The notes beneath the pieces were generated by a model. It searched no databases. It had not been told where the DNA came from and saw only the letters and a program-made list of their open reading frames with translations. DNA of 60,092 nucleotides, filler included, from Malassezia furfur (Eukaryota): the NCBI GenBank assembly GCA_052055015.1. It is 6 parts of 6 records of this genome, joined end to end, with 100 filler letters (N's around TTAATTAATTAA, not from the genome) between each part and the next. Parts side by side here need not be neighbours in the genome. Positions count along the whole stretch, not along the records: positions 1 to 10,139 come from JBQJIT010000403.1; positions 10,240 to 20,224 come from JBQJIT010000405.1; positions 20,325 to 30,269 come from JBQJIT010000406.1; positions 30,370 to 40,298 come from JBQJIT010000407.1; positions 40,399 to 50,202 come from JBQJIT010000408.1; positions 50,303 to 60,092 come from JBQJIT010000409.1. One strand, 5' to 3'. Position 1 is the first letter of the stretch. Each line of letters opens with the position of its first letter. This document shows positions 1 through 60,092 of this stretch, piece after piece. The position numbers and the translations under genes were made by a program.

Positions 1-1005
1 GCAGCACCCAAGGCGGCGCCCGCGGCGCCCGCGGCGCCCGCGGCGCCAGCAGCGCCTACTGCGCCTGCTGCACCAGCTGCAGCGCCTGCGGCGCCCTCCG
101 GTCCCTCTACGACGATCCAGGCCACGCCTCAGGGACCCATCAAGATCCGTCACGACTACCAGCGCGAAGCCCGCACGGGCGCCGCGGCTCCCCAGACCAC
201 CGTGTGCCCCGTGTGTGGCGATACAGTGCCGATCGCGACGATGAGCGAGCACGTCCGTGTCGAGCTGCTCAACCCCAAGTTCCGCGAGGAGCGCCGGAAA
301 CTCGAGCAGCGGAAGCAGGAGCAGGCGAGTCTTGCCGAGGGCGCCGATCCCAGCCGCTTCCTCAAGCAGTTTGCCGGCGCGCGCACGGATCTTTTTGGTG
401 CGCAGGCCGACGAAGAGGCCCAGGCGCGACGCGAGGCTCAGGCACAGCAGCTTGCGCGCGAAAAGGTGCGGCACGTCTGGGACGGCCACACCAACAGCGC
501 GACGACGGCGCAGGACGCGCGCCAGCGCCAAGCACGGCTCGACGAGCAGATCACCCAGATGCAGCCGAGTGCGCCTGCGGCGCCCGTTGCGGGCCCGCAG
601 GCGCCCACGGTGCCCGCCAAGCGCCCGAGCGAAGATACCAGCGAAAAGAAGGCGGCGCCGCGGCTCGAGCCGCAGTACATCCCACGCAAGGAGGACGGGT
701 CGCTGTACGCCGAGTCCGAGTGGCTCAGCATGTATCCCTACCCTGTCATGGTGCAGGTCCGTCTGCCAAATGCGCCGCAGGTGTCGGCCAAGTGCAATGG
801 GCGCATGCTGCGCCTCGGCACGATGCCGCTCAGCACGACGATCGGCAGCATCCGCGACCGCGTACTGGTCGGCCCGCTGGAGCGCACGGTCGGTGCCAGC
901 AAGCTGAAGCTATGGATCGCGGGCAAGCCTGCGACGCTGCGGCAGACGCTTGCGTACTGGAATTTCGCCAACGGCGACACCATAGAGATGAGTGTAGGCA
1001 AGTAG
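1..1005 (+). CDS. PRP21: Splicing factor SF3A1/Prp21, 3' part (5'-truncated)
   Basis: Open frame from base 1; CPVCG..MSEHVRVELLNPKFREE motif, A..RTDLFG, WDGHT motif and a C-terminal ubiquitin-like domain, all typical of SF3a120. Confidence 0.88.
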   Translation, partial: AAPKAAPAAPAAPAAPAAPTAPAAPAAAPAAPSGPSTTIQATPQGPIKIRHDYQREARTGAAAPQTTVCPVCGDTVPIATMSEHVRVELLNPKFREERRKLEQRKQEQASLAEGADPSRFLKQFAGARTDLFGAQADEEAQARREAQAQQLAREKVRHVWDGHTNSATTAQDARQRQARLDEQITQMQPSAPAAPVAGPQAPTVPAKRPSEDTSEKKAAPRLEPQYIPRKEDGSLYAESEWLSMYPYPVMVQVRLPNAPQVSAKCNGRMLRLGTMPLSTTIGSIRDRVLVGPLERTVGASKLKLWIAGKPATLRQTLAYWNFANGDTIEMSVGK

Positions 1006-1104
1006 GCGAGCCACTTGCACGGTGTTGCGCGCGCATCCAATCTGGCGCATTTTGGGCCTCCACCCGACTCCACTCTAGTGTCCCCACGCACGACCGAGGC
1101 GGGG

Positions 1105-2535
1105 ATGGACGGCTCGTTGGAGCCGCTGCCCGTCGCGCTATGGGAGCATCCACCGCCGTTCGTATTCAGCGTGCCCGTACAGACGCTCGGGATGGGTGTG
1201 GTGTTTGCGATCGCGACGGTAATGACGGTCAATTTAACGTTTACCGCGCCGTACCACTACCCCCTGAGCAAATGCAACTACATCCTGCAGCTGACCGCGG
1301 CATTTCTGTTCCTCATCACGGTCGCGACGTCACTCTCCATCATGGTTCATACCCTCGCGACGCGCGCCGCACAGGAGCCGCACCTGTTCCCCTACTTACC
1401 CGAGACGCTACCTTCGCGCGACTGGACCCTGGCACAGCAAGTGCTCTTCCTGCTGATGCAGGCGGTTTCGGTCTCGATGGCCAATGTACGTGTCGCGCTC
1501 ACGCAGTTCACGCATATCCAGTTTCTCACGCTGCTCTTTCCTTCGAAGCTCGAGATGCGTCTCATTGTCTGGCTCATGAGCCCCGTCGTCCTAGCACAGT
1601 TTGGCCTGTTCTTTATGTTCTACGTCGAGGACGTCGGCGCCGAGATCCAGGACATATGCGAGTGCACACTGTCGCTGCTGTACACTGCGGCGCTCGTGAT
1701 CTGGGGCACGTTAATCAATCGCCAGCGAGCCTGGCGCCGCGACGGCGCGACGGCGCTGTTCGGCACCGCGACGATCGTCATGGCGCTTATCAAGACGCTC
1801 GTGAGCTACATCCACATGGCCTACGAGGATGCCTACTGGATTTTGCTTGTGTCTTGGGCACTGACTATCTGGCAGAGCTGGCTCGGTTTCTGGTGGTGGG
1901 TGAGTGCGGGAATGGGCATCGGCGAGGTCGAGGACCGCCTGCGGCGCCAGGAGCGCGCACGCAAACGCTACTACAAGCGCCGGTCACGCAAGGCCCGCGC
2001 GGATGCGGCAGCGGCAGCAGCAGCGGCAGAAACAGCGGCAACAGCCACTGCGCCGAACGACGACGCGTCGCAGCAGCTGCTTCTACGCACGCTGCGCACG
2101 CTGCGGCCAGCTGACAGCGAGCATGAGCCGCTTTCGCCAACATCTGCGCCATCCGCAGCATACGACACCTCGGTGCCGGCTACCGACGGCGACATCGACC
2201 CAACGCACTCGACGACCGACCACTCGAGCTCGAACCAGTCGACGTGGGTCAGGCGCGTGCAGCAGACGCTAGGCCGCTTCCTTCCTGCGTCAGCGTCGCG
2301 ACGGATGGAGACACTGCGGCACGAGCACCAGCGTGGCGTGCTGAACGCGGCGCTCAAACAGGTCGACGCGTACCAGAGCGTAGTTACGCGCGCGCAGGCC
2401 GCGCGCGGCCAGGCGCTCCGCGACTTGCGCATGCTCCGGCGCAAGTCGGCGCGCGTTGCGGGTGGTGCCGACGACGCGCCTGAGACGGGTGCGTTTGCGC
2501 GCCTCCGGCGCCAGGACCGCACGACGTACGAATAG
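1105..2535 (+). CDS. RRA1: 7-TM PalH/Rim21-like pH sensor, basidiomycete Rra1 type, copy 1
   Basis: Seven hydrophobic segments followed by an Arg/Lys-rich charged stretch (EVEDRLRRQERARKRYYKRRSRK). In-frame 21-nt intron 1486-1506 (GTACGT..CTCACGCAG) at the same position as the paralog's intron. Confidence 0.72.
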   Translation: MDGSLEPLPVALWEHPPPFVFSVPVQTLGMGVVFAIATVMTVNLTFTAPYHYPLSKCNYILQLTAAFLFLITVATSLSIMVHTLATRAAQEPHLFPYLPETLPSRDWTLAQQVLFLLMQAVSVSMANVRVALTQFTHIQFLTLLFPSKLEMRLIVWLMSPVVLAQFGLFFMFYVEDVGAEIQDICECTLSLLYTAALVIWGTLINRQRAWRRDGATALFGTATIVMALIKTLVSYIHMAYEDAYWILLVSWALTIWQSWLGFWWWVSAGMGIGEVEDRLRRQERARKRYYKRRSRKARADAAAAAAAAETAATATAPNDDASQQLLLRTLRTLRPADSEHEPLSPTSAPSAAYDTSVPATDGDIDPTHSTTDHSSSNQSTWVRRVQQTLGRFLPASASRRMETLRHEHQRGVLNAALKQVDAYQSVVTRAQAARGQALRDLRMLRRKSARVAGGADDAPETGAFARLRRQDRTTYE

Positions 2536-2617
2536 AGATACCCTAGGCACGGTGCAGGTGGAGGCCGTGCACTGACCGCTTTCCTTCGCCAGCGCGCTCG
2601 ACGGCGCGCGGCGTACG

Positions 2618-3921
2618 ATGAGCGAGAATGTAACCATCTACGCGAGCGGCACGCCGACCTTTCCGCGCAGCGTGCCGGTTGAGACGATGTCACTGGGGAT
2701 GATGCTCGCGATGGCGGCCATCATGGCGCTGCATCTCGTGTTTACTGCGCCGTACCACTACCCCCTGAGCCGCCCCAACTTTGTGCTGCAGCTCATTGCT
2801 GCGGTGCTGTTTCTCATCCTGGTCGCAGCTTCCGTTGGCTACATTCTGTGGGAGTTGCGTATGCGCGCGATGCAGGTGCCACACCTGTTTCCGTATCTCT
2901 CGCAACCGATCCCCCCCAAAGACGGGCGATGGACGATGGTGCAAAAAGTCTTTTTCGAGGTGCTGCTCTCGCTCACCGTGTTCACGTCGCACGTACGTCA
3001 CAAAGGCTCACACAGGCGACACACATCCAATTTCTCACACTGCTCTTCCCCTCGAAGCTCGAGGTGTGGCTCATCCTGTGGCTTCTCGTCCCGCTGGTGG
3101 TGGTGCAGTTTGTTACATTCTACTTCAAACTTATTCCGAGCACGAGTATCGCGCAGCCGATCGGCGACGTGATCCAGGACATTTGCGAGAGTACGCTGTC
3201 GCTGCTGTACTCGTTCGCACTCATCGCATGGAGCACGCTCGTCAACCGGCGGCGCGCCTGGCGCATGGACGGTGCAGCGGCACTGTTTGGCATTGCGGCG
3301 CTCGTCACGGCGTTTGGCAAAACGGTCACAAGCTATGTGCACATCCGCTTCGAGCGCGCCTACTGGATCCTCGTGATCTCGTGGGCGCTTACCATCTGGC
3401 AGAGCTGGCTCGGCTTTTGGTGGTGGGTGAGCGCGGGGATGGGCATCGGCGAGGTCGAGGACCGATTGCGGCGGCAGCAGCGCGCACGCCAGCGCTATCT
3501 GCACCGCAAGGAGCAGCGGTACGCGCGACGTGCATCGGCGCGTGCCGATGCCAGCGCTACGACGTCTACACGCGCACGGAGCTCGACGGCGCCTAGCCAG
3601 TCTCCGGGTGCTGAAGGCGAGATGGCGCGCTCGACGTCGTATGCCATGTCATCTGAGGCGCTCCTCTGGATCCTGCGCATGGGTCGCACGGTGTACCGTT
3701 TCCTGCCTGCGGCGATGCGGCGGCGGCTCGACGAGGTGCAGCGAGAGCACGACCGTGCGGTGCTCGAGGCGGCCGTACGGCAGATGGATGTGGTGCAGCA
3801 GGTCACAACGCGCCCCAACATGCTGCACGAGCGCACGCTATTCCATGTGCAGCGTGAAGGGCGGCAGGCGCGTGACGATGATGGCGACCCGAGCGCGACC
3901 TGTGCGACGCAGCGTGTGTAG
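2618..3921 (+). CDS. RRA1: 7-TM PalH/Rim21-like pH sensor, Rra1 type, copy 2
   Basis: Paralog of 1105-2535 (FTAPYHYPLS, THIQFLTLLFPSKLE, identical 33-aa SWALTIWQ..RLRRQ block). A 23-nt intron at 2993-3015 joins the two ORF-track frames. Confidence 0.72.
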
Positions 3922-3934
3922 ACGAGATACCCAG

Positions 3935-4727
3935 CTATGACGATGTACGGAGATAGTCAAAGCGCGACTCGATCGTCTGCTGCAGCTTGGGCCAGATTTC
4001 GTTGCTCGTGCGCCCCGCGAGGTCCACGAGGAGTGGCTGGCTCGGGTCCGAGGGCGCTTGCAACGTGCGGAAGTAGTTGATCATCGGCTCGGTTTTGGCA
4101 TGGAAGGATTCGATGCGCTTGCGGAAGGTCTCTGGGTTGTCGTCTTCGCGCTTTTCGAGTGGCTCGCCGGTGACGTCGTCGACGCCGGGCGTCTTGGGCG
4201 GGTTGTACGAGAGGTTACTGGGTGAGTTTGGCACGTACTATACACGCCCCGACGGGATGTGCGTCCAGCGGTCGAGCACACGCTGCAGAATCACCTCCTC
4301 TGGCACACACAGGTTGACCACGAGCGAGAGCGGGCGGTGCTCGCGCTGGAGCATGTCGTTCAGGAGCGACGCCTGCCCGCTCGTGCGGGGGAACCCGTCG
4401 AGAATCCAGTTGGCGTCGCCCATCTCGTCGAGCTTTTGGCCCACGAGCGCCATCATCGTTTTGTCCGGCATAAGTTTGCCTGCACGAATCACCTCGGTGG
4501 CCTCGCGGCCCAGCTCGGTGCCGTGAGTCGTGTGCCAGCGGAGCAGGTCGCCGGCGGTGATGATCGGCACGCCGTATTTTTGCTCAACCCGTGCCGAGAG
4601 CGTGCCCTTGCCAGATCCCTGCGTCAGTATGTGTACAACGTACCGGGCATCCCATGATCAGCATCCGGAGTCGGCGTGGCCGTGCGGCCGTCGCGAGCGT
4701 GCGCGCACCCAGACCGGCCCGGAGCAT
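3935..4727 (-). CDS. ADK2: Mitochondrial adenylate kinase / GTP:AMP phosphotransferase (AK3 type)
   Basis: Spliced protein MLRAG..LIMGCPGSGKGT (P-loop), WILDGFPR, RWTHIPSGRVYNLSYNPP (LID). Introns 4619-4643 (25 nt) and 4218-4238 (21 nt; stop if retained). Confidence 0.9.
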
Positions 4728-4895
4728 GACGGCGTGTGGAGTCGCCGGTGCGGGTGCGGGGGGGCCGGAGTGCGCATCAAAGATCGGGCAGGTCAGGGCA
4801 GCGGATCGAGATTAAAGCCGCGCAAAAAGAAATCAACGGGCGGTCGGGGGATAAGGGGTCTATTCAGCTATCGTGGGTCGGCCTCCGCGGTGCGC

Positions 4896-7439
4896 TCATG
4901 CGTCGTCGGCGCGGAAAGTGAGCGGCTCGAACGGATAACCGCCTGCCTCGTAGTGCTTCGAGCCCGCCTCGACCCAGTGCAGACGGAGCGCGTGCAGGAA
5001 GGCCGAGAGACCCTCCATGATACACAGGATAAAGATGGTCAGGATGAACCAGAGTGCGAACGCAAACATGGTGGCCATCACGCCAAAGATGCCCGTCATG
5101 CCGAACACATTCTTGATCGTCATGTCCCACAGCACCTGCGACAGCTGTGCGTGGGCGAGCGAGAGCGCCCAGAGACGCAGGTAGGACGCGGTGTTGGAGA
5201 TGCACCCGAGACAGAACTCGATCGTGTGGATGATTTGGTGGATGACGACCTCGCCGATCTCGAACTCCTCCTCTTCCTCGCCGTCGCCGCCGTGGTGCGC
5301 CTCGACGGCGTCGTCCTCCTCGCCAAACACCTCGCGCTCGTCCTCATTCTGCTCGATGCGCTGCTCGCCGCGGGCCGAGCCGACGGTGTGGTATCCCTCG
5401 GCGCGCTTGTGCTCCTGGTAGAGCAGGTAGGGCTTGGCGACGAGCATCCACGGCACACACACCAGCGCGAGGAGGAGCAGGAACGACTGGACGCTCGCCT
5501 GCCCCGGGAAGAGCTGGTCGTTGGGGTCCACGACGCCGGGCTTGAGGAACATGTAGATCAGCATGTTGAGCAGCCCCGGCGGAGAGTTGCGGAAGGAGTG
5601 GCCGTCGGCGTCGGTGGCGTACCAATCGACGGACCACTTGTACACGATGGTGATCACCAGGTAGCCGAACAGCGACTCCATGAACAGGATCTGCGGCACG
5701 AGCTCGGCCCAGATCCACGAGGGCCGCTTGAAGTGGATGTGGTTCGGCACGTTGAGCAGGAGCGCAAACGTCATCTGCGCGACACCGAGCACGATCGAGA
5801 GCTTCATCTTGAGCGAGTTGGTGAACACGAGGTTGTTCTCCGCGCCGTGCCACGTCGGGTCGAGGCCGATGGGGTACACGCGCCCCGTCGGCTCGGCGGT
5901 GAGCGAGCCCTCGCCGCGCGGCCACTCCCAGCCGGTGTGCCAGAGGTGCATCGAGAGCGAGAAGATGTCGTTGTACAGCAGGCCGGTGAAGACGGCAAAG
6001 GCGCCCATCAGGAGAATGATGTAGCGGCCGTAGAAGAACATCGAGGTGATCTCGTCGAGCTTGGTGCGCAGCATCTTTTGCTCGTACGCCACCATCGCGC
6101 CGGCGCACAGCAGCAGAATCACACCGTGCCCGATATCGCCAAACATCACCGCGAACAGAAACGGGAAGGTGATCACCGCAAACAGACCCGGGTTCACCTC
6201 CTGGTACGTCGCGAAGCCGTACGCGTCAATGATCGCCTGGAAGCCCTCGGTGAACTTGTTCACGCGCTGGTACGTCGGCGGCGTCGCCTTGGTCGGCAGC
6301 ACCTGCAGCACCGACGAGACGTGCGCGCCCGTGTCTTCGGTCGCGCGGCGCAGCGCGAGCTGCACGCCGGGCAGGTCGCTCGTGGGCGTCCAGCCCTCGG
6401 CGACCATCGTCTTTTGCCGCGGGTCGTTCTGGAAGAGGTTCATCGTGGCGTACACGAGCTTTTCCTTGCGCACCACCTCGTGCCACGCGGTGATCGACTC
6501 GGCGGCCTTGAGCAGCTCGGCGCGGCGCGCGGCGCTCGTGCTGTGCAGGATGTTCTCGTGGTCCTCGATGCGTTCCAGCACGTCGTGGAGCCGCGCATCG
6601 CGCTGCGCCGCGTCGCTCTCGACCGGGAACAGCGTCCCGCCCATCGACTCGGCGATCTTGCGGATCTTGGCGAGGACGGTGGCGCCGTGCGCAAAGATCA
6701 CGAACACGTTCTTAAACACCAAGTCGTCGTGCGACGCATCCGCAAAGCCCTGCGGGATCTCGGCGTAGTTCATAAACAGGTTGCCGCGCAGCGCACGCCA
6801 AAGCACGCGCTCGAGCGTCGCCATCTGCGCGCGGTCGATCGTGCCCGCGACAAACTCGAGGTCGAACGAGGCGGGGGGTGCGGCGCGCATCCCCTCGATG
6901 CCCGTGGGGCGCGCGCCGTCGAGCAGCGGCGCGTGCGGCGCATCGTCGTCCATGCTCAGCCGCACCTGTTCGGGCTGCGCCTCGGCGTGCTCGAAAAAGA
7001 CGGCCGTCTCGCGGATAACGTGCTTGGCCTCCTCGAGCTCCTTCAGGCGCCGCTGCAGCGCCGTGTAGCTCGAGTTCATCTGCCCCACGCGGTCGCCCAG
7101 CTCGTTGAGCTGCGTTGCGAGCTGCTCCATAAACAGCGGCGTGCGCGTCGCCTCGGCGCCGCCGAGCATCGGCAGCGCGCTCTCGAGCGGGCGCGCGGGA
7201 ATCGCCTCGCGCTCAAGCTGCTCCTCGAGGAACTGCACGCGGCGCTCCATCTCGTCCAGACGGCGGATATCGGCGACAAACGTCCGCTGGAACGGCGCCG
7301 CATCGGGGTTCAGGTCCTTGAACTGCACGGTACCGAGCTCGCCCAGCTCCGTGACCGTCGCATGCACGCTCTCGGACGGCATGTACAGCTGGATCAGCGA
7401 CATGGTCGCCGACCGGAACAGGCTCTCCTCGCCGCCCAT
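4896..7439 (-). CDS. VPH1: V-ATPase V0 subunit a
   Basis: SLFRS..MSLIQLY N-terminus, FPFLFAVMFGD, IHTIEFCLGCISNTASYLRLWALSLAH, LHALRLHWVE. Confidence 0.96.
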   Translation of the reverse strand: MGGEESLFRSATMSLIQLYMPSESVHATVTELGELGTVQFKDLNPDAAPFQRTFVADIRRLDEMERRVQFLEEQLEREAIPARPLESALPMLGGAEATRTPLFMEQLATQLNELGDRVGQMNSSYTALQRRLKELEEAKHVIRETAVFFEHAEAQPEQVRLSMDDDAPHAPLLDGARPTGIEGMRAAPPASFDLEFVAGTIDRAQMATLERVLWRALRGNLFMNYAEIPQGFADASHDDLVFKNVFVIFAHGATVLAKIRKIAESMGGTLFPVESDAAQRDARLHDVLERIEDHENILHSTSAARRAELLKAAESITAWHEVVRKEKLVYATMNLFQNDPRQKTMVAEGWTPTSDLPGVQLALRRATEDTGAHVSSVLQVLPTKATPPTYQRVNKFTEGFQAIIDAYGFATYQEVNPGLFAVITFPFLFAVMFGDIGHGVILLLCAGAMVAYEQKMLRTKLDEITSMFFYGRYIILLMGAFAVFTGLLYNDIFSLSMHLWHTGWEWPRGEGSLTAEPTGRVYPIGLDPTWHGAENNLVFTNSLKMKLSIVLGVAQMTFALLLNVPNHIHFKRPSWIWAELVPQILFMESLFGYLVITIVYKWSVDWYATDADGHSFRNSPPGLLNMLIYMFLKPGVVDPNDQLFPGQASVQSFLLLLALVCVPWMLVAKPYLLYQEHKRAEGYHTVGSARGEQRIEQNEDEREVFGEEDDAVEAHHGGDGEEEEEFEIGEVVIHQIIHTIEFCLGCISNTASYLRLWALSLAHAQLSQVLWDMTIKNVFGMTGIFGVMATMFAFALWFILTIFILCIMEGLSAFLHALRLHWVEAGSKHYEAGGYPFEPLTFRADDA

Positions 7440-7555
7440 CGTCGCTCGCACCAGGCCGCCGTGCCGGGCCCGCTCGCCCTCTCGCTCGCCGCGGTGGAGG
7501 CTCGGCCGAACTCGGGAGCGACGCACGTGGCGGTCGTCCCCCCACCGCCTCCACG

Positions 7556-9718
7556 ATGCGCCTCGCTGCTCGCGCGCGCGGCTGCGGCGTCCGCGCCGTG
7601 GCGCTCGCCGTGGCGCTCGCTGCGGCCGTGCCAGGGACGCTCGCCAGCTTCGGGTTCGCCCCGAAGCGTTTCAAGGAAGAGGGGCTCGTCGACGTCGGCG
7701 CACTCGGCCTCGGCAACGTCTCCGGCGCCCTGGTCGCGTGGGGCCACTACAACGACGACCGCTTCCTCGACGCGTTCGTCACGAACGCCGAGCGCACCGC
7801 CGTGCAGATCCACGAGTGGGTGCACCTCGAGTTTGCGTTCAACGCGACGCCCGCCGCCGTGCTCCAGGTGCCGTCGGACTTGCGCATCGTCAACGTCGTG
7901 CCGGCCGACTTTACGTACGACGGCCGCGTCGACGTGCTGGTGATGGCGGAGCCGGTCACACGCACGCCCACCACGGCGCCCATCTCGCTCATCCTGTGGC
8001 CGTCGACACCCGACGGCCTCGGCGCGCCCATCGCGCTGCCCGGCGCCGCGCACGCACAGCCGCTTGCGCTCGACGCGACGGGCGATTTGCAGGTGGATCT
8101 GCTGGGCCACGCGGCGGCGCCACCACCACCACCACCACCGTCGCCATCGGGTGCGGCGGCCGTAGGCACCCCCGTGGCACCGACCCCGCCGCCGCTGTCG
8201 ATCTGGCGCAACGAGTTTGTGCACAACGGCACGTTTTCGCTCGTTGCGCCGCAGCTCGTCTCAGACACCCCCGTGCCCGGGTGCCAACTGGGCGCGCCGC
8301 ACTCGTCCGCCCTGGTGGACATCAACGGCGACTGTGTCGCTGACCTGTTTCTCGTGTGTGCGACGCGCGACCCTGCGCAATATACCTACCAGATCTGGAC
8401 GGCGCGCACCGATGCGCCGCTCCAGTACACGCTCGCGCAGACGGGGGACCTGCCGCGCAACGCTGGCCCCTTGTCGTTTGCGGACATGAACCGCGACGGG
8501 ACGATCGATGTGGTGTTTTCGACGTGCGAGCGCGGGCGGTGCATGGTGCACATTGCGTTCAACGAGCAGATGCCGCTGTGCGACAACGAGGCGTCGTTCT
8601 GGCCGCCGCACGCGCCCGAGGCGCCCGAGGCGGGGCGGTCTGGCGGCGGGCCCGGCGGCGGTGCGGCGTGCCGCGACCCGCTGCGCCTGTGCACTGCCGA
8701 CGACCACTTCCGCCTGGACTTTACGGTGGCGAACGACAACCCGCTGCTGCAGAGCCTCGACGTCGCGGAGCTGACGGGCGATGCGCAGCTGCTCACGTAC
8801 GACGACCTGGCGCCGACGCCGACGCCCGTGCCGATCCGCATCGGCGATCCGAACCTCGACGGCTACCCCGACCTGCTGCTGGTGACCGTGCCCCGCGGCG
8901 CGAAGCCGGGCGAGACGCGCGTGCGCCTGCTCGAGAGCGTGGCGTGTGCGCGGCGCAGCACGGCGCCCGGGTGTGTCGCGGGCCGTGCGTGGCGCACGTT
9001 TGAGCGCGTGCAGCACACGGTGCTGGACGCGTATACCTATGCGCGGAGTGCGTCGTTTGTGGACCTTGACGAGGACGGCACGCTGGACATTGCGGTGCAG
9101 TCGCTGCCCGGTGTGCAGCTGCGTGGCTCGATGGCGCGCGCCGTGTCGTTTGTGCTGAACAACTACTTCCACGACGCCTTTTTCCTCAAGGCGCTCACGC
9201 TGAACGGCGCGTGCCGCGGGCGGTGTGAGCCGCGCGACGCGCCCGCGTTTGCGCCGTGGGGCGCGGGCCTGGCGGGCGCGACGTACAAGTTCACCGTGCT
9301 GGACCCCAACGGCGTGCGGCGCGCGCAGCAGGTGATGCAGCAGCCGCAGACGGCGTACGGTGCGCTGCAGCCGCCGTCGGCGTTCTTTGGGCTGGGCCGC
9401 ACGAACAACTACGTCGAGTCGCTGTTTGTCGGGAGCACGCGGCGGCAGCCGCAGCCGTTTGTCGTGATGGAGGGCGTCATCCCGAACAGCGAGGTGGTCG
9501 TGGCGCCGTGGCAGGACGCGGCGGCGCCGACGCCCGCGACGTGGCACCGCGAGCTGTACCTGCACCCCGGCGACTGGATCCCGCTGGTCACGGCGGCGCT
9601 CGCGGCGCTGCTCGTGCTGCTCGGCGCGATCGTCGCGGCGCTCGACCTCAACGAGAAGCGCGAGGACGAGCGCGAGCGGCAGCGCGCCGTGCACGCGATC
9701 AACTTTGACGCTTTGTAG
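7556..9718 (+). CDS. ITFG1/TIP/LINKIN-family FG-GAP repeat single-pass membrane protein
   Basis: Signal-like N-terminus, repeated D-x-N/D-x-D-G-x-x-D motifs, FGLGRTNNYVE, IPNS, C-terminal TM and tail EKREDERERQRAVHAINFDAL resembling the conserved LINKIN tail. Confidence 0.85.
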   Translation: MRLAARARGCGVRAVALAVALAAAVPGTLASFGFAPKRFKEEGLVDVGALGLGNVSGALVAWGHYNDDRFLDAFVTNAERTAVQIHEWVHLEFAFNATPAAVLQVPSDLRIVNVVPADFTYDGRVDVLVMAEPVTRTPTTAPISLILWPSTPDGLGAPIALPGAAHAQPLALDATGDLQVDLLGHAAAPPPPPPPSPSGAAAVGTPVAPTPPPLSIWRNEFVHNGTFSLVAPQLVSDTPVPGCQLGAPHSSALVDINGDCVADLFLVCATRDPAQYTYQIWTARTDAPLQYTLAQTGDLPRNAGPLSFADMNRDGTIDVVFSTCERGRCMVHIAFNEQMPLCDNEASFWPPHAPEAPEAGRSGGGPGGGAACRDPLRLCTADDHFRLDFTVANDNPLLQSLDVAELTGDAQLLTYDDLAPTPTPVPIRIGDPNLDGYPDLLLVTVPRGAKPGETRVRLLESVACARRSTAPGCVAGRAWRTFERVQHTVLDAYTYARSASFVDLDEDGTLDIAVQSLPGVQLRGSMARAVSFVLNNYFHDAFFLKALTLNGACRGRCEPRDAPAFAPWGAGLAGATYKFTVLDPNGVRRAQQVMQQPQTAYGALQPPSAFFGLGRTNNYVESLFVGSTRRQPQPFVVMEGVIPNSEVVVAPWQDAAAPTPATWHRELYLHPGDWIPLVTAALAALLVLLGAIVAALDLNEKREDERERQRAVHAINFDAL

Positions 9719-9849
9719 TCTTTAGTCATCCAACACGAACGCGGCGCCTCGCTGCTGCTGTCGTCGCCGGGGGGCCCGTGTGGGCCACGTGGGTGGCAGG
9801 TGAGTGCGTCTTGGCCCTGTACGACCGCAGCTGCGAGGGCGTGTGCGTG

Positions 9850-10139
9850 ATGGCCACGACCTGGGGCGCGCACGATGCGCGCTGGACGCTACTCGGCGTG
9901 CTGCTCGTGCCGCTCGGCCTCCTTCTCGTGCTCAACCTCGCGATACCGCGCGTGGCGCGCGCGGTGCTGCGCGGCCGCCTGACGGTGGGCCTCGTGGACC
10001 TGCTCACGGGCGTGCACGAGCTGGCCTACTATCGCCCGGGCGAGACCGCGCATGCGCTGCGCGTGCGCCGCGCGTATATCGCGCTGCATCTGCCGCGTCT
10101 GCGCGCGAGCCACCAGGGCACGAGCCGCGTGCGCCTCGT
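9850..10139 (+). CDS. 5' fragment of a protein with an N-terminal TM anchor, truncated by gap (possibly Fmp27/Hobbit-like, weak)
   Basis: ATG 9850 downstream of a CACGTG box; hydrophobic LLGVLLVPLGLLLVLNLAI; frame open into the gap. Confidence 0.4.
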
Positions 10140-10239
10140 NNNNNNNNNNNNNNNNNNNNNNNNNNNNNNNNNNNNNNNNNNNNTTAATTAATTAANNNNN
10201 NNNNNNNNNNNNNNNNNNNNNNNNNNNNNNNNNNNNNNN
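10140..10239. other. Artificial contig spacer (N run + TTAATTAATTAA)
   Basis: 100-nt N block with a six-frame stop linker; repeated identically five times. Confidence 0.98.
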
Positions 10240-10538
10240 CACGACGACGTCGGCGGCGGCGGCGGCCCCGGCGGCGCCCCCTGCGTACTCGGCGGCGGCG
10301 CCCGCATCCAAGGGCGACTATGTCGTGGCACTGTACGACTACACTGCGACGGTACGCTACTTCGTGACTGACCCAGGCGGCTGGCGACCTCACCTTCAAG
10401 GCCGGCGACCAGATCGAGGTGGTGCAACGCACCCCGAGCACCGAGGACTGGTGGACCGGTCGGCTGAATGGCGTGCAGGGCGTGTTCCCAGGGTACGTAC
10501 GCGCCGACTCACGCAGCAACTATGTACGCGAAGCCTAA
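10240..10538 (+). CDS. RVS167: Rvs167/amphiphysin C-terminal SH3 domain (5'-truncated)
   Basis: After removing introns 10352-10376 (25 nt) and 10493-10516 (24 nt): [60 protein letters not shown]. Confidence 0.82.
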
Positions 10539-11923
10539 ATCCCAAACAGCACGCTCTTGTAGTCCCGCAGAATCACGCCGACACTCTCCGTACCGCTGAG
10601 CCCGACCTCGCTGGCGATCGCGCTGATGTACTTGGGCGGCGTCACGTCGTACATGAGGCGCACCGCCTTGAGCCGCGACTGCGCACTGCATTCGGCGGGC
10701 GTGAGCAGCCGACTGTCCGTCTTGCTGTCCGAGTCCTCGTGGGAGAGCAGGTCGGAGCAATTCCCTGCCTCGTTCACCACGAAGCTGTCGAGCTGGATGC
10801 GGTCGCTGAACTTGTACGTCTCGCAGCAGATGATCACGGGGATATGGTAGCCGTGTGCCATCATCGCACACATCGCCGTGCCCGCCCGGGCGTACGGCGC
10901 ACCGTTGGACAGCAGCGACGCCGTGCCGAGTAGCACGAGCGAGCAGCGCGGGACAAGCGCACTAAGCGACGAGAGCAGGCCGTAGGTCGTCGGGATGCCC
11001 GCATCCAGCAGGCGCTCGACCAGTTTTCGCCCGTCAAACAGCGGGCGCGAGTCGATGACCACCACCTCGAATCGCGTTCCCTGGCGGTGCGCCTGGAGCA
11101 GGGTGCCTTCGATCACCGACGAATAGCCGTACGTCATCACCACGTCACCATGGTGGATCTTGCCGGCGGCGTGCGACTGGATGACCTTGGCCGCATAGAT
11201 GATCCGGTCGCGGATAAAGTGCTCGATACGTTCCAGCAGATGCGCCTTGGCCTCCTCCTCACGCAGGTTGGCGTCCACGACACTGATCTCGTATTTCAGG
11301 AAACGCACCGCGTGACCTGTGCTCGTGTTCATCGGCCGCGACTCAACGATCTGGCCGACCTGCTGCGAAACGCGCGTCAGCAGGTCGCGGTTCAGCACCG
11401 CACCGCGCGGCGTGCGGTAGTCGGCAATCACGGCGCCGAGTGCACGAAGCACCGCAATCGCCCGCTGGTTCGCGCCACGCACAGCAAACGTCGACAGCTC
11501 ATGGCACAGCTGCAGGACGGCGGGGTGGATCGTGGCCTTGGCGCTCGCCGTGCTCCAGTTGGATGCGTTCAAACGTGCGCTGCGAGGGAGTGTGACATTA
11601 CCAAAGAGCGACGCGTCGCCCAGAACGCCGACGTTCGACAGGTCCTCGTCGAGCGAGGGTGCAGCACTTGTAGTGCCCGCGCCCGACGACTTGGCGGGTG
11701 CTTCGGACTGGGACTTCTTCCCCTGCGACTTGGTGCGTGCCTCGGTCGGCTTGCCCGCGCCCGTCTGTGGGGGCGCGGCGGCGTCTTGCTGTGCGCGTGC
11801 GGCGGCACGGCGCTCGCGCTTGAGCTCCTTGGCCGCCTTTTTGTCCTTGGCGGCTTGGCCCTTTTGCGCGGCGCCGTCGTCCGGCTTGCCGTCGGGCCGC
11901 GGCGCTGGATTCGAATCGGCCAT
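10535..11923 (-). CDS. GCD2: Translation initiation factor eIF2B delta subunit
   Basis: [49 protein letters not shown] motifs. Confidence 0.92.
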
Positions 11924-12073
11924 TGTGGAGGGAGGGAAGACCAGGAAAGCGAGGTACCCAAGGAGGCGGCTCGCGACGTGGCCCACCCCGTCGGTCGACC
12001 GACAGCCAGTACACACTTCACAACGACGCACACCGCGCCATATACCCCAGCTACTCAACTACGTGCATCGCTC

Positions 12074-12265
12074 AAATGTCGCGCTCTGCTCACGCCCACG
12101 GCACCCGCAAAACCTATGCAGAACCCAGGCCTGTTACAGCACTGGCACATAGGCCCACGCCCGTGGCCACCGAGCTCGGCGCATCTGTATTACCAGATGT
12201 TACTCTCCGACCCTACCAGGAATCGATTCGGCGCTAGGGAAGCGTGCTTCCAGCCGGTCGAGCAG
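12074..12265 (-). ncRNA. Candidate box H/ACA snoRNA
   Basis: Minus strand: hairpin closed by UCGACC/GGUCGG, then H box AGAGUA (12206-12201), insert hairpin CAUCUG/CAGAUG, long 3' hairpin, then ACA (12079-12077) and UUU. Lies in an unusually long intergenic gap. Confidence 0.55.
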
Positions 12266-12345
12266 AATTGGGTCGTGAGGAAAAAGCGCCCGGCGGCGCG
12301 CCCGCACGCCGACCACACGTTCACGTGACACCTCCGCTGCGCGAC

Positions 12346-12706
12346 ATGGGAGACGCAGCCCCCGGCGCGGTCGGCGCGTCGGACGTGCCCAAGGCGGTGG
12401 TCAAAAATGTCGATATGGACGCGGACATGCAGCAGGAGATCGTCGAGATCGCTGCTGATGCTGTCGTGAAGTTTGCGCTCGAAAAGGACATGGCTGCCTT
12501 CGTCAAGCGCGCCGTCGACGAGCAGTTTGGGCCCACCTGGCACGTCATCGTCGGGCGGAGTTTCGGTAGCTACGTCACGCACGGTACGTCGTTTGCGACT
12601 CACGCAGAATCCAAGTACTTTATCTACTTTTGTGCGTATCCGGGATGCGCGCGCGCGGCTAACCACAGACCTGGGTCCCCTTGCGTTTCTCGTATGGCGT
12701 GCCTAA
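12346..12706 (+). CDS. DYN2: Dynein light chain LC8
   Basis: KNVDM..MQQ, EKDMAAFVK, GPTWHVIVGRSFGSYVTHE..FIYFYLG after removing introns 12584-12607 (24 nt) and 12632-12668 (37 nt). Confidence 0.93.
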
Positions 12707-14207
12707 ACGAGGGTATGTGCATCGATCCACTGTGCCAATTCGCGCCAGCCGCCGCCGACACGTACATGAATGTGGCGCGGATCGACCGAGTGGGCATGTT
12801 CGGGACGTTGCTGCGTAAGCACACACCACACCTCCCACGTACCGTACGTAGCAGTCGACATGCGACGGTTTTCGACAAGAGTGTGTATCGGTGGTATTCG
12901 TCGAGCGCGCTGCCCGTGTCGACGCGCTCGATGGGGATGTTGCGGGCGTTGCAGATACGCGCGACGCCGACGTCCAGCGCGTCGCGCGCGTCGGGCACGT
13001 ACGTCTTGGCCCCAGCGCGCACGGGCCGGGGCAGCTCGCTGGAGGAGAAGCGCGGCCGCAGCGTCTGCATCGACGCAGGCGAGCGCAGCGCGTGGTGCGA
13101 CGCACGCCGCATGCTGGGCGATGCATCGTCGTGTGGCCGCGGATGCGAAAGGCGCGGGAGCATCGACTCTCCCGGCCGCGCCTTGCCGGCGGACGTCGGC
13201 GTCGGCAGCGAGGTGGGCGGTGGTTTATAGTACATACCAGGGGTGACGGGTGAGTTGGGGCTGGTCGCCGCCTGGGGCGATGGCAGCGCGTCGCGGTCGG
13301 CGGACCGCACAGGCCGTGCGCCTGCCACGTCCGCGAGGCGTCCAAAGAAGCGCGGCTCGGTCTGCACGCCGAGCGGCGTCGGCGGCATGGGCGGACGCTG
13401 CAGCGGCGTGCGCGGCAGCTTGCTGGGCGTGTTGTGGGACGCACGGCGGCTCCCCCCCGAATCGCGCGCGCGGCGCTTCTCGCGGGGATAGCGCGGCGTG
13501 TGCAGCGACAGGGTCTGCATCGCTACGCTCACCTCGTCGGCTGCCGGCTCGAGCCGTGGCTGCAAGGCGTGCCAGCGCGCGTGCACGGCATCGATGTGCT
13601 GCGCGACATTGGGCCTCAGCGACATGTACGTGGCCGCGTTGGTGCGCAGCACCGCGAGCACGCGCAGGCACGCCGGGACGTAGTGGGCGCGCCGCGTCTC
13701 AAACACGTGTCGTGCAGTGTCGCGGTCCGACGTCGCGTCCGTGTACTGCTGGAGCGCGGCGTCGAGGGAGTCCATGAGCCGGTGGGCCTGTGAACACACG
13801 TCGTGCAGCACAATCAGCACGCGGTCGGTCTGGAGCTCGGCGAGCGTGGAGGAGACGCGCGCATGCAGCGCATCCCACTCGCTCTGCACGAGTGCGCAGG
13901 CCTTGTCGACGCCTGGCTCGGCGTGCGCGTGCGCTTGGCTGATGCGCCCCGAGGTGAGCCCCTGTGCGGCGATCAGGCGCCCGCTGGCCTCGTCGAGCGC
14001 CAGGAGCAGCGAGCTGGTGCTCGTTTTCGCGCGGTGCTCGGCGCTCGGTGCGCGCTCCCACATTACGGCGTGTTCCTGCCGCATCTCCTCGACGACGAAC
14101 AGGGCATCGCGCACCGCATCGAGCGCGTCGCTTGCGCCCAGCACGGCCTCCCAGCCGGCCTGGGTCTGGTCCATGCTGGGCGCCTCGCGAGCGGCCAGTG
14201 CGGCCAT
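12703..14207 (-). CDS. GAS2/GAR-domain protein with helical N-terminus (microtubule-binding type)
   Basis: Removing intron 12811-12842 (32 nt) restores the GAR signature ..DALDVGVARI..CRLLRT..HVRVGGGWRELAQWI..*. Confidence 0.78.
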
Positions 14208-14257
14208 CGTCACAACAAACCCTTCTCCACACGCGCCTCCACTGCAGGGCCTGCGGA

Positions 14258-17017
14258 CTACGACAGCTGGGACCAATCGACGGCAGGCGCGCGCCATGCG
14301 CGGTGCGTGGTGTGCCCGAGGCTCGTGAGGTGCCGCATCGTCGGGCGGCCGTGGGGACAGTTCCACGGCTGCTCAATCTCGCCCATGTGCTGCACCACCT
14401 CGCGCATCTGCCGCGCATTCAGCGCCGAGCCGACCATAATGCTCTTGCGGCACGCCCGGCTCGCGAGCATGTCGCGGATCTTGGAGCACCGGATACGCGT
14501 ATGGCTCGGCGCCTCTCGTAGCGCATACAGAAGTTCCTCGAGATCGTGCACATCAAACACCGTGTCCTTGGACATGGGCTTCGACCAGAGCCGCACACGC
14601 CGCCCGGGCGCCTGCGCCTCGTCGACGTCGATCTCAAAACCGTTTTGCTTGAGCCAGTCGGCGTGCTCCGCGGCGACCAGCTCGTCGCTCGGCGCGAGCT
14701 CCAGCACCTGCGGGCGGATCAGCCGCTGGCTGTGGATACGCGTGTCGCGCTGCAGCCGCTCGAAGTTGTATTTTTCGTCCGCCGCGTGCTGGTCGATGAT
14801 GAACAGGTCGTCCATCGTCGGCGTGCCACGCGCGCCTCCCACCTGCCGCCGTGCGATGATGAACCCAAGGTTGAACTGGCCGACGATGCGCATCTGGGCA
14901 AAGTCGGTTTTGCGAATGACGCGCTCCAACGCATGCGACGCGCGTGTCGTGTCTTGCTCTTGCACACCGGCCGAGTCGAGGGCATCGGAGGCGACGGGCG
15001 GGGCGTGCGCAGGGGGGCGCGACGATGCAAGACGCACGCCGAGTGCGCCGACGTCCACCCTGAGGGTATAGGTGGGGGAAGGTGGAGGCTGCTCCGGTGC
15101 CGAGGCGTCTGACGCGGGGGCCGCCTCGGCTGCGGACGCTTCTGCTGGAGGCGGCGGCGATGAAGGGGCCTGGGGACTTTCGCTGCGCGTTTCTGGCATT
15201 TCGGTGTGCATCACTTGGGACGCCAGCTCGTCCTCCTCGTCCTCGCTCTCTGCATACACCACGTCGTGCACCGGCACCTGGGTCCGTGGGGCCGTGCGCC
15301 GCGGCATGGGTGAGGCCGTCTCTGCATCGCTCTCTGCGCTGCTCGATTCGCTGGCCTCTTCAAGCATGTCGTCATGCTCGTCGTCATGCTCGTTGTCATG
15401 CTCGTTGTCATGCTCGTCGTCATGCTCGTCCTCGTGCTCGTCGTGCTCCTCGTCGTCCCCGGCCACGGGCGCATCTGCCTGTACCCGTGCAAACTTTTCC
15501 ACGGCACGGCGGAACTGGGCGCGGATTTCAGACGCAGGGGCCTTGGCGGGCGACGGCGCCTCGCGGCGTGGCTCGCGGTGCGGCGACCAGGACGCCTGGC
15601 GCGTCGAGACGCTCAGGGTGGTGCGTGGGGCCTTGGAGGCGGACGACGTCGGTGAGCTCGGCCGCTTAGATGGCGTCTGGAGGGGCTGACGCGGCGTGGG
15701 CCGCGGTGGGGACCTCGGCACGTCTGCTTGGGCAGTCAAGAAGGGAGGCGCCGGGGCGGGCGAGGCGGGCTCGTCCGACGGTGGTTCGTGGGCCGCTACC
15801 ATTGGTTCCACTGGCACGGATGACGCCTCGTCGTCCACCGCCGGTGCTGTACGCCTGTCGCTGGGCTGGTCGCGTGGCGTCGGCGTCGGGGGGTCGCTCG
15901 GTGCGTTTGCTCCTGGCCCGTGTACTTGAAGCACGCCGCGTGTCGGCGCAAAAAAGGCATCGAGCGCGTCCTGCGTTAGTCGACGACGTACGCGAATGGT
16001 CTCCAGCAGCGCCGCTTCGTGGTGCACTAGGATCGTGCGCTTGTCCGGGCTGACGTTCACGTCGTACTGGTCGGTGGCCACCTCGAGGTTGGCGACGACG
16101 CACGGGTACTGCGCGACGTTGTAGTTCTTGTACACCTGGTTAAACACCTGCGCCAACTTGCGAGCGTCCCACGGCCGGCGGTTCACGTAGAAGTATTGCC
16201 GGTCGCCGCTGCTGCGCCCCGCGCCGATGGTAGGCTTCGACACAAGCCCCGCGACGCGCAGCGGTACGCCCTCGATCTCGATGTCGAGTGCGAGCGGGAG
16301 GAGCGACTCGGTCGCACGCGTGCCAAACAGCGCCGCCATGTTGGCCTGCAGGTAGCGCTCGCCGTCGGCGGCGCGCAGGGTGAGCTGCGTGGTGCGTTTG
16401 CTGGGTCAGGGGCCGACGTACCCGTTGGCGAGGATCACGCTCGATGCCCAGCGCACGCCCGGTGTGATCAGGGCGTACGCCTGGAGCATGGCGTGCGCCT
16501 TGTTGTACTCGCGCTTGATGTTGCGCTCGAGCTCCTTGCGGCGCACCGGAAACTGCTGGAGCAGCTCGGTGACGGTGACGGTGGTGCCGCGCTGGCGTGC
16601 GACGCGCTTGTCGCTCGACGTGAGCACGCCGTGTGTGTCGAACTCGAGCACGGTACCCATCGGTACCTCGCGCTGCGTCGCCGTCAGCACCGAGACGTGC
16701 GCGACGCCGCACAGCGACGCAAGCGCCTCGCCGCGGAAGCCGAGCGTGGTGACGCTCTGTAGGTCATCGAACGACGTGAGCTTCGACGTGTGGTGCTTGA
16801 GCGCGAGCGTCGCGTAGTCTGCGGGCGCGACGCCCGTGCCGTCGTCGAGCACCTCGATGCCGGCGAGGCCGTACTCGCGGAAGCGCACCTCGATGCTGCG
16901 TGCGCCAGCATCGAGCGCATTCTCTACGAGCTCCTTCACGGCGGCGCGCAGGTCGGGGACCACCTGCGCGCTCGTGATGCGCTGCACGTCCGTGCGCGCA
17001 AGCGGCGCAATGCTCAT
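14258..17017 (-). CDS. PMS1: MutL-alpha mismatch repair endonuclease Pms1/PMS2
   Basis: KELVENALDAGA, TLGFRGEAL, DVNVSPDKR, GQFNLGFI, DQHAADEKYNFE, ASRACRKS, WNCPHGRP. Introns 16401-16421 (21 nt, in-frame TGA) and 15971-15991 (21 nt). Confidence 0.95.
15368..15448 (-). repeat. 12-bp tandem repeat encoding (EHDD/EHDN)n in the Pms1 linker
   Basis: About 6-7 copies of gt(c/t)gtcatgctc on the + strand. Confidence 0.85.
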
Positions 17018-17065
17018 GGCGCGGCGCGGCGCGTCGTCGAGGCGGCTGACTCAGCCGCCTCCGTG

Positions 17066-18875
17066 ATGGATTCGGCGGCGCAAGGCGCCGCGGCAGCGCA
17101 GGTGCCGCAGGAGGTGTGGGAGCGCATCCTGCTCCGCCTCGATGCGCACGACATCGTGCGCGTGCGACGTGTACGTGGTTTGCTCATGCCAGGCGTCGCG
17201 CACGCTCTACCACGCAGGCACTTCGCTCTCCCTCTGGCGCCGTCTGTGCGCACGGCTCGCGGAGCGTGCGCCGCTGCCGGCCATGCCGCGCGGCACGCCC
17301 ACGAGCAGTACCGCACGCACCGAACAGGATACCCATGCGCTTGTGCGCGGCCTCGAACACGTTGTGCTGTTTGCCGAGCGCCTCGCGCGCCGCTGGGGGA
17401 CACGCGGGGCGCAGCCCCGTCGCGTGCTGCGCATCCGTGCGCATGTGAACCGCATCACCTCGCTCAAGCTCGTGGTCGGCGAGACACGCGCGGTGGGCCC
17501 GTCTGCGCCGCCGCGCACCGAGTACTGGCTCATGACCGGCTCTGTGGATGGCTACGTGCGCGTGTGGGACGTGAACAAGGCGATGGCCGACGCCGAGCTG
17601 GACGTCACGCACGACTTTCTCGACGAGCACGACGACGTGCACAATGCGCTCTCGACGGACGACGAGGACGACGACGCATCGAGCCGGCGCCGCGTGTCTA
17701 CCGACGGCTCCGTGTCCGACGACCCCGCGAACGAGATTCGCCGGCATGCGCGGGCGTGCCTCGTCGCCGAGGTCGACACGGGCGGCGACGTGACCTCGCT
17801 GGATGCGCAGCTGCACCCCACGGCGCGCACGCTGCGCATCGCCGTCGGGTCGTACAACAGCGCCGCGGCGTGCCTGCTGTACGACCTGCGGCTGCGCACG
17901 CGGCCCTACGTGCTGGATCTGTGCGCGTCGCTCGACCCGCCGCAGTGGTCGGGCACGCAGTGTGTGTCGCTGTTGGACGACACGGTTGGTACGTTGCGCA
18001 CTGCTCACTCAGCCATCGGCACCTACCTCGGGAGCATCCAGATCCTCGACGCGCGCAGCGGCCTCCGCACGATCCTCGAGCGCGCCGAGCGGGGGAGCAT
18101 TGCGGCGATCAAGCTCTTCCCCGCCCACGTCCTCTCCGTCACACGCACGGGGCAGCTCGAGGTGTATGCGCTGCCGCCGGCCGGCACGACCGCGCATCTG
18201 ATACCGATGGCGTCGTTGGCACTGGCGCAGCGCGCGCTGCTCAGCGTCGCGATCAGCGAGCCGGATCCGCGCGTCGCGGGCATCATGCCGCCGCACGAGG
18301 GCACGGGCGACGATGGTGCGTACCGCGCCCCCCTCTCGATCATCGCCGTGGACCAGGGCGGGCTGTCGCACTTTGTTATGGCGCCCGTTGCGGCACCCTT
18401 CCCGTACGCGCTGCCGACGCTGGCCGCGCGCATCACCATGCCGCAGGAGCGGCTGATCGGGGCATCGGTCGGCGCGTCCGGGCGGCGCGCGGTGCTCCTG
18501 TCGAGCCTGGGCGGCGTGCTACCGAAGTGTGCGGTGCGTAGCTACTGTGTGTCGCGCGCGGACGACGAGCGGCTCGTGCCGCTGCGCCCGACGCCCGATA
18601 CGGATCTGCCGGCGGCGCAGGGCGAGGCGCCCGAGTGGCCGCTGCGCTCGCCGACGCTCGCGGCGCGCCCCGTGCGCCTCGAGGAGCCGCGGCGGCCGCG
18701 GATCGGCCGCGTGGACAGCTTCTCGTCGTCGACGAGCACGAGTTCGGCGGCGCCGAGTCCGTCGAGCCGCTTTGATATGCTCACGGAGGCCGTCGTGGAC
18801 GAGGCGCACGGTGTGCTGTGTCTCGCGAGCGTGCGCGGGGCGGTGTGGATCAGCGATTATGGCACAAGCGTATAG
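17066..18875 (+). CDS. F-box-like / WD40 repeat protein
   Basis: N-terminal VPQEVWERILLRLDAHDIVRVRR|ASRTL..LWRRLC (F-box-like), AHVNRITSL and TGSVDGYVRVWD (WD40). Introns 17171-17192 (22 nt) and 17989-18012 (24 nt). Confidence 0.68.
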
Positions 18876-18928
18876 ATAGCAGCGAAACGCATACCCTATG
18901 GAGCAAGGTCGGCGCGGACGATGCGCGC

Positions 18929-19358
18929 CTACGCCTTGGACACCTTGGCAAGGTTGCGGTGGGGCTGCGGGTCGACCGATGCGACGCGGTCCAGCAGCTT
19001 GGCGACCAGCTTGTCCGTCTTGGAGTCGAACGCGCGCTTGATGTCGTCGAGCTGCTGCTGGGTGTTCTTGTCGAGGGTGCCCTGCTCCTTGGTCTGCGAG
19101 CCCTCAAACTTCTTCTGGAACTCGGCGATCGCCGCGTCGTTCTTCTGCTTGAGCGCGGCAATGTCCTTTTCCGCCTCGCTCTGGGCGTCCTTGAGCTTCT
19201 GCGTGCGGTCTGGGTCAGTGCGCGCGGCAGACGTACAGGCACGCGCCTTCTCAACGATCTTGGACGCCTCCTTCTCCGCCTCCAGAAGCGTCTGGATTCC
19301 CTGCGACTTCTGAGCGACCTGTGCGGTCAGCGTGCGCCGTGCGCCGCCCACGTACCAT
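18929..19358 (-). CDS. VMA10: V-ATPase V1 subunit G
   Basis: M|VAQKSQGIQTLLEAEKEASKIVEKARAY|RTQKLKDA. Introns 19319-19355 (37 nt, after an ATG-only exon) and 19210-19236 (27 nt). Confidence 0.93.
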
Positions 19359-19439
19359 GCTTGTCCAGAGCAACCCCGGCGGGGGGCCGCGGCCCGGCGC
19401 TTAGTCAGCCATCGTCGCACGCTTTCTGCTCTCGGCGCC

Positions 19440-20224
19440 ATGGACCCGATCCCCGCGTTGTGTACGGCGCTCGCGCAGGCGACGGGCGGCGTGTACCATG
19501 TTGACCTAAAGGCGCCGGACGGCGTGCCGAAGCTCGCGGAAGTAGTGGACCTTGTCTTTAGCAAGCGGATCGTGTCCGCCGAGGTGCGCGACGGACGTAC
19601 GTACATCCACCGAGGGCCCACGGAGAGCTGACCGCCAGTTGCGGTGCATGCGCCCGCCGCGCTCATGCTGCTGCTTTCGGAGCCGAGTGGGCGGTACGCC
19701 AAGCTTGCGTGCGAGTGCTTTGCGAGCGTGTACCCCCGCGTGTTTCTTGCCGTGTAGGTGGCCGACCGCGCGACTGACCGCCAGGGTGCAGGACAAAAAC
19801 CAGCCGCTGTGGCAGCTCACCACCGCGCTCAAGCAGCGCGTCGAGGAGCTGCTCGAGACGGGCAAGCAGGGCGCGCGCATCGGCGCCGCCAAGGCCGCGC
19901 AGCGCATCATTCTCGTGCAGACGCGCGCGACCAGCGACCCGAGGGTAGGTGGGCACCGGCGCTTTTGGGTACTAACGTTCCAGCTACAGAACCGCGAGAT
20001 CAACGTCGCGAGTGTGCCCGCGACGCACCCCTTTTTGCGCGCCGCTGAGCTCGAGGCAGAGGCGAACCAGCTCTTCACGAAGCTCATCACGCTGCTCTTC
20101 ACCGCGAGTGTCTCCAACGTGGTGATGGCGGTGGTGAGTGTGCTGACGCGCCTCGCGCGCGCGCGCCCCGCGCTCGGCAAGGTGGTGATCGAGGCGTATG
20201 CGAGCTGGACGCCCGCGGCGCTCA
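19440..20224 (+). CDS. PTA1: Symplekin/Pta1 N-terminal domain (3'-truncated by gap)
   Basis: GARIGAAKAAQRIILVQT, VPATHPFL..LEAEA, LARARP motifs. Introns 19597-19638, 19754-19784, 19945-19983. Confidence 0.8.
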
Positions 20225-20324
20225 NNNNNNNNNNNNNNNNNNNNNNNNNNNNNNNNNNNNNNNNNNNNTTAATTAATTAANNNNNNNNNNNNNNNNNNNN
20301 NNNNNNNNNNNNNNNNNNNNNNNN
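20225..20324. other. Artificial contig spacer
   Basis: N run + TTAATTAATTAA. Confidence 0.98.
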
Positions 20325-20581
20325 TGACGCTGCGTGCGTTTGACCACCTGACGCTCAACCTGAGCTCGCGCACGGTGCTTGCCGACCTGCTGTCGCCGTT
20401 CGGCGACCGCTTCCCCGAGGTGCAGCGCGCTCACCTCGACTTTATCACGCTGCACTGGGAGGAGGTCAAGACGCGCCCCGACTTTGCGCCCACGATCGAA
20501 AATCTGGTCCACGGACAGTACCCCAACTCGAGCAAGAGCCTGTTCCAGCTCTTCTCGAAGCTCAGTATCCGCAGTTTCTAA
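20325..20581 (+). CDS. 3' fragment of a probable BTB/POZ-associated helical domain protein
   Basis: Open frame TLRAFDHLTLNLSSRTVLADLLSPFGDRFPEV..HWEEVK..F to TAA 20581, resembling post-BTB helical tails of fungal BTB proteins. Confidence 0.5.
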
Positions 20582-20620
20582 TGCGCGTCGTAGTATATCG
20601 CCTCTCTATTTCTTCGCACA

Positions 20621-21307
20621 TCACAGCATCGCGCGCTTGGCACCCGTCCAGGCAGCCGCAGCGCCCGTCATGATCGCGCTCGAGACGACCATGGCACGTG
20701 CGCCCGACGTGCACCGGAAGAGCGCGCCACTCAGCGCACCCGACGCCATGCTGCCCCAGATGTCGTGCTTGCCGCGGAACGCATCGATCGACGCATCAAA
20801 CAGATTGTATGTCATGGCAATCACGCCGGCGCTGTTGCCAATAAAGGTGCTCCGCCGCGTGACGTGGTTCAGCACCGCGTTCATGCGCAGACGGAACGTG
20901 GGGTTTTCAATGCCCAGCGGGCGCGACAGGCCCTCGCGCAGGCCCATGAGGCTGCCGAGCGTCAGGCCGCCCAGGTAGGTGGTGCCGGTGCCGTAGCACA
21001 GGTCGTCGCTCCAGCCGCGACTCGGCAGCGCCGTCCGCGCGCCCTCGAGCGTGTTCGGCTTGTCCTCGTCAATGTCGAGGTATTCCAGGTCATCGTCACG
21101 GATGTTGGCGAGCGGGTGCAGCTTCGCCGGGTCGAGCGCCGTGTGGTGCAGCAGACTCGCCGCGGTCGGCGCCTCCATCGCCGGCGCGTTGTCCGGCATC
21201 TTTTCAAAGTTGTGGCTCCGCAGGTACTCGGTAGCCTCTGCATCGTGCGCGGGTTGCGCGGCAGGCGCCGCGGGCGCACTCTCCTGCTTCGACGAAAACG
21301 GCCACAT
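20621..21307 (-). CDS. TIM23: Mitochondrial inner membrane translocase Tim23
   Basis: LHPLA..LEYL, LPSRGWSDDLCYGTG, LRMNAVLN..RRSTFIGNSAG. Confidence 0.95.
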   Translation of the reverse strand: MWPFSSKQESAPAAPAAQPAHDAEATEYLRSHNFEKMPDNAPAMEAPTAASLLHHTALDPAKLHPLANIRDDDLEYLDIDEDKPNTLEGARTALPSRGWSDDLCYGTGTTYLGGLTLGSLMGLREGLSRPLGIENPTFRLRMNAVLNHVTRRSTFIGNSAGVIAMTYNLFDASIDAFRGKHDIWGSMASGALSGALFRCTSGARAMVVSSAIMTGAAAAWTGAKRAML

Positions 21308-21395
21308 CGCACCACGACAGAGAAGAAGGCGCCGCGAAGAAGCCGCGTCGCCACTCCAAAGTCACGTGCCCTGCCCTCTCGTCTTCCAGTGCGCC

Positions 21396-22072
21396 ATGTT
21401 CGGTGCGGTACGGACGGCCTCACTGCGCGTCGCGACGCCGCTGCAGACGGCTCTGCTGCCCTCGCCGGCACTCGCACGCACATGGGACACGCTGCCAGCG
21501 TTCCCGTTCGGCGGCGCGATCCAGACGCGTAACTCGGCCAAGCGCGGCGGTGGTACGACCAAGAACAACCGCAACAGCGCCGGTCGTCGCTTGGGTGTCA
21601 AGCGCTCGGGATGTGCGTAGCACTCACTGACACAGCCATGTTCGTGTATCCGGGCGAGATCATCGTGCGCCAGCGCGGCACCGCGTGGCACGCCGGCGAA
21701 AACGTCAAGATGGGCCGCGATCATACCCTGTATGCCACCGAGCCGGGCGTCGTGTGGTTCTACAAGCAGCCCACGACGCCGCCCGTGCCCAAGGTGCAGA
21801 CGCCTGCACTCGGAGACTTGCCGCTGCGCCTCCCGCAGCGCACGCTCGTCACGCAGCGCACCCCCGAGATCGTTCGCCCGCATCCCTCGTCGCGGCACAA
21901 GCAGCGGCGGTACGTCGGCGTGGCGTTGGACCGCGCCGCGTCGCTGCCTGCGCCCGTCGGTGCGCCACGTCGGCGTCGCTTCGAAAAGACCGACCTGAAT
22001 GCGTTCGAGCGCGAAAAGGAGCTGCAGCGCCAAGGGATCGACCCGGTCGTGCTCGACCCGTCGCTGTCGTAG
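21396..22072 (+). CDS. MRP7: Mitochondrial ribosomal protein bL27m
   Basis: [50 protein letters not shown]. Intron 21613-21635 (23 nt). Confidence 0.92.
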
Positions 22073-22082
22073 ACAATCTATG

Positions 22083-24375
22083 TTACGTAGCCTTTCGTGT
22101 GGCTTGCACCTGGGGCGGCTGCGCCGCACGCCGCGTGTTGCTCTCGGCAGATCGGCCGTCGTCTGAATCGATCGCGAGCCGTGCGCGCATCAACTCTTGC
22201 AGCCGGTCGTCGTCCTCGTCGGATTCGCCGTCCAAATCAATCGCGCCGGTCTCGTCGGTGGGACGAGGGTAGCGCACGGGCGCCAGGCTCGGCAGCACCA
22301 TGACGGGCGCCGGGGCGCCCGGCTCATGCCCCTGCAGCTCGTGGGCGAGTGCGTGCCCCGCGTGGTCCTGCCGTGCCGCATAGTCGTCGCGGGGGTTCGG
22401 CAGCGGCGCACCGGCCATGCGCGCGGCCTTGAACTGCGACACGCGCGGACGGTTGCGCTGCGACGTGCCGCGTTCCTCGGCGTTGGGTGCGAGCGACGCA
22501 TCGAGAGGCGCAATGCCATACGACTCGGCCGCATCGTCGTCGTCCCCCGGAGGCGGCGGCAGACGCGTCGCAGGCAGCGACAGGCGCGCCTTGGCCTCGG
22601 CGTACTCTTTCGCGAGTTGTTCATTCCAGAACGCGTCCTCGGGGTGCTCCGACATGCTCGGCTTAAGCGCCTCGAGATCCGCGGGCGTGTATTCGTCGTC
22701 GCTGTCCCAGAGCCCCTCGGCGTCCGAGTCGTCCGTCTGCATCTCGTCCGAGTCGTGCTCGTACGGATGCACCGCCGGATTCTCTTCGTCGTCCATGTCC
22801 GTGTCGGACGCCAGCGCATCCGGCACGTCGTACGGCGCGGTCTCCTCGTCGTCGTCCATCTCCTCGGCCTCGACGACCGTCGGCGCACCGAAGCGCACGC
22901 GGCGGCCGCCCGCCGCCGGCACGTCGGACGCCACGTCGACGCGCTCCTCGAGGTCGTCGGCCGTCGGCGCGCCCTGCTTCCGGCGCGCGAGTCGCTCCGC
23001 ATACGCCTTGGAGGGGCGCGCGTGCGGGATCTGCGGCGGAAGGCCTTGCTGCGCACGCGCCGGGGCCAGCGACTCGTCCGCACGCCCTGCGCGCTCAATC
23101 GCCGACACGCCGTGCGACACCTGCGGCGCGGCAGGCACGGACGGCGACGGCGCATCACTGCTATGTCCCTGGCGCTCCAGCTGCCGCTGCTTGAATGCAC
23201 TCAGCTTTTTGCGGGGCGCGGCACGCGGCACTTCCGCGCTCGGCGGCGGCCCAGCGTCGCGCTCAACGACCGCCTCGCCAATGGCCGGCTTGGGCGGCGC
23301 ACTTGGCTCGCTCGATGCAGGCGCAGGCGGCGCGCGCTGTACCATGCGTGTCTGCTCGGCACGCAGGTCCGCGAGGATGCGGTCCGCGTTGGGGTGGCCC
23401 TCGATGATTTGGGGGCCAAGCATGTCGACGATCCGCGCCGCCTCTTCTTCGACACCAACGTCGTCGGGGTGCCGCCCATAGTGTACCGACTTGGACCGCT
23501 TCTCACTCGCCATACGGTGCGCTGCAGCGCTCGTCTCCTCCTCGTCGTCGTCGTCGTCGCTGTCGGACGGTGGCGCAGCGATGCGGACCTGCTTCTTGGG
23601 ACGCACAGGCGCCTCGGCGAGAGGCTCAGGGTGCAGCTGCGCCTGCTTCTCGGCACGGCGCTGCAAGAAGCCGCGCTGGATCGCTTTCATTTTCCCTGGT
23701 TCGCCGGCGTGCGCCTCGGACGACGTGGCGTCCGCAGCGGGCGCCGCAGGCTCTGTTGCAGCGGCCGCGGCAAGCTCGGCCTCCTCCTCGCGCTCGAGCG
23801 ACGCGAAAATCGAGTCCATCCACTCTTTGCGGGACTGGCCGCCGCCGACATCGCGCTCGGGGTGGAACGGCGCAACTTGGCCGGGCGCACGGCCCAGCAC
23901 ATTGCCGGTCGGTGCCGTGGACCGCTCGGCGCTGAGCTGCGGCGTCTGTGGCGGAGAGTCAGGCAGCACCTCGAGAGGGTCAACGAACGGGAGTCCCTCC
24001 TCGTTCAGCACCTGGCCGGACCCGTCGGAGGCGGACGTGTCGCCTCCCTCGTTGGGGACGAGCTGCTGTAACGATGAAGTGAGCGATTGTCGGACGTGCG
24101 CCGCAAAGGCGTCCTTGAGCTGTGCGCGCTTCTGCACGAGTGCTACGTCAGTATGCACACGTACCCTCTCGCCGTGCGCGCAATGCCGCGTGTGCAGCTG
24201 TACTGGGCAGGTCCGCGAGACCCTGGGCATCTTGCGGCGCGAGCGTCGACACGACGCTCTCGGTCGCGTCCGGCGCCTTGGTCAGCAGGTCGAGCGCGCG
24301 GTCGATCTGCTGAATGCGCTCGACGATGCCGCGTGCCTCGGCGATGATCGGCGCAGTGTCTGCGCTCGTCGCCAT
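22083..24375 (-). CDS. Bud27/URI-like unconventional prefoldin protein
   Basis: LNEEGLPF motif, acidic tracts, C-terminal KLSAFK and RVSQFKAAR motifs. Intron 24143-24164 (22 nt) joins the frames. Confidence 0.6.
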
Positions 24376-24527
24376 GAAATGTGCTGCGTTATGCACGGCG
24401 CCCACAGAGGTGAGCGGTCGTGCGTCCGGGGGTGTGGGCAGGTGACCTGCGTGAATTGGGCGAATTCGCACCACGCCACAACTCCACCCCGATCGATTCC
24501 CGCACGGCCCGCCCAACGATCATCACC

Positions 24528-25239
24528 ATGCCCCCAAAGAGTACGTCGCCCCACTCACACAGTGAATGCAAAGGCTGTTGCCGGCCGTGCCCGCAAGGCA
24601 GAGGCCGCTGAGCGCAAGGCTGCCCAGGCTGCCGAGGCCCGCGAGGCCGAGGAGGAGCAAAAGTGGCAGCAGGGCGCCAAGGGCAAGTCGGCCGCTGACG
24701 AGCGCCGCGAGAAGGAGGAAGCCAAGGCGCGCAAGCGTGAGGAGCTCCGCCGCCTCCAGGAGGAGGACGAAGCTGCGACCCCGTCGAAGAAGTCCAGTGG
24801 GAACAAGAGTAACAACACCAAGCCGAGCGCGCGCAAGGGCGCACCGGCAGGGCCCAACGACCTCGACGACCTCGATCTGCAGATCGCGTCGTTCAGTGCG
24901 TCCAACCTGGACGATGCCCTCGAGGCTATGAACCTGGTCAACGACCGCAGCGACAAGGCGAGTCGCGGCGCTGCAGCGGGCGCCCTCGAAAAGCACCCGG
25001 AGCGCCGCTTCAAGGCGGCCTTCGAGGCGTACAAGGAGCGCGAGCTGCCCAAGCTGCGCGAGGAACACCCCGGCCTGCGTCTGCAGCAGTACAACGACCT
25101 GCTCTACAAGCAGTTCCAAAAGTCGCCGGAGAACCCATTCAACCAGCTGCACGTCTCGTACGATGCCAGCAAGGAGGAGAAGCTCGCTGTGCTCAAGGCC
25201 AAGCGCGACGCATCGGCGCGCCGCCTGGCCGCAGACTAG
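24528..25239 (+). CDS. CCDC124/Lso2-family ribosome-associated protein
   Basis: MPPK|MNAKAVAGRARKAE, A.NLDDAL, HPERRFKAAFEAY..LREEHPGLRLQQY..FQKSPENPFNQ. Intron 24541-24562 (22 nt). Confidence 0.88.
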
Positions 25240-25284
25240 ATGGGCACACATGCTTTCAAGAACTACGGTAGTGCAGTCTGGTAA

Positions 25285-25680
25285 AAATGTAACCAACCCT
25301 AGGTTGTGACCCGACAGGTAATTGCCGCATAGCAGCTGCCTCTAGGCCATGAAATTAGGGGGTCCTCCATCCCATGCGACACACCCGCCGTGCATGACCC
25401 ACATACACGGTAGCCGTCTTGCCACTCAGGACCCGGAGCAGACCAGCTCAGATGGCGATCAATACTCCGACTCCCTGCAAACGTGCCAAGGTGCTTGCCG
25501 TGCAGCTTCCGGTCATACAACAAACGGGGGACAACATGGGCGAGTCGCTAGCCGCTACCGCCAACCGGTCTACGCGAATGCCCACTCGCCCGCTAAGGCT
25601 CATGGATACCCAAAGGTCGGCGCATCCCTTCAGTGGTCTGCGCGCGAGCGTCCCAGAGGGACCCTCACCACGCCGGTGCG
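25285..25680 (-). ncRNA. Unassigned ~400-nt highly structured RNA candidate ending hairpin-ACAUUU
   Basis: Nested long-range stems (25438-45/25634-41, 25467-71/25616-20, 25538-45/25584-91, 25360-66/25428-34, 25388-96/25402-10). C-A mismatches on + become G-U on -. Upstream CACGTG (25738-43) lies between two convergent gene ends. Confidence 0.5.
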
Positions 25681-25778
25681 GTGGGAAAGCAAAAAATCGC
25701 GGCGCGGCACATTTTATGCCTGCAGAGGGGTGCGTGTCACGTGCTACATCGTATGGCCGCTGGCGCGCACGCTGGCCG

Positions 25779-27009
25779 CTACAGCTTCGCGCGCGGTCCG
25801 TGCGTCGAGCGCCATTCGTCCACCAGCGCGCCGACCTCAGCCGCCACGCCGTAGCTCGCTTGGTACCCAGCAGGGCCTGCATGGTGAGTAGTGCCGACAT
25901 ACCGATACCGTAGGCATGAATCACGCCCACCTCGTGGCCGTCCACCTGGAGCGGCTTGTCTAGCTCGACGCGCACGCCGCCCTCGCGCGCAGGGCGCACA
26001 CCAATGTTGTTCCGCAGCACATCCACCGTCACGTAGGCGGTCGGGTCGTTGGGATCCGCCGTCTCAGGCAGCAGTTCGGGCGCCAGTTCAACGCAGTTCC
26101 GCAGAATCCGGTCCGTCACATCCGCATTGGGCTTGAGTGTATCGGTCTTGCGCACATCAAATGTGCCACCCAGAATCACCTGTCCACTGCGCGCACGAGG
26201 AATGACATAGGTCGCGCCATCCTTGGTGATCCGGCTGTAGCACCGCGCGACCTTGGGGTCACGGAAACGCGGCGCGTACACCAGCACGGTCTGGCCACGA
26301 ATCGGGTACATCTTGTCATCCCGCACGTCTTCGAGGTTCTTGGCGCCCAGGCCCGATGCGTTGATCACCAACGATGCGCCCGGCACAAGCTCGGCCGCCG
26401 CTTTCAGCGACGGTACATAGCCCCGCAGGAAACGCACAGGCGGACCCGGAAGGTCCTTGTGCGGCTCACTGAGCCGCTTCACAAGCCATTGGAGGTAACG
26501 CGGCACATTCAAGCCCATAGACTCGAACTCGTACAGGTAGGGCGCTTCGTCGGTCGACTTGGGCTGACCGGCCGGGTACATTTTGATCTGGGATGAGTCG
26601 CAATACATACACCGCCGCATAGGTCACCAAACCAATACGTCTCGGTATCATTTTCCTTTGGGTGGAAGCACGAGAAGGGAATGAATGCGAGCATGTCGTC
26701 CGGCAGCTCCTTGCTGAGCTCACGGAACTTTTTGTAAGTCGTCGCATCGCGACGGCGCTGTGCTTCGTCGCTTCCCGCAAAAGAAAGCCAATTGGCACCC
26801 TGTGTCAGAAGCAAGACCTACCGCCCACGGGGATGCAAAACCTTGCGAGTGATAATCATGGGGAAGGTCGCGTGCAACGAACGTGACTTCGTAACCACGG
26901 GCACGCAATTCAAGCGCACTAGTAAGCCCAAGCACTGACATGAGCTCGCAAGGCCATGGTACGTACCTCCGGCTCCGACAATCACAGCTTTGGGCGTGGA
27001 CTCCGCCAT
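25779..27009 (-). CDS. D-amino acid (or D-aspartate) oxidase, peroxisomal
   Basis: VIVGAGVLGLTSA (FAD-binding), [53 protein letters not shown]-terminal AKL (PTS1). Introns 26935-26966, 26800-26821, 26588-26610, 25877-25902. Confidence 0.92.
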
Positions 27010-27023
27010 GTTCTTCGATGCAA

Positions 27024-27072
27024 CTGATAAACCATCCGTGCGCACGGTCCGATAAAGTCGCCACGTGGCGAC
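27024..27072. promoter_or_regulatory. Oxidase promoter: two GATAA boxes and perfect 16-bp palindrome GTCGCCACGTGGCGAC
   Basis: GATAA at 27026-30 and 27051-55; palindrome 27057-27072 centred on CACGTG. Confidence 0.5.
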
Positions 27073-27296
27073 ACGCTTCGTGACGGCGCATGCTTCGACG
27101 CGGCCAGGGTGCGGGGGACGGTGGAACGGTCAAGCACGTCACGAAAGACCATAGGATATGCAACGTAACGGTTCATACTATGTCTTTGGTAGTACATGGG
27201 CAGAATGAAATACATGTTGGCGCGTAGTGCACAAAGACTCGCCCCAGAACGGGCGCATTGGGTATCTCGATCGAGCCGACGGACGATCAGCGGCGT

Positions 27297-27700
27297 TCAG
27301 TTGTCCAGCTCAATTTGCTGGCTATCGCGTCGCCGGTTGTCGATGCCGATGCCGGCACCACGCATCGCCTCCTCGTGCGTGTAGGGCTTCTCGGTAAGCA
27401 CCTTTTTGGCAATGCGCTTGTGCAGTTTACTGGCCAAGTGCGCTTCGCGATCGTTGTTGTTCGGGAAATGCCGGTCGCATTCGACACAGTAGAACATACC
27501 CAAGCCCGCCTTGTCGGGGTCGAGCTCCGTGGGCGCCTCGAGTTTTTGGCGCCGGGTGGAGCTCGTCGCATTCTCGTGACGCTGGTCGTAATCCAAGTGA
27601 CGTGCACGCGTACGCGCTGCGCGCGAGACGTCTGCGTTAGTCGATGCTACCCACCTCGTCGTGCGTGGTGCGTGCGCTTCCGTCTCGACACTTGTCCCAT
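27297..27700 (-). CDS. BUD20: Bud20/ZNF593 C2H2 zinc-finger ribosome biogenesis factor
   Basis: MGQVSRRKRTHH, RHLDYDQ, GLGMFYCVECDRHF..H..SKLHKR, PYTHEEA. Intron 27632-27654 (23 nt). Confidence 0.9.
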
Positions 27701-27890
27701 CGTCTCTTGGGCGTTGCCAAAAAATTCGGTGCATCTCCACATGGCCCTAGCGCCACATGGCATCACGTGTACATGGTCCTATAGTTTCATGACCTTCACG
27801 TGATATTCTATCGTTCGCAAAGGCCTCCGCTGCGCCGGTGCGGTATTGTCCCTCACCACCTCAAGGAGTTCCTTCCAAAGAGCTTCCACA

Positions 27891-28374
27891 ATGGTGCGTA
27901 GGCGGTTGTGCGCCGTCGTCCCCAGCGTGCTTGAGACGGCGGCGTGCGCATCTATCGAGTGCACATACTAACCTCTCAGACTCGTCTCTACAGCAAGGGC
28001 AAGATCATGGGCCACAGGCGGGGTAAGCGCAGCCAGCACCCCAACGTGACGCTGGTGAAGATCGAGGGCGTGGAGAGCGCCAAGGACGCCCAGTTCTACC
28101 TCGGCAAGGTACGTACCCCATCATGCGATGGTCGTGAGCAAATGCTGACCGCTTCAGCGCATTGCCTACATCTACAAGGCGCCCACTGAGAAGCGCGGCA
28201 CCCGCGTCCGCGTGATCTGGGGCCGTGTCACCCGGACACACGGTGGCAACGGTGTTGTGCGCAGCAAGTTCCGCCACAACATTCCCCCCAAGGCCTTTGG
28301 CGAGTCGGTGCGCGTCCTGCTGTACCCGAGCAACAGTACGTATGCGCGATGCCAGGGCGACTAACGCAGTCTAA
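27891..28374 (+). CDS. RPL33: 60S ribosomal protein eL33 (L35Ae)
   Basis: [47 protein letters not shown]. Introns 27894-27979 (86 nt), 28109-28157 (49 nt), 28336-28369 (34 nt). Confidence 0.95.
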
Positions 28375-28587
28375 AAACCCTACCCGAGGGTTTCGACAGG
28401 CCTGAGCCATGTATTGCATTCCCGATTTAGGACTCTTCCTGTCATACGCTACAGCGCGAGCTGAAAATGAAAGTTCCTTGGCGATTGCCGCCCAGGCATG
28501 AGCAGTTGGACGAGCGAGCGACCGTTCGGTGTGCGAGAGTGAGTGCGAGAGTGAGGAGCATGCAGCGCGCATGCGTGTCAGAAACGA

Positions 28588-28738
28588 AACCCTGTTGCTT
28601 ATCTAGTGGTGGCCCGCGGCGCCTCGGTGTCGACCATGGCCATCCACTTAAACAAGCAGGGGAAAGCGATGGGTTGTGCAGATCGGCCACGCCTTCCGGT
28701 TTTCTATGGCATGTCCGTTTTGAAGCAGCCCTACATTC
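28588..28738 (+). ncRNA. SNR49: Box H/ACA snoRNA, snR49-like
   Basis: Two hairpins, then ACA (28733-35) and UUC. 5' pocket UUAUCU/UAAAC fits 18S GUUUA-U-N and UUUA-U-U-AGAUAA (yeast psi120/psi211 contexts). 3' pocket GCAGA/UUUGAA fits 18S UUCAAA-U-N-UCUGC (yeast psi302), 14 nt from ACA. H box is imperfect (AAAGCG). Confidence 0.75.
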
Positions 28739-28758
28739 TTGTTTGGGTATCTCGTAGG

Positions 28759-29496
28759 CTATGCAAACGATGCACCTGGTTCTGTGGTCCACAGGCTCGA
28801 CCAGTGCACCTGGGCAATCGGGGCGCGCGTCGTTGGGACGATGTCTTCGAGGTCTTCGACGACGCGCTCGGTGTGGGTCGAGGCTGTGTCGGAGGGCAAG
28901 AGGCGTTCGTGCACGTCCTCCTCCTCGCTGTCGCGGTACGGCGGCGAGTTCATTTCATGTGCGCTCTCGTCCGTCGCCTCGACATCCAGCGGGTTGCGCC
29001 GGTGGGGGTCGATGCGGCACTTGGCCTCCTCAACGGCGATGGTGAGCAGGATCATGTGGAAGAACCAAAGTACACCGTCAATGCAGAGGAGGTGCAGCTT
29101 GGATGTGGAATAGTCTTGGGTGAGCGAGAGGACAGGGGATACTTACCTTGCCCCACAAAGTCGAGCAGCAGCCGCGGCGAGGAGGGCGACGTGTCCTGGA
29201 GCAGCTGGTTGATCGCGCATAGCGCGTGGAAGAGTGTCATGGACCGAGTGGTAGACGACAGGCTGCGTGATACAGGGATGCGGGCCGGGACCACTGCGTG
29301 AGTGAGGTGTGTGACGCACGATATTGCTGGGTCAGCGTTTGCGAACGTACAAAGAGGACAAGTTGCCGGACGAGCAGGATGATCAGTTGCCCATCGAGAA
29401 AATAGATGTACACGGTGAGAACCGAGAGGAGGGTCCGGATCTGGTGAGCCGTGTGTCACGCACCAACCCGAGTGCCTCGCGCCGCTCCTTTCGCAT
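28759..29496 (-). CDS. DUF1746/Vld1-like membrane protein
   Basis: Spliced MRKERREALGLIRTLLSVLTVYIYFLDG..LLLDFVGQDYSTSKLHLLCIDGVLWFFHMILL. Introns 29441-29463, 29327-29350, 29294-29319, 29115-29146, with a 7-nt microexon. Confidence 0.72.
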
Positions 29497-29581
29497 CGCA
29501 GCACGGACCGTGGAGGGATCGGCCGACGTGCGATGCTGAAGTGGAGGCGCGCGCGCGCGCGAGGCCTGACGCGGTGGGTGC

Positions 29582-30269
29582 ATGTCGCAGTCGTTCCAGA
29601 ATGCGTTTATCCTGCAAAGCTTTGGTGTAGACCAGCGCGACGAGGGAAACGCGTGGGTGCCGCCCGCGCATGCAGGTGCCAGCACGAGTGCGCTGCCCGC
29701 GTCGCCGCGGCGCGAGTATAAGCCAGGGTGCCCACCCAAGGTCAAGTACGACGAGCAGGGTAACGAGACGTACGAGTGGGCGTGGTACCAGTCGGTGGAG
29801 CGTCTGCGCAGCACATGGGAGAGCATCATGAAGCGATACAGCGAGGCGCACTTTGAAGACCAGGATGAGATTTACCTCGGACGGCCCAACGTCCCCGGCG
29901 ACGAGCCGCGGCTGATCCGCGACCGTGGCTCGCTACGTGCGCTGCGCAACCGGTCGAGCCTGGACCAGTTTATGCACGAGGAGCTACCGCACTATGGCGA
30001 GGGCGAGGAAGAGGATGCGGGTGCGACGACACCGCGACGGGCGTCCCCGGCGCCTACCCCGCCGCGTGGTGTGATGCGAGTGCGGGCGTTTGACGACGAC
30101 GACGAGGATCTGCAAGAATTTTTGCGGCAAGAGGCGCGGCGGCGCGAGGTGCTGGGCGACGAGGAGGACGAAGAGGTCGTGGACCTGCGTGATTATGAGG
30201 GTGCGGCCGAGACGGCGGCAGCGGCCGACGCGGCGGACGCAGCCGATGCGGCGGACGCAGCCGAGGCCG
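29582..30269 (+). CDS. SCM3: Scm3/HJURP CENP-A chaperone (3'-truncated)
   Basis: SVERLRSTWESIMKRYS..FEDQDEIYL..IRDRGSLRAL matches the Scm3 domain pattern. Confidence 0.75.
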
Positions 30270-30369
30270 NNNNNNNNNNNNNNNNNNNNNNNNNNNNNNN
30301 NNNNNNNNNNNNNTTAATTAATTAANNNNNNNNNNNNNNNNNNNNNNNNNNNNNNNNNNNNNNNNNNNN
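30270..30369. other. Artificial contig spacer
   Basis: N run + TTAATTAATTAA. Confidence 0.98.
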
Positions 30370-30422
30370 CGACGTGGGCCGCGCCGAGTCGCTGTTTGAG
30401 TAGGGTACCTAGGCTATCGAGT

Positions 30423-30972
30423 CTACTCGTCGTCCTCCTCCTCTTCCTCGTCCGCCGCGGCGCTCTCCATGTCTGCGGGGATGCGCGCGCGCGCAAACGA
30501 GCCGCCGAGCTCCTCGGCGAGGCCGTCACGCGGGAACGTCTTGCGGAGCATGGGCGCCTCGGGCTGGGTGACGTAGAGCAGCGTCGAGAACCCGGCGATG
30601 CTCGCGACCGCAATCAAAAAGTGGCGGAGCGCGAGCGGCCCCGGGGTCTTGTAGGCGTCCGGCGACCACATGGAGAGCACGTCGTCTTGTTCGTGGAGCT
30701 GTGTGAGCTGCGAGTGCACGTACTGTCTCGCCGAAGTTGCGGCGGTCCTGCGTGTCCCACCACTTCTTGCTGTACGGGCGGAACTGCTGGTTGAGCAGCG
30801 GCATCGAGGGGTAGTCGCCGAGCTGCGGGTCGACCTGGGAGCCAGGCTCCACGGTGCCCTTGGGCAGCTCGGTCTGCGAAGGCGTCTGTGCCATGCGCGG
30901 CGCGGACGTCGTCAGGGCGCGCGCCGGCAGGCGCACGCCGCGCAGAGCCCGAGTGTTCAGCATCGCACGCAT
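30423..30972 (-). CDS. Complex I accessory subunit NDUFB8 (ASHI)
   Basis: Presequence, DPQLGDYP..QFRPYSKKWWDTQDRRNFGET|LHEQDDVL, TM, FP.DGLAEELGG. Intron 30699-30723 (25 nt). Confidence 0.88.
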
Positions 30973-31062
30973 CGTCGAAAGGCAGCAGGCGCCGGAGCGG
31001 TCACGTGACGTTTGCGTCGGGTGGGCCCGTGGCGCCGGTGCGGTGGGCGCCTCCTCGTCACC

Positions 31063-32042
31063 ATGGTGGACATTCAGGAACAGGATAACTGGATCAGTTA
31101 TCTGAGCGAATGCAAGCAGCTCAGCGAAAACGATATTAAGCGGCTCTGCGAGAAGGCACGCGACGTGCTCCTCGAGGAGTCCAACGTGCAGCCCGTGCAC
31201 TGTCCCGTGACGGTCTGCGGCGACATCCACGGCCAATTCGTACGTCGCGCGCGTCACTCACCGTAAGCACGACCTCTCGGAGCTCTTCCGTATCGGCGGC
31301 AACTCGCCGGATACCAACTACCTGTTCATGGGCGACTACGTCGACCGCGGGTACTACTCCGTCGAGACCGTGACGCTGCTCGTCGCACTCAAGGTCCGCC
31401 ACCCGGACCGTGTCACGATCCTGCGCGGCAACCACGAGTCGCGTCAGATCACGCAGGTGTACGGCTTCTACGACGAGTGCCTGCGCAAGTACGGCAACGC
31501 GAACGTGTGGAAATACTTCACCGATCTGTTTGACTACCTGCCGCTCACGGCGCTGATCGACGATCAGATCTTCTGCCTGCACGGCGGCCTCTCGCCGTCG
31601 ATCGACACGCTCGACCAGATCCGCTCGATCGACCGCGTGCAGGAGGTGCCGCACGAGGGGCCGATGTGCGACTTGCTCTGGTCCGACCCCGACGACCGCT
31701 GCGGCTGGGGCATCTCGCCCCGTGGCGCCGGCTACACGTTCGGACAGGACATCAGCGAGGCGTTCAACCATAACAACGGACTGACGCTCGTTGCGCGAGC
31801 GCACCAGCTCGTCATGGACGGTTTCAACTGGTCGCAGGAGCGCAATGTCGTCACCATCTTCTCGGCGCCCAACTACTGCTACCGCTGTGGCAACCAGGCC
31901 GCGATCATGGAGATCGACGAGAACCTCAAGTATACATTCCTCCAGTTTGACCCCGCGCCGCGCACGGGCGAGCCGCTCGTCTCGCGCCGCGTCCCAGACG
32001 TACGTATGCTGCCCCCGGCTGACCTTGCAGTACTTTTTGTAA
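31063..32042 (+). CDS. PPH21: PP2A catalytic subunit
   Basis: [42 protein letters not shown], tail RRVPD|YFL. Introns 31240-31267 (28 nt, AAG acceptor) and 32000-32030 (31 nt). Confidence 0.95.
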
Positions 32043-32321
32043 TTTATCTCGAGCGGGGCCGGCGTAGAACACATACTGGCGCGCCGCCGACGGGACTCGA
32101 TAGCGCCATCTTGCTCTGTTATGTAATGTTATGTGCGCACCGACTAGGCCAGCTGGGCCATTGCGTCCGAGGGAGCCCCGCGTCGCCGTGCGGGTGGGTC
32201 CATGGGCCCCACGGAAAAATCGGGCATTTTTTTCTCATAGGGTTGGGCGCCAAGCCGTGCGCGTGCCTGGCTCTGGCACCGTCTTTGTCAGCACACTGCC
32301 GACGCATTTCTCTCCCACACC

Positions 32322-32677
32322 ATGGCGACGCTGGGTGACTACATTGGGCTGGCCCTGATCCTGGCGCTCGTGTACGCGATCTATACAGGCCTGCAGCACA
32401 CCGACGATGCCAAGCGTGCGCTGAAAGAGAAGAAGGACGAGCTCAAGGTGCGTCATGCGCCCACGCGGCTCACACAGGCCCACGGCATTGACATTTCGTC
32501 CGAGGGCATCTCGATCCGCTCGAATCACCGCAGCATGGACCGCTCTGCGTACATCGTACGTGTGCATCACTCACAGTACAGGACGCGACGCAGAAGAAGT
32601 TCAACGAGGGTGGCGCCTTCCTGGCGGAGCACGCCAACTCGATGAAGTTTGGGCCCGGCGAAGACGCGTCTACATAG
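32322..32677 (+). CDS. Small single-TM fungal hypothetical protein
   Basis: N-terminal TM, then ..[28 protein letters not shown]. Introns 32448-32477 (30 nt) and 32556-32581 (26 nt; alternative acceptor at 32576). Confidence 0.7.
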
Positions 32678-32714
32678 CTTGCATTCCTATCGTACTACGT
32701 CCACATGCTCCCAC

Positions 32715-35553
32715 TCATGCACCACTCTCTGCCGGCCCGAAGCGCTTGGTGATGGTCCCGTCCGCCTCCGAGTACACGTATCCGTTCGCCTTGAACACGC
32801 GGCTGAGCAGGAACGGACGCACGTCGTACAAATCGAGCTCCTTGGCCCGCGTCTCGAGCTCGCTGAGCGGCACCGTGACCGTGGTGGGCATCTCGGCCTG
32901 GCGCCGCGCGCCGCCGTACCGCGAGAACCGCATCTTGTCTTTCACGATCCCGCCCAGCAGGAACGCCAGCAGTTCGTCGGCGTCGCGTGCCTGGTGGATG
33001 TACTTGCGGAAGCCGCGCTCGAGCGTGCGCTTGATGCTCATCTTTTGCGCACTCACGAAGCTCTCGACCGTGGCACGGATCGCGACATCAATGTCGTCCG
33101 CGCGCACATAGTCGCGCAGGTGCATCTTGGCGCTCGCCTCGGCCATGCGGATCATGCTCTCGAGGTGGCGCACCGTGATGGGGTAGGAGCCCGTGTTGAG
33201 CGACTCGCGGCGCAGGTCCACGTACAGCCGCGACAGCCGCTCCTCGTCGAGCGCGTCGAGGCGTGGCGTGATCCGGTCGCGCGCGTACGTAATGTACTTG
33301 CGCAGCATGTCCTGCGGGATGATGTCGGCGTCCCACGTCGTCGCCACGCGCTGCTCGTCCACCTCGTCGTCAAAGAGCGGGTGCGCACGCGCGTGCGAGC
33401 TCACCACGAAGCGCGCAAGCATTTCGTCGTGCACCGGGTCGACCGTGTCCTTCACGACGCACAGCACGTCGAAACGGCTCAGAATCGGCTCGGTCAACTC
33501 CACATTCTGGCTGAAGGGCAGCGTGGGGTTGTAGCGCCCACGGATCGGATTCGCCGCGGCGACGATCGCGCAGCGCGCCTGCAGTGTCGCGATGATGCCC
33601 GCCTTGGAGATCGAGATGCTCTGCTGCTCCATCGCCTCATGGATCGACGTGCGGTCCGCGTCGTTCATCTTGTCAAACTCGTCGATCAGGCACACCCCCT
33701 TGTCGGCCAGCACGAGCGCGCCGCCCTCGAGCGTCCACTCGCGCGTGACCGGGTCGCGACGCACGCTCGCCGTGAGACCGACGGCCGAGGCGCCCTGGCC
33801 CGTGGCAAACACGGCGCGGCTCGCCGTCTTCTCGACGTACTTGAGGAACTGCGACTTGGCCGTGCCGGGGTCGCCGAGCAGCAGGACGTTGATGTCGCCG
33901 CGGATGCGGTGCTTGCCGCCGACGTCCTTCGACACGCCGCCAAACAGGCTCAGCGCGATCGCCGTCTTGATGCTCTCGTGCCCGTAGATACTCGGCGCGA
34001 TGCTCTTGATGATCCGCTTGCCGATGCGGTCGTCGCGCGCCAGCGCACGGATCGCCTGCTCATCGTCCTCGGTGAGGCGGAACGCGGCGTAGGCGTCGTC
34101 GCGCTTCGCAATATGGTTCGCCTCGATCACCGTCGCAAACACGGGGAAGCCGTTCTTGGTGTTGAGCGCCGCGTCAAAGTTGTTGCGGTAGATGCCCGTC
34201 ACTTCCACCTCCTCGCCCGGCTTGACGGCGTCCACGAGGTCCCAGAGCAAAATCACCTCGCGGTGCCGCGGCAGGCGCCCGGGCGGCACGCTGCCGGGCG
34301 ACTCTTGCAGCGTCATCTTTTGGTAGTTGCGGTACACCGTCTGCTCCGAGTTCACGCGGAACGGGCCGCGCCGCGAGCAGTTGCTGCAGTAGCTGATCTT
34401 GAGCTCCTGGTTCGCGTCCTGCCAGAACGGCCCCAGCACCTCGCCGCAGCTCAGGCAGTCAAACTTGACGTACTTGAGCTGCGGGAACACGCCCGAGCGC
34501 CGCGTCACCACACCGCTCACGCGCACCAGCGAGTTGAGGTTGCTCTGGCGCAGGTCGCGCAGCGTCACCGACGTCGGTAGGTCGGTGATGCGCACATGGA
34601 TCTCCGAGTGGATGCGGTCGTACGAGGGGTAGTAGAGCAGCACCACATCGAACGCCACCTCGTCAAAGATGGGCAATATGCTCGCTGGCGAGTTGGCGAG
34701 GAAGTAGGCGAGGATCGCTTTCGCCTCGACGAGCTGCAGGAACGACACCTCCAGCGACTCGAGGTTCAGCTCACCGAGCGTCTTGATCCGCTGGCCATAC
34801 ACACTCACACCCTGCTCGTCGACGTACGTCACCAAAAAGTTGCGGAACTCGCGCACAATCGTCCGCCGCACGTTCTCGGTCGCGACCCACGCCGCGATGC
34901 TGTCCGCCTTGACGTCGCCCAGCTGCTCGATCGGCAGCTCGTCCTCGAGACGCTCCTCATCACGATCCTCATCGTAGTGTCGCCGCCGCCGGCGGTGCAG
35001 CACGTCGTCCTCGCTCTCCTCGTCGCTCTGAAGGAAGGTGGGGGCACGTCGCGAAATGCGTCCGACGCCCTCGGCGCGGTCGCGACGCGCCATGCGCAGC
35101 TCGGCCAGCCGGCGCGCATCCGTGCTCATCTGCTCAACATAGGTGTCGTCCATCCCCTCGGACGTGTACTGGTCCAGCTCGGGGTTCGCCGTGTAATCGC
35201 TGGCGTCAGTGCACGCGACACGACGTACGCTTCGAGTGTGTCGCCAAACAGATCCTCGCCCTCGCCCTCCTCGATGTCATCATCTATGTCGCGCACACCC
35301 TCTTCCTCGTCCAGCACGCTGCGCTCCTCCGCATCATCGCCGTCGGTCAGGTCGGACAACGCGCCGGGTGGACTCGAGGTCGGCAGCGACGACGGCGGAA
35401 TCGACGACGCGCGCTCGTTGCCTGCGTCACTCTCGCCGGACGCCGCCCATGGGGACGATGGATCGAGAGGCCCACGCGACGTTGAGCGCCGCCGCTTGCG
35501 CCCACTGGCGTCACGATCGGAAGACTGGGCGTTAGTGCTGCCTCACGTACCAT
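32715..35553 (-). CDS. MCM2: MCM2 replicative helicase subunit
   Basis: GEDLFGD, VPPGRLPRHREVILL, GDPGTAKSQ, IDEFDKM, SRFD. Introns 35525-35550 (26 nt, after an ATG-only exon) and 35200-35228 (29 nt). Confidence 0.96.
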
Positions 35554-35614
35554 GCCCGTGGAGGTCGACGAGGCGCCGCGCGACGATGGCTTATGTAAGT
35601 CCTTCGCGCGCGCG

Positions 35615-36955
35615 ATGAGCACAGCGTGTCTGGCTTGTGCGCTGCTGGACCACACCGCGGCGGTCGCGGCGTCCTCGCACGCGACCGCGCGCCTGCCCCA
35701 GACAAAGCAGCTCGTGATCCTCGAGGGCAGCTTGGCGCAGTCTCCGGCGTGCGTCGTGCGCGAAATGGTGCGCAGGAACGATGCGCGGTATGTGGGTCAT
35801 TGCTGACGCAGCGGCGAAGCCAACCTGGTTGTCTGCCTCGCACACACGCCAGCAGAGCTCGGGGCGCCTGCCCAGCTCAATTTTGCACGCACGCCCTCAC
35901 TGACGCTGCGCGAGCTCGAGTGCCGCTTGCGTGAACGGATTCAGTGCACCACGGGGCGCATCACGCTTGTCCTGGACACGCTCGATGCGTTGCTTGACAA
36001 GACGGGGTGCAGTGTGCCGGAAGCACATGCGATGATCGGGCGCCTCACCAAGACGCTGCCGAGCTACTCACGCATGGTCGTCGTGTCCGCCGTCGACGCC
36101 AGCCCCGCGGCGCTGGCGGTCGTTGCGTCGCTCTCCTCGCCGCTATTCTGGAGTGGTCAGGAGCCCGAGCAACGCACGCACGACGGCCAGTGGACGCATG
36201 CGACCATCTTTGCACGCGTGCACCCCGTTGCGCTAGTCCGGCATCTGTATACCACCTATGGCCTCACGCCGCCGACCTCGAGTATGCCGCTGCGCCGCGC
36301 GGCGTACGCGGAAGCAGGCCAGACTCCGCCGCAGATCGACGAGCACAAGACCGATACGCGGTTCTGGAGCGTGCTGCACAGCGTCGCGAGCCGCGGGCCG
36401 TTCGGCGTGGACGGCGCACAGGGCGGCTGGTGGAATGCGTCGCGCACGTCGCATCTGCACGACCTGGATGCGCTCGCGGCGCCGCACACGCCCGAGCTGA
36501 GCGCCGAGCAGGTGCTTGGGCTGCACAACGATACCCGCGAACTGTATACCAAAGGCATCGGTTTCCTCGAGCTGCATGCGACGATGGCTCATGGCAAGTA
36601 CGCAGAGGAGCTGGCGGCGTGTGCGCACGACCCACAGCCACAAGGCGGCGCGCGTCTGCGGCTGCTTTCGCTCGACATGGACACGAGCGCGCCATCGCCG
36701 ATGCCACAGGCCGCTGCCGCGGACCCCCACGCAAGTCTCGTACAGCAGTTGCCCTTCAACCTGCAAGAAACGGGCGAGCAGCGCGAGCGGCGCGAGCAAG
36801 TCGCGTTGCCATACGCCTACCAGCTGCAGGGCGCACAAGAGCCTGCACCCGAGTCAGCGTGGCGCGGGTCGACGGGGCAAAGTGCCATTTTCTTCGAGCC
36901 AGAGAGCGAGGATGACGAGGATGACGACGATCCTGACGATGACTTGGACGTGTAG
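35615..36955 (+). CDS. Elongator subunit Elp5/Iki1-like
   Basis: C-terminal LPFNL..Q.ERREQVALPY..AIFFEPESEDDEDDDDPDDDL. Intron 35788-35811 (24 nt, contains stop). Start codon uncertain. Confidence 0.7.
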
Positions 36956-37806
36956 CTACATAGCCAGTTTCTCGAGCACCTTATTCGCGAACAACACGCC
37001 GGCGACCGAACATGTCACCCAGAAAAGGATCCGCCACTTGGACTTGGCGTTTTGTGCAGGCTCCGGCGCCGGCGTCTGCGGCGCGGCGTCCGACGCCGGC
37101 GGCGCCGGACTGGCAGACGGGGCGTCGGACGCTGGGGCGGACGCGCGCTTTCCCGGAGCCTTGGTCGCGGCAGGCGCGGGCGCGGCGGGCGCAGCGGCCG
37201 GTCGCGACATGTTCGGCAGGTCCTTGGCCACTGGGCCCGTGTATTCAGGGAACAGCTGGGTGAAGCGCCGCTGGCGCAGATTGTATGCGTGCGACTGCGC
37301 CGCCAGCAGACGACGCTCGCGCGCCGAGACGAGCACGGAGCCGGTGGTCAGCTCGTCGGTGCACATGAACGACAAGAGTCCAATCAATCTGCGTGAGCAT
37401 GTGGCAGGCGACGTACATCGACGACACCGACCATGCTGGATTCCAGCTGCCGGGGTGGAAATCACTCATCGACGTGCAGATGCGGGTGTCCGGCTGGAAC
37501 CGGCCGCTCGGCGTCTGTACTTTGATACCGCTGTATTAGTTGCTTCCACGTACGGCGGCTTGAAAGGATAGTCGCCCGGGAAGAGGAGCTGGCCCCAATA
37601 CTCGCCGCCCTCGTACGGCGTGCCTGGTGGGCCACGCAGGATAAAGTGCCTTGGATGAGCGGGGCACGTACCATTCCAGGATATTGTCCTCCCGCGGCCG
37701 CGCATAACACAGCGGCGGCGGGTCCTTTTCCATCAACACGGCCTCCTTGCCGAGCTGTGTGAGCAGCTTCGCGACCTACTCGCTTCGACGCTGCCTTGGT
37801 CGCCAT
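36956..37806 (-). CDS. UBC6: ER tail-anchored ubiquitin-conjugating enzyme
   Basis: [59 protein letters not shown]-terminal TM. Introns 37755-79, 37650-71, 37531-53, 37389-37416. Confidence 0.93.
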
Positions 37807-37871
37807 GGTCGGTGCACGATGCACGTGACCGGACTTGACGCGAGACGCGCTACACGACGCGTGCTTTGGCC

Positions 37872-38866
37872 ATGGCGTTTGGACAGAAAGGACCGGGCCG
37901 GCCGCGCGGGCGTCCGCCGAAGGATCCAAACGCGCGCGCATATGCTACGGATGATCGCGCATATACGAAGCGTAAACTTGACACCGTAGGCGGCAGCGTG
38001 CTCGACCCTGTGCTGGCACGGCAGAGCGTCGACGATGTCGAGGCGGCTCTGCAGCAGGTGCGGTCGCAGTACGAACAGAACATCGACGAGCGCATCGCCC
38101 AGGCGACGCGAGAGCGCGAAGCGATCCAGGAGCAATTCGACAGGCTCAAGGAGCTGCGTGTCACCCAGAGCGAAAAGACGCTCGTGGAGTGGAAGCGTGC
38201 GAGCGAAGCACGGCAGCGGCGTACGTGCACCCTCCTACTGACCCCAGACATGACCGAGTCACTCAACGCGTGGAAGCAGCGCGCGGAGCACGCGGAACAC
38301 CGGCTACGCGAGCTTGAGCGCGAAGAGGGCGCGGGACCCAGCGCATCTGCGCCGAACCGGCGCGTGCAACAACTCGAAGACGAAGTTGCACGACTCACAG
38401 AGAAGCTGGCCACAACACAACGGGAATTCGACGCGGAGACCAAACGTGTGGCGGAGCTCGAGCAAGCGCCATCCCGCGCGACGAACGACGAGCGTGCCGT
38501 GCGGCGATTGTACGAGGACCTGACTGGGTTTTTTATTAGCGACGTGGAAGTCTACGACACGGCCCATGATCTGCATCGTTTCCGCTTCCTATTTACGAGT
38601 GCAGGATATCATGGCATGTACACTCTAACTGACAGACAGACCTGCAATTCACCCTCGAGGAGTCGCAGCTCAAAGTGACCCCACGCGTGGGGACTTCAGC
38701 GGACGTGCGTGATGATCTAGTCTATATCCCCCACCTGGACGAGGAACGCGATGCGGCCCTACTCGATTCGCCCACGATGCCAAGCCACTTTTTGGAACAG
38801 ATTCGATTCGAGCGAAGCGCCGCACCCAGATTCCTCACGGCGCTGCAGAAAGGACTGAAAAAGTAA
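37872..38866 (+). CDS. CSM1: Monopolin subunit Csm1/Pcs1 with N-terminal AT-hook
   Basis: Coiled coil, then LYEDLTG..I, L.F.L, YIPHLDEERD..L..P..F.EQIRF..A.RF. Introns 38221-38247 (27 nt) and GC-AG 38614-38639 (26 nt). Confidence 0.78.
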
Positions 38867-38905
38867 TGTAGGTCGCTAGATCGGCAGTGCTGCAGCAGCT
38901 GCATG

Positions 38906-39156
38906 GCCGCGGACGCCAGGCTATCTCCACGGAGCTCTTCCGCATGCTGCCCATATTGACGCGAGCGCCGGCCCCCAAACTCGCGCGAAGTCGGTCATTG
39001 GTTGGTCCAATGTGTTGTCAATGTTGCGCGCGCGTGTTTTTTTTTTCTGTTGTGGTGCACGGGTAATTAAGTCGTGCGTGTCCGCGGACCTCCGGCCCTA
39101 GAAGACGACGCGCTGGTTGGCCCAAACGTGGAGGCTGTATGCGTGAATCCCACGGA
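38906..39156. promoter_or_regulatory. Cluster of PDRE-like everted CCG/CGG elements upstream of the ABC transporter
   Basis: TCCGCGGA 39081-88, TCCACGGA 38926-33, GCCGCGGA 38906-13, CCCACGGA 39149-56. Confidence 0.45.
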
Positions 39157-39277
39157 TATGGCACCTTGTGATTACTCAGGTGTTCGGATATTAGGGTGAA
39201 CGGGCTCGGCGCTGTATGGTCACGGCCGGCGCTAGGCTTATAATAACATAGATCTCTCGGCTCGATCTTTCCCCTTG

Positions 39278-40298
39278 ATGTCGCTTGGTGCCGCTCATGC
39301 GACTCCCTTGAAGGGAGTCGCTTTTGGTCCGGGACAAGACCGATTGCCCGAGCACGAGCTGGCATCGGCCATTCCCTCTGCAAGCTACATCTACTCGAGC
39401 CTGACGTCTGACTCGGCGACGTCGCGCCCCGAGAGCCAAGAGTCGCAGTTTGTTGATGCGCCCAGCCTGCCTACGGACGCGACGCATACCCAGCGCTGCA
39501 GCGCGACGGCGCCTGTTGCGCAGGACGCGTCTACTATCCCATCTTCGTACCTGACGACGCCCACTGAGGGTGCGGCGGCACCGCTGCCGTCCAGCAGCGC
39601 GGCTCTGGTCGACGAGCACCATGCGTACCCTGTAGATGTGTCGCGGTCGAGCGATTCGGGCAAGACGCGCGTGAACGCTGAAAGCCTCGACCCAGCCGGC
39701 GCGCATGCGCTTTCGGAGCGCTTGGGCAAGGAGCACGAGGAGATGCAGAGACGTGAGGCCGAGGCCGGCGATGCCGAGAAGCAGACGTGGAATGACGGCA
39801 CCGCTGATCCGTTCGACACGGAAAAGAAGTTCTCGCTCGAAAAATTCCTGAGTGGCTATCTGGGCGAGCTGCAGGAGCGCAACATCGTTGAGCCCAACAT
39901 GGGTCTTGCGTTCCGCAACCTGAACGTGACCGGCCATGGCAGTGGTGCCAAGTTCAACATGACGATCGGCTCCATGTTCACTGCGCCGTTCCGCATGCTG
40001 GTCGAGTTCCGCAGCCTGTTCAAGCGACACGTGCGTCACATCCTGTACGATGTGACGGGCTGTGTGAAACCCGGTGAGATGCTCTTGGTTCTGGGCCGCC
40101 CAGGCAGCGGTAGCACGACGCTACTCAAGTCGCTCTGCTCGTACCGTGACGGCTATCGCAGCATCGAGGGCGACATTAGCTACGAGGGCTTTGACTACAA
40201 GGCGATCCAGGGCCCGCTGCGTGGTGAGGTCGTGTATGCGCCGGAGGACGATGTGCACTTTGCCACGCTCTCGGTGAAGAACACGCTCGACTTTGCTG
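39278..40298 (+). CDS. PDR-type ABCG transporter (Snq2/Pdr-like), 5' part
   Basis: GLAFRNLNVTG, ILYDVTGCVKPGEMLLVLGRPGSGSTTLLK, EVVYAPEDDVHFATLSV..TLDFA. Truncated by gap. Confidence 0.92.
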
Positions 40299-40398
40299 NN
40301 NNNNNNNNNNNNNNNNNNNNNNNNNNNNNNNNNNNNNNNNNNTTAATTAATTAANNNNNNNNNNNNNNNNNNNNNNNNNNNNNNNNNNNNNNNNNNNN
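40299..40398. other. Artificial contig spacer
   Basis: N run + TTAATTAATTAA. Confidence 0.98.
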
Positions 40399-41951
40399 TG
40401 CGGAGGCGCCGGCGCCGGTGTGGGGGTGGTCTCTGCCGCCGTCGGATGCGGCTGCGGCTGCGGCTGCGCAGCGCCGCGCGGCGAGTCGGTATGCGCCTCT
40501 GGCTCGCACGCAATGTGGCGCACCCATGCGCCGACCGCACCGAGGTAGCCCTCGTGCCGGAGGAAGTAGGCACGGCGGCGCCCTTGGCTCCAGAAACGAA
40601 TGGCGTACGACAGCGTCGAGATGGTTGCCTGGTGCCCACGGATGAAGCACCCGCCGAAGTAGACGCGGTCGAGCTTGTACTTTTCCGCGTTGAGGTGCGC
40701 AATCTGCCCGATGTTGTTGCTGATCGCATAGAGCAGGCTGCGGCAGATGTCCTCCTGACGGAAGCGCGCGCGGCGGCGGGCGGACTCGTCGGCAGGTGCG
40801 CCGTGGTGGTCGTCGTCGTCGCGGTCCCAGCGGAACACCTTGCCGAAGCTCGAGGCAATGGTGGATGCCTTGAGCCCGAGGTGGTCGAGGCCGACGGCGC
40901 CGTAGATGTCGCCGACGAGCATGTCGACGTTGTTGTTGTTGCCGCGCGCACACATTTCGAGCATTTCGTCAAAGTTGCGCGCGTCGGTGAGCAGGCCGAG
41001 CAGGCCCCAGAGCGTGCCGCCGCCGAGCGACGTGCCGCTGACGCGCTCAAAGTGCCCCGACTCATCGACCTTGAGGATGCTGACGCCCGACCCAATGTTC
41101 ACGAGGAGGCACGGCAGCTTGGGCGACGGCTCGCTCTCAAACATCGGCTGGTACAGCGGGGGCTGCGGCGAGGGGCGCGGCATGTCCTCGGTGAACGAGC
41201 TTGGCATGCTCGAGTCGCCGCGCGGCACGGTGCTGCTCGTGAGCTGCTTGTACATTTCGTAGAACTCGTCGACCTGCTGGTCCGAGTACCAGAACACCTC
41301 GTCTGGGATGAGCGTCATAAAGTTGAGGCCCGTGATGAGGCACTGCATCTCGTCCTCCTTGAGTACCTCGATGCCCAGCTCGCGCTCGAACAGGTCGTAG
41401 AAGAGGTGCGCGCCGCCGCCCGTCGCCATGAGCTTGACGCTGCGCCGCATCTCGGCGAGGTCGACGCCGTTCGTGCGCGCGCTCTGCGCAATGAGCTCGT
41501 GCAGGAAGCGCACGCACGACTGGATGTCGCCGGTCTCGAACTTGACAAAGTTGAGGCGCCCGCCGGGGAAGTGGTCCGGGAGCGAGCGGCGGCGCAGCTT
41601 GCGTGGGTCGAACGACGAGGCGAGCGACGCGGGGTGCGCGGCCGCCGCGCCGTCCTGGCGGAGCAGCGCAGCGGGGGCGAGCGTGCCCTGTGGCACGGGG
41701 TGCTCACGGTCGGCCTGCGCGAGCTGCGGGCTGGTGGCACTGCGCGACGCATGCGTGAAGTAGACGACCTTGGCGAGCGACCCCCCGATGTCGACGGCGA
41801 TGTGCGACACCGACTCGATGTAGTTCGGGAGGTAAATGTCGTGGCTGTCGCCTACGGGCCGGTTGGCGTGCGGCAGCTCGTCGTCGATGATGCGCGCCCC
41901 ATGCGTGGTGAGGGAGATGTCCACCGGCACCGCGCTCGGCGGCTCAAACAT
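40399..41951 (-). CDS. CAB1: Type II pantothenate kinase (3'-truncated)
   Basis: AVDIGGSLAK, ATGGGA, EDEM.CLI.GL, LVNIGSGVS, GTSLGGGT, VDMLVGDIYG, FLRHEGYLGA. Confidence 0.94.
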
Positions 41952-42036
41952 GGCGCTCCGAAGGAAGCGCTGGGGAAGCGCTGACTCAGCCACACGTGGA
42001 GCGCACGGCGCGGCGCGGCGACGCTGTCTCTTCGCC

Positions 42037-44076
42037 ATGTCGGGGTACAAGTACGATGACGAGGGCGGGCAGTTCTTCACGTTCGCCCTGACCGCCGTCG
42101 TGGCATTCCTTGTGCCGTACACGTACAAGACGCTCTTCTCGCGCGTGCGCAGCGTCGCGCACGGATGGCTCGACCGCCGCGGACACAAAACGCGCACCGC
42201 CCAGCGCCTGATGCGCTCGTCGTGGGCGCGCACCGCGGCCAAGGGCGCCGTGCTCGTCGCGGGCTGGGCGCTCGTCGCGTACCTCGTGCGCAGGATCGCG
42301 ACCGCGGCAAAAAACTCGACGCACGCCGTGTACGATCCGTTTGCGATCCTCGGCATCGCCGCCTCGGCGACCGAGAAGGAGATCCGCCGCCGCTACCGCA
42401 AGCTCAGCGTGCAGTTCCACCCGGACAAGCTGCGCAACGTCGCGAACCAGACCAAGGAGGAGATCGATGCGCACTACATCGAGCTCACCAAGGCGTACAA
42501 ATCGCTCACCGACGAGACCATCCGCAAGAACCTCGAGCTGTACGGCCACCCCGACGGACGCCAGGAGATGTCGCTCGGCATCGCCCTGCCGACGTGGATC
42601 GTGGATAGCCAGAACAGCGCCTGGGTGCTCGGCGCGTACGGCCTCGTGCTCGCGATCGGCCTGCCGCTCCTCGTCGCACGCTGGTGGTACGGCACGCGCG
42701 CACGCACCAAGGACGGTGTGCTGAATGCGACCGCGCTCAACTTCTTCACCTCGCTGAAGAAGGACATGCGCCGTGCCGAGATCTTTGCGCTGCTCGGCCG
42801 CACCGCGGAGCTCACGACGTATGCGGCGCAGCTCACGGCCGCGGACGAAGCGGCGTACGACGCGCTCGAGAAGGAGACGCGCGCGGTGTACCAGCGGCTG
42901 CACGGCCACGACGTCGTGCACGACGGCATGCCCGTGCGTGTGCGCCGCGCGACGGTGCTGCTCGCCGCGTACTTGCACCGCGTCGCGTCGCCCAACGCGC
43001 ACGTGGAAGAGGGTACGTCGCCCACTGACGCAGTGAAATACGCCATCGGCCACTACACCGACAAGTTGCTCACGAGCCTGCTGGCGATGAGCTCGGCGCA
43101 CCGCCGCCTCGAGCAGACGTCGGTAGTGCGCGACATGATCCCGTGCGTTGCGCAGGCCGTGCCGGTCGAGGGCGGCAGCCTGGCCGAGATCTGGCAGCTG
43201 CCGCACATGACGCTGCCGCTCGCCGAGGCGCTGCTGCAGCACGAGCCGGTGGCCACGCGCGGCCTCCAGGGGCTGTGGAAGGTGCCGGACGCGGAGCGCC
43301 GCAAGACGCTCGTCGGCGACGGCAAGCTCACCGACGCCGCGTACCAGGAGCTGGTCCGTGCGCTGGGCGAGTGGCCGCGCATCGAGCTGGTGGACGCCTA
43401 CTTCACGGTGATGGGCGAGGAGCAGGTGACCGCCGGCGCGCTCATGCAGCTCGTGGTCAAGGTGCGCCTGCTGCCGCTCAAGCGCGACGGCTCGCTCCTG
43501 CGCGACGGCCGCCGCCTCGACGCCAAGGACAAGGCGAAGGAGAGCCACGTGCGGCCGGGCACGGAGGAGTTCGCGCAGGACCCGATGCAGGACCCGCACG
43601 ATGGGAAGCGCACGATGGGCGTCGCACACGTGCCGCACTTTGCCGAGGAGCGCAAGCCGCACTGGTTCGTGCAGATGGGCGACCACAAGAACGACCACCT
43701 GATCATTGCGCCGACCAAGTTCACCGACCTCGACACCAGCGAGCTGCGCACCGTGCGCATCAACGTGCAGGCGCCGGCAGAGCCGGGCGTGTTCACGTTC
43801 ATGGTCAGCATCACCTCGGACTCGTACCTCGGCTCGTCGGCGTCGCAGCTGCTCAAGTTGCGCGTTGAAGAGGCACCGGTCGTCAACGAGGACGACGAAG
43901 ACGACATTTCCGACCCAGAGGAGGATACCATTGCGGGCCAGATGGCGTTGATGCGTGGCGAGCGCGTCAAGCCGGCGGCCGTGTATGCCGAGGACGACGA
44001 TGAGGAAGAGGAGGAGGAGGAGAGCGACGAGGAGGAGAGCGACGACGATACCGACAGCGATAGCGACTCTGACTAG
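42037..44076 (+). CDS. SEC63: Sec63 translocon J-domain subunit
   Basis: YKYDDEG.FF, J domain with HPD, YGHPDG, GIALP, Sec63 domain, acidic tail. In-frame 21-nt intron 43013-43033. Confidence 0.95.
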   Translation: MSGYKYDDEGGQFFTFALTAVVAFLVPYTYKTLFSRVRSVAHGWLDRRGHKTRTAQRLMRSSWARTAAKGAVLVAGWALVAYLVRRIATAAKNSTHAVYDPFAILGIAASATEKEIRRRYRKLSVQFHPDKLRNVANQTKEEIDAHYIELTKAYKSLTDETIRKNLELYGHPDGRQEMSLGIALPTWIVDSQNSAWVLGAYGLVLAIGLPLLVARWWYGTRARTKDGVLNATALNFFTSLKKDMRRAEIFALLGRTAELTTYAAQLTAADEAAYDALEKETRAVYQRLHGHDVVHDGMPVRVRRATVLLAAYLHRVASPNAHVEEGTSPTDAVKYAIGHYTDKLLTSLLAMSSAHRRLEQTSVVRDMIPCVAQAVPVEGGSLAEIWQLPHMTLPLAEALLQHEPVATRGLQGLWKVPDAERRKTLVGDGKLTDAAYQELVRALGEWPRIELVDAYFTVMGEEQVTAGALMQLVVKVRLLPLKRDGSLLRDGRRLDAKDKAKESHVRPGTEEFAQDPMQDPHDGKRTMGVAHVPHFAEERKPHWFVQMGDHKNDHLIIAPTKFTDLDTSELRTVRINVQAPAEPGVFTFMVSITSDSYLGSSASQLLKLRVEEAPVVNEDDEDDISDPEEDTIAGQMALMRGERVKPAAVYAEDDDEEEEEEESDEEESDDDTDSDSDSD

Positions 44077-44131
44077 GTTCGTTGCAAAAGTACCCCCATC
44101 CCAGGTAGACGCCGCGCGGCGGTGCGTGTGC

Positions 44132-45743
44132 CTACGACTCTGCATACTGCTGCTGGATCGCCGCCTGGTTCTTGGCGCGCCCGGCCGCACGCTTGCCCGA
44201 CTGGAAGCGCTGCACCATCTCCTTGGCGACCGCCTCGGGGCGCTGGCCGAGGAAAAAGCTGGGGAACGGCGTCGTATCGTCCGCGACGCTCGGCGGCTTG
44301 GGCCACGTCGTCAGCGCAGGATACAGGCACAGCTTCGACAGCGAGGCGGGCGGCGCTGCGTGAGTCTTTCCACGTACCATAGGCGCGCGGCGTATGCGCC
44401 GCGGCGGTCAGCACCGCGTGCTTCGCGAGCGGCGGCGCTTCGGTCGGCGCGTCGGCCACCGGCGCCGTGCCGGCGAGCTGCGCAAGCGCCTCGCCGGGCA
44501 GCTCGCACGGCGTGAGCTGCTGGGCGTCCACCGTGAACGCACGCAGCGCGGGGCCCTCGGCCATGCCCGGCCGGTCGTCCGTGGCCACGTAGAGGGTATG
44601 CGCGGCGGCAACGTACGCAACGCTCAGAATCGGCGCGTGCACATCGTACAGGTACACGTTGTCGAGCGTGTGCGTCGTGGCCAGCTCGGCGAGCGGGACG
44701 AGCGCCAGGACCGAGGCGCCTTCCCACGTGAGCAGCACCTGGTCGTCGGCGACACGCAGCAGGTGCGTCAGGACGAGCGGCGCGGGGTCCATGGCCTCCT
44801 CGCCCTCCTCGCCGTCGGTGCGCTTGCGCTTCGGCGGCGGCTTGGCGGTCGGGTCAAACGCGTCGCGCAGGCCGAGGTTGCTCGCCGCGCGCTCCCTGCG
44901 CCGCTCGACGTCGGCATCGACGCTGACGTACTTGCGCAGCGCCGCGGCGTCGAGCGTCACGACCGACTGCGGGCCATACGACCCATCCTCCGCCTGCGTC
45001 CAGACGCGGAGGAGGTGCCCGCCGTCCGCGGACACCAGCGTGTCGCGCTCGGCGAGGTGCGCCGCGCGGGCGTCGGCGGCGGCGAGCGGAAGCAGCGCGC
45101 CGACAAAGCTCGACGAGCCGAGCAAGTACTGCGTGACGATGTGCCCCGCGCGGCGCGGGCCCCAGCGCGAAAGGCGGATGTGCTCGTCGCGGTCTGCACT
45201 GACGATCTGCTGCGGGAGGGGCGCGCCCAGGAACGCCAGGCAGGTGACCATGCTGACGTGCCCAAGGCGCGGCTTGACCACGGCCTCTGCCGGGTCCTCC
45301 TCGGCGGCGTCCGGCAGGGCAGCGGGCGCCACGGAGGCGTCCACGGGCCAGCTCCAAACGTCGCCGAACTTGTCGGCGACGACGACTTCTTCGCCGAGCG
45401 TGCCGTTCAGGTCGTAGTGCGTCCACTGCAGCGTGCCCGCGCGCTTGGCGAGGCGCTGGCGCACGACCTCCTTGTCGCGCGCCATGTCGGTGGTGCGCCA
45501 CACACGCAGCGTCTTGTCGTCCGACGCGACGGCGACAAACGTCTCGCTGGGCGACAGCGCACACAGGCGGGGGAACGCCGCGACGGTGGCATCGCCCGGC
45601 GAGCCCGCGTCGATGCGCGCATCGAGTGCGGCAAGCAGCTTTCCGCTCGCACGCTCGTACAGCACAAGATTGGCGCCCGTGAGCGCAACAAGGTACCGCT
45701 CCGACGCGTCCAACGCGTGCACCGGCAGCGGCGCCAAGCTCAT
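44132..45743 (-). CDS. TRM82: tRNA m7G46 methyltransferase WD40 subunit
   Basis: KRA..L, ADKFGDV, LGHVSM.T, SADRDEHIR.SR. Intron 44356-44377 (22 nt). Confidence 0.87.
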
Positions 45744-45790
45744 CGTCGAAAGGTCACGTGGTCGAAGCGGCGGACGTGCTGTGGGGCTAT

Positions 45791-48700
45791 CTACTCGTCG
45801 TCCGTGTCCGGCTCGCGCTCGCCGCCGTACTGCAGCCAGCGGTTGAGGCGGAGGCGGCGGCGCTCCTCCTGTGCCTTCTTCTCGTTGCGTGTGAGCTTCT
45901 TCTTGCCCTTTTTGGCCTTGAGCTTGGACATGTCCTCGTCGTCGGACTGCGTCGCAGGCGTGTTGGTCCCGCTGTTCACCGCGCTGTTCACCGCGCTGGG
46001 GAGCGCGCTCGGCGCGGGCGTCGCCTCCGAGGGCGTCTCGGAGGCGGGCGCGCCGTCCTCGGCAAAGTTCTCCGTGGCCACATCCGTCTTGGTCTTCGAC
46101 ACGATCTGTCCGTTCTCCACGCGCCAGATTTCGGGGCAGAGCGCCGAGATGAACTCGTTGTTGTGCGAGATGATCACCACCGCGCCGCCCCACTCGCGGA
46201 TGGCGACCGCGAGACCACCAAGCGCCTCGCGGTCCAAATAGTTCGTCGGCTCGTCCAGCACGAGCACCTGGGGGTTGTTCCATAGCGCCGCGGCGAGCAC
46301 CACCTTGACCTTTTGCCCGCCCGAGTAGCCGGCCATGGCGTTGTTCTCGGCGATCTCGCCGTTGAGGCCGACCGCCTCGAGCTCCTTGCGGATCGCCTTC
46401 TGGCTCAGGTCGCGGCTGCCCGCGCCCTCGCGCGACGAGTCAAAGTCGTCAAACTTCTGCACGAGCTTCGAGAAGCCCAGCTCCAGGAGACGCTCGCGCG
46501 GAATCCATGTGTTGAACTTGTGGTCCATGCCGACCCACTTGATCTCGTACTGGAAGTTCTTCTTGAGCTTGCTGCGCCCCACAATGAACTCCACCTTGCG
46601 CTTCTCGCCGGTGGTGGAGACGATCGGCGTCTCCATCTGGCGCGCCTCCTCCTCGGACAGCTTGCGCGTGACCTTTTCGGTGATCTCGCGGTCGTGGCCG
46701 TCCTGGTAGCGCCAGGTGATGTACTGGCACGCGGTCTTTTCGAGGTGCTGCTCCAGGTGGTGGAACGCGTGCTGCGCCATGAGCGCGACACGCAGGTTCG
46801 GGTGCATCTCGACCTTGCCCTCGGTCGGCAGAATCTCGCCCGTGAGCACCTTGATCAGCGTCGACTTTCCGGCACCGTTCGGGCCGATGACACCCACGCG
46901 GCTCGACAGCGAGATGCTCACCGACGCGTCCACCAGCGACGGGCGCGACATGCCGGGGTACTGCACCGTGACGTGCGACGCCTTGAGGATCGTGCGCGTG
47001 TTGGAGCGCACGCCCATCAGCGAGCCGGGCGGCGGGAAGGAGAACTTGACCGAGGTCGCGGCGAGCGAGTAGTACGACTTGGCCTCGGGGCGCTTGCTCA
47101 CAAACGCCGAGAGGTTGCCGCGGTAGTACTTGAGCTTCTTGTGCTCGTAGTGGATAATGTCGGTGCAGACGTTATCGAGGAAGCTCGAGTCGTGCGACAC
47201 GGTGAGCACGGTGATGTCCTTGTTGTTCACGAGGTACTGCTCGAGCCACGCGATCGACGCCACGTCCAGGTGGTTCGTCGGCTCGTCCAGCAGCAGGATG
47301 TCGGCGCCAATCAGCATCGCGCGCGCGAGCTCCAGCTTCATCTTCCACCCGCCCGACAGGCTGCCCACGGGGTTGTTCTGGCGCTCCTCGTCAAAACCGA
47401 CCGAGTGCAGCGCCTCGGCGACCTGCTCGCGCGTCTTGTGCGCGAGCTGCTTGTCCTCGGCAACAAAGTCGAGGATCGGCTTCGAGCCGTCCTCGCCCTG
47501 GAGCGAGTGCTCCACCATCACCGTGCGCACCTCCTCGGGCGGCGGATAGCCCTCAACCTTGCCGTCGCGCATCGCCTTGAGCAGCGTCGACTTGCCGCTG
47601 CCGTTCGCGGCGACGATGCCGTAGCGGTGCCCGCGGTGCAGGCGCAGCAACGTGTGGTTGAGCAGCAGCAGACCGCCGTACGCCAGCGAGAACACCGTCT
47701 TGCACAGCTGCTCGCCCTCAATGTCCGCGTCGTCGTCCTCGGGCTGCCCGAAGCGCTCCGTGTCGAGCCGGACGTACTCGGCACGCACCGCGTCCGTGGC
47801 CGCCTGCGCGCCCTCGGGCGCCGCCGTGATCCGGCGCACGTACGGCAGCACATACACGTCGTTCCACGCCTCGGCCTGCACCATGCGCTTGTCCGCCAGG
47901 CGCACAATGAGGCGCGCGACGTACTCGAGGCCCACGAGCGTCCACGCGTCGTTCATGGCCTCGAGGCCCTCGGGCATGTGCGGCTGCACGGCGTTTGCCA
48001 GCGCCTTGAGCGCCGCATGTCGCGCGCGGCGCTGCGCCTGCGCAGGGTCCACCGTCTGCTTCTTCGACTCGGCGGCGTCGAACGCGGTGCGCAGCGTGTC
48101 GGCGGCGCTCTTGGCGTGCTCACGCACCTCGGGGAAACTCGCGCCCTCCTCGATGCGCTTCACCGCAGGGTACAGCTCCGGCAGGAAGGTCGCGGCGGTG
48201 TGCGGATCGCGCACCAGCTTGCACAAATTGTCCACAATGATCACCGACTGGCGCTGCACCGTCTGGCTGCGCTCGTTCAGCGCACGGCTCAGCAGGGGCA
48301 CCATGACCGCCAGCGCAGGGCCCGTCACCTCGGCGACAAACGTGATCGACGAGAGCTTCTTGATGCACTCCGGCACCGTATCGGGCCGCGCCATGCACCC
48401 GACCAGGTCCGGGATAAAGGGGCGGATGTCGTTGTTGTCGATCACACCGCACACCTTGGTCGCCGTCTTGATCGCCTGCTTCGACACCTCGGCCTTGGTC
48501 TCGTGCATCGCCTCGGTGAGCACGGGCGTCATGTGCGCCAGCTCGTCGCCGACCTGCTCAAAGGCGCGGTCGGCAAGGCGCGACATGACCTTGAGCGCGC
48601 CAACCTTGGCCTGCCACTTGACGCTGCTCGACTTGATCACAAGGTACAGGCTGTCGAGCAGCTCGGGGATCGCCTCGGGGGGGTACAGCGCCGCCAGCGC

Positions 48701-49048
48701 CGACACGGCCGACTCGGCGGCCTTCTTCGCGGCATCGTTCTTGTCCGCGTAGTTTTCAAGGAGCGGCACGAGCGCGACACCCAGCCACGGCTCGGCTCCG
48801 TTCGGCATCGGCGCATTCTTGCCGCCCACCTTGGTCGCAAGCGCACCGAGCCCAATCGCCGCACGCTCGCGGTCGCTTGCCGACTTCTTCGAGCGCAGAC
48901 GCTCGACCAGCGTATCGACAATATGTTCGCGCGCCGTGATGCGCAGGCCATGCTCATTTACATACTCGGCCAGCTTCTCGGCGGCCAGATGCGCATCGGC
49001 ACTCGAGCTGCTCTCGAGCAGCGCTTGCACCGGCGCACTCCCAGACAT
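45791..49048 (-). CDS. NEW1: eEF3-family ABCF protein (New1/Elf1 type)
   Basis: HEAT region, two ABC cassettes (NGSGKST, LSGGWKMK, GPNGAGKST, SGGQKVK), chromo-like insert YEIKW..NTW.PRE.L, tail KKKLTRNE..RR..WL typical of New1/Elf1. Confidence 0.8.
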   Translation of the reverse strand: MSGSAPVQALLESSSSADAHLAAEKLAEYVNEHGLRITAREHIVDTLVERLRSKKSASDRERAAIGLGALATKVGGKNAPMPNGAEPWLGVALVPLLENYADKNDAAKKAAESAVSALAALYPPEAIPELLDSLYLVIKSSSVKWQAKVGALKVMSRLADRAFEQVGDELAHMTPVLTEAMHETKAEVSKQAIKTATKVCGVIDNNDIRPFIPDLVGCMARPDTVPECIKKLSSITFVAEVTGPALAVMVPLLSRALNERSQTVQRQSVIIVDNLCKLVRDPHTAATFLPELYPAVKRIEEGASFPEVREHAKSAADTLRTAFDAAESKKQTVDPAQAQRRARHAALKALANAVQPHMPEGLEAMNDAWTLVGLEYVARLIVRLADKRMVQAEAWNDVYVLPYVRRITAAPEGAQAATDAVRAEYVRLDTERFGQPEDDDADIEGEQLCKTVFSLAYGGLLLLNHTLLRLHRGHRYGIVAANGSGKSTLLKAMRDGKVEGYPPPEEVRTVMVEHSLQGEDGSKPILDFVAEDKQLAHKTREQVAEALHSVGFDEERQNNPVGSLSGGWKMKLELARAMLIGADILLLDEPTNHLDVASIAWLEQYLVNNKDITVLTVSHDSSFLDNVCTDIIHYEHKKLKYYRGNLSAFVSKRPEAKSYYSLAATSVKFSFPPPGSLMGVRSNTRTILKASHVTVQYPGMSRPSLVDASVSISLSSRVGVIGPNGAGKSTLIKVLTGEILPTEGKVEMHPNLRVALMAQHAFHHLEQHLEKTACQYITWRYQDGHDREITEKVTRKLSEEEARQMETPIVSTTGEKRKVEFIVGRSKLKKNFQYEIKWVGMDHKFNTWIPRERLLELGFSKLVQKFDDFDSSREGAGSRDLSQKAIRKELEAVGLNGEIAENNAMAGYSGGQKVKVVLAAALWNNPQVLVLDEPTNYLDREALGGLAVAIREWGGAVVIISHNNEFISALCPEIWRVENGQIVSKTKTDVATENFAEDGAPASETPSEATPAPSALPSAVNSAVNSGTNTPATQSDDEDMSKLKAKKGKKKLTRNEKKAQEERRRLRLNRWLQYGGEREPDTDDE

Positions 49049-49140
49049 CCTGCAATGATGAAAGGGCACGCGCGTCGCCCAAAAAAAAAAAAAAAGTTTG
49101 CCGGCTGCACGCCCCGATCCGGTGCGCACGTGGCCGGAGT

Positions 49141-50202
49141 CTATGGCGTCACGTCGCTGCCCCACGCTGTGTACATCAGCACACTGAACGCACGCAGCTC
49201 GCGCGACTCGGTGATCGCCTCGACGTACTCGTTCGGCGACGTGTTGAAGGCGACTTGCGCCTGCAGCGCCACGAGCGGCAGCACGCGCGCGAGCTCGAGC
49301 GGCTTCTCGGCCGCCAGCACCCGCGCACGATGCCGCGCGTCGGCCGTGCCGTGCAGCAAATCGTCGGGCGTCGACTGCACGCCAAAGGACGGCGCCAGGT
49401 GCTGCATGAGCAGCTCAAACACGCGGTCGCACGACACGCGAAACACGCGCGCAAAGTCGGGCGAGTCGATATAGTCCTTGGTCTCGTCCAGGAGCGACCG
49501 TAGCTGGGGCGTCAGCACCTCGTCCGTCGGGGTATTCGGCAGGATGGCACCCGCATTCGCGAGCATCGCACACTCGTCCTCCATGTGCTCGGGCAGGAGC
49601 AGGTTGCGGAAACCGTGCTTGCTCAGGAACGCCTCGCTCGGCGCGTGCGCATCGCTGGCCTCCGCGTGCTCGAGCCGCTCGCGGATGCGGTCCATCGCGC
49701 CCTGGAAGTGATGGTAGGTCAGGATGGTGCGCAGCGGCATCTCGCCGATCTCGGCCTGCACCGCGTGCTGCACGCGCGCCGCAACCGTCTTCCAGCCGTG
49801 GTGCAGGAACCAGTAGGAGGAGGTGAGGTACTTTTTCTCGGTATCCTGGTCGAGCAGCGCATTGCCGACGGCGTCGTCATCGTCGGTCAGCAGCTGCGGA
49901 TTGATGTGCAGGTTCGAGGCATCGTGCAGCGCAATGTGGTGCTTCTCCGTCTCGCCGCGGTCGGTCTGCGTGTCGCGGAACTCGTGCTTGGCCTGCGACT
50001 CGAGCGCCGCAAGGTATGCACGCCGCCCAATCATGTTCAGCTGGATGTGCGTCTGCAATGCGAGGAACACGAGCGTGTAGAGCGTCGTAAACGTGCGGGA
50101 AAACGACTGCAGCTTGATTTCGTTCCAGAGCCGCAGCTTCGCCTGCCGCCGGTCCTCGTCTGAGGGCGCGGGCGGCGCGGGTGCGGGCGCGGGCGCGGGC
50201 GC
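49141..50202 (-). CDS. PEX3: Peroxin Pex3 (5'-truncated)
   Basis: KLRLWNEIKLQSFSR, IQLN.IGR, YLT.SYWFLH.GW, LLDETKDYIDSPDF. Confidence 0.9.
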   Translation of the reverse strand, partial: APAPAPAPAPPAPSDEDRRQAKLRLWNEIKLQSFSRTFTTLYTLVFLALQTHIQLNMIGRRAYLAALESQAKHEFRDTQTDRGETEKHHIALHDASNLHINPQLLTDDDDAVGNALLDQDTEKKYLTSSYWFLHHGWKTVAARVQHAVQAEIGEMPLRTILTYHHFQGAMDRIRERLEHAEASDAHAPSEAFLSKHGFRNLLLPEHMEDECAMLANAGAILPNTPTDEVLTPQLRSLLDETKDYIDSPDFARVFRVSCDRVFELLMQHLAPSFGVQSTPDDLLHGTADARHRARVLAAEKPLELARVLPLVALQAQVAFNTSPNEYVEAITESRELRAFSVLMYTAWGSDVTP

Positions 50203-50302
50203 NNNNNNNNNNNNNNNNNNNNNNNNNNNNNNNNNNNNNNNNNNNNTTAATTAATTAANNNNNNNNNNNNNNNNNNNNNNNNNNNNNNNNNNNNNNNNNN
50301 NN
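50203..50302. other. Artificial contig spacer
   Basis: N run + TTAATTAATTAA. Confidence 0.98.
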
Positions 50303-51977
50303 GCGACACGGACGCAGCGCGTGCGCGCCGCTCGACCAACGGTGCCGCTGCTGGCTGCGGGCCCGCCGATCCCGAATGCGCCGCCGATGGACGGCGCGGC
50401 GCAGTCGGACCTCGCCGCGCTCGGCGTGGCACCGGCCGAGGAGGAGATGGACTGGGCATCGGTACGTGGCCTGACTCACGACGCAGCTCAACAACGACTA
50501 CTGCGAGACATGCCATGGGCATGGCCGCTTCCTGTGCTGCGACGGATGCCCGCGCTCGTTCCATTTTGCGTGTGTGAACCCGCCGCTGGACGTGGACGAG
50601 ATGCCCTTCCCGAACGGGACGCTGCTGCCGAAGCGCAAGGGCGATGCGAAAAACGACCCGCGCGCTGCACGCGCCGACGCAGACGACAGCTGGTTCTGCC
50701 AGGTGTGCTTTGCGGCACGCCTGCCGCCCAAGCCGGTGCGCAACGCCGGGCCGTTTGGCGTCCTGGTGCAAAAACTCGAGCGGGAAAACCCGAGCATCTT
50801 TGCGCTCCCCGCCGAGCTGCGCAACTACTTCAAGGGCGTGTCTACCGGCGCGGACGGCGCGTACGTCGATAGCACGTCGCTGCGCCCGCTCAAGCTCTCG
50901 CGCCACGGCTTTGTCGAGGAGCGCGACGCCTTCCAGCTGCGCGACAAGCACGGCGAGGCAGTGCTGTGCTACCAGTGCGGCGGCTCGGCGCTGCCGATCG
51001 CCGACGTACTCCCACCGGGTGCCGCGCGTGCGCCGACGCAGGCCGAGGAGCTCGAGGCGCTCGAGACGCTTGCCGACGCCGCGCTCGCTGCACAGCAGCC
51101 GCCACGCGCACCGCCGCACGGCCGCCGCATGCTGTCGTGCGACTTTTGCCATCTGCACTGGCACCTCGACTGCGTCGACCCACCGATGCAGACCATGCCG
51201 CCCACCACGCGGCGGTGGAAGTGCCCGGCCCACAGCAGCCACGCCGAGCCACGCGTGCGGATACCCCGCGCGGCGAACCAGGTGAAGACGGTGGACGTGC
51301 CGCTCGCGACCGCACCGCCGCCCGCCGCCCGCCCGCCACGGCCGCTGGGTGAGGTCGAGGTGCTCGCCGACCCCAACGACCGCTACTTTGACCACGAGAG
51401 CGGCAAAGGCCACTCGTCTGAGCCGCCGTACGACGAAGTCACGGTGAGCAACTCGAACGGGACACGCCTTCGATACCGGATTCCCGAAAAGACCATCCGC
51501 CTCGAGTTCTGGAGCCGCGCGGCGCTCGAGCGTGCACAGCACGCGCGCCGCGCCGCAGCAGCGGCACCGTCTACGACCCACACACCGCACGCGCCCTTCC
51601 CGCATGCGCCACCCATCGCGCCCACCGCGCTTGATCGGCTCGTGGCCGTGGCGCTCGGCGAGGCGCGTGCCCCACCGCACGAGGCGCCGGCGGGCGAGGC
51701 CCGCACGCCCGAACACCTCGCCCAGAACGCCGCGGCAGCCCACGCGTCGCTCGCACCGAACGCGACGCCGTTTGACGGCGCGATGCGCTCAACGTACCGC
51801 GCAGACGAGGCGCCGCCGCTCGCGCCGAGCGCGCGGCACGACGCGCCACCGCCGCCGCCCGTCGCCGAGCCGCTCACGTACGTGTACCCCTCGGAACTTG
51901 GCGAGCTGCGCGCCATCAAGCGCATGCTCACCGCCAAGGGGCCCGAGCGCGTCCGCGCATTTTTGCAGGAGTCATAG
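50303..51977 (+). CDS. RCO1: Double-PHD finger protein, Rco1/Cph1 type (5'-truncated)
   Basis: After intron 50462-50486 (25 nt): NNDYCETC..GRFLCCDGCPRSFHFAC.NPPL..WFC..C, NP.IF.LP..LR.YF, second PHD CDFC.LHWHLDC.DPP..WKCPAH. Confidence 0.82.
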
Positions 51978-51983
51978 CCCTAC

Positions 51984-52862
51984 CTACCGGCCGGACACGG
52001 TCCCGGCCTCGTCTACATCGCTCGTCGCGACGTACGCCTCGTCTTCACGGGCCGTACACGGGGAAGAGGGCGCGTGCGGTGCACGCGCACGCGACTCGAG
52101 CGCCGCCGCCAGGTCGTCGAGGATGCGCCGTGGTGTGCGGTACGCCGCCTCGTACAGCGGCGCAGGCCGCGCATGCGGCGCGGACCGCCGCCGCCGTCGC
52201 GGCCGACGAGGCTCAGGGGGTATAGAGGGTGCCAGCTGCAGCAGCAATGCGGCCAGCGTTGTGCGTGCCGCACGGTGTGCCTCGGACGCGGGCAGGAGAC
52301 GCGTCGGGGGGTCCAGCGGCAGCTGCGCGGCCCAGCGGTGCCAGCGCGGCGCCGGCGCCGTCGAGGGCACGAGGGTATCTAGCAAAGTGCGGCGCGCCTG
52401 GGCATCGTTGTAGCGCGCATACTCCGTCGCCAGCTCGGCACGAATCTGCTCGAGCACACGGGTACGCAGCGCGCTGTCCGGCACGGCGCGCGCCGCGGCA
52501 CACGCCACAAGGTGCGTCCGCCGCTTCACGGCGCTATGGGAGGCGGCAAAGTGCGATGCGCACAGCGCACACCGCGGGAGCATGCGGATCGCCTCACGGG
52601 GGAGTGCATCGAGGCACGATGGTGGCGGCGGCGGCGCGCTTGTGCGCGGCTTGGTCGGCGAGCGACGCGCAGCGGCGCCGGCGGTGGGCGCCGCATTCGT
52701 CGCCGCTTTGGGCGCAAACGGCGCGCGCACGACGCGCTGGTGCGCCGGAGGGTCGGAAACAGCGCACACCTCGTGTGCCGGCGTGCCGTGGGCGACCGGC
52801 GCGTACGCAAACGTCGCCAGCTGCGCCCGGAACGCGGCGTCCTCCTTCCCCGCCGCGTCCAT
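51984..52862 (-). CDS. Hypothetical protein with a C-x2-C-x15-H-x3-C zinc finger-like motif
   Basis: ATG just downstream of a CACGTG box; CALCASHFAASHSAVKRRTHLVAC; fills the space between convergent RCO1 and divergent SOS7. Confidence 0.6.
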   Translation of the reverse strand: MDAAGKEDAAFRAQLATFAYAPVAHGTPAHEVCAVSDPPAHQRVVRAPFAPKAATNAAPTAGAAARRSPTKPRTSAPPPPPSCLDALPREAIRMLPRCALCASHFAASHSAVKRRTHLVACAAARAVPDSALRTRVLEQIRAELATEYARYNDAQARRTLLDTLVPSTAPAPRWHRWAAQLPLDPPTRLLPASEAHRAARTTLAALLLQLAPSIPPEPRRPRRRRRSAPHARPAPLYEAAYRTPRRILDDLAAALESRARAPHAPSSPCTAREDEAYVATSDVDEAGTVSGR

Positions 52863-52907
52863 CGCTACGCGTGTCACGTGGCGAAAACAACACGGAGCGC
52901 CTCCACC

Positions 52908-54187
52908 ATGACCACGCGCCGGCAGAGTGCGTCGAGCGCGACGCGTACGGCGCGCGTGAGTGTGTCGCCCGGCAGCAAGAGTCTGTCGCACCTGTCCCCG
53001 AAGCGCGATGCGCTTAAGCCCGTGGCGGAGCATGACGAGACGGAGAGCAATGCACAAGACACAATCCGCGCAACACAGAGGTACGTGCGGCCTCCACGCT
53101 GACGCAGTCTGCTTGCGACGCTCGAGACGCCGTCGTCGAGCGCTCAAAGCTCGCTCGGCCTGCATATGCTGCGCGAAAAGCTCGCGCAGTATGCTGCGAG
53201 CGAGCAGCAGCCGATCGTCGACGAAGGGCTCCGGCTCGACTGGGAGCTGTACAACGACGTCGGCGGTGCGCTGGAGCAGGAAGAGGCGCTGCTGCTGGTA
53301 CGTGCCCAGCTGACCTCCAGGACTATTTCCGGAAGCTCAAGTTTATCTATCTTGAGCAAGAGACCAAGCTGCGCTTCCTCGCGGATCTGCAGGACGACCC
53401 CGAGACCGGCCAGGAGCCACAGATCCTGTCGGCGGCCGACGTTGCACAGCGCGAGCACGACTGCCGCCGCGTCAAGCAGCAGCTCGTGGAGGCGAAGCGG
53501 CGAGTGCGTGACCTGCGTGAAGAAATTGACGAGCTTGCTGCGGCGCTGGCCGAGCCGTGGGCCGCGCTCGAGGATGGCGCACGTGAAGCGAAGCAGCTCA
53601 TTTCCGAGATTTCCGACATGGAGCTCGAGCTGGCGCGCAGCAAGGCCGCCGAGGGCACGCAAGGCGCCATGACCACGGCCGAGGCGGAGGCGCTGTGTGA
53701 CGAGCAGATCGTCGAGATGCAGACGTTCGACGATGATACCACCCACAAGACACGCGAAATGGAGCAATGCAAGCGGGAGCTTGCCGAGAGCCTGCGGCAC
53801 CTCGAGAGACTCAAGGTCGAGCGGAGTGCCGCGGAGAAGCTCGCAAACGAGGCGCAGCTCGGCGCCGGGCGCGACCGCGGGCGCGACTGGGAGATGGAGC
53901 GCGTGTGTGCACGGCACCAGTCCATGCTGGACCACCTGCACGAGACGCTCGCGCTGCAGGCGCTGCGTGCGCCGTCCGCGCACGAGCTGGAGCTGGTCTT
54001 GGCGCCGCACGGCACGACGCTGCGGCTCGCGTTCGACGAGCCGGGTGGCGCGCTGGTGCAGTACGCCGTGGAGGACGCGCACGGCGAGGCCATAGACCTG
54101 TCCAAGGACACGCTGGCGTTTGCCGACGCGGCGCTCGCGAGCAACTTGCCCGCGGCGCTGGCGCAGCGGATCTGGCAGGAGGTGTAG
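52908..54187 (+). CDS. SOS7: Kinetochore protein Sos7 (Kre28/Zwint-like)
   Basis: After introns 53081-53107 (27 nt) and 53298-53320 (23 nt): DYFRKLKFIYLEQETKLRFL (Sos7 motif) and a long coiled coil. Confidence 0.75.
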
Positions 54188-54205
54188 TTCGAGACTACGG
54201 GGACG

Positions 54206-55501
54206 CTACAGGAGCATCGTGGGGAGGTCCTCGAGGTACTGCTTGAGCTTCACGAGGAAGGTCACAGCCTCGCGGCCGTCGAGCAGGCGGTGGTCGTAGG
54301 TGAGCGCGACGACCATGATGGGGCGCACCTCGACCTTGCCGTTGACCACCCACGGCTTCTCCTTGACTGCGTGCATGCCGAGAATCGCCGAACCGGGCAG
54401 GTTCAGGATGGGAGTGCCGAACAGCGAGCCGAACACGCCGCCGTTCGAGATGGTAAACGTGCCGCCGGTCATCTCCTCGATCGAGAGCTTGTTGTCGCGC
54501 GCCTTGAGGCCAAGCGCGTGGATGGCCTGCTCGATCTCGAGGATGCTCATGTCGTTGGCGTTGCGCACGACGGGCGTGACGAGACCACGCTCGGTGCTCA
54601 CCGCAACGCTCAGGTCGACGTAGTCGCGGTACACGATCGTGTCGCCGAGACCCTCGCCCTCGATGCTGGCGTTCGCGGCGGGGATCTCCTTGAGCGCCAG
54701 CGCACTCGCCTTGGCGAACGCGCCCATGAAGCCGAGCTTGATGCCGGTCTCCTTGAGCACGCGGTCCTTGTTGCGCTTGCGGAACTCCATCAGGGCGCTC
54801 ATGTCGATTTCGTTAAAGGTCGTGAGCGAGGCGGCGGTGTTCTGCGACTCCTTCAGGCGCTCGGCAATGCGCTTGCGCATGCGGTTCATCTTGACGCGGT
54901 GCTCGTTGCGCTCACCAGCCTTGGGCGCAGCAGGCTCGGGCTGCTTCTTGGGCTCCTCCTTGGGCGCCGAGGGCTTCGACGCCGGGGCGGAGTCCTGCTT
55001 CTTGGGCTCCTCCTTCTTGGGCTCCTCCTTCTTCGGCTCCTCCTTCTTCTCCTCCTTCTTAGGCTCCTCCTTCTTCTCCTCCTTCTTCTCCTCCTTGGGC
55101 TCCTCCTTCTTCTCCTCCTTCTTCTCTTCCTTGGGCTCCTCGGCGGGCGCGTCGCCCTCCTCGATCTTGACGAGGTCCTGGCCGACCTGGACGTTGTCCT
55201 CCGGCTCCGCCAAGAACTCAACGATCTTGCCCGACTCGGTCGAGTTCACGGCGACGTCAATCTTGTCCGTCTCGATCGTGGCGAGCTCCTCGTCGGCCTT
55301 GACGTAGTCGCCGACCTTCTTCGTGAACTGCTTCAAAGTACCTTCGCTGATCGACTCGGCCATCTGCGGCACCTTGACGATGCCAAGGCACATGCGAGTC
55401 GTCGACAGGTTCCGGCGCGCGGCCAGCGCCAGCGCGCCCGAGTACAGCGGCGCACCGCGCACGGCGAGGCGAGCGGTCAGGCGAGGTGCGAGCGGGAGCA
55501 T
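54206..55501 (-). CDS. KGD2: 2-oxoglutarate dehydrogenase E2 (dihydrolipoyl succinyltransferase)
   Basis: Lipoyl domain IETDK, MNRMRKRIAERLKESQNTAASLTTFNE, LTYDHRLLDGREAV. Confidence 0.96.
   Translation of the reverse strand: MLPLAPRLTARLAVRGAPLYSGALALAARRNLSTTRMCLGIVKVPQMAESISEGTLKQFTKKVGDYVKADEELATIETDKIDVAVNSTESGKIVEFLAEPEDNVQVGQDLVKIEEGDAPAEEPKEEKKEEKKEEPKEEKKEEKKEEPKKEEKKEEPKKEEPKKEEPKKQDSAPASKPSAPKEEPKKQPEPAAPKAGERNEHRVKMNRMRKRIAERLKESQNTAASLTTFNEIDMSALMEFRKRNKDRVLKETGIKLGFMGAFAKASALALKEIPAANASIEGEGLGDTIVYRDYVDLSVAVSTERGLVTPVVRNANDMSILEIEQAIHALGLKARDNKLSIEEMTGGTFTISNGGVFGSLFGTPILNLPGSAILGMHAVKEKPWVVNGKVEVRPIMVVALTYDHRLLDGREAVTFLVKLKQYLEDLPTMLL
54950..55142 (-). repeat. Low-complexity EEKK/EEPK tandem repeat in the Kgd2 linker
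   Basis: Repeated ctccttctt / gggctcctcc units. Confidence 0.85.
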
Positions 55502-55590
55502 CGTGGCAAAATAAAACCGTGTTGGCCCGTCTACCACGTGGCCGAGCGGCGCTGCGCCCCTCTCCCCACCCCCCGCGAAAGTGTCGAGCC

Positions 55591-56589
55591 ATGCCCGCTT
55601 CGGCGTCGAACGCAGGAGCGCAGGAGGCGCGTGCGCCGACGCGCTCGGCGGCCAAGACGCTGGGCGTTGGCGGACTCGCCGGGCTTGCATCCTGTGTGCT
55701 GCTGCAGCCCTTTGACCTGCTTAAGACGCGCATGCAGCAGGAGCAGAGCCGCGCCGGGCCGCGCCTCGTTGAGACGCGCACGCAGCGGCTCGTGCGCAAC
55801 TTTCGGCAGGTGGTGCACGCGGACGGCTGGCAGGGCCTGTGGCGCGGCACGATGCCGACGGTCTTGCGCAACGTGCCTGGCGTTGCCGCCTATTTCTACA
55901 CGATCAACGAGTTGCGCTGGCTCGTGGCCATCTGGCAAGTGCCGCTGCTCTCGATCGGTGGCGCGACGCAGGCGGCCACGGGTGCTTCGAGCTCGACGCT
56001 CGCGCGTCTCTCGACGACGGGCAATTTGCTCACCGGCGCGGCGGCGCGCGTCACCATCGGCTTCTGCCTGAACCCCATTACGATCGTCAAGGCGCGCTAC
56101 GAATCTTCGCATTACGCACGCACGGCATACCCCACGATCCTCTCTTCGCTGCGTGCCATCTACCGCGATGCCGGCTTTGCGGGCTTCTTCCGTGGCTTCT
56201 CGGCGACGGCGCTGCGCGATGCCCCGTACGCAGGCCTGTATTTGGCGGTGTACGAGCACACCAAGCAGCTGCTCGGGCGCCTCTCGCGCCACGACCGCTC
56301 GGGCAACGCGTGGGTGGTGAGTGCGAGTGGCCTGACTGCGGGCACGCTCGCGACGGTCGCCACGCAACCGTTCGACATCCTCAAAACGCGCATGCAGACG
56401 ACGCCGAGTGCGCTGCTCGGCATGCCGGCGGAGCGCGTCGGCATCGTGGCCATGACGCGCCATGTGCTCGCGACCGACGGCCTCGGCGCGTTCGCCGACG
56501 GCCTCGGCCTGCGGTGCGCACGCAAGGCAGCGAGCGGCATGATCGGCTGGACCATTTTCGAGTTCGGCAACCGGTACTGGAATGCATAG
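55591..56589 (+). CDS. HEM25: Mitochondrial glycine carrier (SLC25A38/Hem25 type)
   Basis: LQPFDLLKTRMQQ, LWRG..P..LRNVPG, PITIVKARYES, ALRDAPYAGLY, PFDILKTRMQ. Confidence 0.85.
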   Translation: MPASASNAGAQEARAPTRSAAKTLGVGGLAGLASCVLLQPFDLLKTRMQQEQSRAGPRLVETRTQRLVRNFRQVVHADGWQGLWRGTMPTVLRNVPGVAAYFYTINELRWLVAIWQVPLLSIGGATQAATGASSSTLARLSTTGNLLTGAAARVTIGFCLNPITIVKARYESSHYARTAYPTILSSLRAIYRDAGFAGFFRGFSATALRDAPYAGLYLAVYEHTKQLLGRLSRHDRSGNAWVVSASGLTAGTLATVATQPFDILKTRMQTTPSALLGMPAERVGIVAMTRHVLATDGLGAFADGLGLRCARKAASGMIGWTIFEFGNRYWNA

Positions 56590-56635
56590 AGTTGTATGTA
56601 CAGTGCAAGAAAAATGAACAGGGCGGAGCATGTCG

Positions 56636-59600
56636 CTACCGCCGTCGGCGCACACGCTCCCTGCGGCTGCGCTTGCCGTCGAGCGACGCCGTGTCGTCGG
56701 CACTCGTGCGGCGCTCGCTCGTGCTGCGCCGCGCCCCGAGGCTGTTCCACGGGAGCGCCGCGGCCACCAGCGAGCGGCTGCGCTGCCGCGGGAACGCCGC
56801 GCCCTCGTCGCGCGGCTCGAGCTGCAGGCTGCGCTGGTAGAGCTGCTCGGCGGCCGCCGCATAACTCTGCGCGCAGCTCGCGACCGGCACTTCGTCGCGC
56901 ATCTGCGCAAGGAAGCGCTGCAGCTCAGGCACCTCGACGAGGGCATACGCCCGCGCCTGGAAGCGCTGCACCTCGCCGACGATCTCGGCAAGACGCGTGC
57001 AGCGCACCCAGTTGATCGTCTCGGGTGCGCCGTCGGGCGCAGCATCGGGCACCGCGCGGTGCTTCGCGTGGCCGCTCAGGCAGAAAGTCACGTCGGTGTT
57101 GACCAGCCCGAGGAACGGCAGCACCGGTCCGTCGGCGTCGCGCAGCTGCGCGCGGTAGGCGGCAAAGTTGCGCGTGTGTTCCATCACGGCGCGCTGCGCC
57201 TCGAAGCGCGCGAGCGTCTTGGTCGAGAGGCCTGCCCACGTACGCTTCAGGCGGAGCACCGTGGAGGAGTTGAGCGCGCCCTGCACGGCCATGAGCAGGT
57301 TAAAGTTGCGCAGCGCCAGGCTTTCCGAGCCGACGCGCACGAGGTGCTGGAGGACTAGCGTGCGGCGCTTCACGTCGGTCTCGCGCAAGAGGCACTCGCC
57401 CATCCAGTTGGTGAGCTGTGTGGTAAAGGTGGCCATCGCGCGCGCATGCACCGCCGTCGCCGTCGCCGTGGTGCCGTTGGGGCGGCGATAGGGCTCGTGG
57501 CAGTACAGCAGCTCCATCGGCAGCACACTCGCAAAGAGGCGCGCCTCGGCGATGGTGATCTGCCGCGCGAGCTCCACGGCGTCCAGGTCGAGCACCGACA
57601 CGCTCCACAAGTCGGGTGCCGTGCGGAGCGCCGCGCGGACCTCTTTGGACACCGCCGGCGGAGGCGGCGCCGGGGCACCAGGCACCGGCGCCGCGTACAG
57701 CCGCCGCGCGTCGGTGCAAGTTGCAAGCGCCGCCGCGTCGCCCTCGTTGCCGCTCAGCCCCAGCTCGAGGCGCTCACCCTGCGTGGTGCACACGACGCGC
57801 TGCACCGTCGCGACGCCGTGGGCACACGCGACCTGCAGCTCGACGCGCTGCACCTGGGCGCCGAGCCGTGCGCGCCACCGCACGAGCGCCACGAGCGCAT
57901 CGACGGCCGGCTGGACGCGCGCGTCGTGCGGGCCGCTCACCCAGTCGCTCAGCGCGCCGAGCGCCGCGCTGTCGTCCGAGGCAAGCCAGTAGTGCTTGAG
58001 CCATGCAAAGACGTAGTGCACCACCCGCACCTGCACGCGCCAGTCGTCGACCGCGCCGCGGTACACGCCGAGCAGCGCGTCGACCAGCGCCACTGGGTCT
58101 GCGTACGCCCGGAAGCACCAAAAGAAGGCACGCACGGGCGTCGTGTGCGCGCCGTGGTCCTCGGTGCAGAGCCAGGCGGCGAGCGCGGGGAGGGTGCCGC
58201 CAAGCACCTCGCCGTGCGTGCCCTGCACGAGGCCTACGCCCGGTGGCGTACCGGCGCGAGGCGTGCCGGCCACAGGCATGCGCGGCGTGTCGTGCGCGGC
58301 CGGCGCGTCGGTGCCCGGTGGGTGCGGCGCCTCGGCGTGCGGCGCACACCACGCGGCGTGCAGCACCGGCGCAGGGTCGGGGATGCGGAGCACGAGCGTG
58401 TGTGGCGCGCGCTCGAACAGCCACGACACGGCACGCAGCGCGCGCGCCGAGGCACACAGCAGCTCATTGGTGACGCTCAGCACGTACAGTTTGCGCTCCG
58501 TGCCACTCGTCATGTCGCGCTGGGGGGCGGCGCGCAGCGAAATCAGCTCGCAGAAGCGCGCATAGGTCGCGGTGAGCTCGGCGCACGCCGCAGCGTACTC
58601 ACGCGTGAGCGGCGGCGCGGCCCACGCGCCCACCGAGGAGGCGCCGACGGACTCGACGAGCGCGGCAAAGTAGTGGGCGCTGGCAGTCAGCGCGCGGCGC
58701 ACGTCTACCACGCGCTGGAACGCAAAGTGCAGATGCAGATCCTCAAACGTGTGCAGCTGTCCAAAAAAGGCCGCAGCCGTAGAGGCCACCTGCTCGTACG
58801 CCGAGTGTGCCACGTCGACCAGCTGGCTCGGCGACACCGCGAGCACGTCGCTGGTGCGGCGCTCCAGGCCGTCGCTGAGCTCGGCACTGCGCGCGCTGCG
58901 CTCCGACTCGGCAGAGTCGCGCACGCTCGAGCACGTGTCGTGCACCGACAGCTCGTCGAGCAGCGACGGCGTCTGCGACAGCGTCCCGTCGGAGCCTGCG
59001 TGTCGACTGTCGTTGTCGCCAGACACGCGGCGCACCGGCGCCGCGGCCGTCGCGCGATCCACCAGTTCGGCCGCGGCCAGCATGACGCTGTTCAGGCCAA
59101 GCGCCGCGTCGGCGTAGGTTGCGTCGGGCTCGGCACGCGCCGCCTCGATGCGGCTGAGCAGCTCACTGAGCTGTACCACCAGCGCGTCGCGCTGCGCCGC
59201 CAGCGAGCGGCTCGGCACGCACTGCACACGCTTCGTATCCTCGACAAGTGTGTGCAGCGCCACATCCAGCGCACGTAGCACCGCATCGCTGGGCGCGCGC
59301 GCCTCGAGCGCGTCGTGCAGCGCACGTGCCGCACGCACACTCTCGCTCAGCAGCGGCATGGGCGTGTCGGGCACGTACAGCTCCGCCAGGGCACGCTCAG
59401 ATGCACACGATGCGCGGGGGCTCGCACGCACCGTACTCGAGCGCGCCGATACGGGCTTGTCGCGCAGCGCAGACGCGAGGCCGGTCGCAGACGCCGCCGC
59501 CGCCGCCGACGTACACTCGGCCAGGAAACTCGCAGGGACCCAGCCGCGCTCGCCGTGTGCCTCGACATCGCACCAGCCCGAGGGATCGCGCGCGTGCTGT

Positions 59601-59821
59601 GTCACAACCTGCCCGGCCACGAGGCGGATGCAGCCCAGCGCAATGCTGGGATCGAAATCGTGCAGCGCAATCATGCGCACGACCGCCGGCGCGGGCGACG
59701 CGCGGTCGGCCCGCGTCGGCACCACGTATGCTTCACCGGATGACAGCGTACACGCATCGACGCGCGCACACAGCTGGAAAGGATCGGTCGCCATCGCGAT
59801 GGCATCCGTCGTGTACGCCAT
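56636..59821 (-). CDS. SH3-domain Ras guanine nucleotide exchange factor (Cdc25/Sdc25 family)
   Basis: N-terminal SH3 (ALHDF..SGWC..RGWVPASF), REM-like region, RasGEF domain (ELARQIT, NFN.LMA..AL.SS.V.RLKRTW, NF..YR, PFLG..TD.TF). Start uncertain. Confidence 0.85.
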   Translation of the reverse strand: MAYTTDAIAMATDPFQLCARVDACTLSSGEAYVVPTRADRASPAPAVVRMIALHDFDPSIALGCIRLVAGQVVTQHARDPSGWCDVEAHGERGWVPASFLAECTSAAAAASATGLASALRDKPVSARSSTVRASPRASCASERALAELYVPDTPMPLLSESVRAARALHDALEARAPSDAVLRALDVALHTLVEDTKRVQCVPSRSLAAQRDALVVQLSELLSRIEAARAEPDATYADAALGLNSVMLAAAELVDRATAAAPVRRVSGDNDSRHAGSDGTLSQTPSLLDELSVHDTCSSVRDSAESERSARSAELSDGLERRTSDVLAVSPSQLVDVAHSAYEQVASTAAAFFGQLHTFEDLHLHFAFQRVVDVRRALTASAHYFAALVESVGASSVGAWAAPPLTREYAAACAELTATYARFCELISLRAAPQRDMTSGTERKLYVLSVTNELLCASARALRAVSWLFERAPHTLVLRIPDPAPVLHAAWCAPHAEAPHPPGTDAPAAHDTPRMPVAGTPRAGTPPGVGLVQGTHGEVLGGTLPALAAWLCTEDHGAHTTPVRAFFWCFRAYADPVALVDALLGVYRGAVDDWRVQVRVVHYVFAWLKHYWLASDDSAALGALSDWVSGPHDARVQPAVDALVALVRWRARLGAQVQRVELQVACAHGVATVQRVVCTTQGERLELGLSGNEGDAAALATCTDARRLYAAPVPGAPAPPPPAVSKEVRAALRTAPDLWSVSVLDLDAVELARQITIAEARLFASVLPMELLYCHEPYRRPNGTTATATAVHARAMATFTTQLTNWMGECLLRETDVKRRTLVLQHLVRVGSESLALRNFNLLMAVQGALNSSTVLRLKRTWAGLSTKTLARFEAQRAVMEHTRNFAAYRAQLRDADGPVLPFLGLVNTDVTFCLSGHAKHRAVPDAAPDGAPETINWVRCTRLAEIVGEVQRFQARAYALVEVPELQRFLAQMRDEVPVASCAQSYAAAAEQLYQRSLQLEPRDEGAAFPRQRSRSLVAAALPWNSLGARRSTSERRTSADDTASLDGKRSRRERVRRRR

Positions 59822-60092
59822 TCCCTCCGTCACGGGTCACGGTAGCGAGGGAGCTGGCTCACCGATCGTAAGACGCAAACGGGATCGGATCGGTGTGCGC
59901 CCAAGTCTTCCGACGCCCGCCGGTCTAGGGTCGTGAAGCTCGTCGAAGGACGTGACACCGCGTGAACTAATCGGCTGCAGGCGTCCCACGCCCTCCGCTC
60001 GATATAGGCACCCACCCAAATACAGGGGCGCGCCGCCGCGCCCACGAGCACCTTGAGAGCTTCTGCAGCAACACGCATACTTCCCAACCGCT

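Follow-up and report, generated by a model that had tools for sequence, protein, structure and literature searches.

The window, a stretch of 60,092 nt, is composed of six Malassezia furfur contigs separated by N spacers, and the assembly from which they derive comprises two subgenomes that are about 84–90% alike. Its genes, among them those for adenylate kinase, PMS1/MutL, MCM2, and SEC63, are interrupted by very short predicted introns (Table 1). The membrane-protein gene at 1105–2535 is presumably PalH/RIM21-like.

Intron complement of the window

The initial annotation had placed 52 introns in the window (minimum 21 nt, median 25 nt, 28 at 25 nt or less) that were not listed individually, and the set was therefore rebuilt with a motif scan and a gene finder that had no length prior, permitted introns of 13–150 nt, and used weight matrices seeded from the motif of that annotation. 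The motif scan returned 53 matches, 39 of them at 14–30 nt, against an expectation of 0.9 (30 Markov simulations). The gene finder called 57 introns at all scores, 50 at a score of at least 13.5 (25 at 25 nt or less), and 48 at a score of at least 14 (minimum 21 nt, median 25.5 nt, 24 at 25 nt or less), figures that lie close to the earlier ones. Across 860 kb, 494 high-score introns were predicted from sequence, with a median of 24 nt, a mode of 22 nt, and a mean of 28.9 nt, and 405 of these measure 30 nt or less; a median below about 30 nt marks lineages with genome-wide ultra-short introns (ciliates, myxobolids, and microsporidia), and the predicted median lies in that range. The intron motif occurs 248 times in the 860 kb versus 8 times in the control, and 4,798 versus 113 times genome-wide. 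The observation of ultra-short introns with a 21-nt floor is confirmed, and M. furfur appears from its sequence to carry thousands of ordinary-type introns of about 21–30 bases, a size range that breaks off sharply below 21.

Table 1. Introns and intron candidates in the window. M, motif scan; G, gene finder; S, subgenome pair; P, Pfam.
Position	Strand	Length (nt)	Gene and remarks	Support
1486..1506	+	21	Phase 0; membrane-protein gene 1105–2535, no Pfam match	Exact 7-residue insertion vs tandem paralog
2993..3015	+	23	Tandem paralog, same site as 1486 intron	M, G, paralog alignment
4218..4238	-	21	Adenylate kinase lid region (Pfam ADK)	In-frame TAG on read-through
4619..4643	-	25	Adenylate kinase	M, G
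10493..10516	+	24	Motif match, uncalled by G; probably untranslated or partial gene	M alone
12584..12607	+	24	Length by motif; G favours 32-nt form ending 12615	M, G
12632..12668	+	37	Motif match	M alone
12811..12842	-	32	Nested 16-nt sub-match	M, G
15971..15991	-	21	PMS1/MutL; stop-free	7-residue insertion absent in 15/17 aligned homologs
16401..16421	-	21	PMS1/MutL; in-frame TGA	7-residue insertion absent in 15/16 homologs covering site
17171..17192	+	22	Branch A at 16 (motif A)	M, G
17989..18012	+	24		M, G
19210..19236	-	27	V-ATPase G	M, G, P
19319..19355	-	37	V-ATPase G	M, G, P
19597..19638	+	42	Symplekin/PTA1-like	M, G, P
19754..19784	+	31	Symplekin/PTA1-like	M, G, P
19945..19983	+	39	Symplekin/PTA1-like	M, G, P
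21613..21635	+	23	Ribosomal L27; 24 nt in other subgenome	M, S, G, P
24143..24164	-	22	Conserved in other subgenome	M, S, G
24541..24562	+	22	CCDC124-like	M, S, G, P
25877..25902	-	26	FAD oxidoreductase	M, S, G, P
26588..26610	-	23	FAD oxidoreductase	M, S, G
26800..26821	-	22	FAD oxidoreductase	M, G
26935..26966	-	32	FAD oxidoreductase	M, S, G
27632..27654	-	23	Zinc-finger gene	M, G, P
27894..27979	+	86	Ribosomal L35Ae; longest high-score call	G, P
28109..28157	+	49	Ribosomal L35Ae	M, S, G
28336..28369	+	34	Ribosomal L35Ae	M, S, G
29115..29146	-	32	GTAAGT donor, AAG end	G, score 13.9
29294..29319	-	26		M, S, G
29327..29350	-	24	7-nt exon between it and 29294..29319 intron	M, S, G
29441..29463	-	23	Just 4 bases past motif A, exception to 5-base rule	S, G
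30699..30723	-	25		M, G
31240..31267	+	28	Metallophosphoesterase; AAG end	G, P
32000..32030	+	31	Metallophosphoesterase	M, G
32448..32477	+	30		M, G
32556..32581	+	26		M, G
35200..35228	-	29	MCM2	M, G, P
35525..35550	-	26	MCM2	M, G
35788..35811	+	24	Nested 20-nt sub-match	M, G
36148..36181	-	30/34	Motif match antisense to called gene; doubtful	M alone
37389..37416	-	28		M, G
37531..37553	-	23		M, G
37650..37671	-	22	Branch A at 16 (motif A); AAG end	G
37755..37779	-	25		M, G
38221..38247	+	27		M, G
38614..38639	+	26	GC-AG candidate	G
41484..41517	+	34	Motif match; doubtful	M alone
43013..43033	+	21	SEC63; stop-free	7-residue insertion absent in 18/19 aligned homologs
44356..44377	-	22	WD40 gene	M, G, P
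49167..49228	-	27 or 62	EF3-like ABC gene; 27 by M, 62 by G, differing donors	
50462..50486	+	25	PHD gene	M, G, P
53081..53107	+	27	Sos7-like	M, G, P
53298..53320	+	23	Branch A at 16 (motif A), 7 bases past A	M, G

The five 21-mers first singled out were recovered where they had been placed, each carrying its putative branch A at position 16, where it is the sixth base counted from the 3' end, and all five correspond to exact 7-residue insertions relative to homologs or a paralog, with in-frame stops in two of them (4218 and 16401). Adenylate kinase without the 4218 intron aligns free of gaps to six of seven homologs, and the two homologs that keep the 15971 insertion are both M. furfur-like read-through calls. 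Ultra-short introns are misread in several of the public gene models for M. furfur: both PMS1 21-mers are retained, the SEC63 21-mer is removed in one model and kept in two, and in three adenylate kinase models a false intron of greater length takes out five conserved residues. A metagenome scan for SEC63 relatives yielded one distant locus.

Splice signals and intron removal

Most of the 50 window introns scoring at least 13.5 follow the consensus first described, namely a GT donor, a CT(C/G/A)AC branch motif, 1–4 nt, and the acceptor. The donor is GTACGT in 35, the branch CT(G/C/A)AC in 43, and the distance from branch motif to final triplet 1–4 bases in 46; the triplet is CAG in 45 and AAG in 4, and the introns start with GT in 49 cases and GC in one and end with AG throughout. 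A polypyrimidine tract is absent, as also claimed earlier, since a run of six pyrimidines precedes the acceptor in just 26 of 454 introns of 40 nt or less. The branch profile, RCTNAY with a free position -1 (C in 35%), is complementary to GUAGUA of U2. Of 460 introns, 325 have C and 19 have A at donor position +4, and canonical U1 would not pair with this C. Donor information stops at +6, with +7 to +9 mixed, on which ground a U12 type was rejected, as U12 introns, with AT-AC or GT-AG ends, have a long donor consensus. Removal without a spliceosome, by an endonuclease and a ligase as in tRNA or HAC1 splicing, is suggested by the small size and nothing else, and its probability is negligible given the GT-AG ends, the complementarity of the branch motif to M. 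furfur U2, and the thousands of copies with sequence-free spacers.

Removal of introns whose length is not a multiple of three (non-3n) restored the frame in all 53 testable cases and read-through fitted none, while for the five 21-mers the conserved protein is restored by homology. In a 20-kb DNA search no second copy of window positions 1–20000 was found, and homeologs were taken from an all-against-all comparison. Between subgenomes the GT-AG ends are conserved, donor positions 5–6 and branch C, T, and A are 93–96% identical (pairs were selected for the motif in one copy, a choice that biases the motif positions towards conservation), spacer positions 8–12 are 48–59% identical, and the flanks are 87% identical. 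The two copies have introns of unequal length in 10 of 37 rows, and none is below 21.

No in-frame stop occurs in 89 of 142 introns of 3n length, nor in 47 of 69 21-mers, and stops show no clear excess in 3n introns (37% vs 29%, p = 0.10). Stop-free 3n introns are purged in Paramecium, and a similar purge was rejected here on account of this lack of a clear excess; a dip at 24 nt is lacking in the motif scan and mild in the gene finder. Many of the stop-free 21-mers and 24-mers could alternatively be poorly spliced or kept, giving proteins that often bear 7–8 extra residues, much as passages on very short microsporidian introns report a median splicing of about 25% (PMC13644364). This reading appears improbable: the public models that keep stop-free 21-mers are gene-caller output and not evidence of retention, annotated homologs lack the insertions, M. 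furfur lineages with 96% identity elsewhere disagree at three of the seven residues of the SEC63 insert, spacers change more rapidly than flanks, and donors of 21–22 nt introns are at least as near the consensus as those of longer introns. Motif excess, homology, frame, subgenome, and gene-finder data agree with the earlier spliceosomal reading and ciliate size range, and support U2-type spliceosomal behaviour of the predicted introns, with a floor at 21.

The 21-nt floor and putative branch geometry

Carried from the window to 860 kb, the floor holds: among the 494 high-score calls lengths of 19 and 20 nt do not occur, nor does an A at position 14 or 15. The wall at 16 is seen both in introns with 5 bases past the A (69 at 16) and in those with at least 6 (20 at 16), and only 4 bases past the A occur in 4 of the 494 calls. 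The floor resolves into two separate minima, a putative branch A at position 16 or beyond and at least 5 bases from the A to the end, since 16 + 5 = 21. An origin of the floor in the intron-finding motif is very unlikely and has been largely refuted. Although the strict pattern of the 860-kb scan had a shortest possible match of 19 nt and seeded the matrices, the gene finder recovered all 59 introns that had been cut down in silico to 16–20 nt, a relaxed pattern at 14–20 nt stayed near control level (99 vs 84), and a strict motif at 15–20 nt gave 15 matches genome-wide versus 8 in the control, 10 of the 15 being nested inside introns of 21–24 nt. The sub-floor candidates are a 17-mer identical in both subgenomes (G000:C2:48843-48859), an 18-mer that is in frame either way, and a further two that lie 5' of coding regions. 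Candidates of 16, 18, and 20 nt within coding sequence on L030, L055, and L095, loci for which we assume the protein family labels, were rejected as they read as protein.

The introns are very probably ordinary major-spliceosome U2-type GT-AG introns whose shrinkage has run up against a hard limit on size made up of two parts. They open with a donor hexamer (GTACGT in most), followed by 5 or more neutral spacer bases and by RCTNAY with its A at 16 or beyond; the acceptor comes after this A by 5 bases or more. Each intron may be recognised across its own length, with positions 1–6 held by U1 and then U6 and positions of about 11–17 paired with U2, after which a nearby YAG could be taken without a pyrimidine tract and the resulting lariat loop would measure some 16 bases. 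Back-to-back U1/U6 and U2 geometry would follow from branching at the motif A. With both helices in place, this spliceosome may be unable to accommodate a donor-to-branch distance below sixteen bases, so that spacer deletions would stop at this wall and lengths pile up at 21–23.

Spliceosome components and other short-intron systems

The U2 gene is canonical with an unchanged GUAGUA, the U6 ACAGAGA is likewise unchanged, and both RNAs scored well in searches; altered recognition boxes in U2 or U6 were rejected accordingly. The initially suggested loss of U1 snRNP or U2AF was not borne out for the two proteins looked for, as U1-70K has two matches above the Pfam cut-off and U2AF-large is present, with a match below the family cut-off and a start clipped by a contig edge. 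The two U1-70K matches also argue against a reduced spliceosome of the Cyanidioschyzon type, in which U1 proteins are lost. U1 snRNA was not found by the Rfam model and two pattern searches, a miss that shows little because 41 of 173 candidates were scored and the assembly is fragmented; five further candidates gave no Rfam U1 match. A candidate with a compensating G at G000:C111 proved to be the reverse strand of a donor in an intron of a ubiquitin-conjugating-enzyme-like gene, the nearly palindromic donor hexamer causing U1 patterns to match donors. A donor class with METTL16 loss is defined by a lack of this enzyme together with a +4 base other than A (Parker et al. 2023, PMC10581693); such a loss as the cause of +4 C was rejected, as the genome holds two strong family-level matches (PF05971, E 7e-53 and 2e-51) despite the rarity of +4 A.

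The limit could instead be set by a remodelled early spliceosome acting on real introns, with a diverged U1, possibly bearing G opposite +4 C, trimmed SF3b or branching factors, and U1 and U2 bound side by side or in turn. The predominance of +4 C, the missed U1 snRNA beside well-scoring U2 and U6, the 79–125 nt of RNA covered by the human A complex, and the altered N-termini of Cwc25 and Isy1 described in passages on Stentor (PMC9505925) point this way, whereas U1-70K, U2AF-large, METTL16-family, U2, and U6 look ordinary and the U1 search scored 41 of 173 candidates, and this alternative is regarded as doubtful. It can be compatible with the preferred reading of shrunken U2-type introns. In an equally tentative form, the remodelled major spliceosome would be a fixed ruler (16 + 5) that reads +4 C through a changed U1 snRNA or U6 partner with METTL16 kept.

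Short introns are genus-wide and partly in print, as the initial annotation had stated for Malassezia. Passages on M. sympodialis give a curated mean of 30 bp over 5,350 introns, 5,271 (99%) of them RNA-seq supported, compared with 28.9 in the high-score calls here, and leave minimum, mode, and branch geometry unstated, with a length curve in Figure S8 (Zhu et al. 2017, PMC5389616). For M. restricta, a median of 30 and a mean of 37.2 bp are given in passages that leave the floor unstated and describe annotation with the smallest permitted intron reduced to 20 and 15, against a median of 24 and a mode of 22 in M. furfur (PMC9241646, PMC6473144). The 21-base floor and 16+5 geometry were not found in the published text passages compared.

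According to the parts of each source considered, other lineages share single features. Stentor coeruleus introns of 15–16 nt likewise have 5 bases past the branch A and conserved U2 and U6 recognition, but their A lies at 10–11, they are AU-rich and near-uniform in length, and they lack a branch consensus, whereas M. furfur has its A at 16, a strong branch motif, and a length tail (PMC9505925); with the A at 10 in Stentor, 16 would be a lineage limit and not a universal one. Trichomonas type B introns (23–25 nt) are similar in size and likewise have a branch site fused to the acceptor, but their spacers are T-rich and they number 24 in the genome rather than thousands (PMC12316389). Yarrowia lipolytica has in common only the 3' module, without a pyrimidine tract and with 2 bases from branch motif to AG (5 past the A), in introns averaging about 270 (PMC2483917). 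Myxobolid and dicyemid introns (median 22–27 bp) are ultra-short genome-wide in a compact host-associated genome, but their splice motifs are weakened and those of M. furfur strong; Malassezia occurs nowhere in that paper (PMC13644364), and recent lists of ultra-short-intron lineages, in the parts compared, also leave it out.

How introns of about 20 nt are removed by a particle that in humans covers 79–125 nt has been studied mostly in ciliates and parasites. The sharp 16+5 limit is testable base by base in M. furfur, for which transformation and CRISPR tools have been published, and this brings the smallest-intron question into a lab-friendly yeast. As 21-nt introns preserve the frame, they are misread in practice. 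If the fixed-ruler reading is true, no culturable and transformable fungus would have a shorter genome-wide set of introns than M. furfur, and about 1000 21-mers, two thirds of them stop-free, would risk annotation as protein.

Ultra-short introns and their identity

The window comprises six contigs separated by N spacers, has a G+C content of 66% and encodes a SEC63 that shares 96-99.9% identity with Malassezia furfur proteins in public databases. A motif scan of it gave 39 matches of 14-30 nt against 0.9 expected, and genome-wide the pattern occurred 4,798 times versus 113 for the reversed control. A gene finder combining a codon model with splice matrices that took the strict motif as their seed, permitting 13-150 nt without a length prior, called 57 introns in the window, of which 48 scored at least 14 (high-score calls; median 25.5 nt, 24 of 25 nt or less). 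Their minimum of 21 nt equals that of the 52 introns placed by the initial annotation, and its remaining values (median 25, 28 at 25 nt or less) were closely approached. The five 21-mers at 1486 (+), 4218 (-), 15971 (-), 16401 (-) and 43013 (+) were all located, with the putative branch adenosine (motif A) at position 16 in each. An 860 kb sample (the window together with 800 kb taken from the largest contigs, ~6% of the 13.7 Mb, 1,856-contig assembly) yielded 701 calls, including 494 high-score introns with a median of 24, a mean of 28.9 and a mode of 22 nt, 405 of them not exceeding 30 nt. Many loci are present twice at 84-90% identity, so the assembly carries two subgenomes, which by extrapolation from this sample would together hold about 7,900 high-score introns, 14% of them 21-mers.

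Frame, homology and subgenome-pair tests agree on the putative introns. The frame test was applicable to 83 of 248 strict matches, 165 being excluded because they had a neighbour too close by, lay at an edge or showed too little coding signal; removal restored the frame in all 53 cases with a length not divisible by three and read-through fitted none, while the other 30 carry no information in this test. Because 21-mers keep the reading frame, homology was needed for these. The SEC63 21-mer (43013) is a seven-residue insertion missing in 18 of 19 aligned homologs, chosen out of 120 listed; the PMS1 segments are missing in 15/16 (16401) and 15/17 (15971) of the 17 homologs chosen out of 89 listed, and those that retain them are read-through calls resembling M. 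furfur. In adenylate kinase (4218), read-through puts TAG in frame, and the spliced form matches six of seven homologs exactly. Six adenylate kinase calls on contigs of other Malassezia-like genomes (P0229-P0234) are uninterrupted across this site, and the predicted intron may be absent from those species through gain or loss. The 1486 21-mer has a counterpart at the equivalent site of a tandem paralog; the pair, without a Pfam match, is presumably PalH/RIM21-like.

Across about 70 kb of paired subgenome sequence, both ends were kept in both copies for 37 of 39 motif rows, a few being nested duplicates or chance matches. Where the two copies were equally long (27 pairs), identity was 93-96% at donor positions 5-6 and at the branch C, T and A, only 48-59% at spacer positions 8-12 and 87% in the flanks; choosing pairs by the motif in one copy biases toward conserved motif positions, which does not account for the low spacer identity. 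Lengths differed in ten rows, never by a multiple of three and never falling below 21 nt. Judged from DNA sequence, the predicted ultra-short intron set is a real, genome-wide feature.

A floor of two minima

After GTAYGT donors (460 kb), motif A was found at position 14 in no case, at 15 in two, at 16 in 32 and at 17 in 34, with controls of ~1. The 494 high-score calls included three below 21 nt, none of 19 or 20 nt, and motif A never at 14 or 15; when introns were cut computationally to 16-20 nt, the finder still recovered 59/59. A genome-wide strict scan at 15-20 nt, covering GTAYGT donors with a one-base gap only, gave 15 matches versus 8 in the control. Ten are nested in introns of 21-24 nt that have a consensus donor shortly before the match, one has a frame open straight through, two lie upstream of coding regions, and the remaining two are a single leader-region 17-mer of the same sequence in both subgenomes, the best remaining sub-floor intron candidate.

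The limit at 16 was unchanged whether five or more bases follow motif A; exactly five follow in 319/494 introns and fewer in 4/494. Since the position-16 limit is independent of 3' spacing and five bases form a second minimum, the floor of 21 nt breaks down into two distinct minima, 16 plus 5, which extends further than the initial annotation. The exceptional 3' end listed below is either a rare exception or has its branch point elsewhere.

Coordinates of features (window positions, contigs of the same assembly, or proteins compared)
Feature	Location	Remarks
Tandem multi-pass membrane protein paralogs	window 1105-2535 and about 2618-3921	intron at a common position, of 21 nt in the first and 23 nt in the second
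7-nt exon	window 29320-29326	flanked by 26-nt and 24-nt introns; present in other subgenome too
Exceptional 3' end	window 29441-29463 (-)	4 bases after motif A, both subgenomes
17-nt perfect donor-branch-acceptor match	L024 8843-8859 (-) and L093 349-365 (+)	just upstream of secreted-peptidase-like gene start
Subgenome pairs	L001/L002, L104/L105, C1/C14, C8/C15; window 20325-30223 vs C12	84-90% identity
Public Malassezia models misreading introns	P0122, P0211, P0213, P0228, P0235, P0236	21-nt introns translated, or longer false intron used

Splicing machinery and proposed mechanism

U6 has a canonical ACAGAGA box in two identical copies, and U2 a canonical GUAGUA; U6 gave two matches and U2 only one in this assembly with two subgenomes. 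The suggested loss of U1 snRNP or U2AF found no support for the two proteins examined, U1-70K (several introns of 23-28 nt at its locus) and U2AF-large (start cut by a contig edge), both of which were detected. A METTL16-family gene, holding a 21-nt intron in both copies, was also present. U1 snRNA was not found by an Rfam search scoring 41/173 candidates, and pattern searches gave only false leads; this matters because donor +4 is C in 325/460 introns of the 860 kb sample and A in 19/460. The prevalence of C occurs despite the canonical U6 and the METTL16-family gene. A U1-like match on contig L086 (about 1480-1510, -) was rejected as the reverse strand of a GTACGT donor, which mimics the U1 5' end and can mislead searches for U1 in Malassezia.

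The signal layout, the two minima, the neutral spacer and the canonical U2 and U6 boxes were computed from sequence. Recognition could occur across the intron, with U2 pairing around positions 11-17 and a lariat loop of 16 bases, and a nearby YAG may be chosen without a pyrimidine tract, the reported lack of which was borne out by six-pyrimidine runs in just 26/454 introns. Most likely, 16 is the steric limit for keeping the donor and branch helices together, against which deletion pressure in a compact genome most likely piles lengths. The 5-base 3' minimum is the same as in Stentor and Yarrowia, which suggests a general second-step limit, whereas Stentor manages 10 on the 5' side, making that minimum lineage-specific. 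Stop codons were not clearly enriched in introns divisible by three (53/142 versus 91/309 in others, p = 0.10), so most unspliced 21-mers would add seven residues rather than a decay signal.

Gene models and related lineages

One public M. furfur model retains both PMS1 21-mers; the SEC63 intron is removed in one model and kept in two. Of the adenylate kinase models, one places the junction correctly; in three others, two from M. furfur and one from M. brasiliensis, a false intron of greater length removes five conserved residues.

In the accessible portions of published reports, introns average 30 bp in M. sympodialis with 99% RNA-seq support (PMC5389616), have a median of 30 in M. restricta (PMC9241646) and measure 76-79 bp in M. 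globosa from automated annotation (PMC4634964); Malassezia annotators reduced the minimum intron to 15-20 (PMC6473144), and a review mentions "very short introns" (PMC7426719). No statement of a 21-nt floor or branch geometry for Malassezia was found in the open literature as partly accessible, subscription papers lying mostly outside this scope, and term matches in PMC8476143, PMC3560662, PMC5654937, PMC12862383 and PMC10581693 held nothing further on either; the length curve in Figure S8 of PMC5389616 may already show the M. sympodialis minimum. Stentor (15-16 nt) and nucleomorph (18 nt) introns lie below the M. furfur floor of 21, whereas those of Trichomonas (23-25 nt) and myxozoans (median 22-27) are of similar size. 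Short introns are already known at genus level, whereas the sharp 16 + 5 limit seems to be undescribed and is open to direct testing. By its predicted introns, Malassezia furfur belongs with the lineages having ultra-short U2-type introns.

Follow-up and report, generated by a model that had tools for sequence, protein, structure and literature searches.

A conserved RNA gene between CCDC124 and an oxidase gene of Malassezia furfur is probably a divergent snR30/U17 homologue

We analysed a stretch of 60,092 nucleotides from the Malassezia furfur assembly GCA_052055015.1 (hereafter the window), which is made of six contig pieces with N spacers at 10140, 20225, 30270, 40299 and 50203; because the pieces are separate contigs, gene order across the joints is meaningless. 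Two convergent genes enclose the interval of interest. The CCDC124/Lso2 gene lies on the plus strand (24528..25239; Pfam PF06244, E 3e-24, and PF22048, E 7e-10), with its start and short first intron predicted from the sequence. A D-amino-acid oxidase family gene lies on the minus strand (25779..27009; PF01266, E 4e-13; the start and introns are predicted) and is syntenic in three further copies of the region (L002, L003 and L004). As the initial annotation had described, the two stop codons face each other, across a gap that we measured as 539 nt (25240-25778) where 540 had been given. The translated last exon of the oxidase ends in AKL followed by the stop, which argues against an overlooked exon in the 539-nt gap. 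The tripeptide at 25779-25790 (minus strand) is AKL in the window and in L004 and AHL in L003, and we take such a terminus to be a peroxisomal PTS1-type signal. The candidate RNA gene occupies 25285..25690 on the minus strand and is approximately 400–405 nt long, and is supported by identity to L002, L003 and L004 and by alignments A1 and A5. Both of its ends are predicted: the 5′ end is an estimate from a TAAAA element and the onset of conservation, and the 3′ end is placed 3 nt past an ACA box by the H/ACA rule, in agreement with the earlier prediction of a 3′ end near 25285.

The same genome contains a second syntenic copy of the whole 3.5-kb region (L002), which is 89% identical and differs by changes of the synonymous type; in this 13.7-Mb assembly, the duplication of the window locus (L001) and L002 resembles that of a hybrid with two subgenomes or of a diverged diploid. 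Between the two copies, the RNA interval (25283-25690) was identical at 402 of 408 positions; the corresponding values were 626/675 for the CCDC124 coding sequence, 179/224 for its third codon positions (synonymous sites), 752/842 for the oxidase part and 36/50 for the spacer below the RNA. Searching metagenomes with the CCDC124 protein yielded eight loci, and ten loci were compared altogether. The closest pair, L003 and L004 (protein identity 70%), have the oxidase at the same place and carry RNA homologues with 67% and 68% identity, respectively (E 3e-24 and 5e-21 within the ten loci compared). No RNA homologue was found at the remaining six, distant CCDC124 loci (L005–L010). Four motif scans for further homologues returned one bacterial and five viral contigs, all of which were rejected; in the five checked by BLAST, the match was confined to the motif, and model R1 scored none of the six. 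The four copies represent three independent lineages only. The RNA gene is real and conserved, and its conservation is far beyond chance.

A CACGTG promoter box at 25738-43 had been noted in the gap and was confirmed in the sequence (25738..25743); it precedes the first conserved RNA block by 61, 61, 66 and 76 nt in the four copies and is a probable promoter element, presumably of the E-box/Cbf1 type. The hexamer is common on its own, with 25 occurrences in the window, and it is also found upstream of both RNase MRP genes of this genome, suggesting a general promoter element. A TATA-like TAAAA element (25712..25716, minus strand) likewise occurs in all four copies, at distances of 34, 34, 39 and 37 nt ahead of the first conserved RNA block. 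The A-tract/CGCG element listed beside the box in the initial annotation was conserved merely as a pyrimidine-rich stretch; the CGCG and the A-tract themselves were not. The RNA lies on the oxidase strand, approximately 90 nt past the oxidase stop, and might therefore be read as a structured 3′ UTR or a coding extension of the oxidase, with no separate RNA. We regard the probability of this reading as negligible, as the interval has CACGTG and TAAAA elements of its own in 4/4 copies, shows two-sided covariation, exceeds either flanking coding sequence in identity and carries at least one stop in every one of the six frames in each of the three sequences tested. Its own promoter elements, conservation and covariation support the stand-alone structured RNA gene that had been proposed for the minus strand.

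Folding energies were compared with those of shuffled sequences. In the window, the minus strand folded better than the shuffles (z −1.95, 3/100 shuffles) and the plus strand did not (z 0.24, 60/100). With 60 shuffles each, the sense z was −2.54 in the window, −4.52 in L003 and −1.69 in L004, and the antisense z was 0.25, −2.32 and 0.69, respectively; the earlier claim of a minus-strand bias holds, and the preference is moderate. The nested multibranch fold drawn in the initial annotation was not retained. Its helices can pair in the window, yet none of the five long-range or domain helices appeared in the minimum-energy fold, and most of them decayed in the homologues: the CCGAC/GUCGG helix kept one of five pairs in both L003 and L004, GGGUCCU/AGGACCC kept three and four of seven, and GCAGACCA/UGGUCUGC kept five of eight in each. 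The CCGUGUAUG helix kept three of nine pairs in L003 and none in L004, in a region that aligns poorly and with an anchor one base off register. The best survivor, GGGCGAGU/ACUCGCCC, kept six of eight pairs in L003 and seven in L004, with no two-sided changes.

The layout that recurs begins with a branched 5′ domain, continues with a hinge and a long internal rod, and closes with a 3′ hairpin of the H/ACA type and its ACA box. The branched 5′ domain (25552..25681, minus strand) is closed by an 8-bp basal stem, in which 25681-25674 pairs with 25560-25552 around one bulged base, and contains invariant blocks of up to 17 nt. Its RNAalifold consensus from three sequences had 46 pairs and 8 two-sided changes, with 96.4% of 138 cells paired. 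None of 500 shuffles reached the observed pairing, and slid partners paired at 27–51% with 0–2 two-sided pairs; both controls are inflated, as these three sequences had also served to derive the structure. The inner fold of the domain is provisional, as an alternative inner helix, CGCCRRC/GUUGGCG, also holds (28/28 cells paired). Most of the invariant letters of the domain are accounted for by internal helices, and the consensus contains no two-sided guide pocket.

The hinge (25545..25551, minus strand) is located at the H-box position and reads CUAGCGA in the window and L002, AGAAAGA in L003 and AAAACGA in L004. A strict ANANNA H box is present in one of the four copies (L004) and absent from the window copy. 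In L003 and L004, an ANA triplet directly adjoins the basal stem, CUA takes this place in the window and L002, and the sixth A comes one base late in all copies; judged from these sequences, the hinge would be a degenerate H box at best. The internal rod (25371..25540, minus strand; approximately 170–180 nt) was predicted in all four copies, its sequence being variable while the rod is kept. Near its tip, GAUCGCC (25460-25454) is invariant, and the stem under the tip was paired in 24/24 cells, with two-sided change in 4/6 columns in a register set by the motif anchors.

The H/ACA-type 3′ hairpin (25291..25364, minus strand) has a CCCUA/UAGGG basal stem, a pocket of 6+5 nt, an upper stem and a short distal hairpin. 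The minimum-energy fold was identical in all four copies, and the consensus had 23 pairs, none broken, and a single two-sided change, because the region is nearly invariant. The distal hairpin (25324..25336, minus strand; 20/20 cells paired) has an invariant UAU loop and is a candidate protein-binding element. The ACA box (25288..25290, minus strand) is present in 4/4 copies, and the flanking bases diverge around it. The pocket top lies 15 nt from ACA in L003 and L004; for the window and L002, a count from the sequence gives 16 nt. Both distances fall within the H/ACA range of 14–16. As described in the initial annotation, the window has a terminal hairpin that contains an internal loop and precedes ACA (25290-25288) and a U run; however, the U run is missing from L003 and L004. 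The end therefore appears to resemble the tail of an H/ACA RNA more than a terminator of Pol III.

Two motifs at the base of the pocket resemble the m1 and m2 docking motifs of snR30. The m1-like motif is UAAUUUCAU (25349..25357, minus strand; canonical AUAUUCCUA) and the m2-like motif is CAACCUA (25300..25306, minus strand; canonical AAACCAU), and both are invariant in the four copies. Their cores, AUUUC and CAACC, each share four of five letters with the canonical AUUCC and AAACC; the exact forms, AUAUUCCU(A/G/U) for m1 and AAACCAU for m2, are both absent. In all four copies, the two cores are unpaired (10/10 nt) and sit flush on five basal pairs, on opposite strands of the pocket base. The terminal letters of the motifs are reversed (UA/UA for the canonical AU/AU), with their mutual pairing kept. 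The initial annotation had found no intact snR30 m1 and m2, which is correct; what it missed are the diverged versions that lie flush on the basal stem of the pocket and can pair with the rm1/rm2 sites of 18S rRNA. The m1–m2 gap is 42, 42, 43 and 43 nt in the window, L002, L003 and L004, respectively, and is given as 43 nt for yeast snR30 (537-545 and 589-595; PMC9176245). From the end of m2 to ACA, the same copies have 9, 9, 8 and 8 nt; a spacing of 7 nt has been reported as invariant, with an increase of one harmless in yeast and an increase of two not among the variants described there (PMC2664660).

We then considered pairing with 18S rRNA. On the m1 side, 25355-25348 can form 8 bp with 18S 792-799, including one G-U; six of these lie within the open pocket, and the letter change in m1 keeps a G-U pair. 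On the m2 side, AACC can form 4 contiguous Watson-Crick bp with 18S 831-834 before a mismatch, where 5–6 is the norm for snR30. Targets were scanned in two modes over 6,870 nt, comprising the pre-rRNA of this genome and U2. In the snR30 mode, in which strands were read from the pocket base, sites were 10–80 nt apart and at least 5+4 bp were required, we obtained 21 bipartite sites. Two were joint-top (8+4 bp), and both used 18S 792-799, with 817-820 as the partner in one and 831-834 in the other (31 nt between the duplexes). The combination of 792-799 and 831-834 corresponds to the snR30 rm1/rm2 sites in the yeast register, a pair that was defined genetically in yeast with 31 nt between the duplexes (PMC2664660). 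Between them, 18S 800-830 forms a perfect 13-bp hairpin (−11.7 kcal/mol) flush with both duplexes, and the corresponding rRNA helix in the yeast cryo-EM structure is 806-836; this hairpin is a property of the rRNA and tests the register of the two duplexes.

At the literature-defined site, random pockets reached 8+4 bp in 25 and 6+4 bp in 482 of 2,000,000 trials; when a slack of 2 nt was allowed, the counts were 187 and 1,652 of 500,000, respectively; in these statistics the match had been spotted by eye beforehand, and the 8+4 threshold is the observed value. The 18S targets of this genome are canonical (GGAAU and GGUUU), indicating that the changes in m1 and m2 are uncompensated. Compared with a canonical core on the same 18S, duplex energies were −1.8 vs −3.1 kcal/mol for m1 within the pocket and −1.8 vs −2.7 kcal/mol for m2. 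The 8-bp m1 duplex reaches −5.5 kcal/mol, less a cost of 3.9 for opening two pairs of the upper stem. Unconstrained co-folding of the 3′ hairpin with ES6 gave no intermolecular pairs, by a method that cannot represent such a junction. The pockets of L003 and L004 are identical to that of the window, and pairing was computed on the 18S of this genome only.

A pocket of this kind could also belong to a long H/ACA pseudouridylation guide, whose 3′ pocket would select a uridine in rRNA or snRNA via its distal part; such a guide would presumably be snR42-, snR84- or snR86-like in size. The pocket top lies at a productive distance from ACA (15–16 nt); however, snR30 is described as having the same pocket-to-ACA distance (PMC7601244), so that the distance does not discriminate between the two. 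The guide-mode scan of the 6,870 nt of pre-rRNA and U2 (at least 8 bp) proposed two weak sites, 25S U279 in our own numbering (4+8 bp, 3 G-U) and ITS1 162 (5+4 bp, no G-U). The former depends on its three G-U pairs and extends into the basal stem, and yeast is not known to have a mapped pseudouridine this close to the start of 25S. Conservation of a target in ITS1 is unlikely, yet the pocket is invariant in 4/4 copies. As the 5′ domain also has no two-sided pocket, we consider a modification guide improbable and return to the snR30-like reading.

A search of Rfam, recommended in the initial annotation, gave no match at the locus: the gathering scan of the window and scans at E ≤ 10 of 25000-26000, 25275-25460 and the L003 homologue returned chance microRNA/scaRNA matches only (E 2.9–10). 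Searched genome-wide, the snR30 (RF01271) and SNORA73 (RF00045) models had no match at the RNA locus, and SNORA73 matched once elsewhere in the genome (E 2.68, 13.7 bits). We attribute the escape from family searches to the two motifs, which are near-invariant from baker's yeast to humans and are each changed here; U17 has been noted to escape BLAST (PMC2655684). The exact canonical m1/m2 pattern had no match in the genome. A looser pattern had 11 matches at 10 places (reversed control, 4), all of which fall within reading frames that run for 181 codons or more with no stop; they have 0–2 flush basal pairs vs 5 here. As the assembly consists of 1,856 contigs, the absence of a better snR30 is not proven.

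The same survey bears on whether the RNA is another housekeeping RNA that has yet to be placed, i.e., telomerase RNA, U3, RNase P, SRP or a spliceosomal snRNA. Two U3 models and the nuclear RNase P and fungal SRP models found nothing genome-wide, leaving these genes unplaced; this blank also means that the models may be blind to the lineage, and the genes are probably too diverged for them or missing from the assembly. Covariance models located RNase MRP RNA and U2 at other loci. RNase MRP RNA has two copies (L022, G000:C507:6205-6796, and L023, G000:C146:4714-5304, both minus strand; approximately 590 nt vs a 266-position model), each with TCACGTGA approximately 70–80 nt upstream. U2 was found once only (L020, G000:C27:12840-13032, minus strand), with a TATATATA box approximately 30 nt upstream; the element beyond this box is CACGCG and not CACGTG. 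The SSU rRNA model had a weaker, second match (L012, G000:C86:12153-13504, minus strand; 358 bits, 1,352 nt), probably the mitochondrial small-subunit rRNA. No housekeeping model matched the RNA interval at E ≤ 10, and a conserved pocket hairpin with ACA is, to our knowledge, foreign to U3, RNase P and SRP. Two features could be cited for telomerase RNA: a CCCUAA hexamer within the 3′ hairpin, and the potential of the 5′ domain to form a small hairpin with a GUUGG loop. However, the hexamer is the only one, is invariant and is paired in a stem, and the proposed locus of the Malassezia telomerase RNA is flanked by NDK1 and a DUF1115 gene; that RNA has an Sm site, and its template differs between species along with their repeats (PMC12506658). 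The flanks here are CCDC124 and the oxidase. That putative RNA is likewise conserved, intergenic and from the same genus, at approximately 480 nt, but its locus, template, pseudoknot and Sm site (PMC12506658) have no counterpart that we could see here. We reject telomerase RNA because of its locus and template, and a missing housekeeping RNA as a whole is very improbable.

Contacts outside the pocket were also evaluated. The invariant GAUCGCC of the rod tip can form 7 bp with 18S 650-656 (ES6 helix 1) in all four copies, and this site ranked first or second among 18S windows for three of them, a length of 7 bp being well within chance. Yeast snR30 is reported to make extra contacts, C2 and C3 (PMC4105744). 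A C3-like contact of the internal rod with ES7 was rejected, as it ranked second for L003 only and fell outside the top six in the other three copies. Antisense matches of the conserved 5′ blocks to rRNA (at best 12–14 bp with 5 G-U) resemble chance, as does a 10-bp match of a 5′ block to 25S 1274, which is broken in L003. A match of both pocket flanks to 25S near 2700 (8 bp each) was dropped because it needs the invariant upper stem to be opened. Separately, 25434-25420 (minus strand) is complementary to 25S 441-455 over 15 bp (2 G-U, −28.3 kcal/mol), of which only an 8-bp core is common to the homologues; this complementarity is probably chance.

The conserved parts outside the pocket raise the possibility of an orphan H/ACA-like RNP scaffold, in which the hairpin would serve stability only and the conserved 5′ domain would be the working part. 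Vertebrate telomerase RNA has an H/ACA hairpin that serves stability in this manner. The invariant 5′ blocks and rod-tip motif fit such a scaffold, as do the weak, uncompensated 18S pairing and the degenerate H box. However, it leaves unexplained why m1/m2-like cores occur in the exact basal register and why they fit rm1/rm2 with the 13-bp spacer hairpin and the 42–43 nt gap, the internal helices already account for most invariant 5′ letters, and the cell would then have no identifiable snR30. We therefore give the scaffold little credence and prefer an snR30-like RNA.

On this preferred reading, the RNA would most likely be a stand-alone, non-modifying box H/ACA snoRNA of the snR30/U17 type for 18S rRNA maturation. 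It resembles S. cerevisiae snR30 (Rfam RF01271) in its stand-alone gene (PMC2664660, PMC12095548, PMC9176245), in the order of 5′ domain, hinge, internal hairpin, 3′ pocket hairpin and ACA (PMC7601244), in the motifs at the pocket base facing ES6 rm1/rm2 sites 31 nt apart around a hairpin, in the m1–m2 gap of 42–43 nt and in a 5′ domain without a guide pocket. The differences are also clear. The yeast RNA is 606 nt long vs approximately 405 nt here, and its 5′ domain is described as dispensable and variable (PMC7601244), whereas that of the RNA here is branched and well conserved. Yeast snR30 has AUUCC/AAACC vs AUUUC/CAACC here against unchanged 18S targets, and the terminal stem pairs are reversed here. 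Its m2-to-ACA spacing is reported as 7 nt vs 8–9 nt, and the H box is degenerate here; the yeast H box is described as needed for accumulation and that of human U17 as dispensable for in vitro assembly (PMC7601244). Vertebrate U17/SNORA73 and S. pombe U17 (RF00045; PMC7601244) are alike in the 3′ hairpin plan, the target and a variable 5′ part; the length here, between 325 nt for S. pombe and 606 nt for S. cerevisiae, is near the former (PMC7601244), and vertebrate U17 is intronic, unlike the RNA here. All 14 RNAs in Table 1 of PMC7601244 keep m1 AUAUUCCU(A/G/U) and m2 AAACCAU at the pocket base, whereas the RNA here keeps neither. Trypanosoma brucei snR30 offers a precedent for an altered m1 with a longer rm1 duplex; there, however, rm1 has reportedly changed in compensation and m2 is invariant (PMC2664660), whereas here the 18S is canonical and both motifs have changed.

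Held to strict membership, the RNA falls outside snR30/U17 on motif spelling, on the 7-nt spacing and on the Rfam score. The acceptance of the T. brucei RNA despite its altered m1 indicates that pairing, not spelling, is the functional criterion, although the spelling still lowers the claim of membership. Overall, we hold with good confidence that the RNA is the divergent snR30/U17 homologue of this yeast lineage and acts like snR30. Of the two options offered in the initial annotation, a long, divergent H/ACA RNA that lacks a clear H box fits, and an undescribed ncRNA is probably wrong. The RNA does not represent a new RNA class and is probably a newly recognised, diverged form of an essential snoRNA that is already known. 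A more specific and tentative possibility is that it is an altered snR30 with weakened 18S docking motifs and a lost H box, in which docking has partly moved to the 5′ domain or to the GAUCGCC rod tip.

We propose a mechanism in which the gene, the fold and the 18S complementarity come from the present analysis and the remainder would be carried over from yeast. The RNA would be transcribed by Pol II from the CACGTG/TAAAA promoter, trimmed at its 3′ end to ACA+3 and assembled with Cbf5-Nop10-Nhp2-Gar1. The basal strands of the pocket would then dock on ES6 around the 13-bp hairpin, forming a three-way junction that presents no uridine to Cbf5, Utp23, Krr1 and Kri1 would be recruited, and the cleavages A0–A2 would be licensed. 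The weakened m1/m2 pairing may be tolerated, or may be offset by protein contacts or by a longer m1 duplex, with 8 bp in place of 6. The UAU loop of the distal hairpin lies 18–21 nt past m1, and one might guess that its position is near the yeast U565/A566 pair bound by Krr1, a placement that remains a guess because numbering differs between papers and the yeast terminal loop is dispensable. The distal part of yeast snR30 is described as essential, with a dispensable terminal loop (PMC2664660), and contacts Krr1.

We found no report of a basidiomycete snR30/U17 in the literature searched; the supplements of PMC5824354, on the snR30 family in 147 fungi, may include some. The available portions of PMC5824354, PMC5209728, PMC5379013 and PMC12511879 name none, and the main text of PMC5824354 does not mention Malassezia. 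In PMC5379013, snR30 appears in a list of snoRNAs from the vesicles of four fungi, one of them a basidiomycete, and the species concerned is not specified. The RNA described here is a seed for finding snR30 in basidiomycetes, for which a survey has counted many H/ACA families among the losses. As both of its motifs differ and the target has stayed the same, it can also gauge the share of base pairing vs protein in docking. If docking has indeed moved, parts of the RNA that are dispensable in baker's yeast would be essential in this organism, and many of the H/ACA losses scored in basidiomycetes would be failures of detection.
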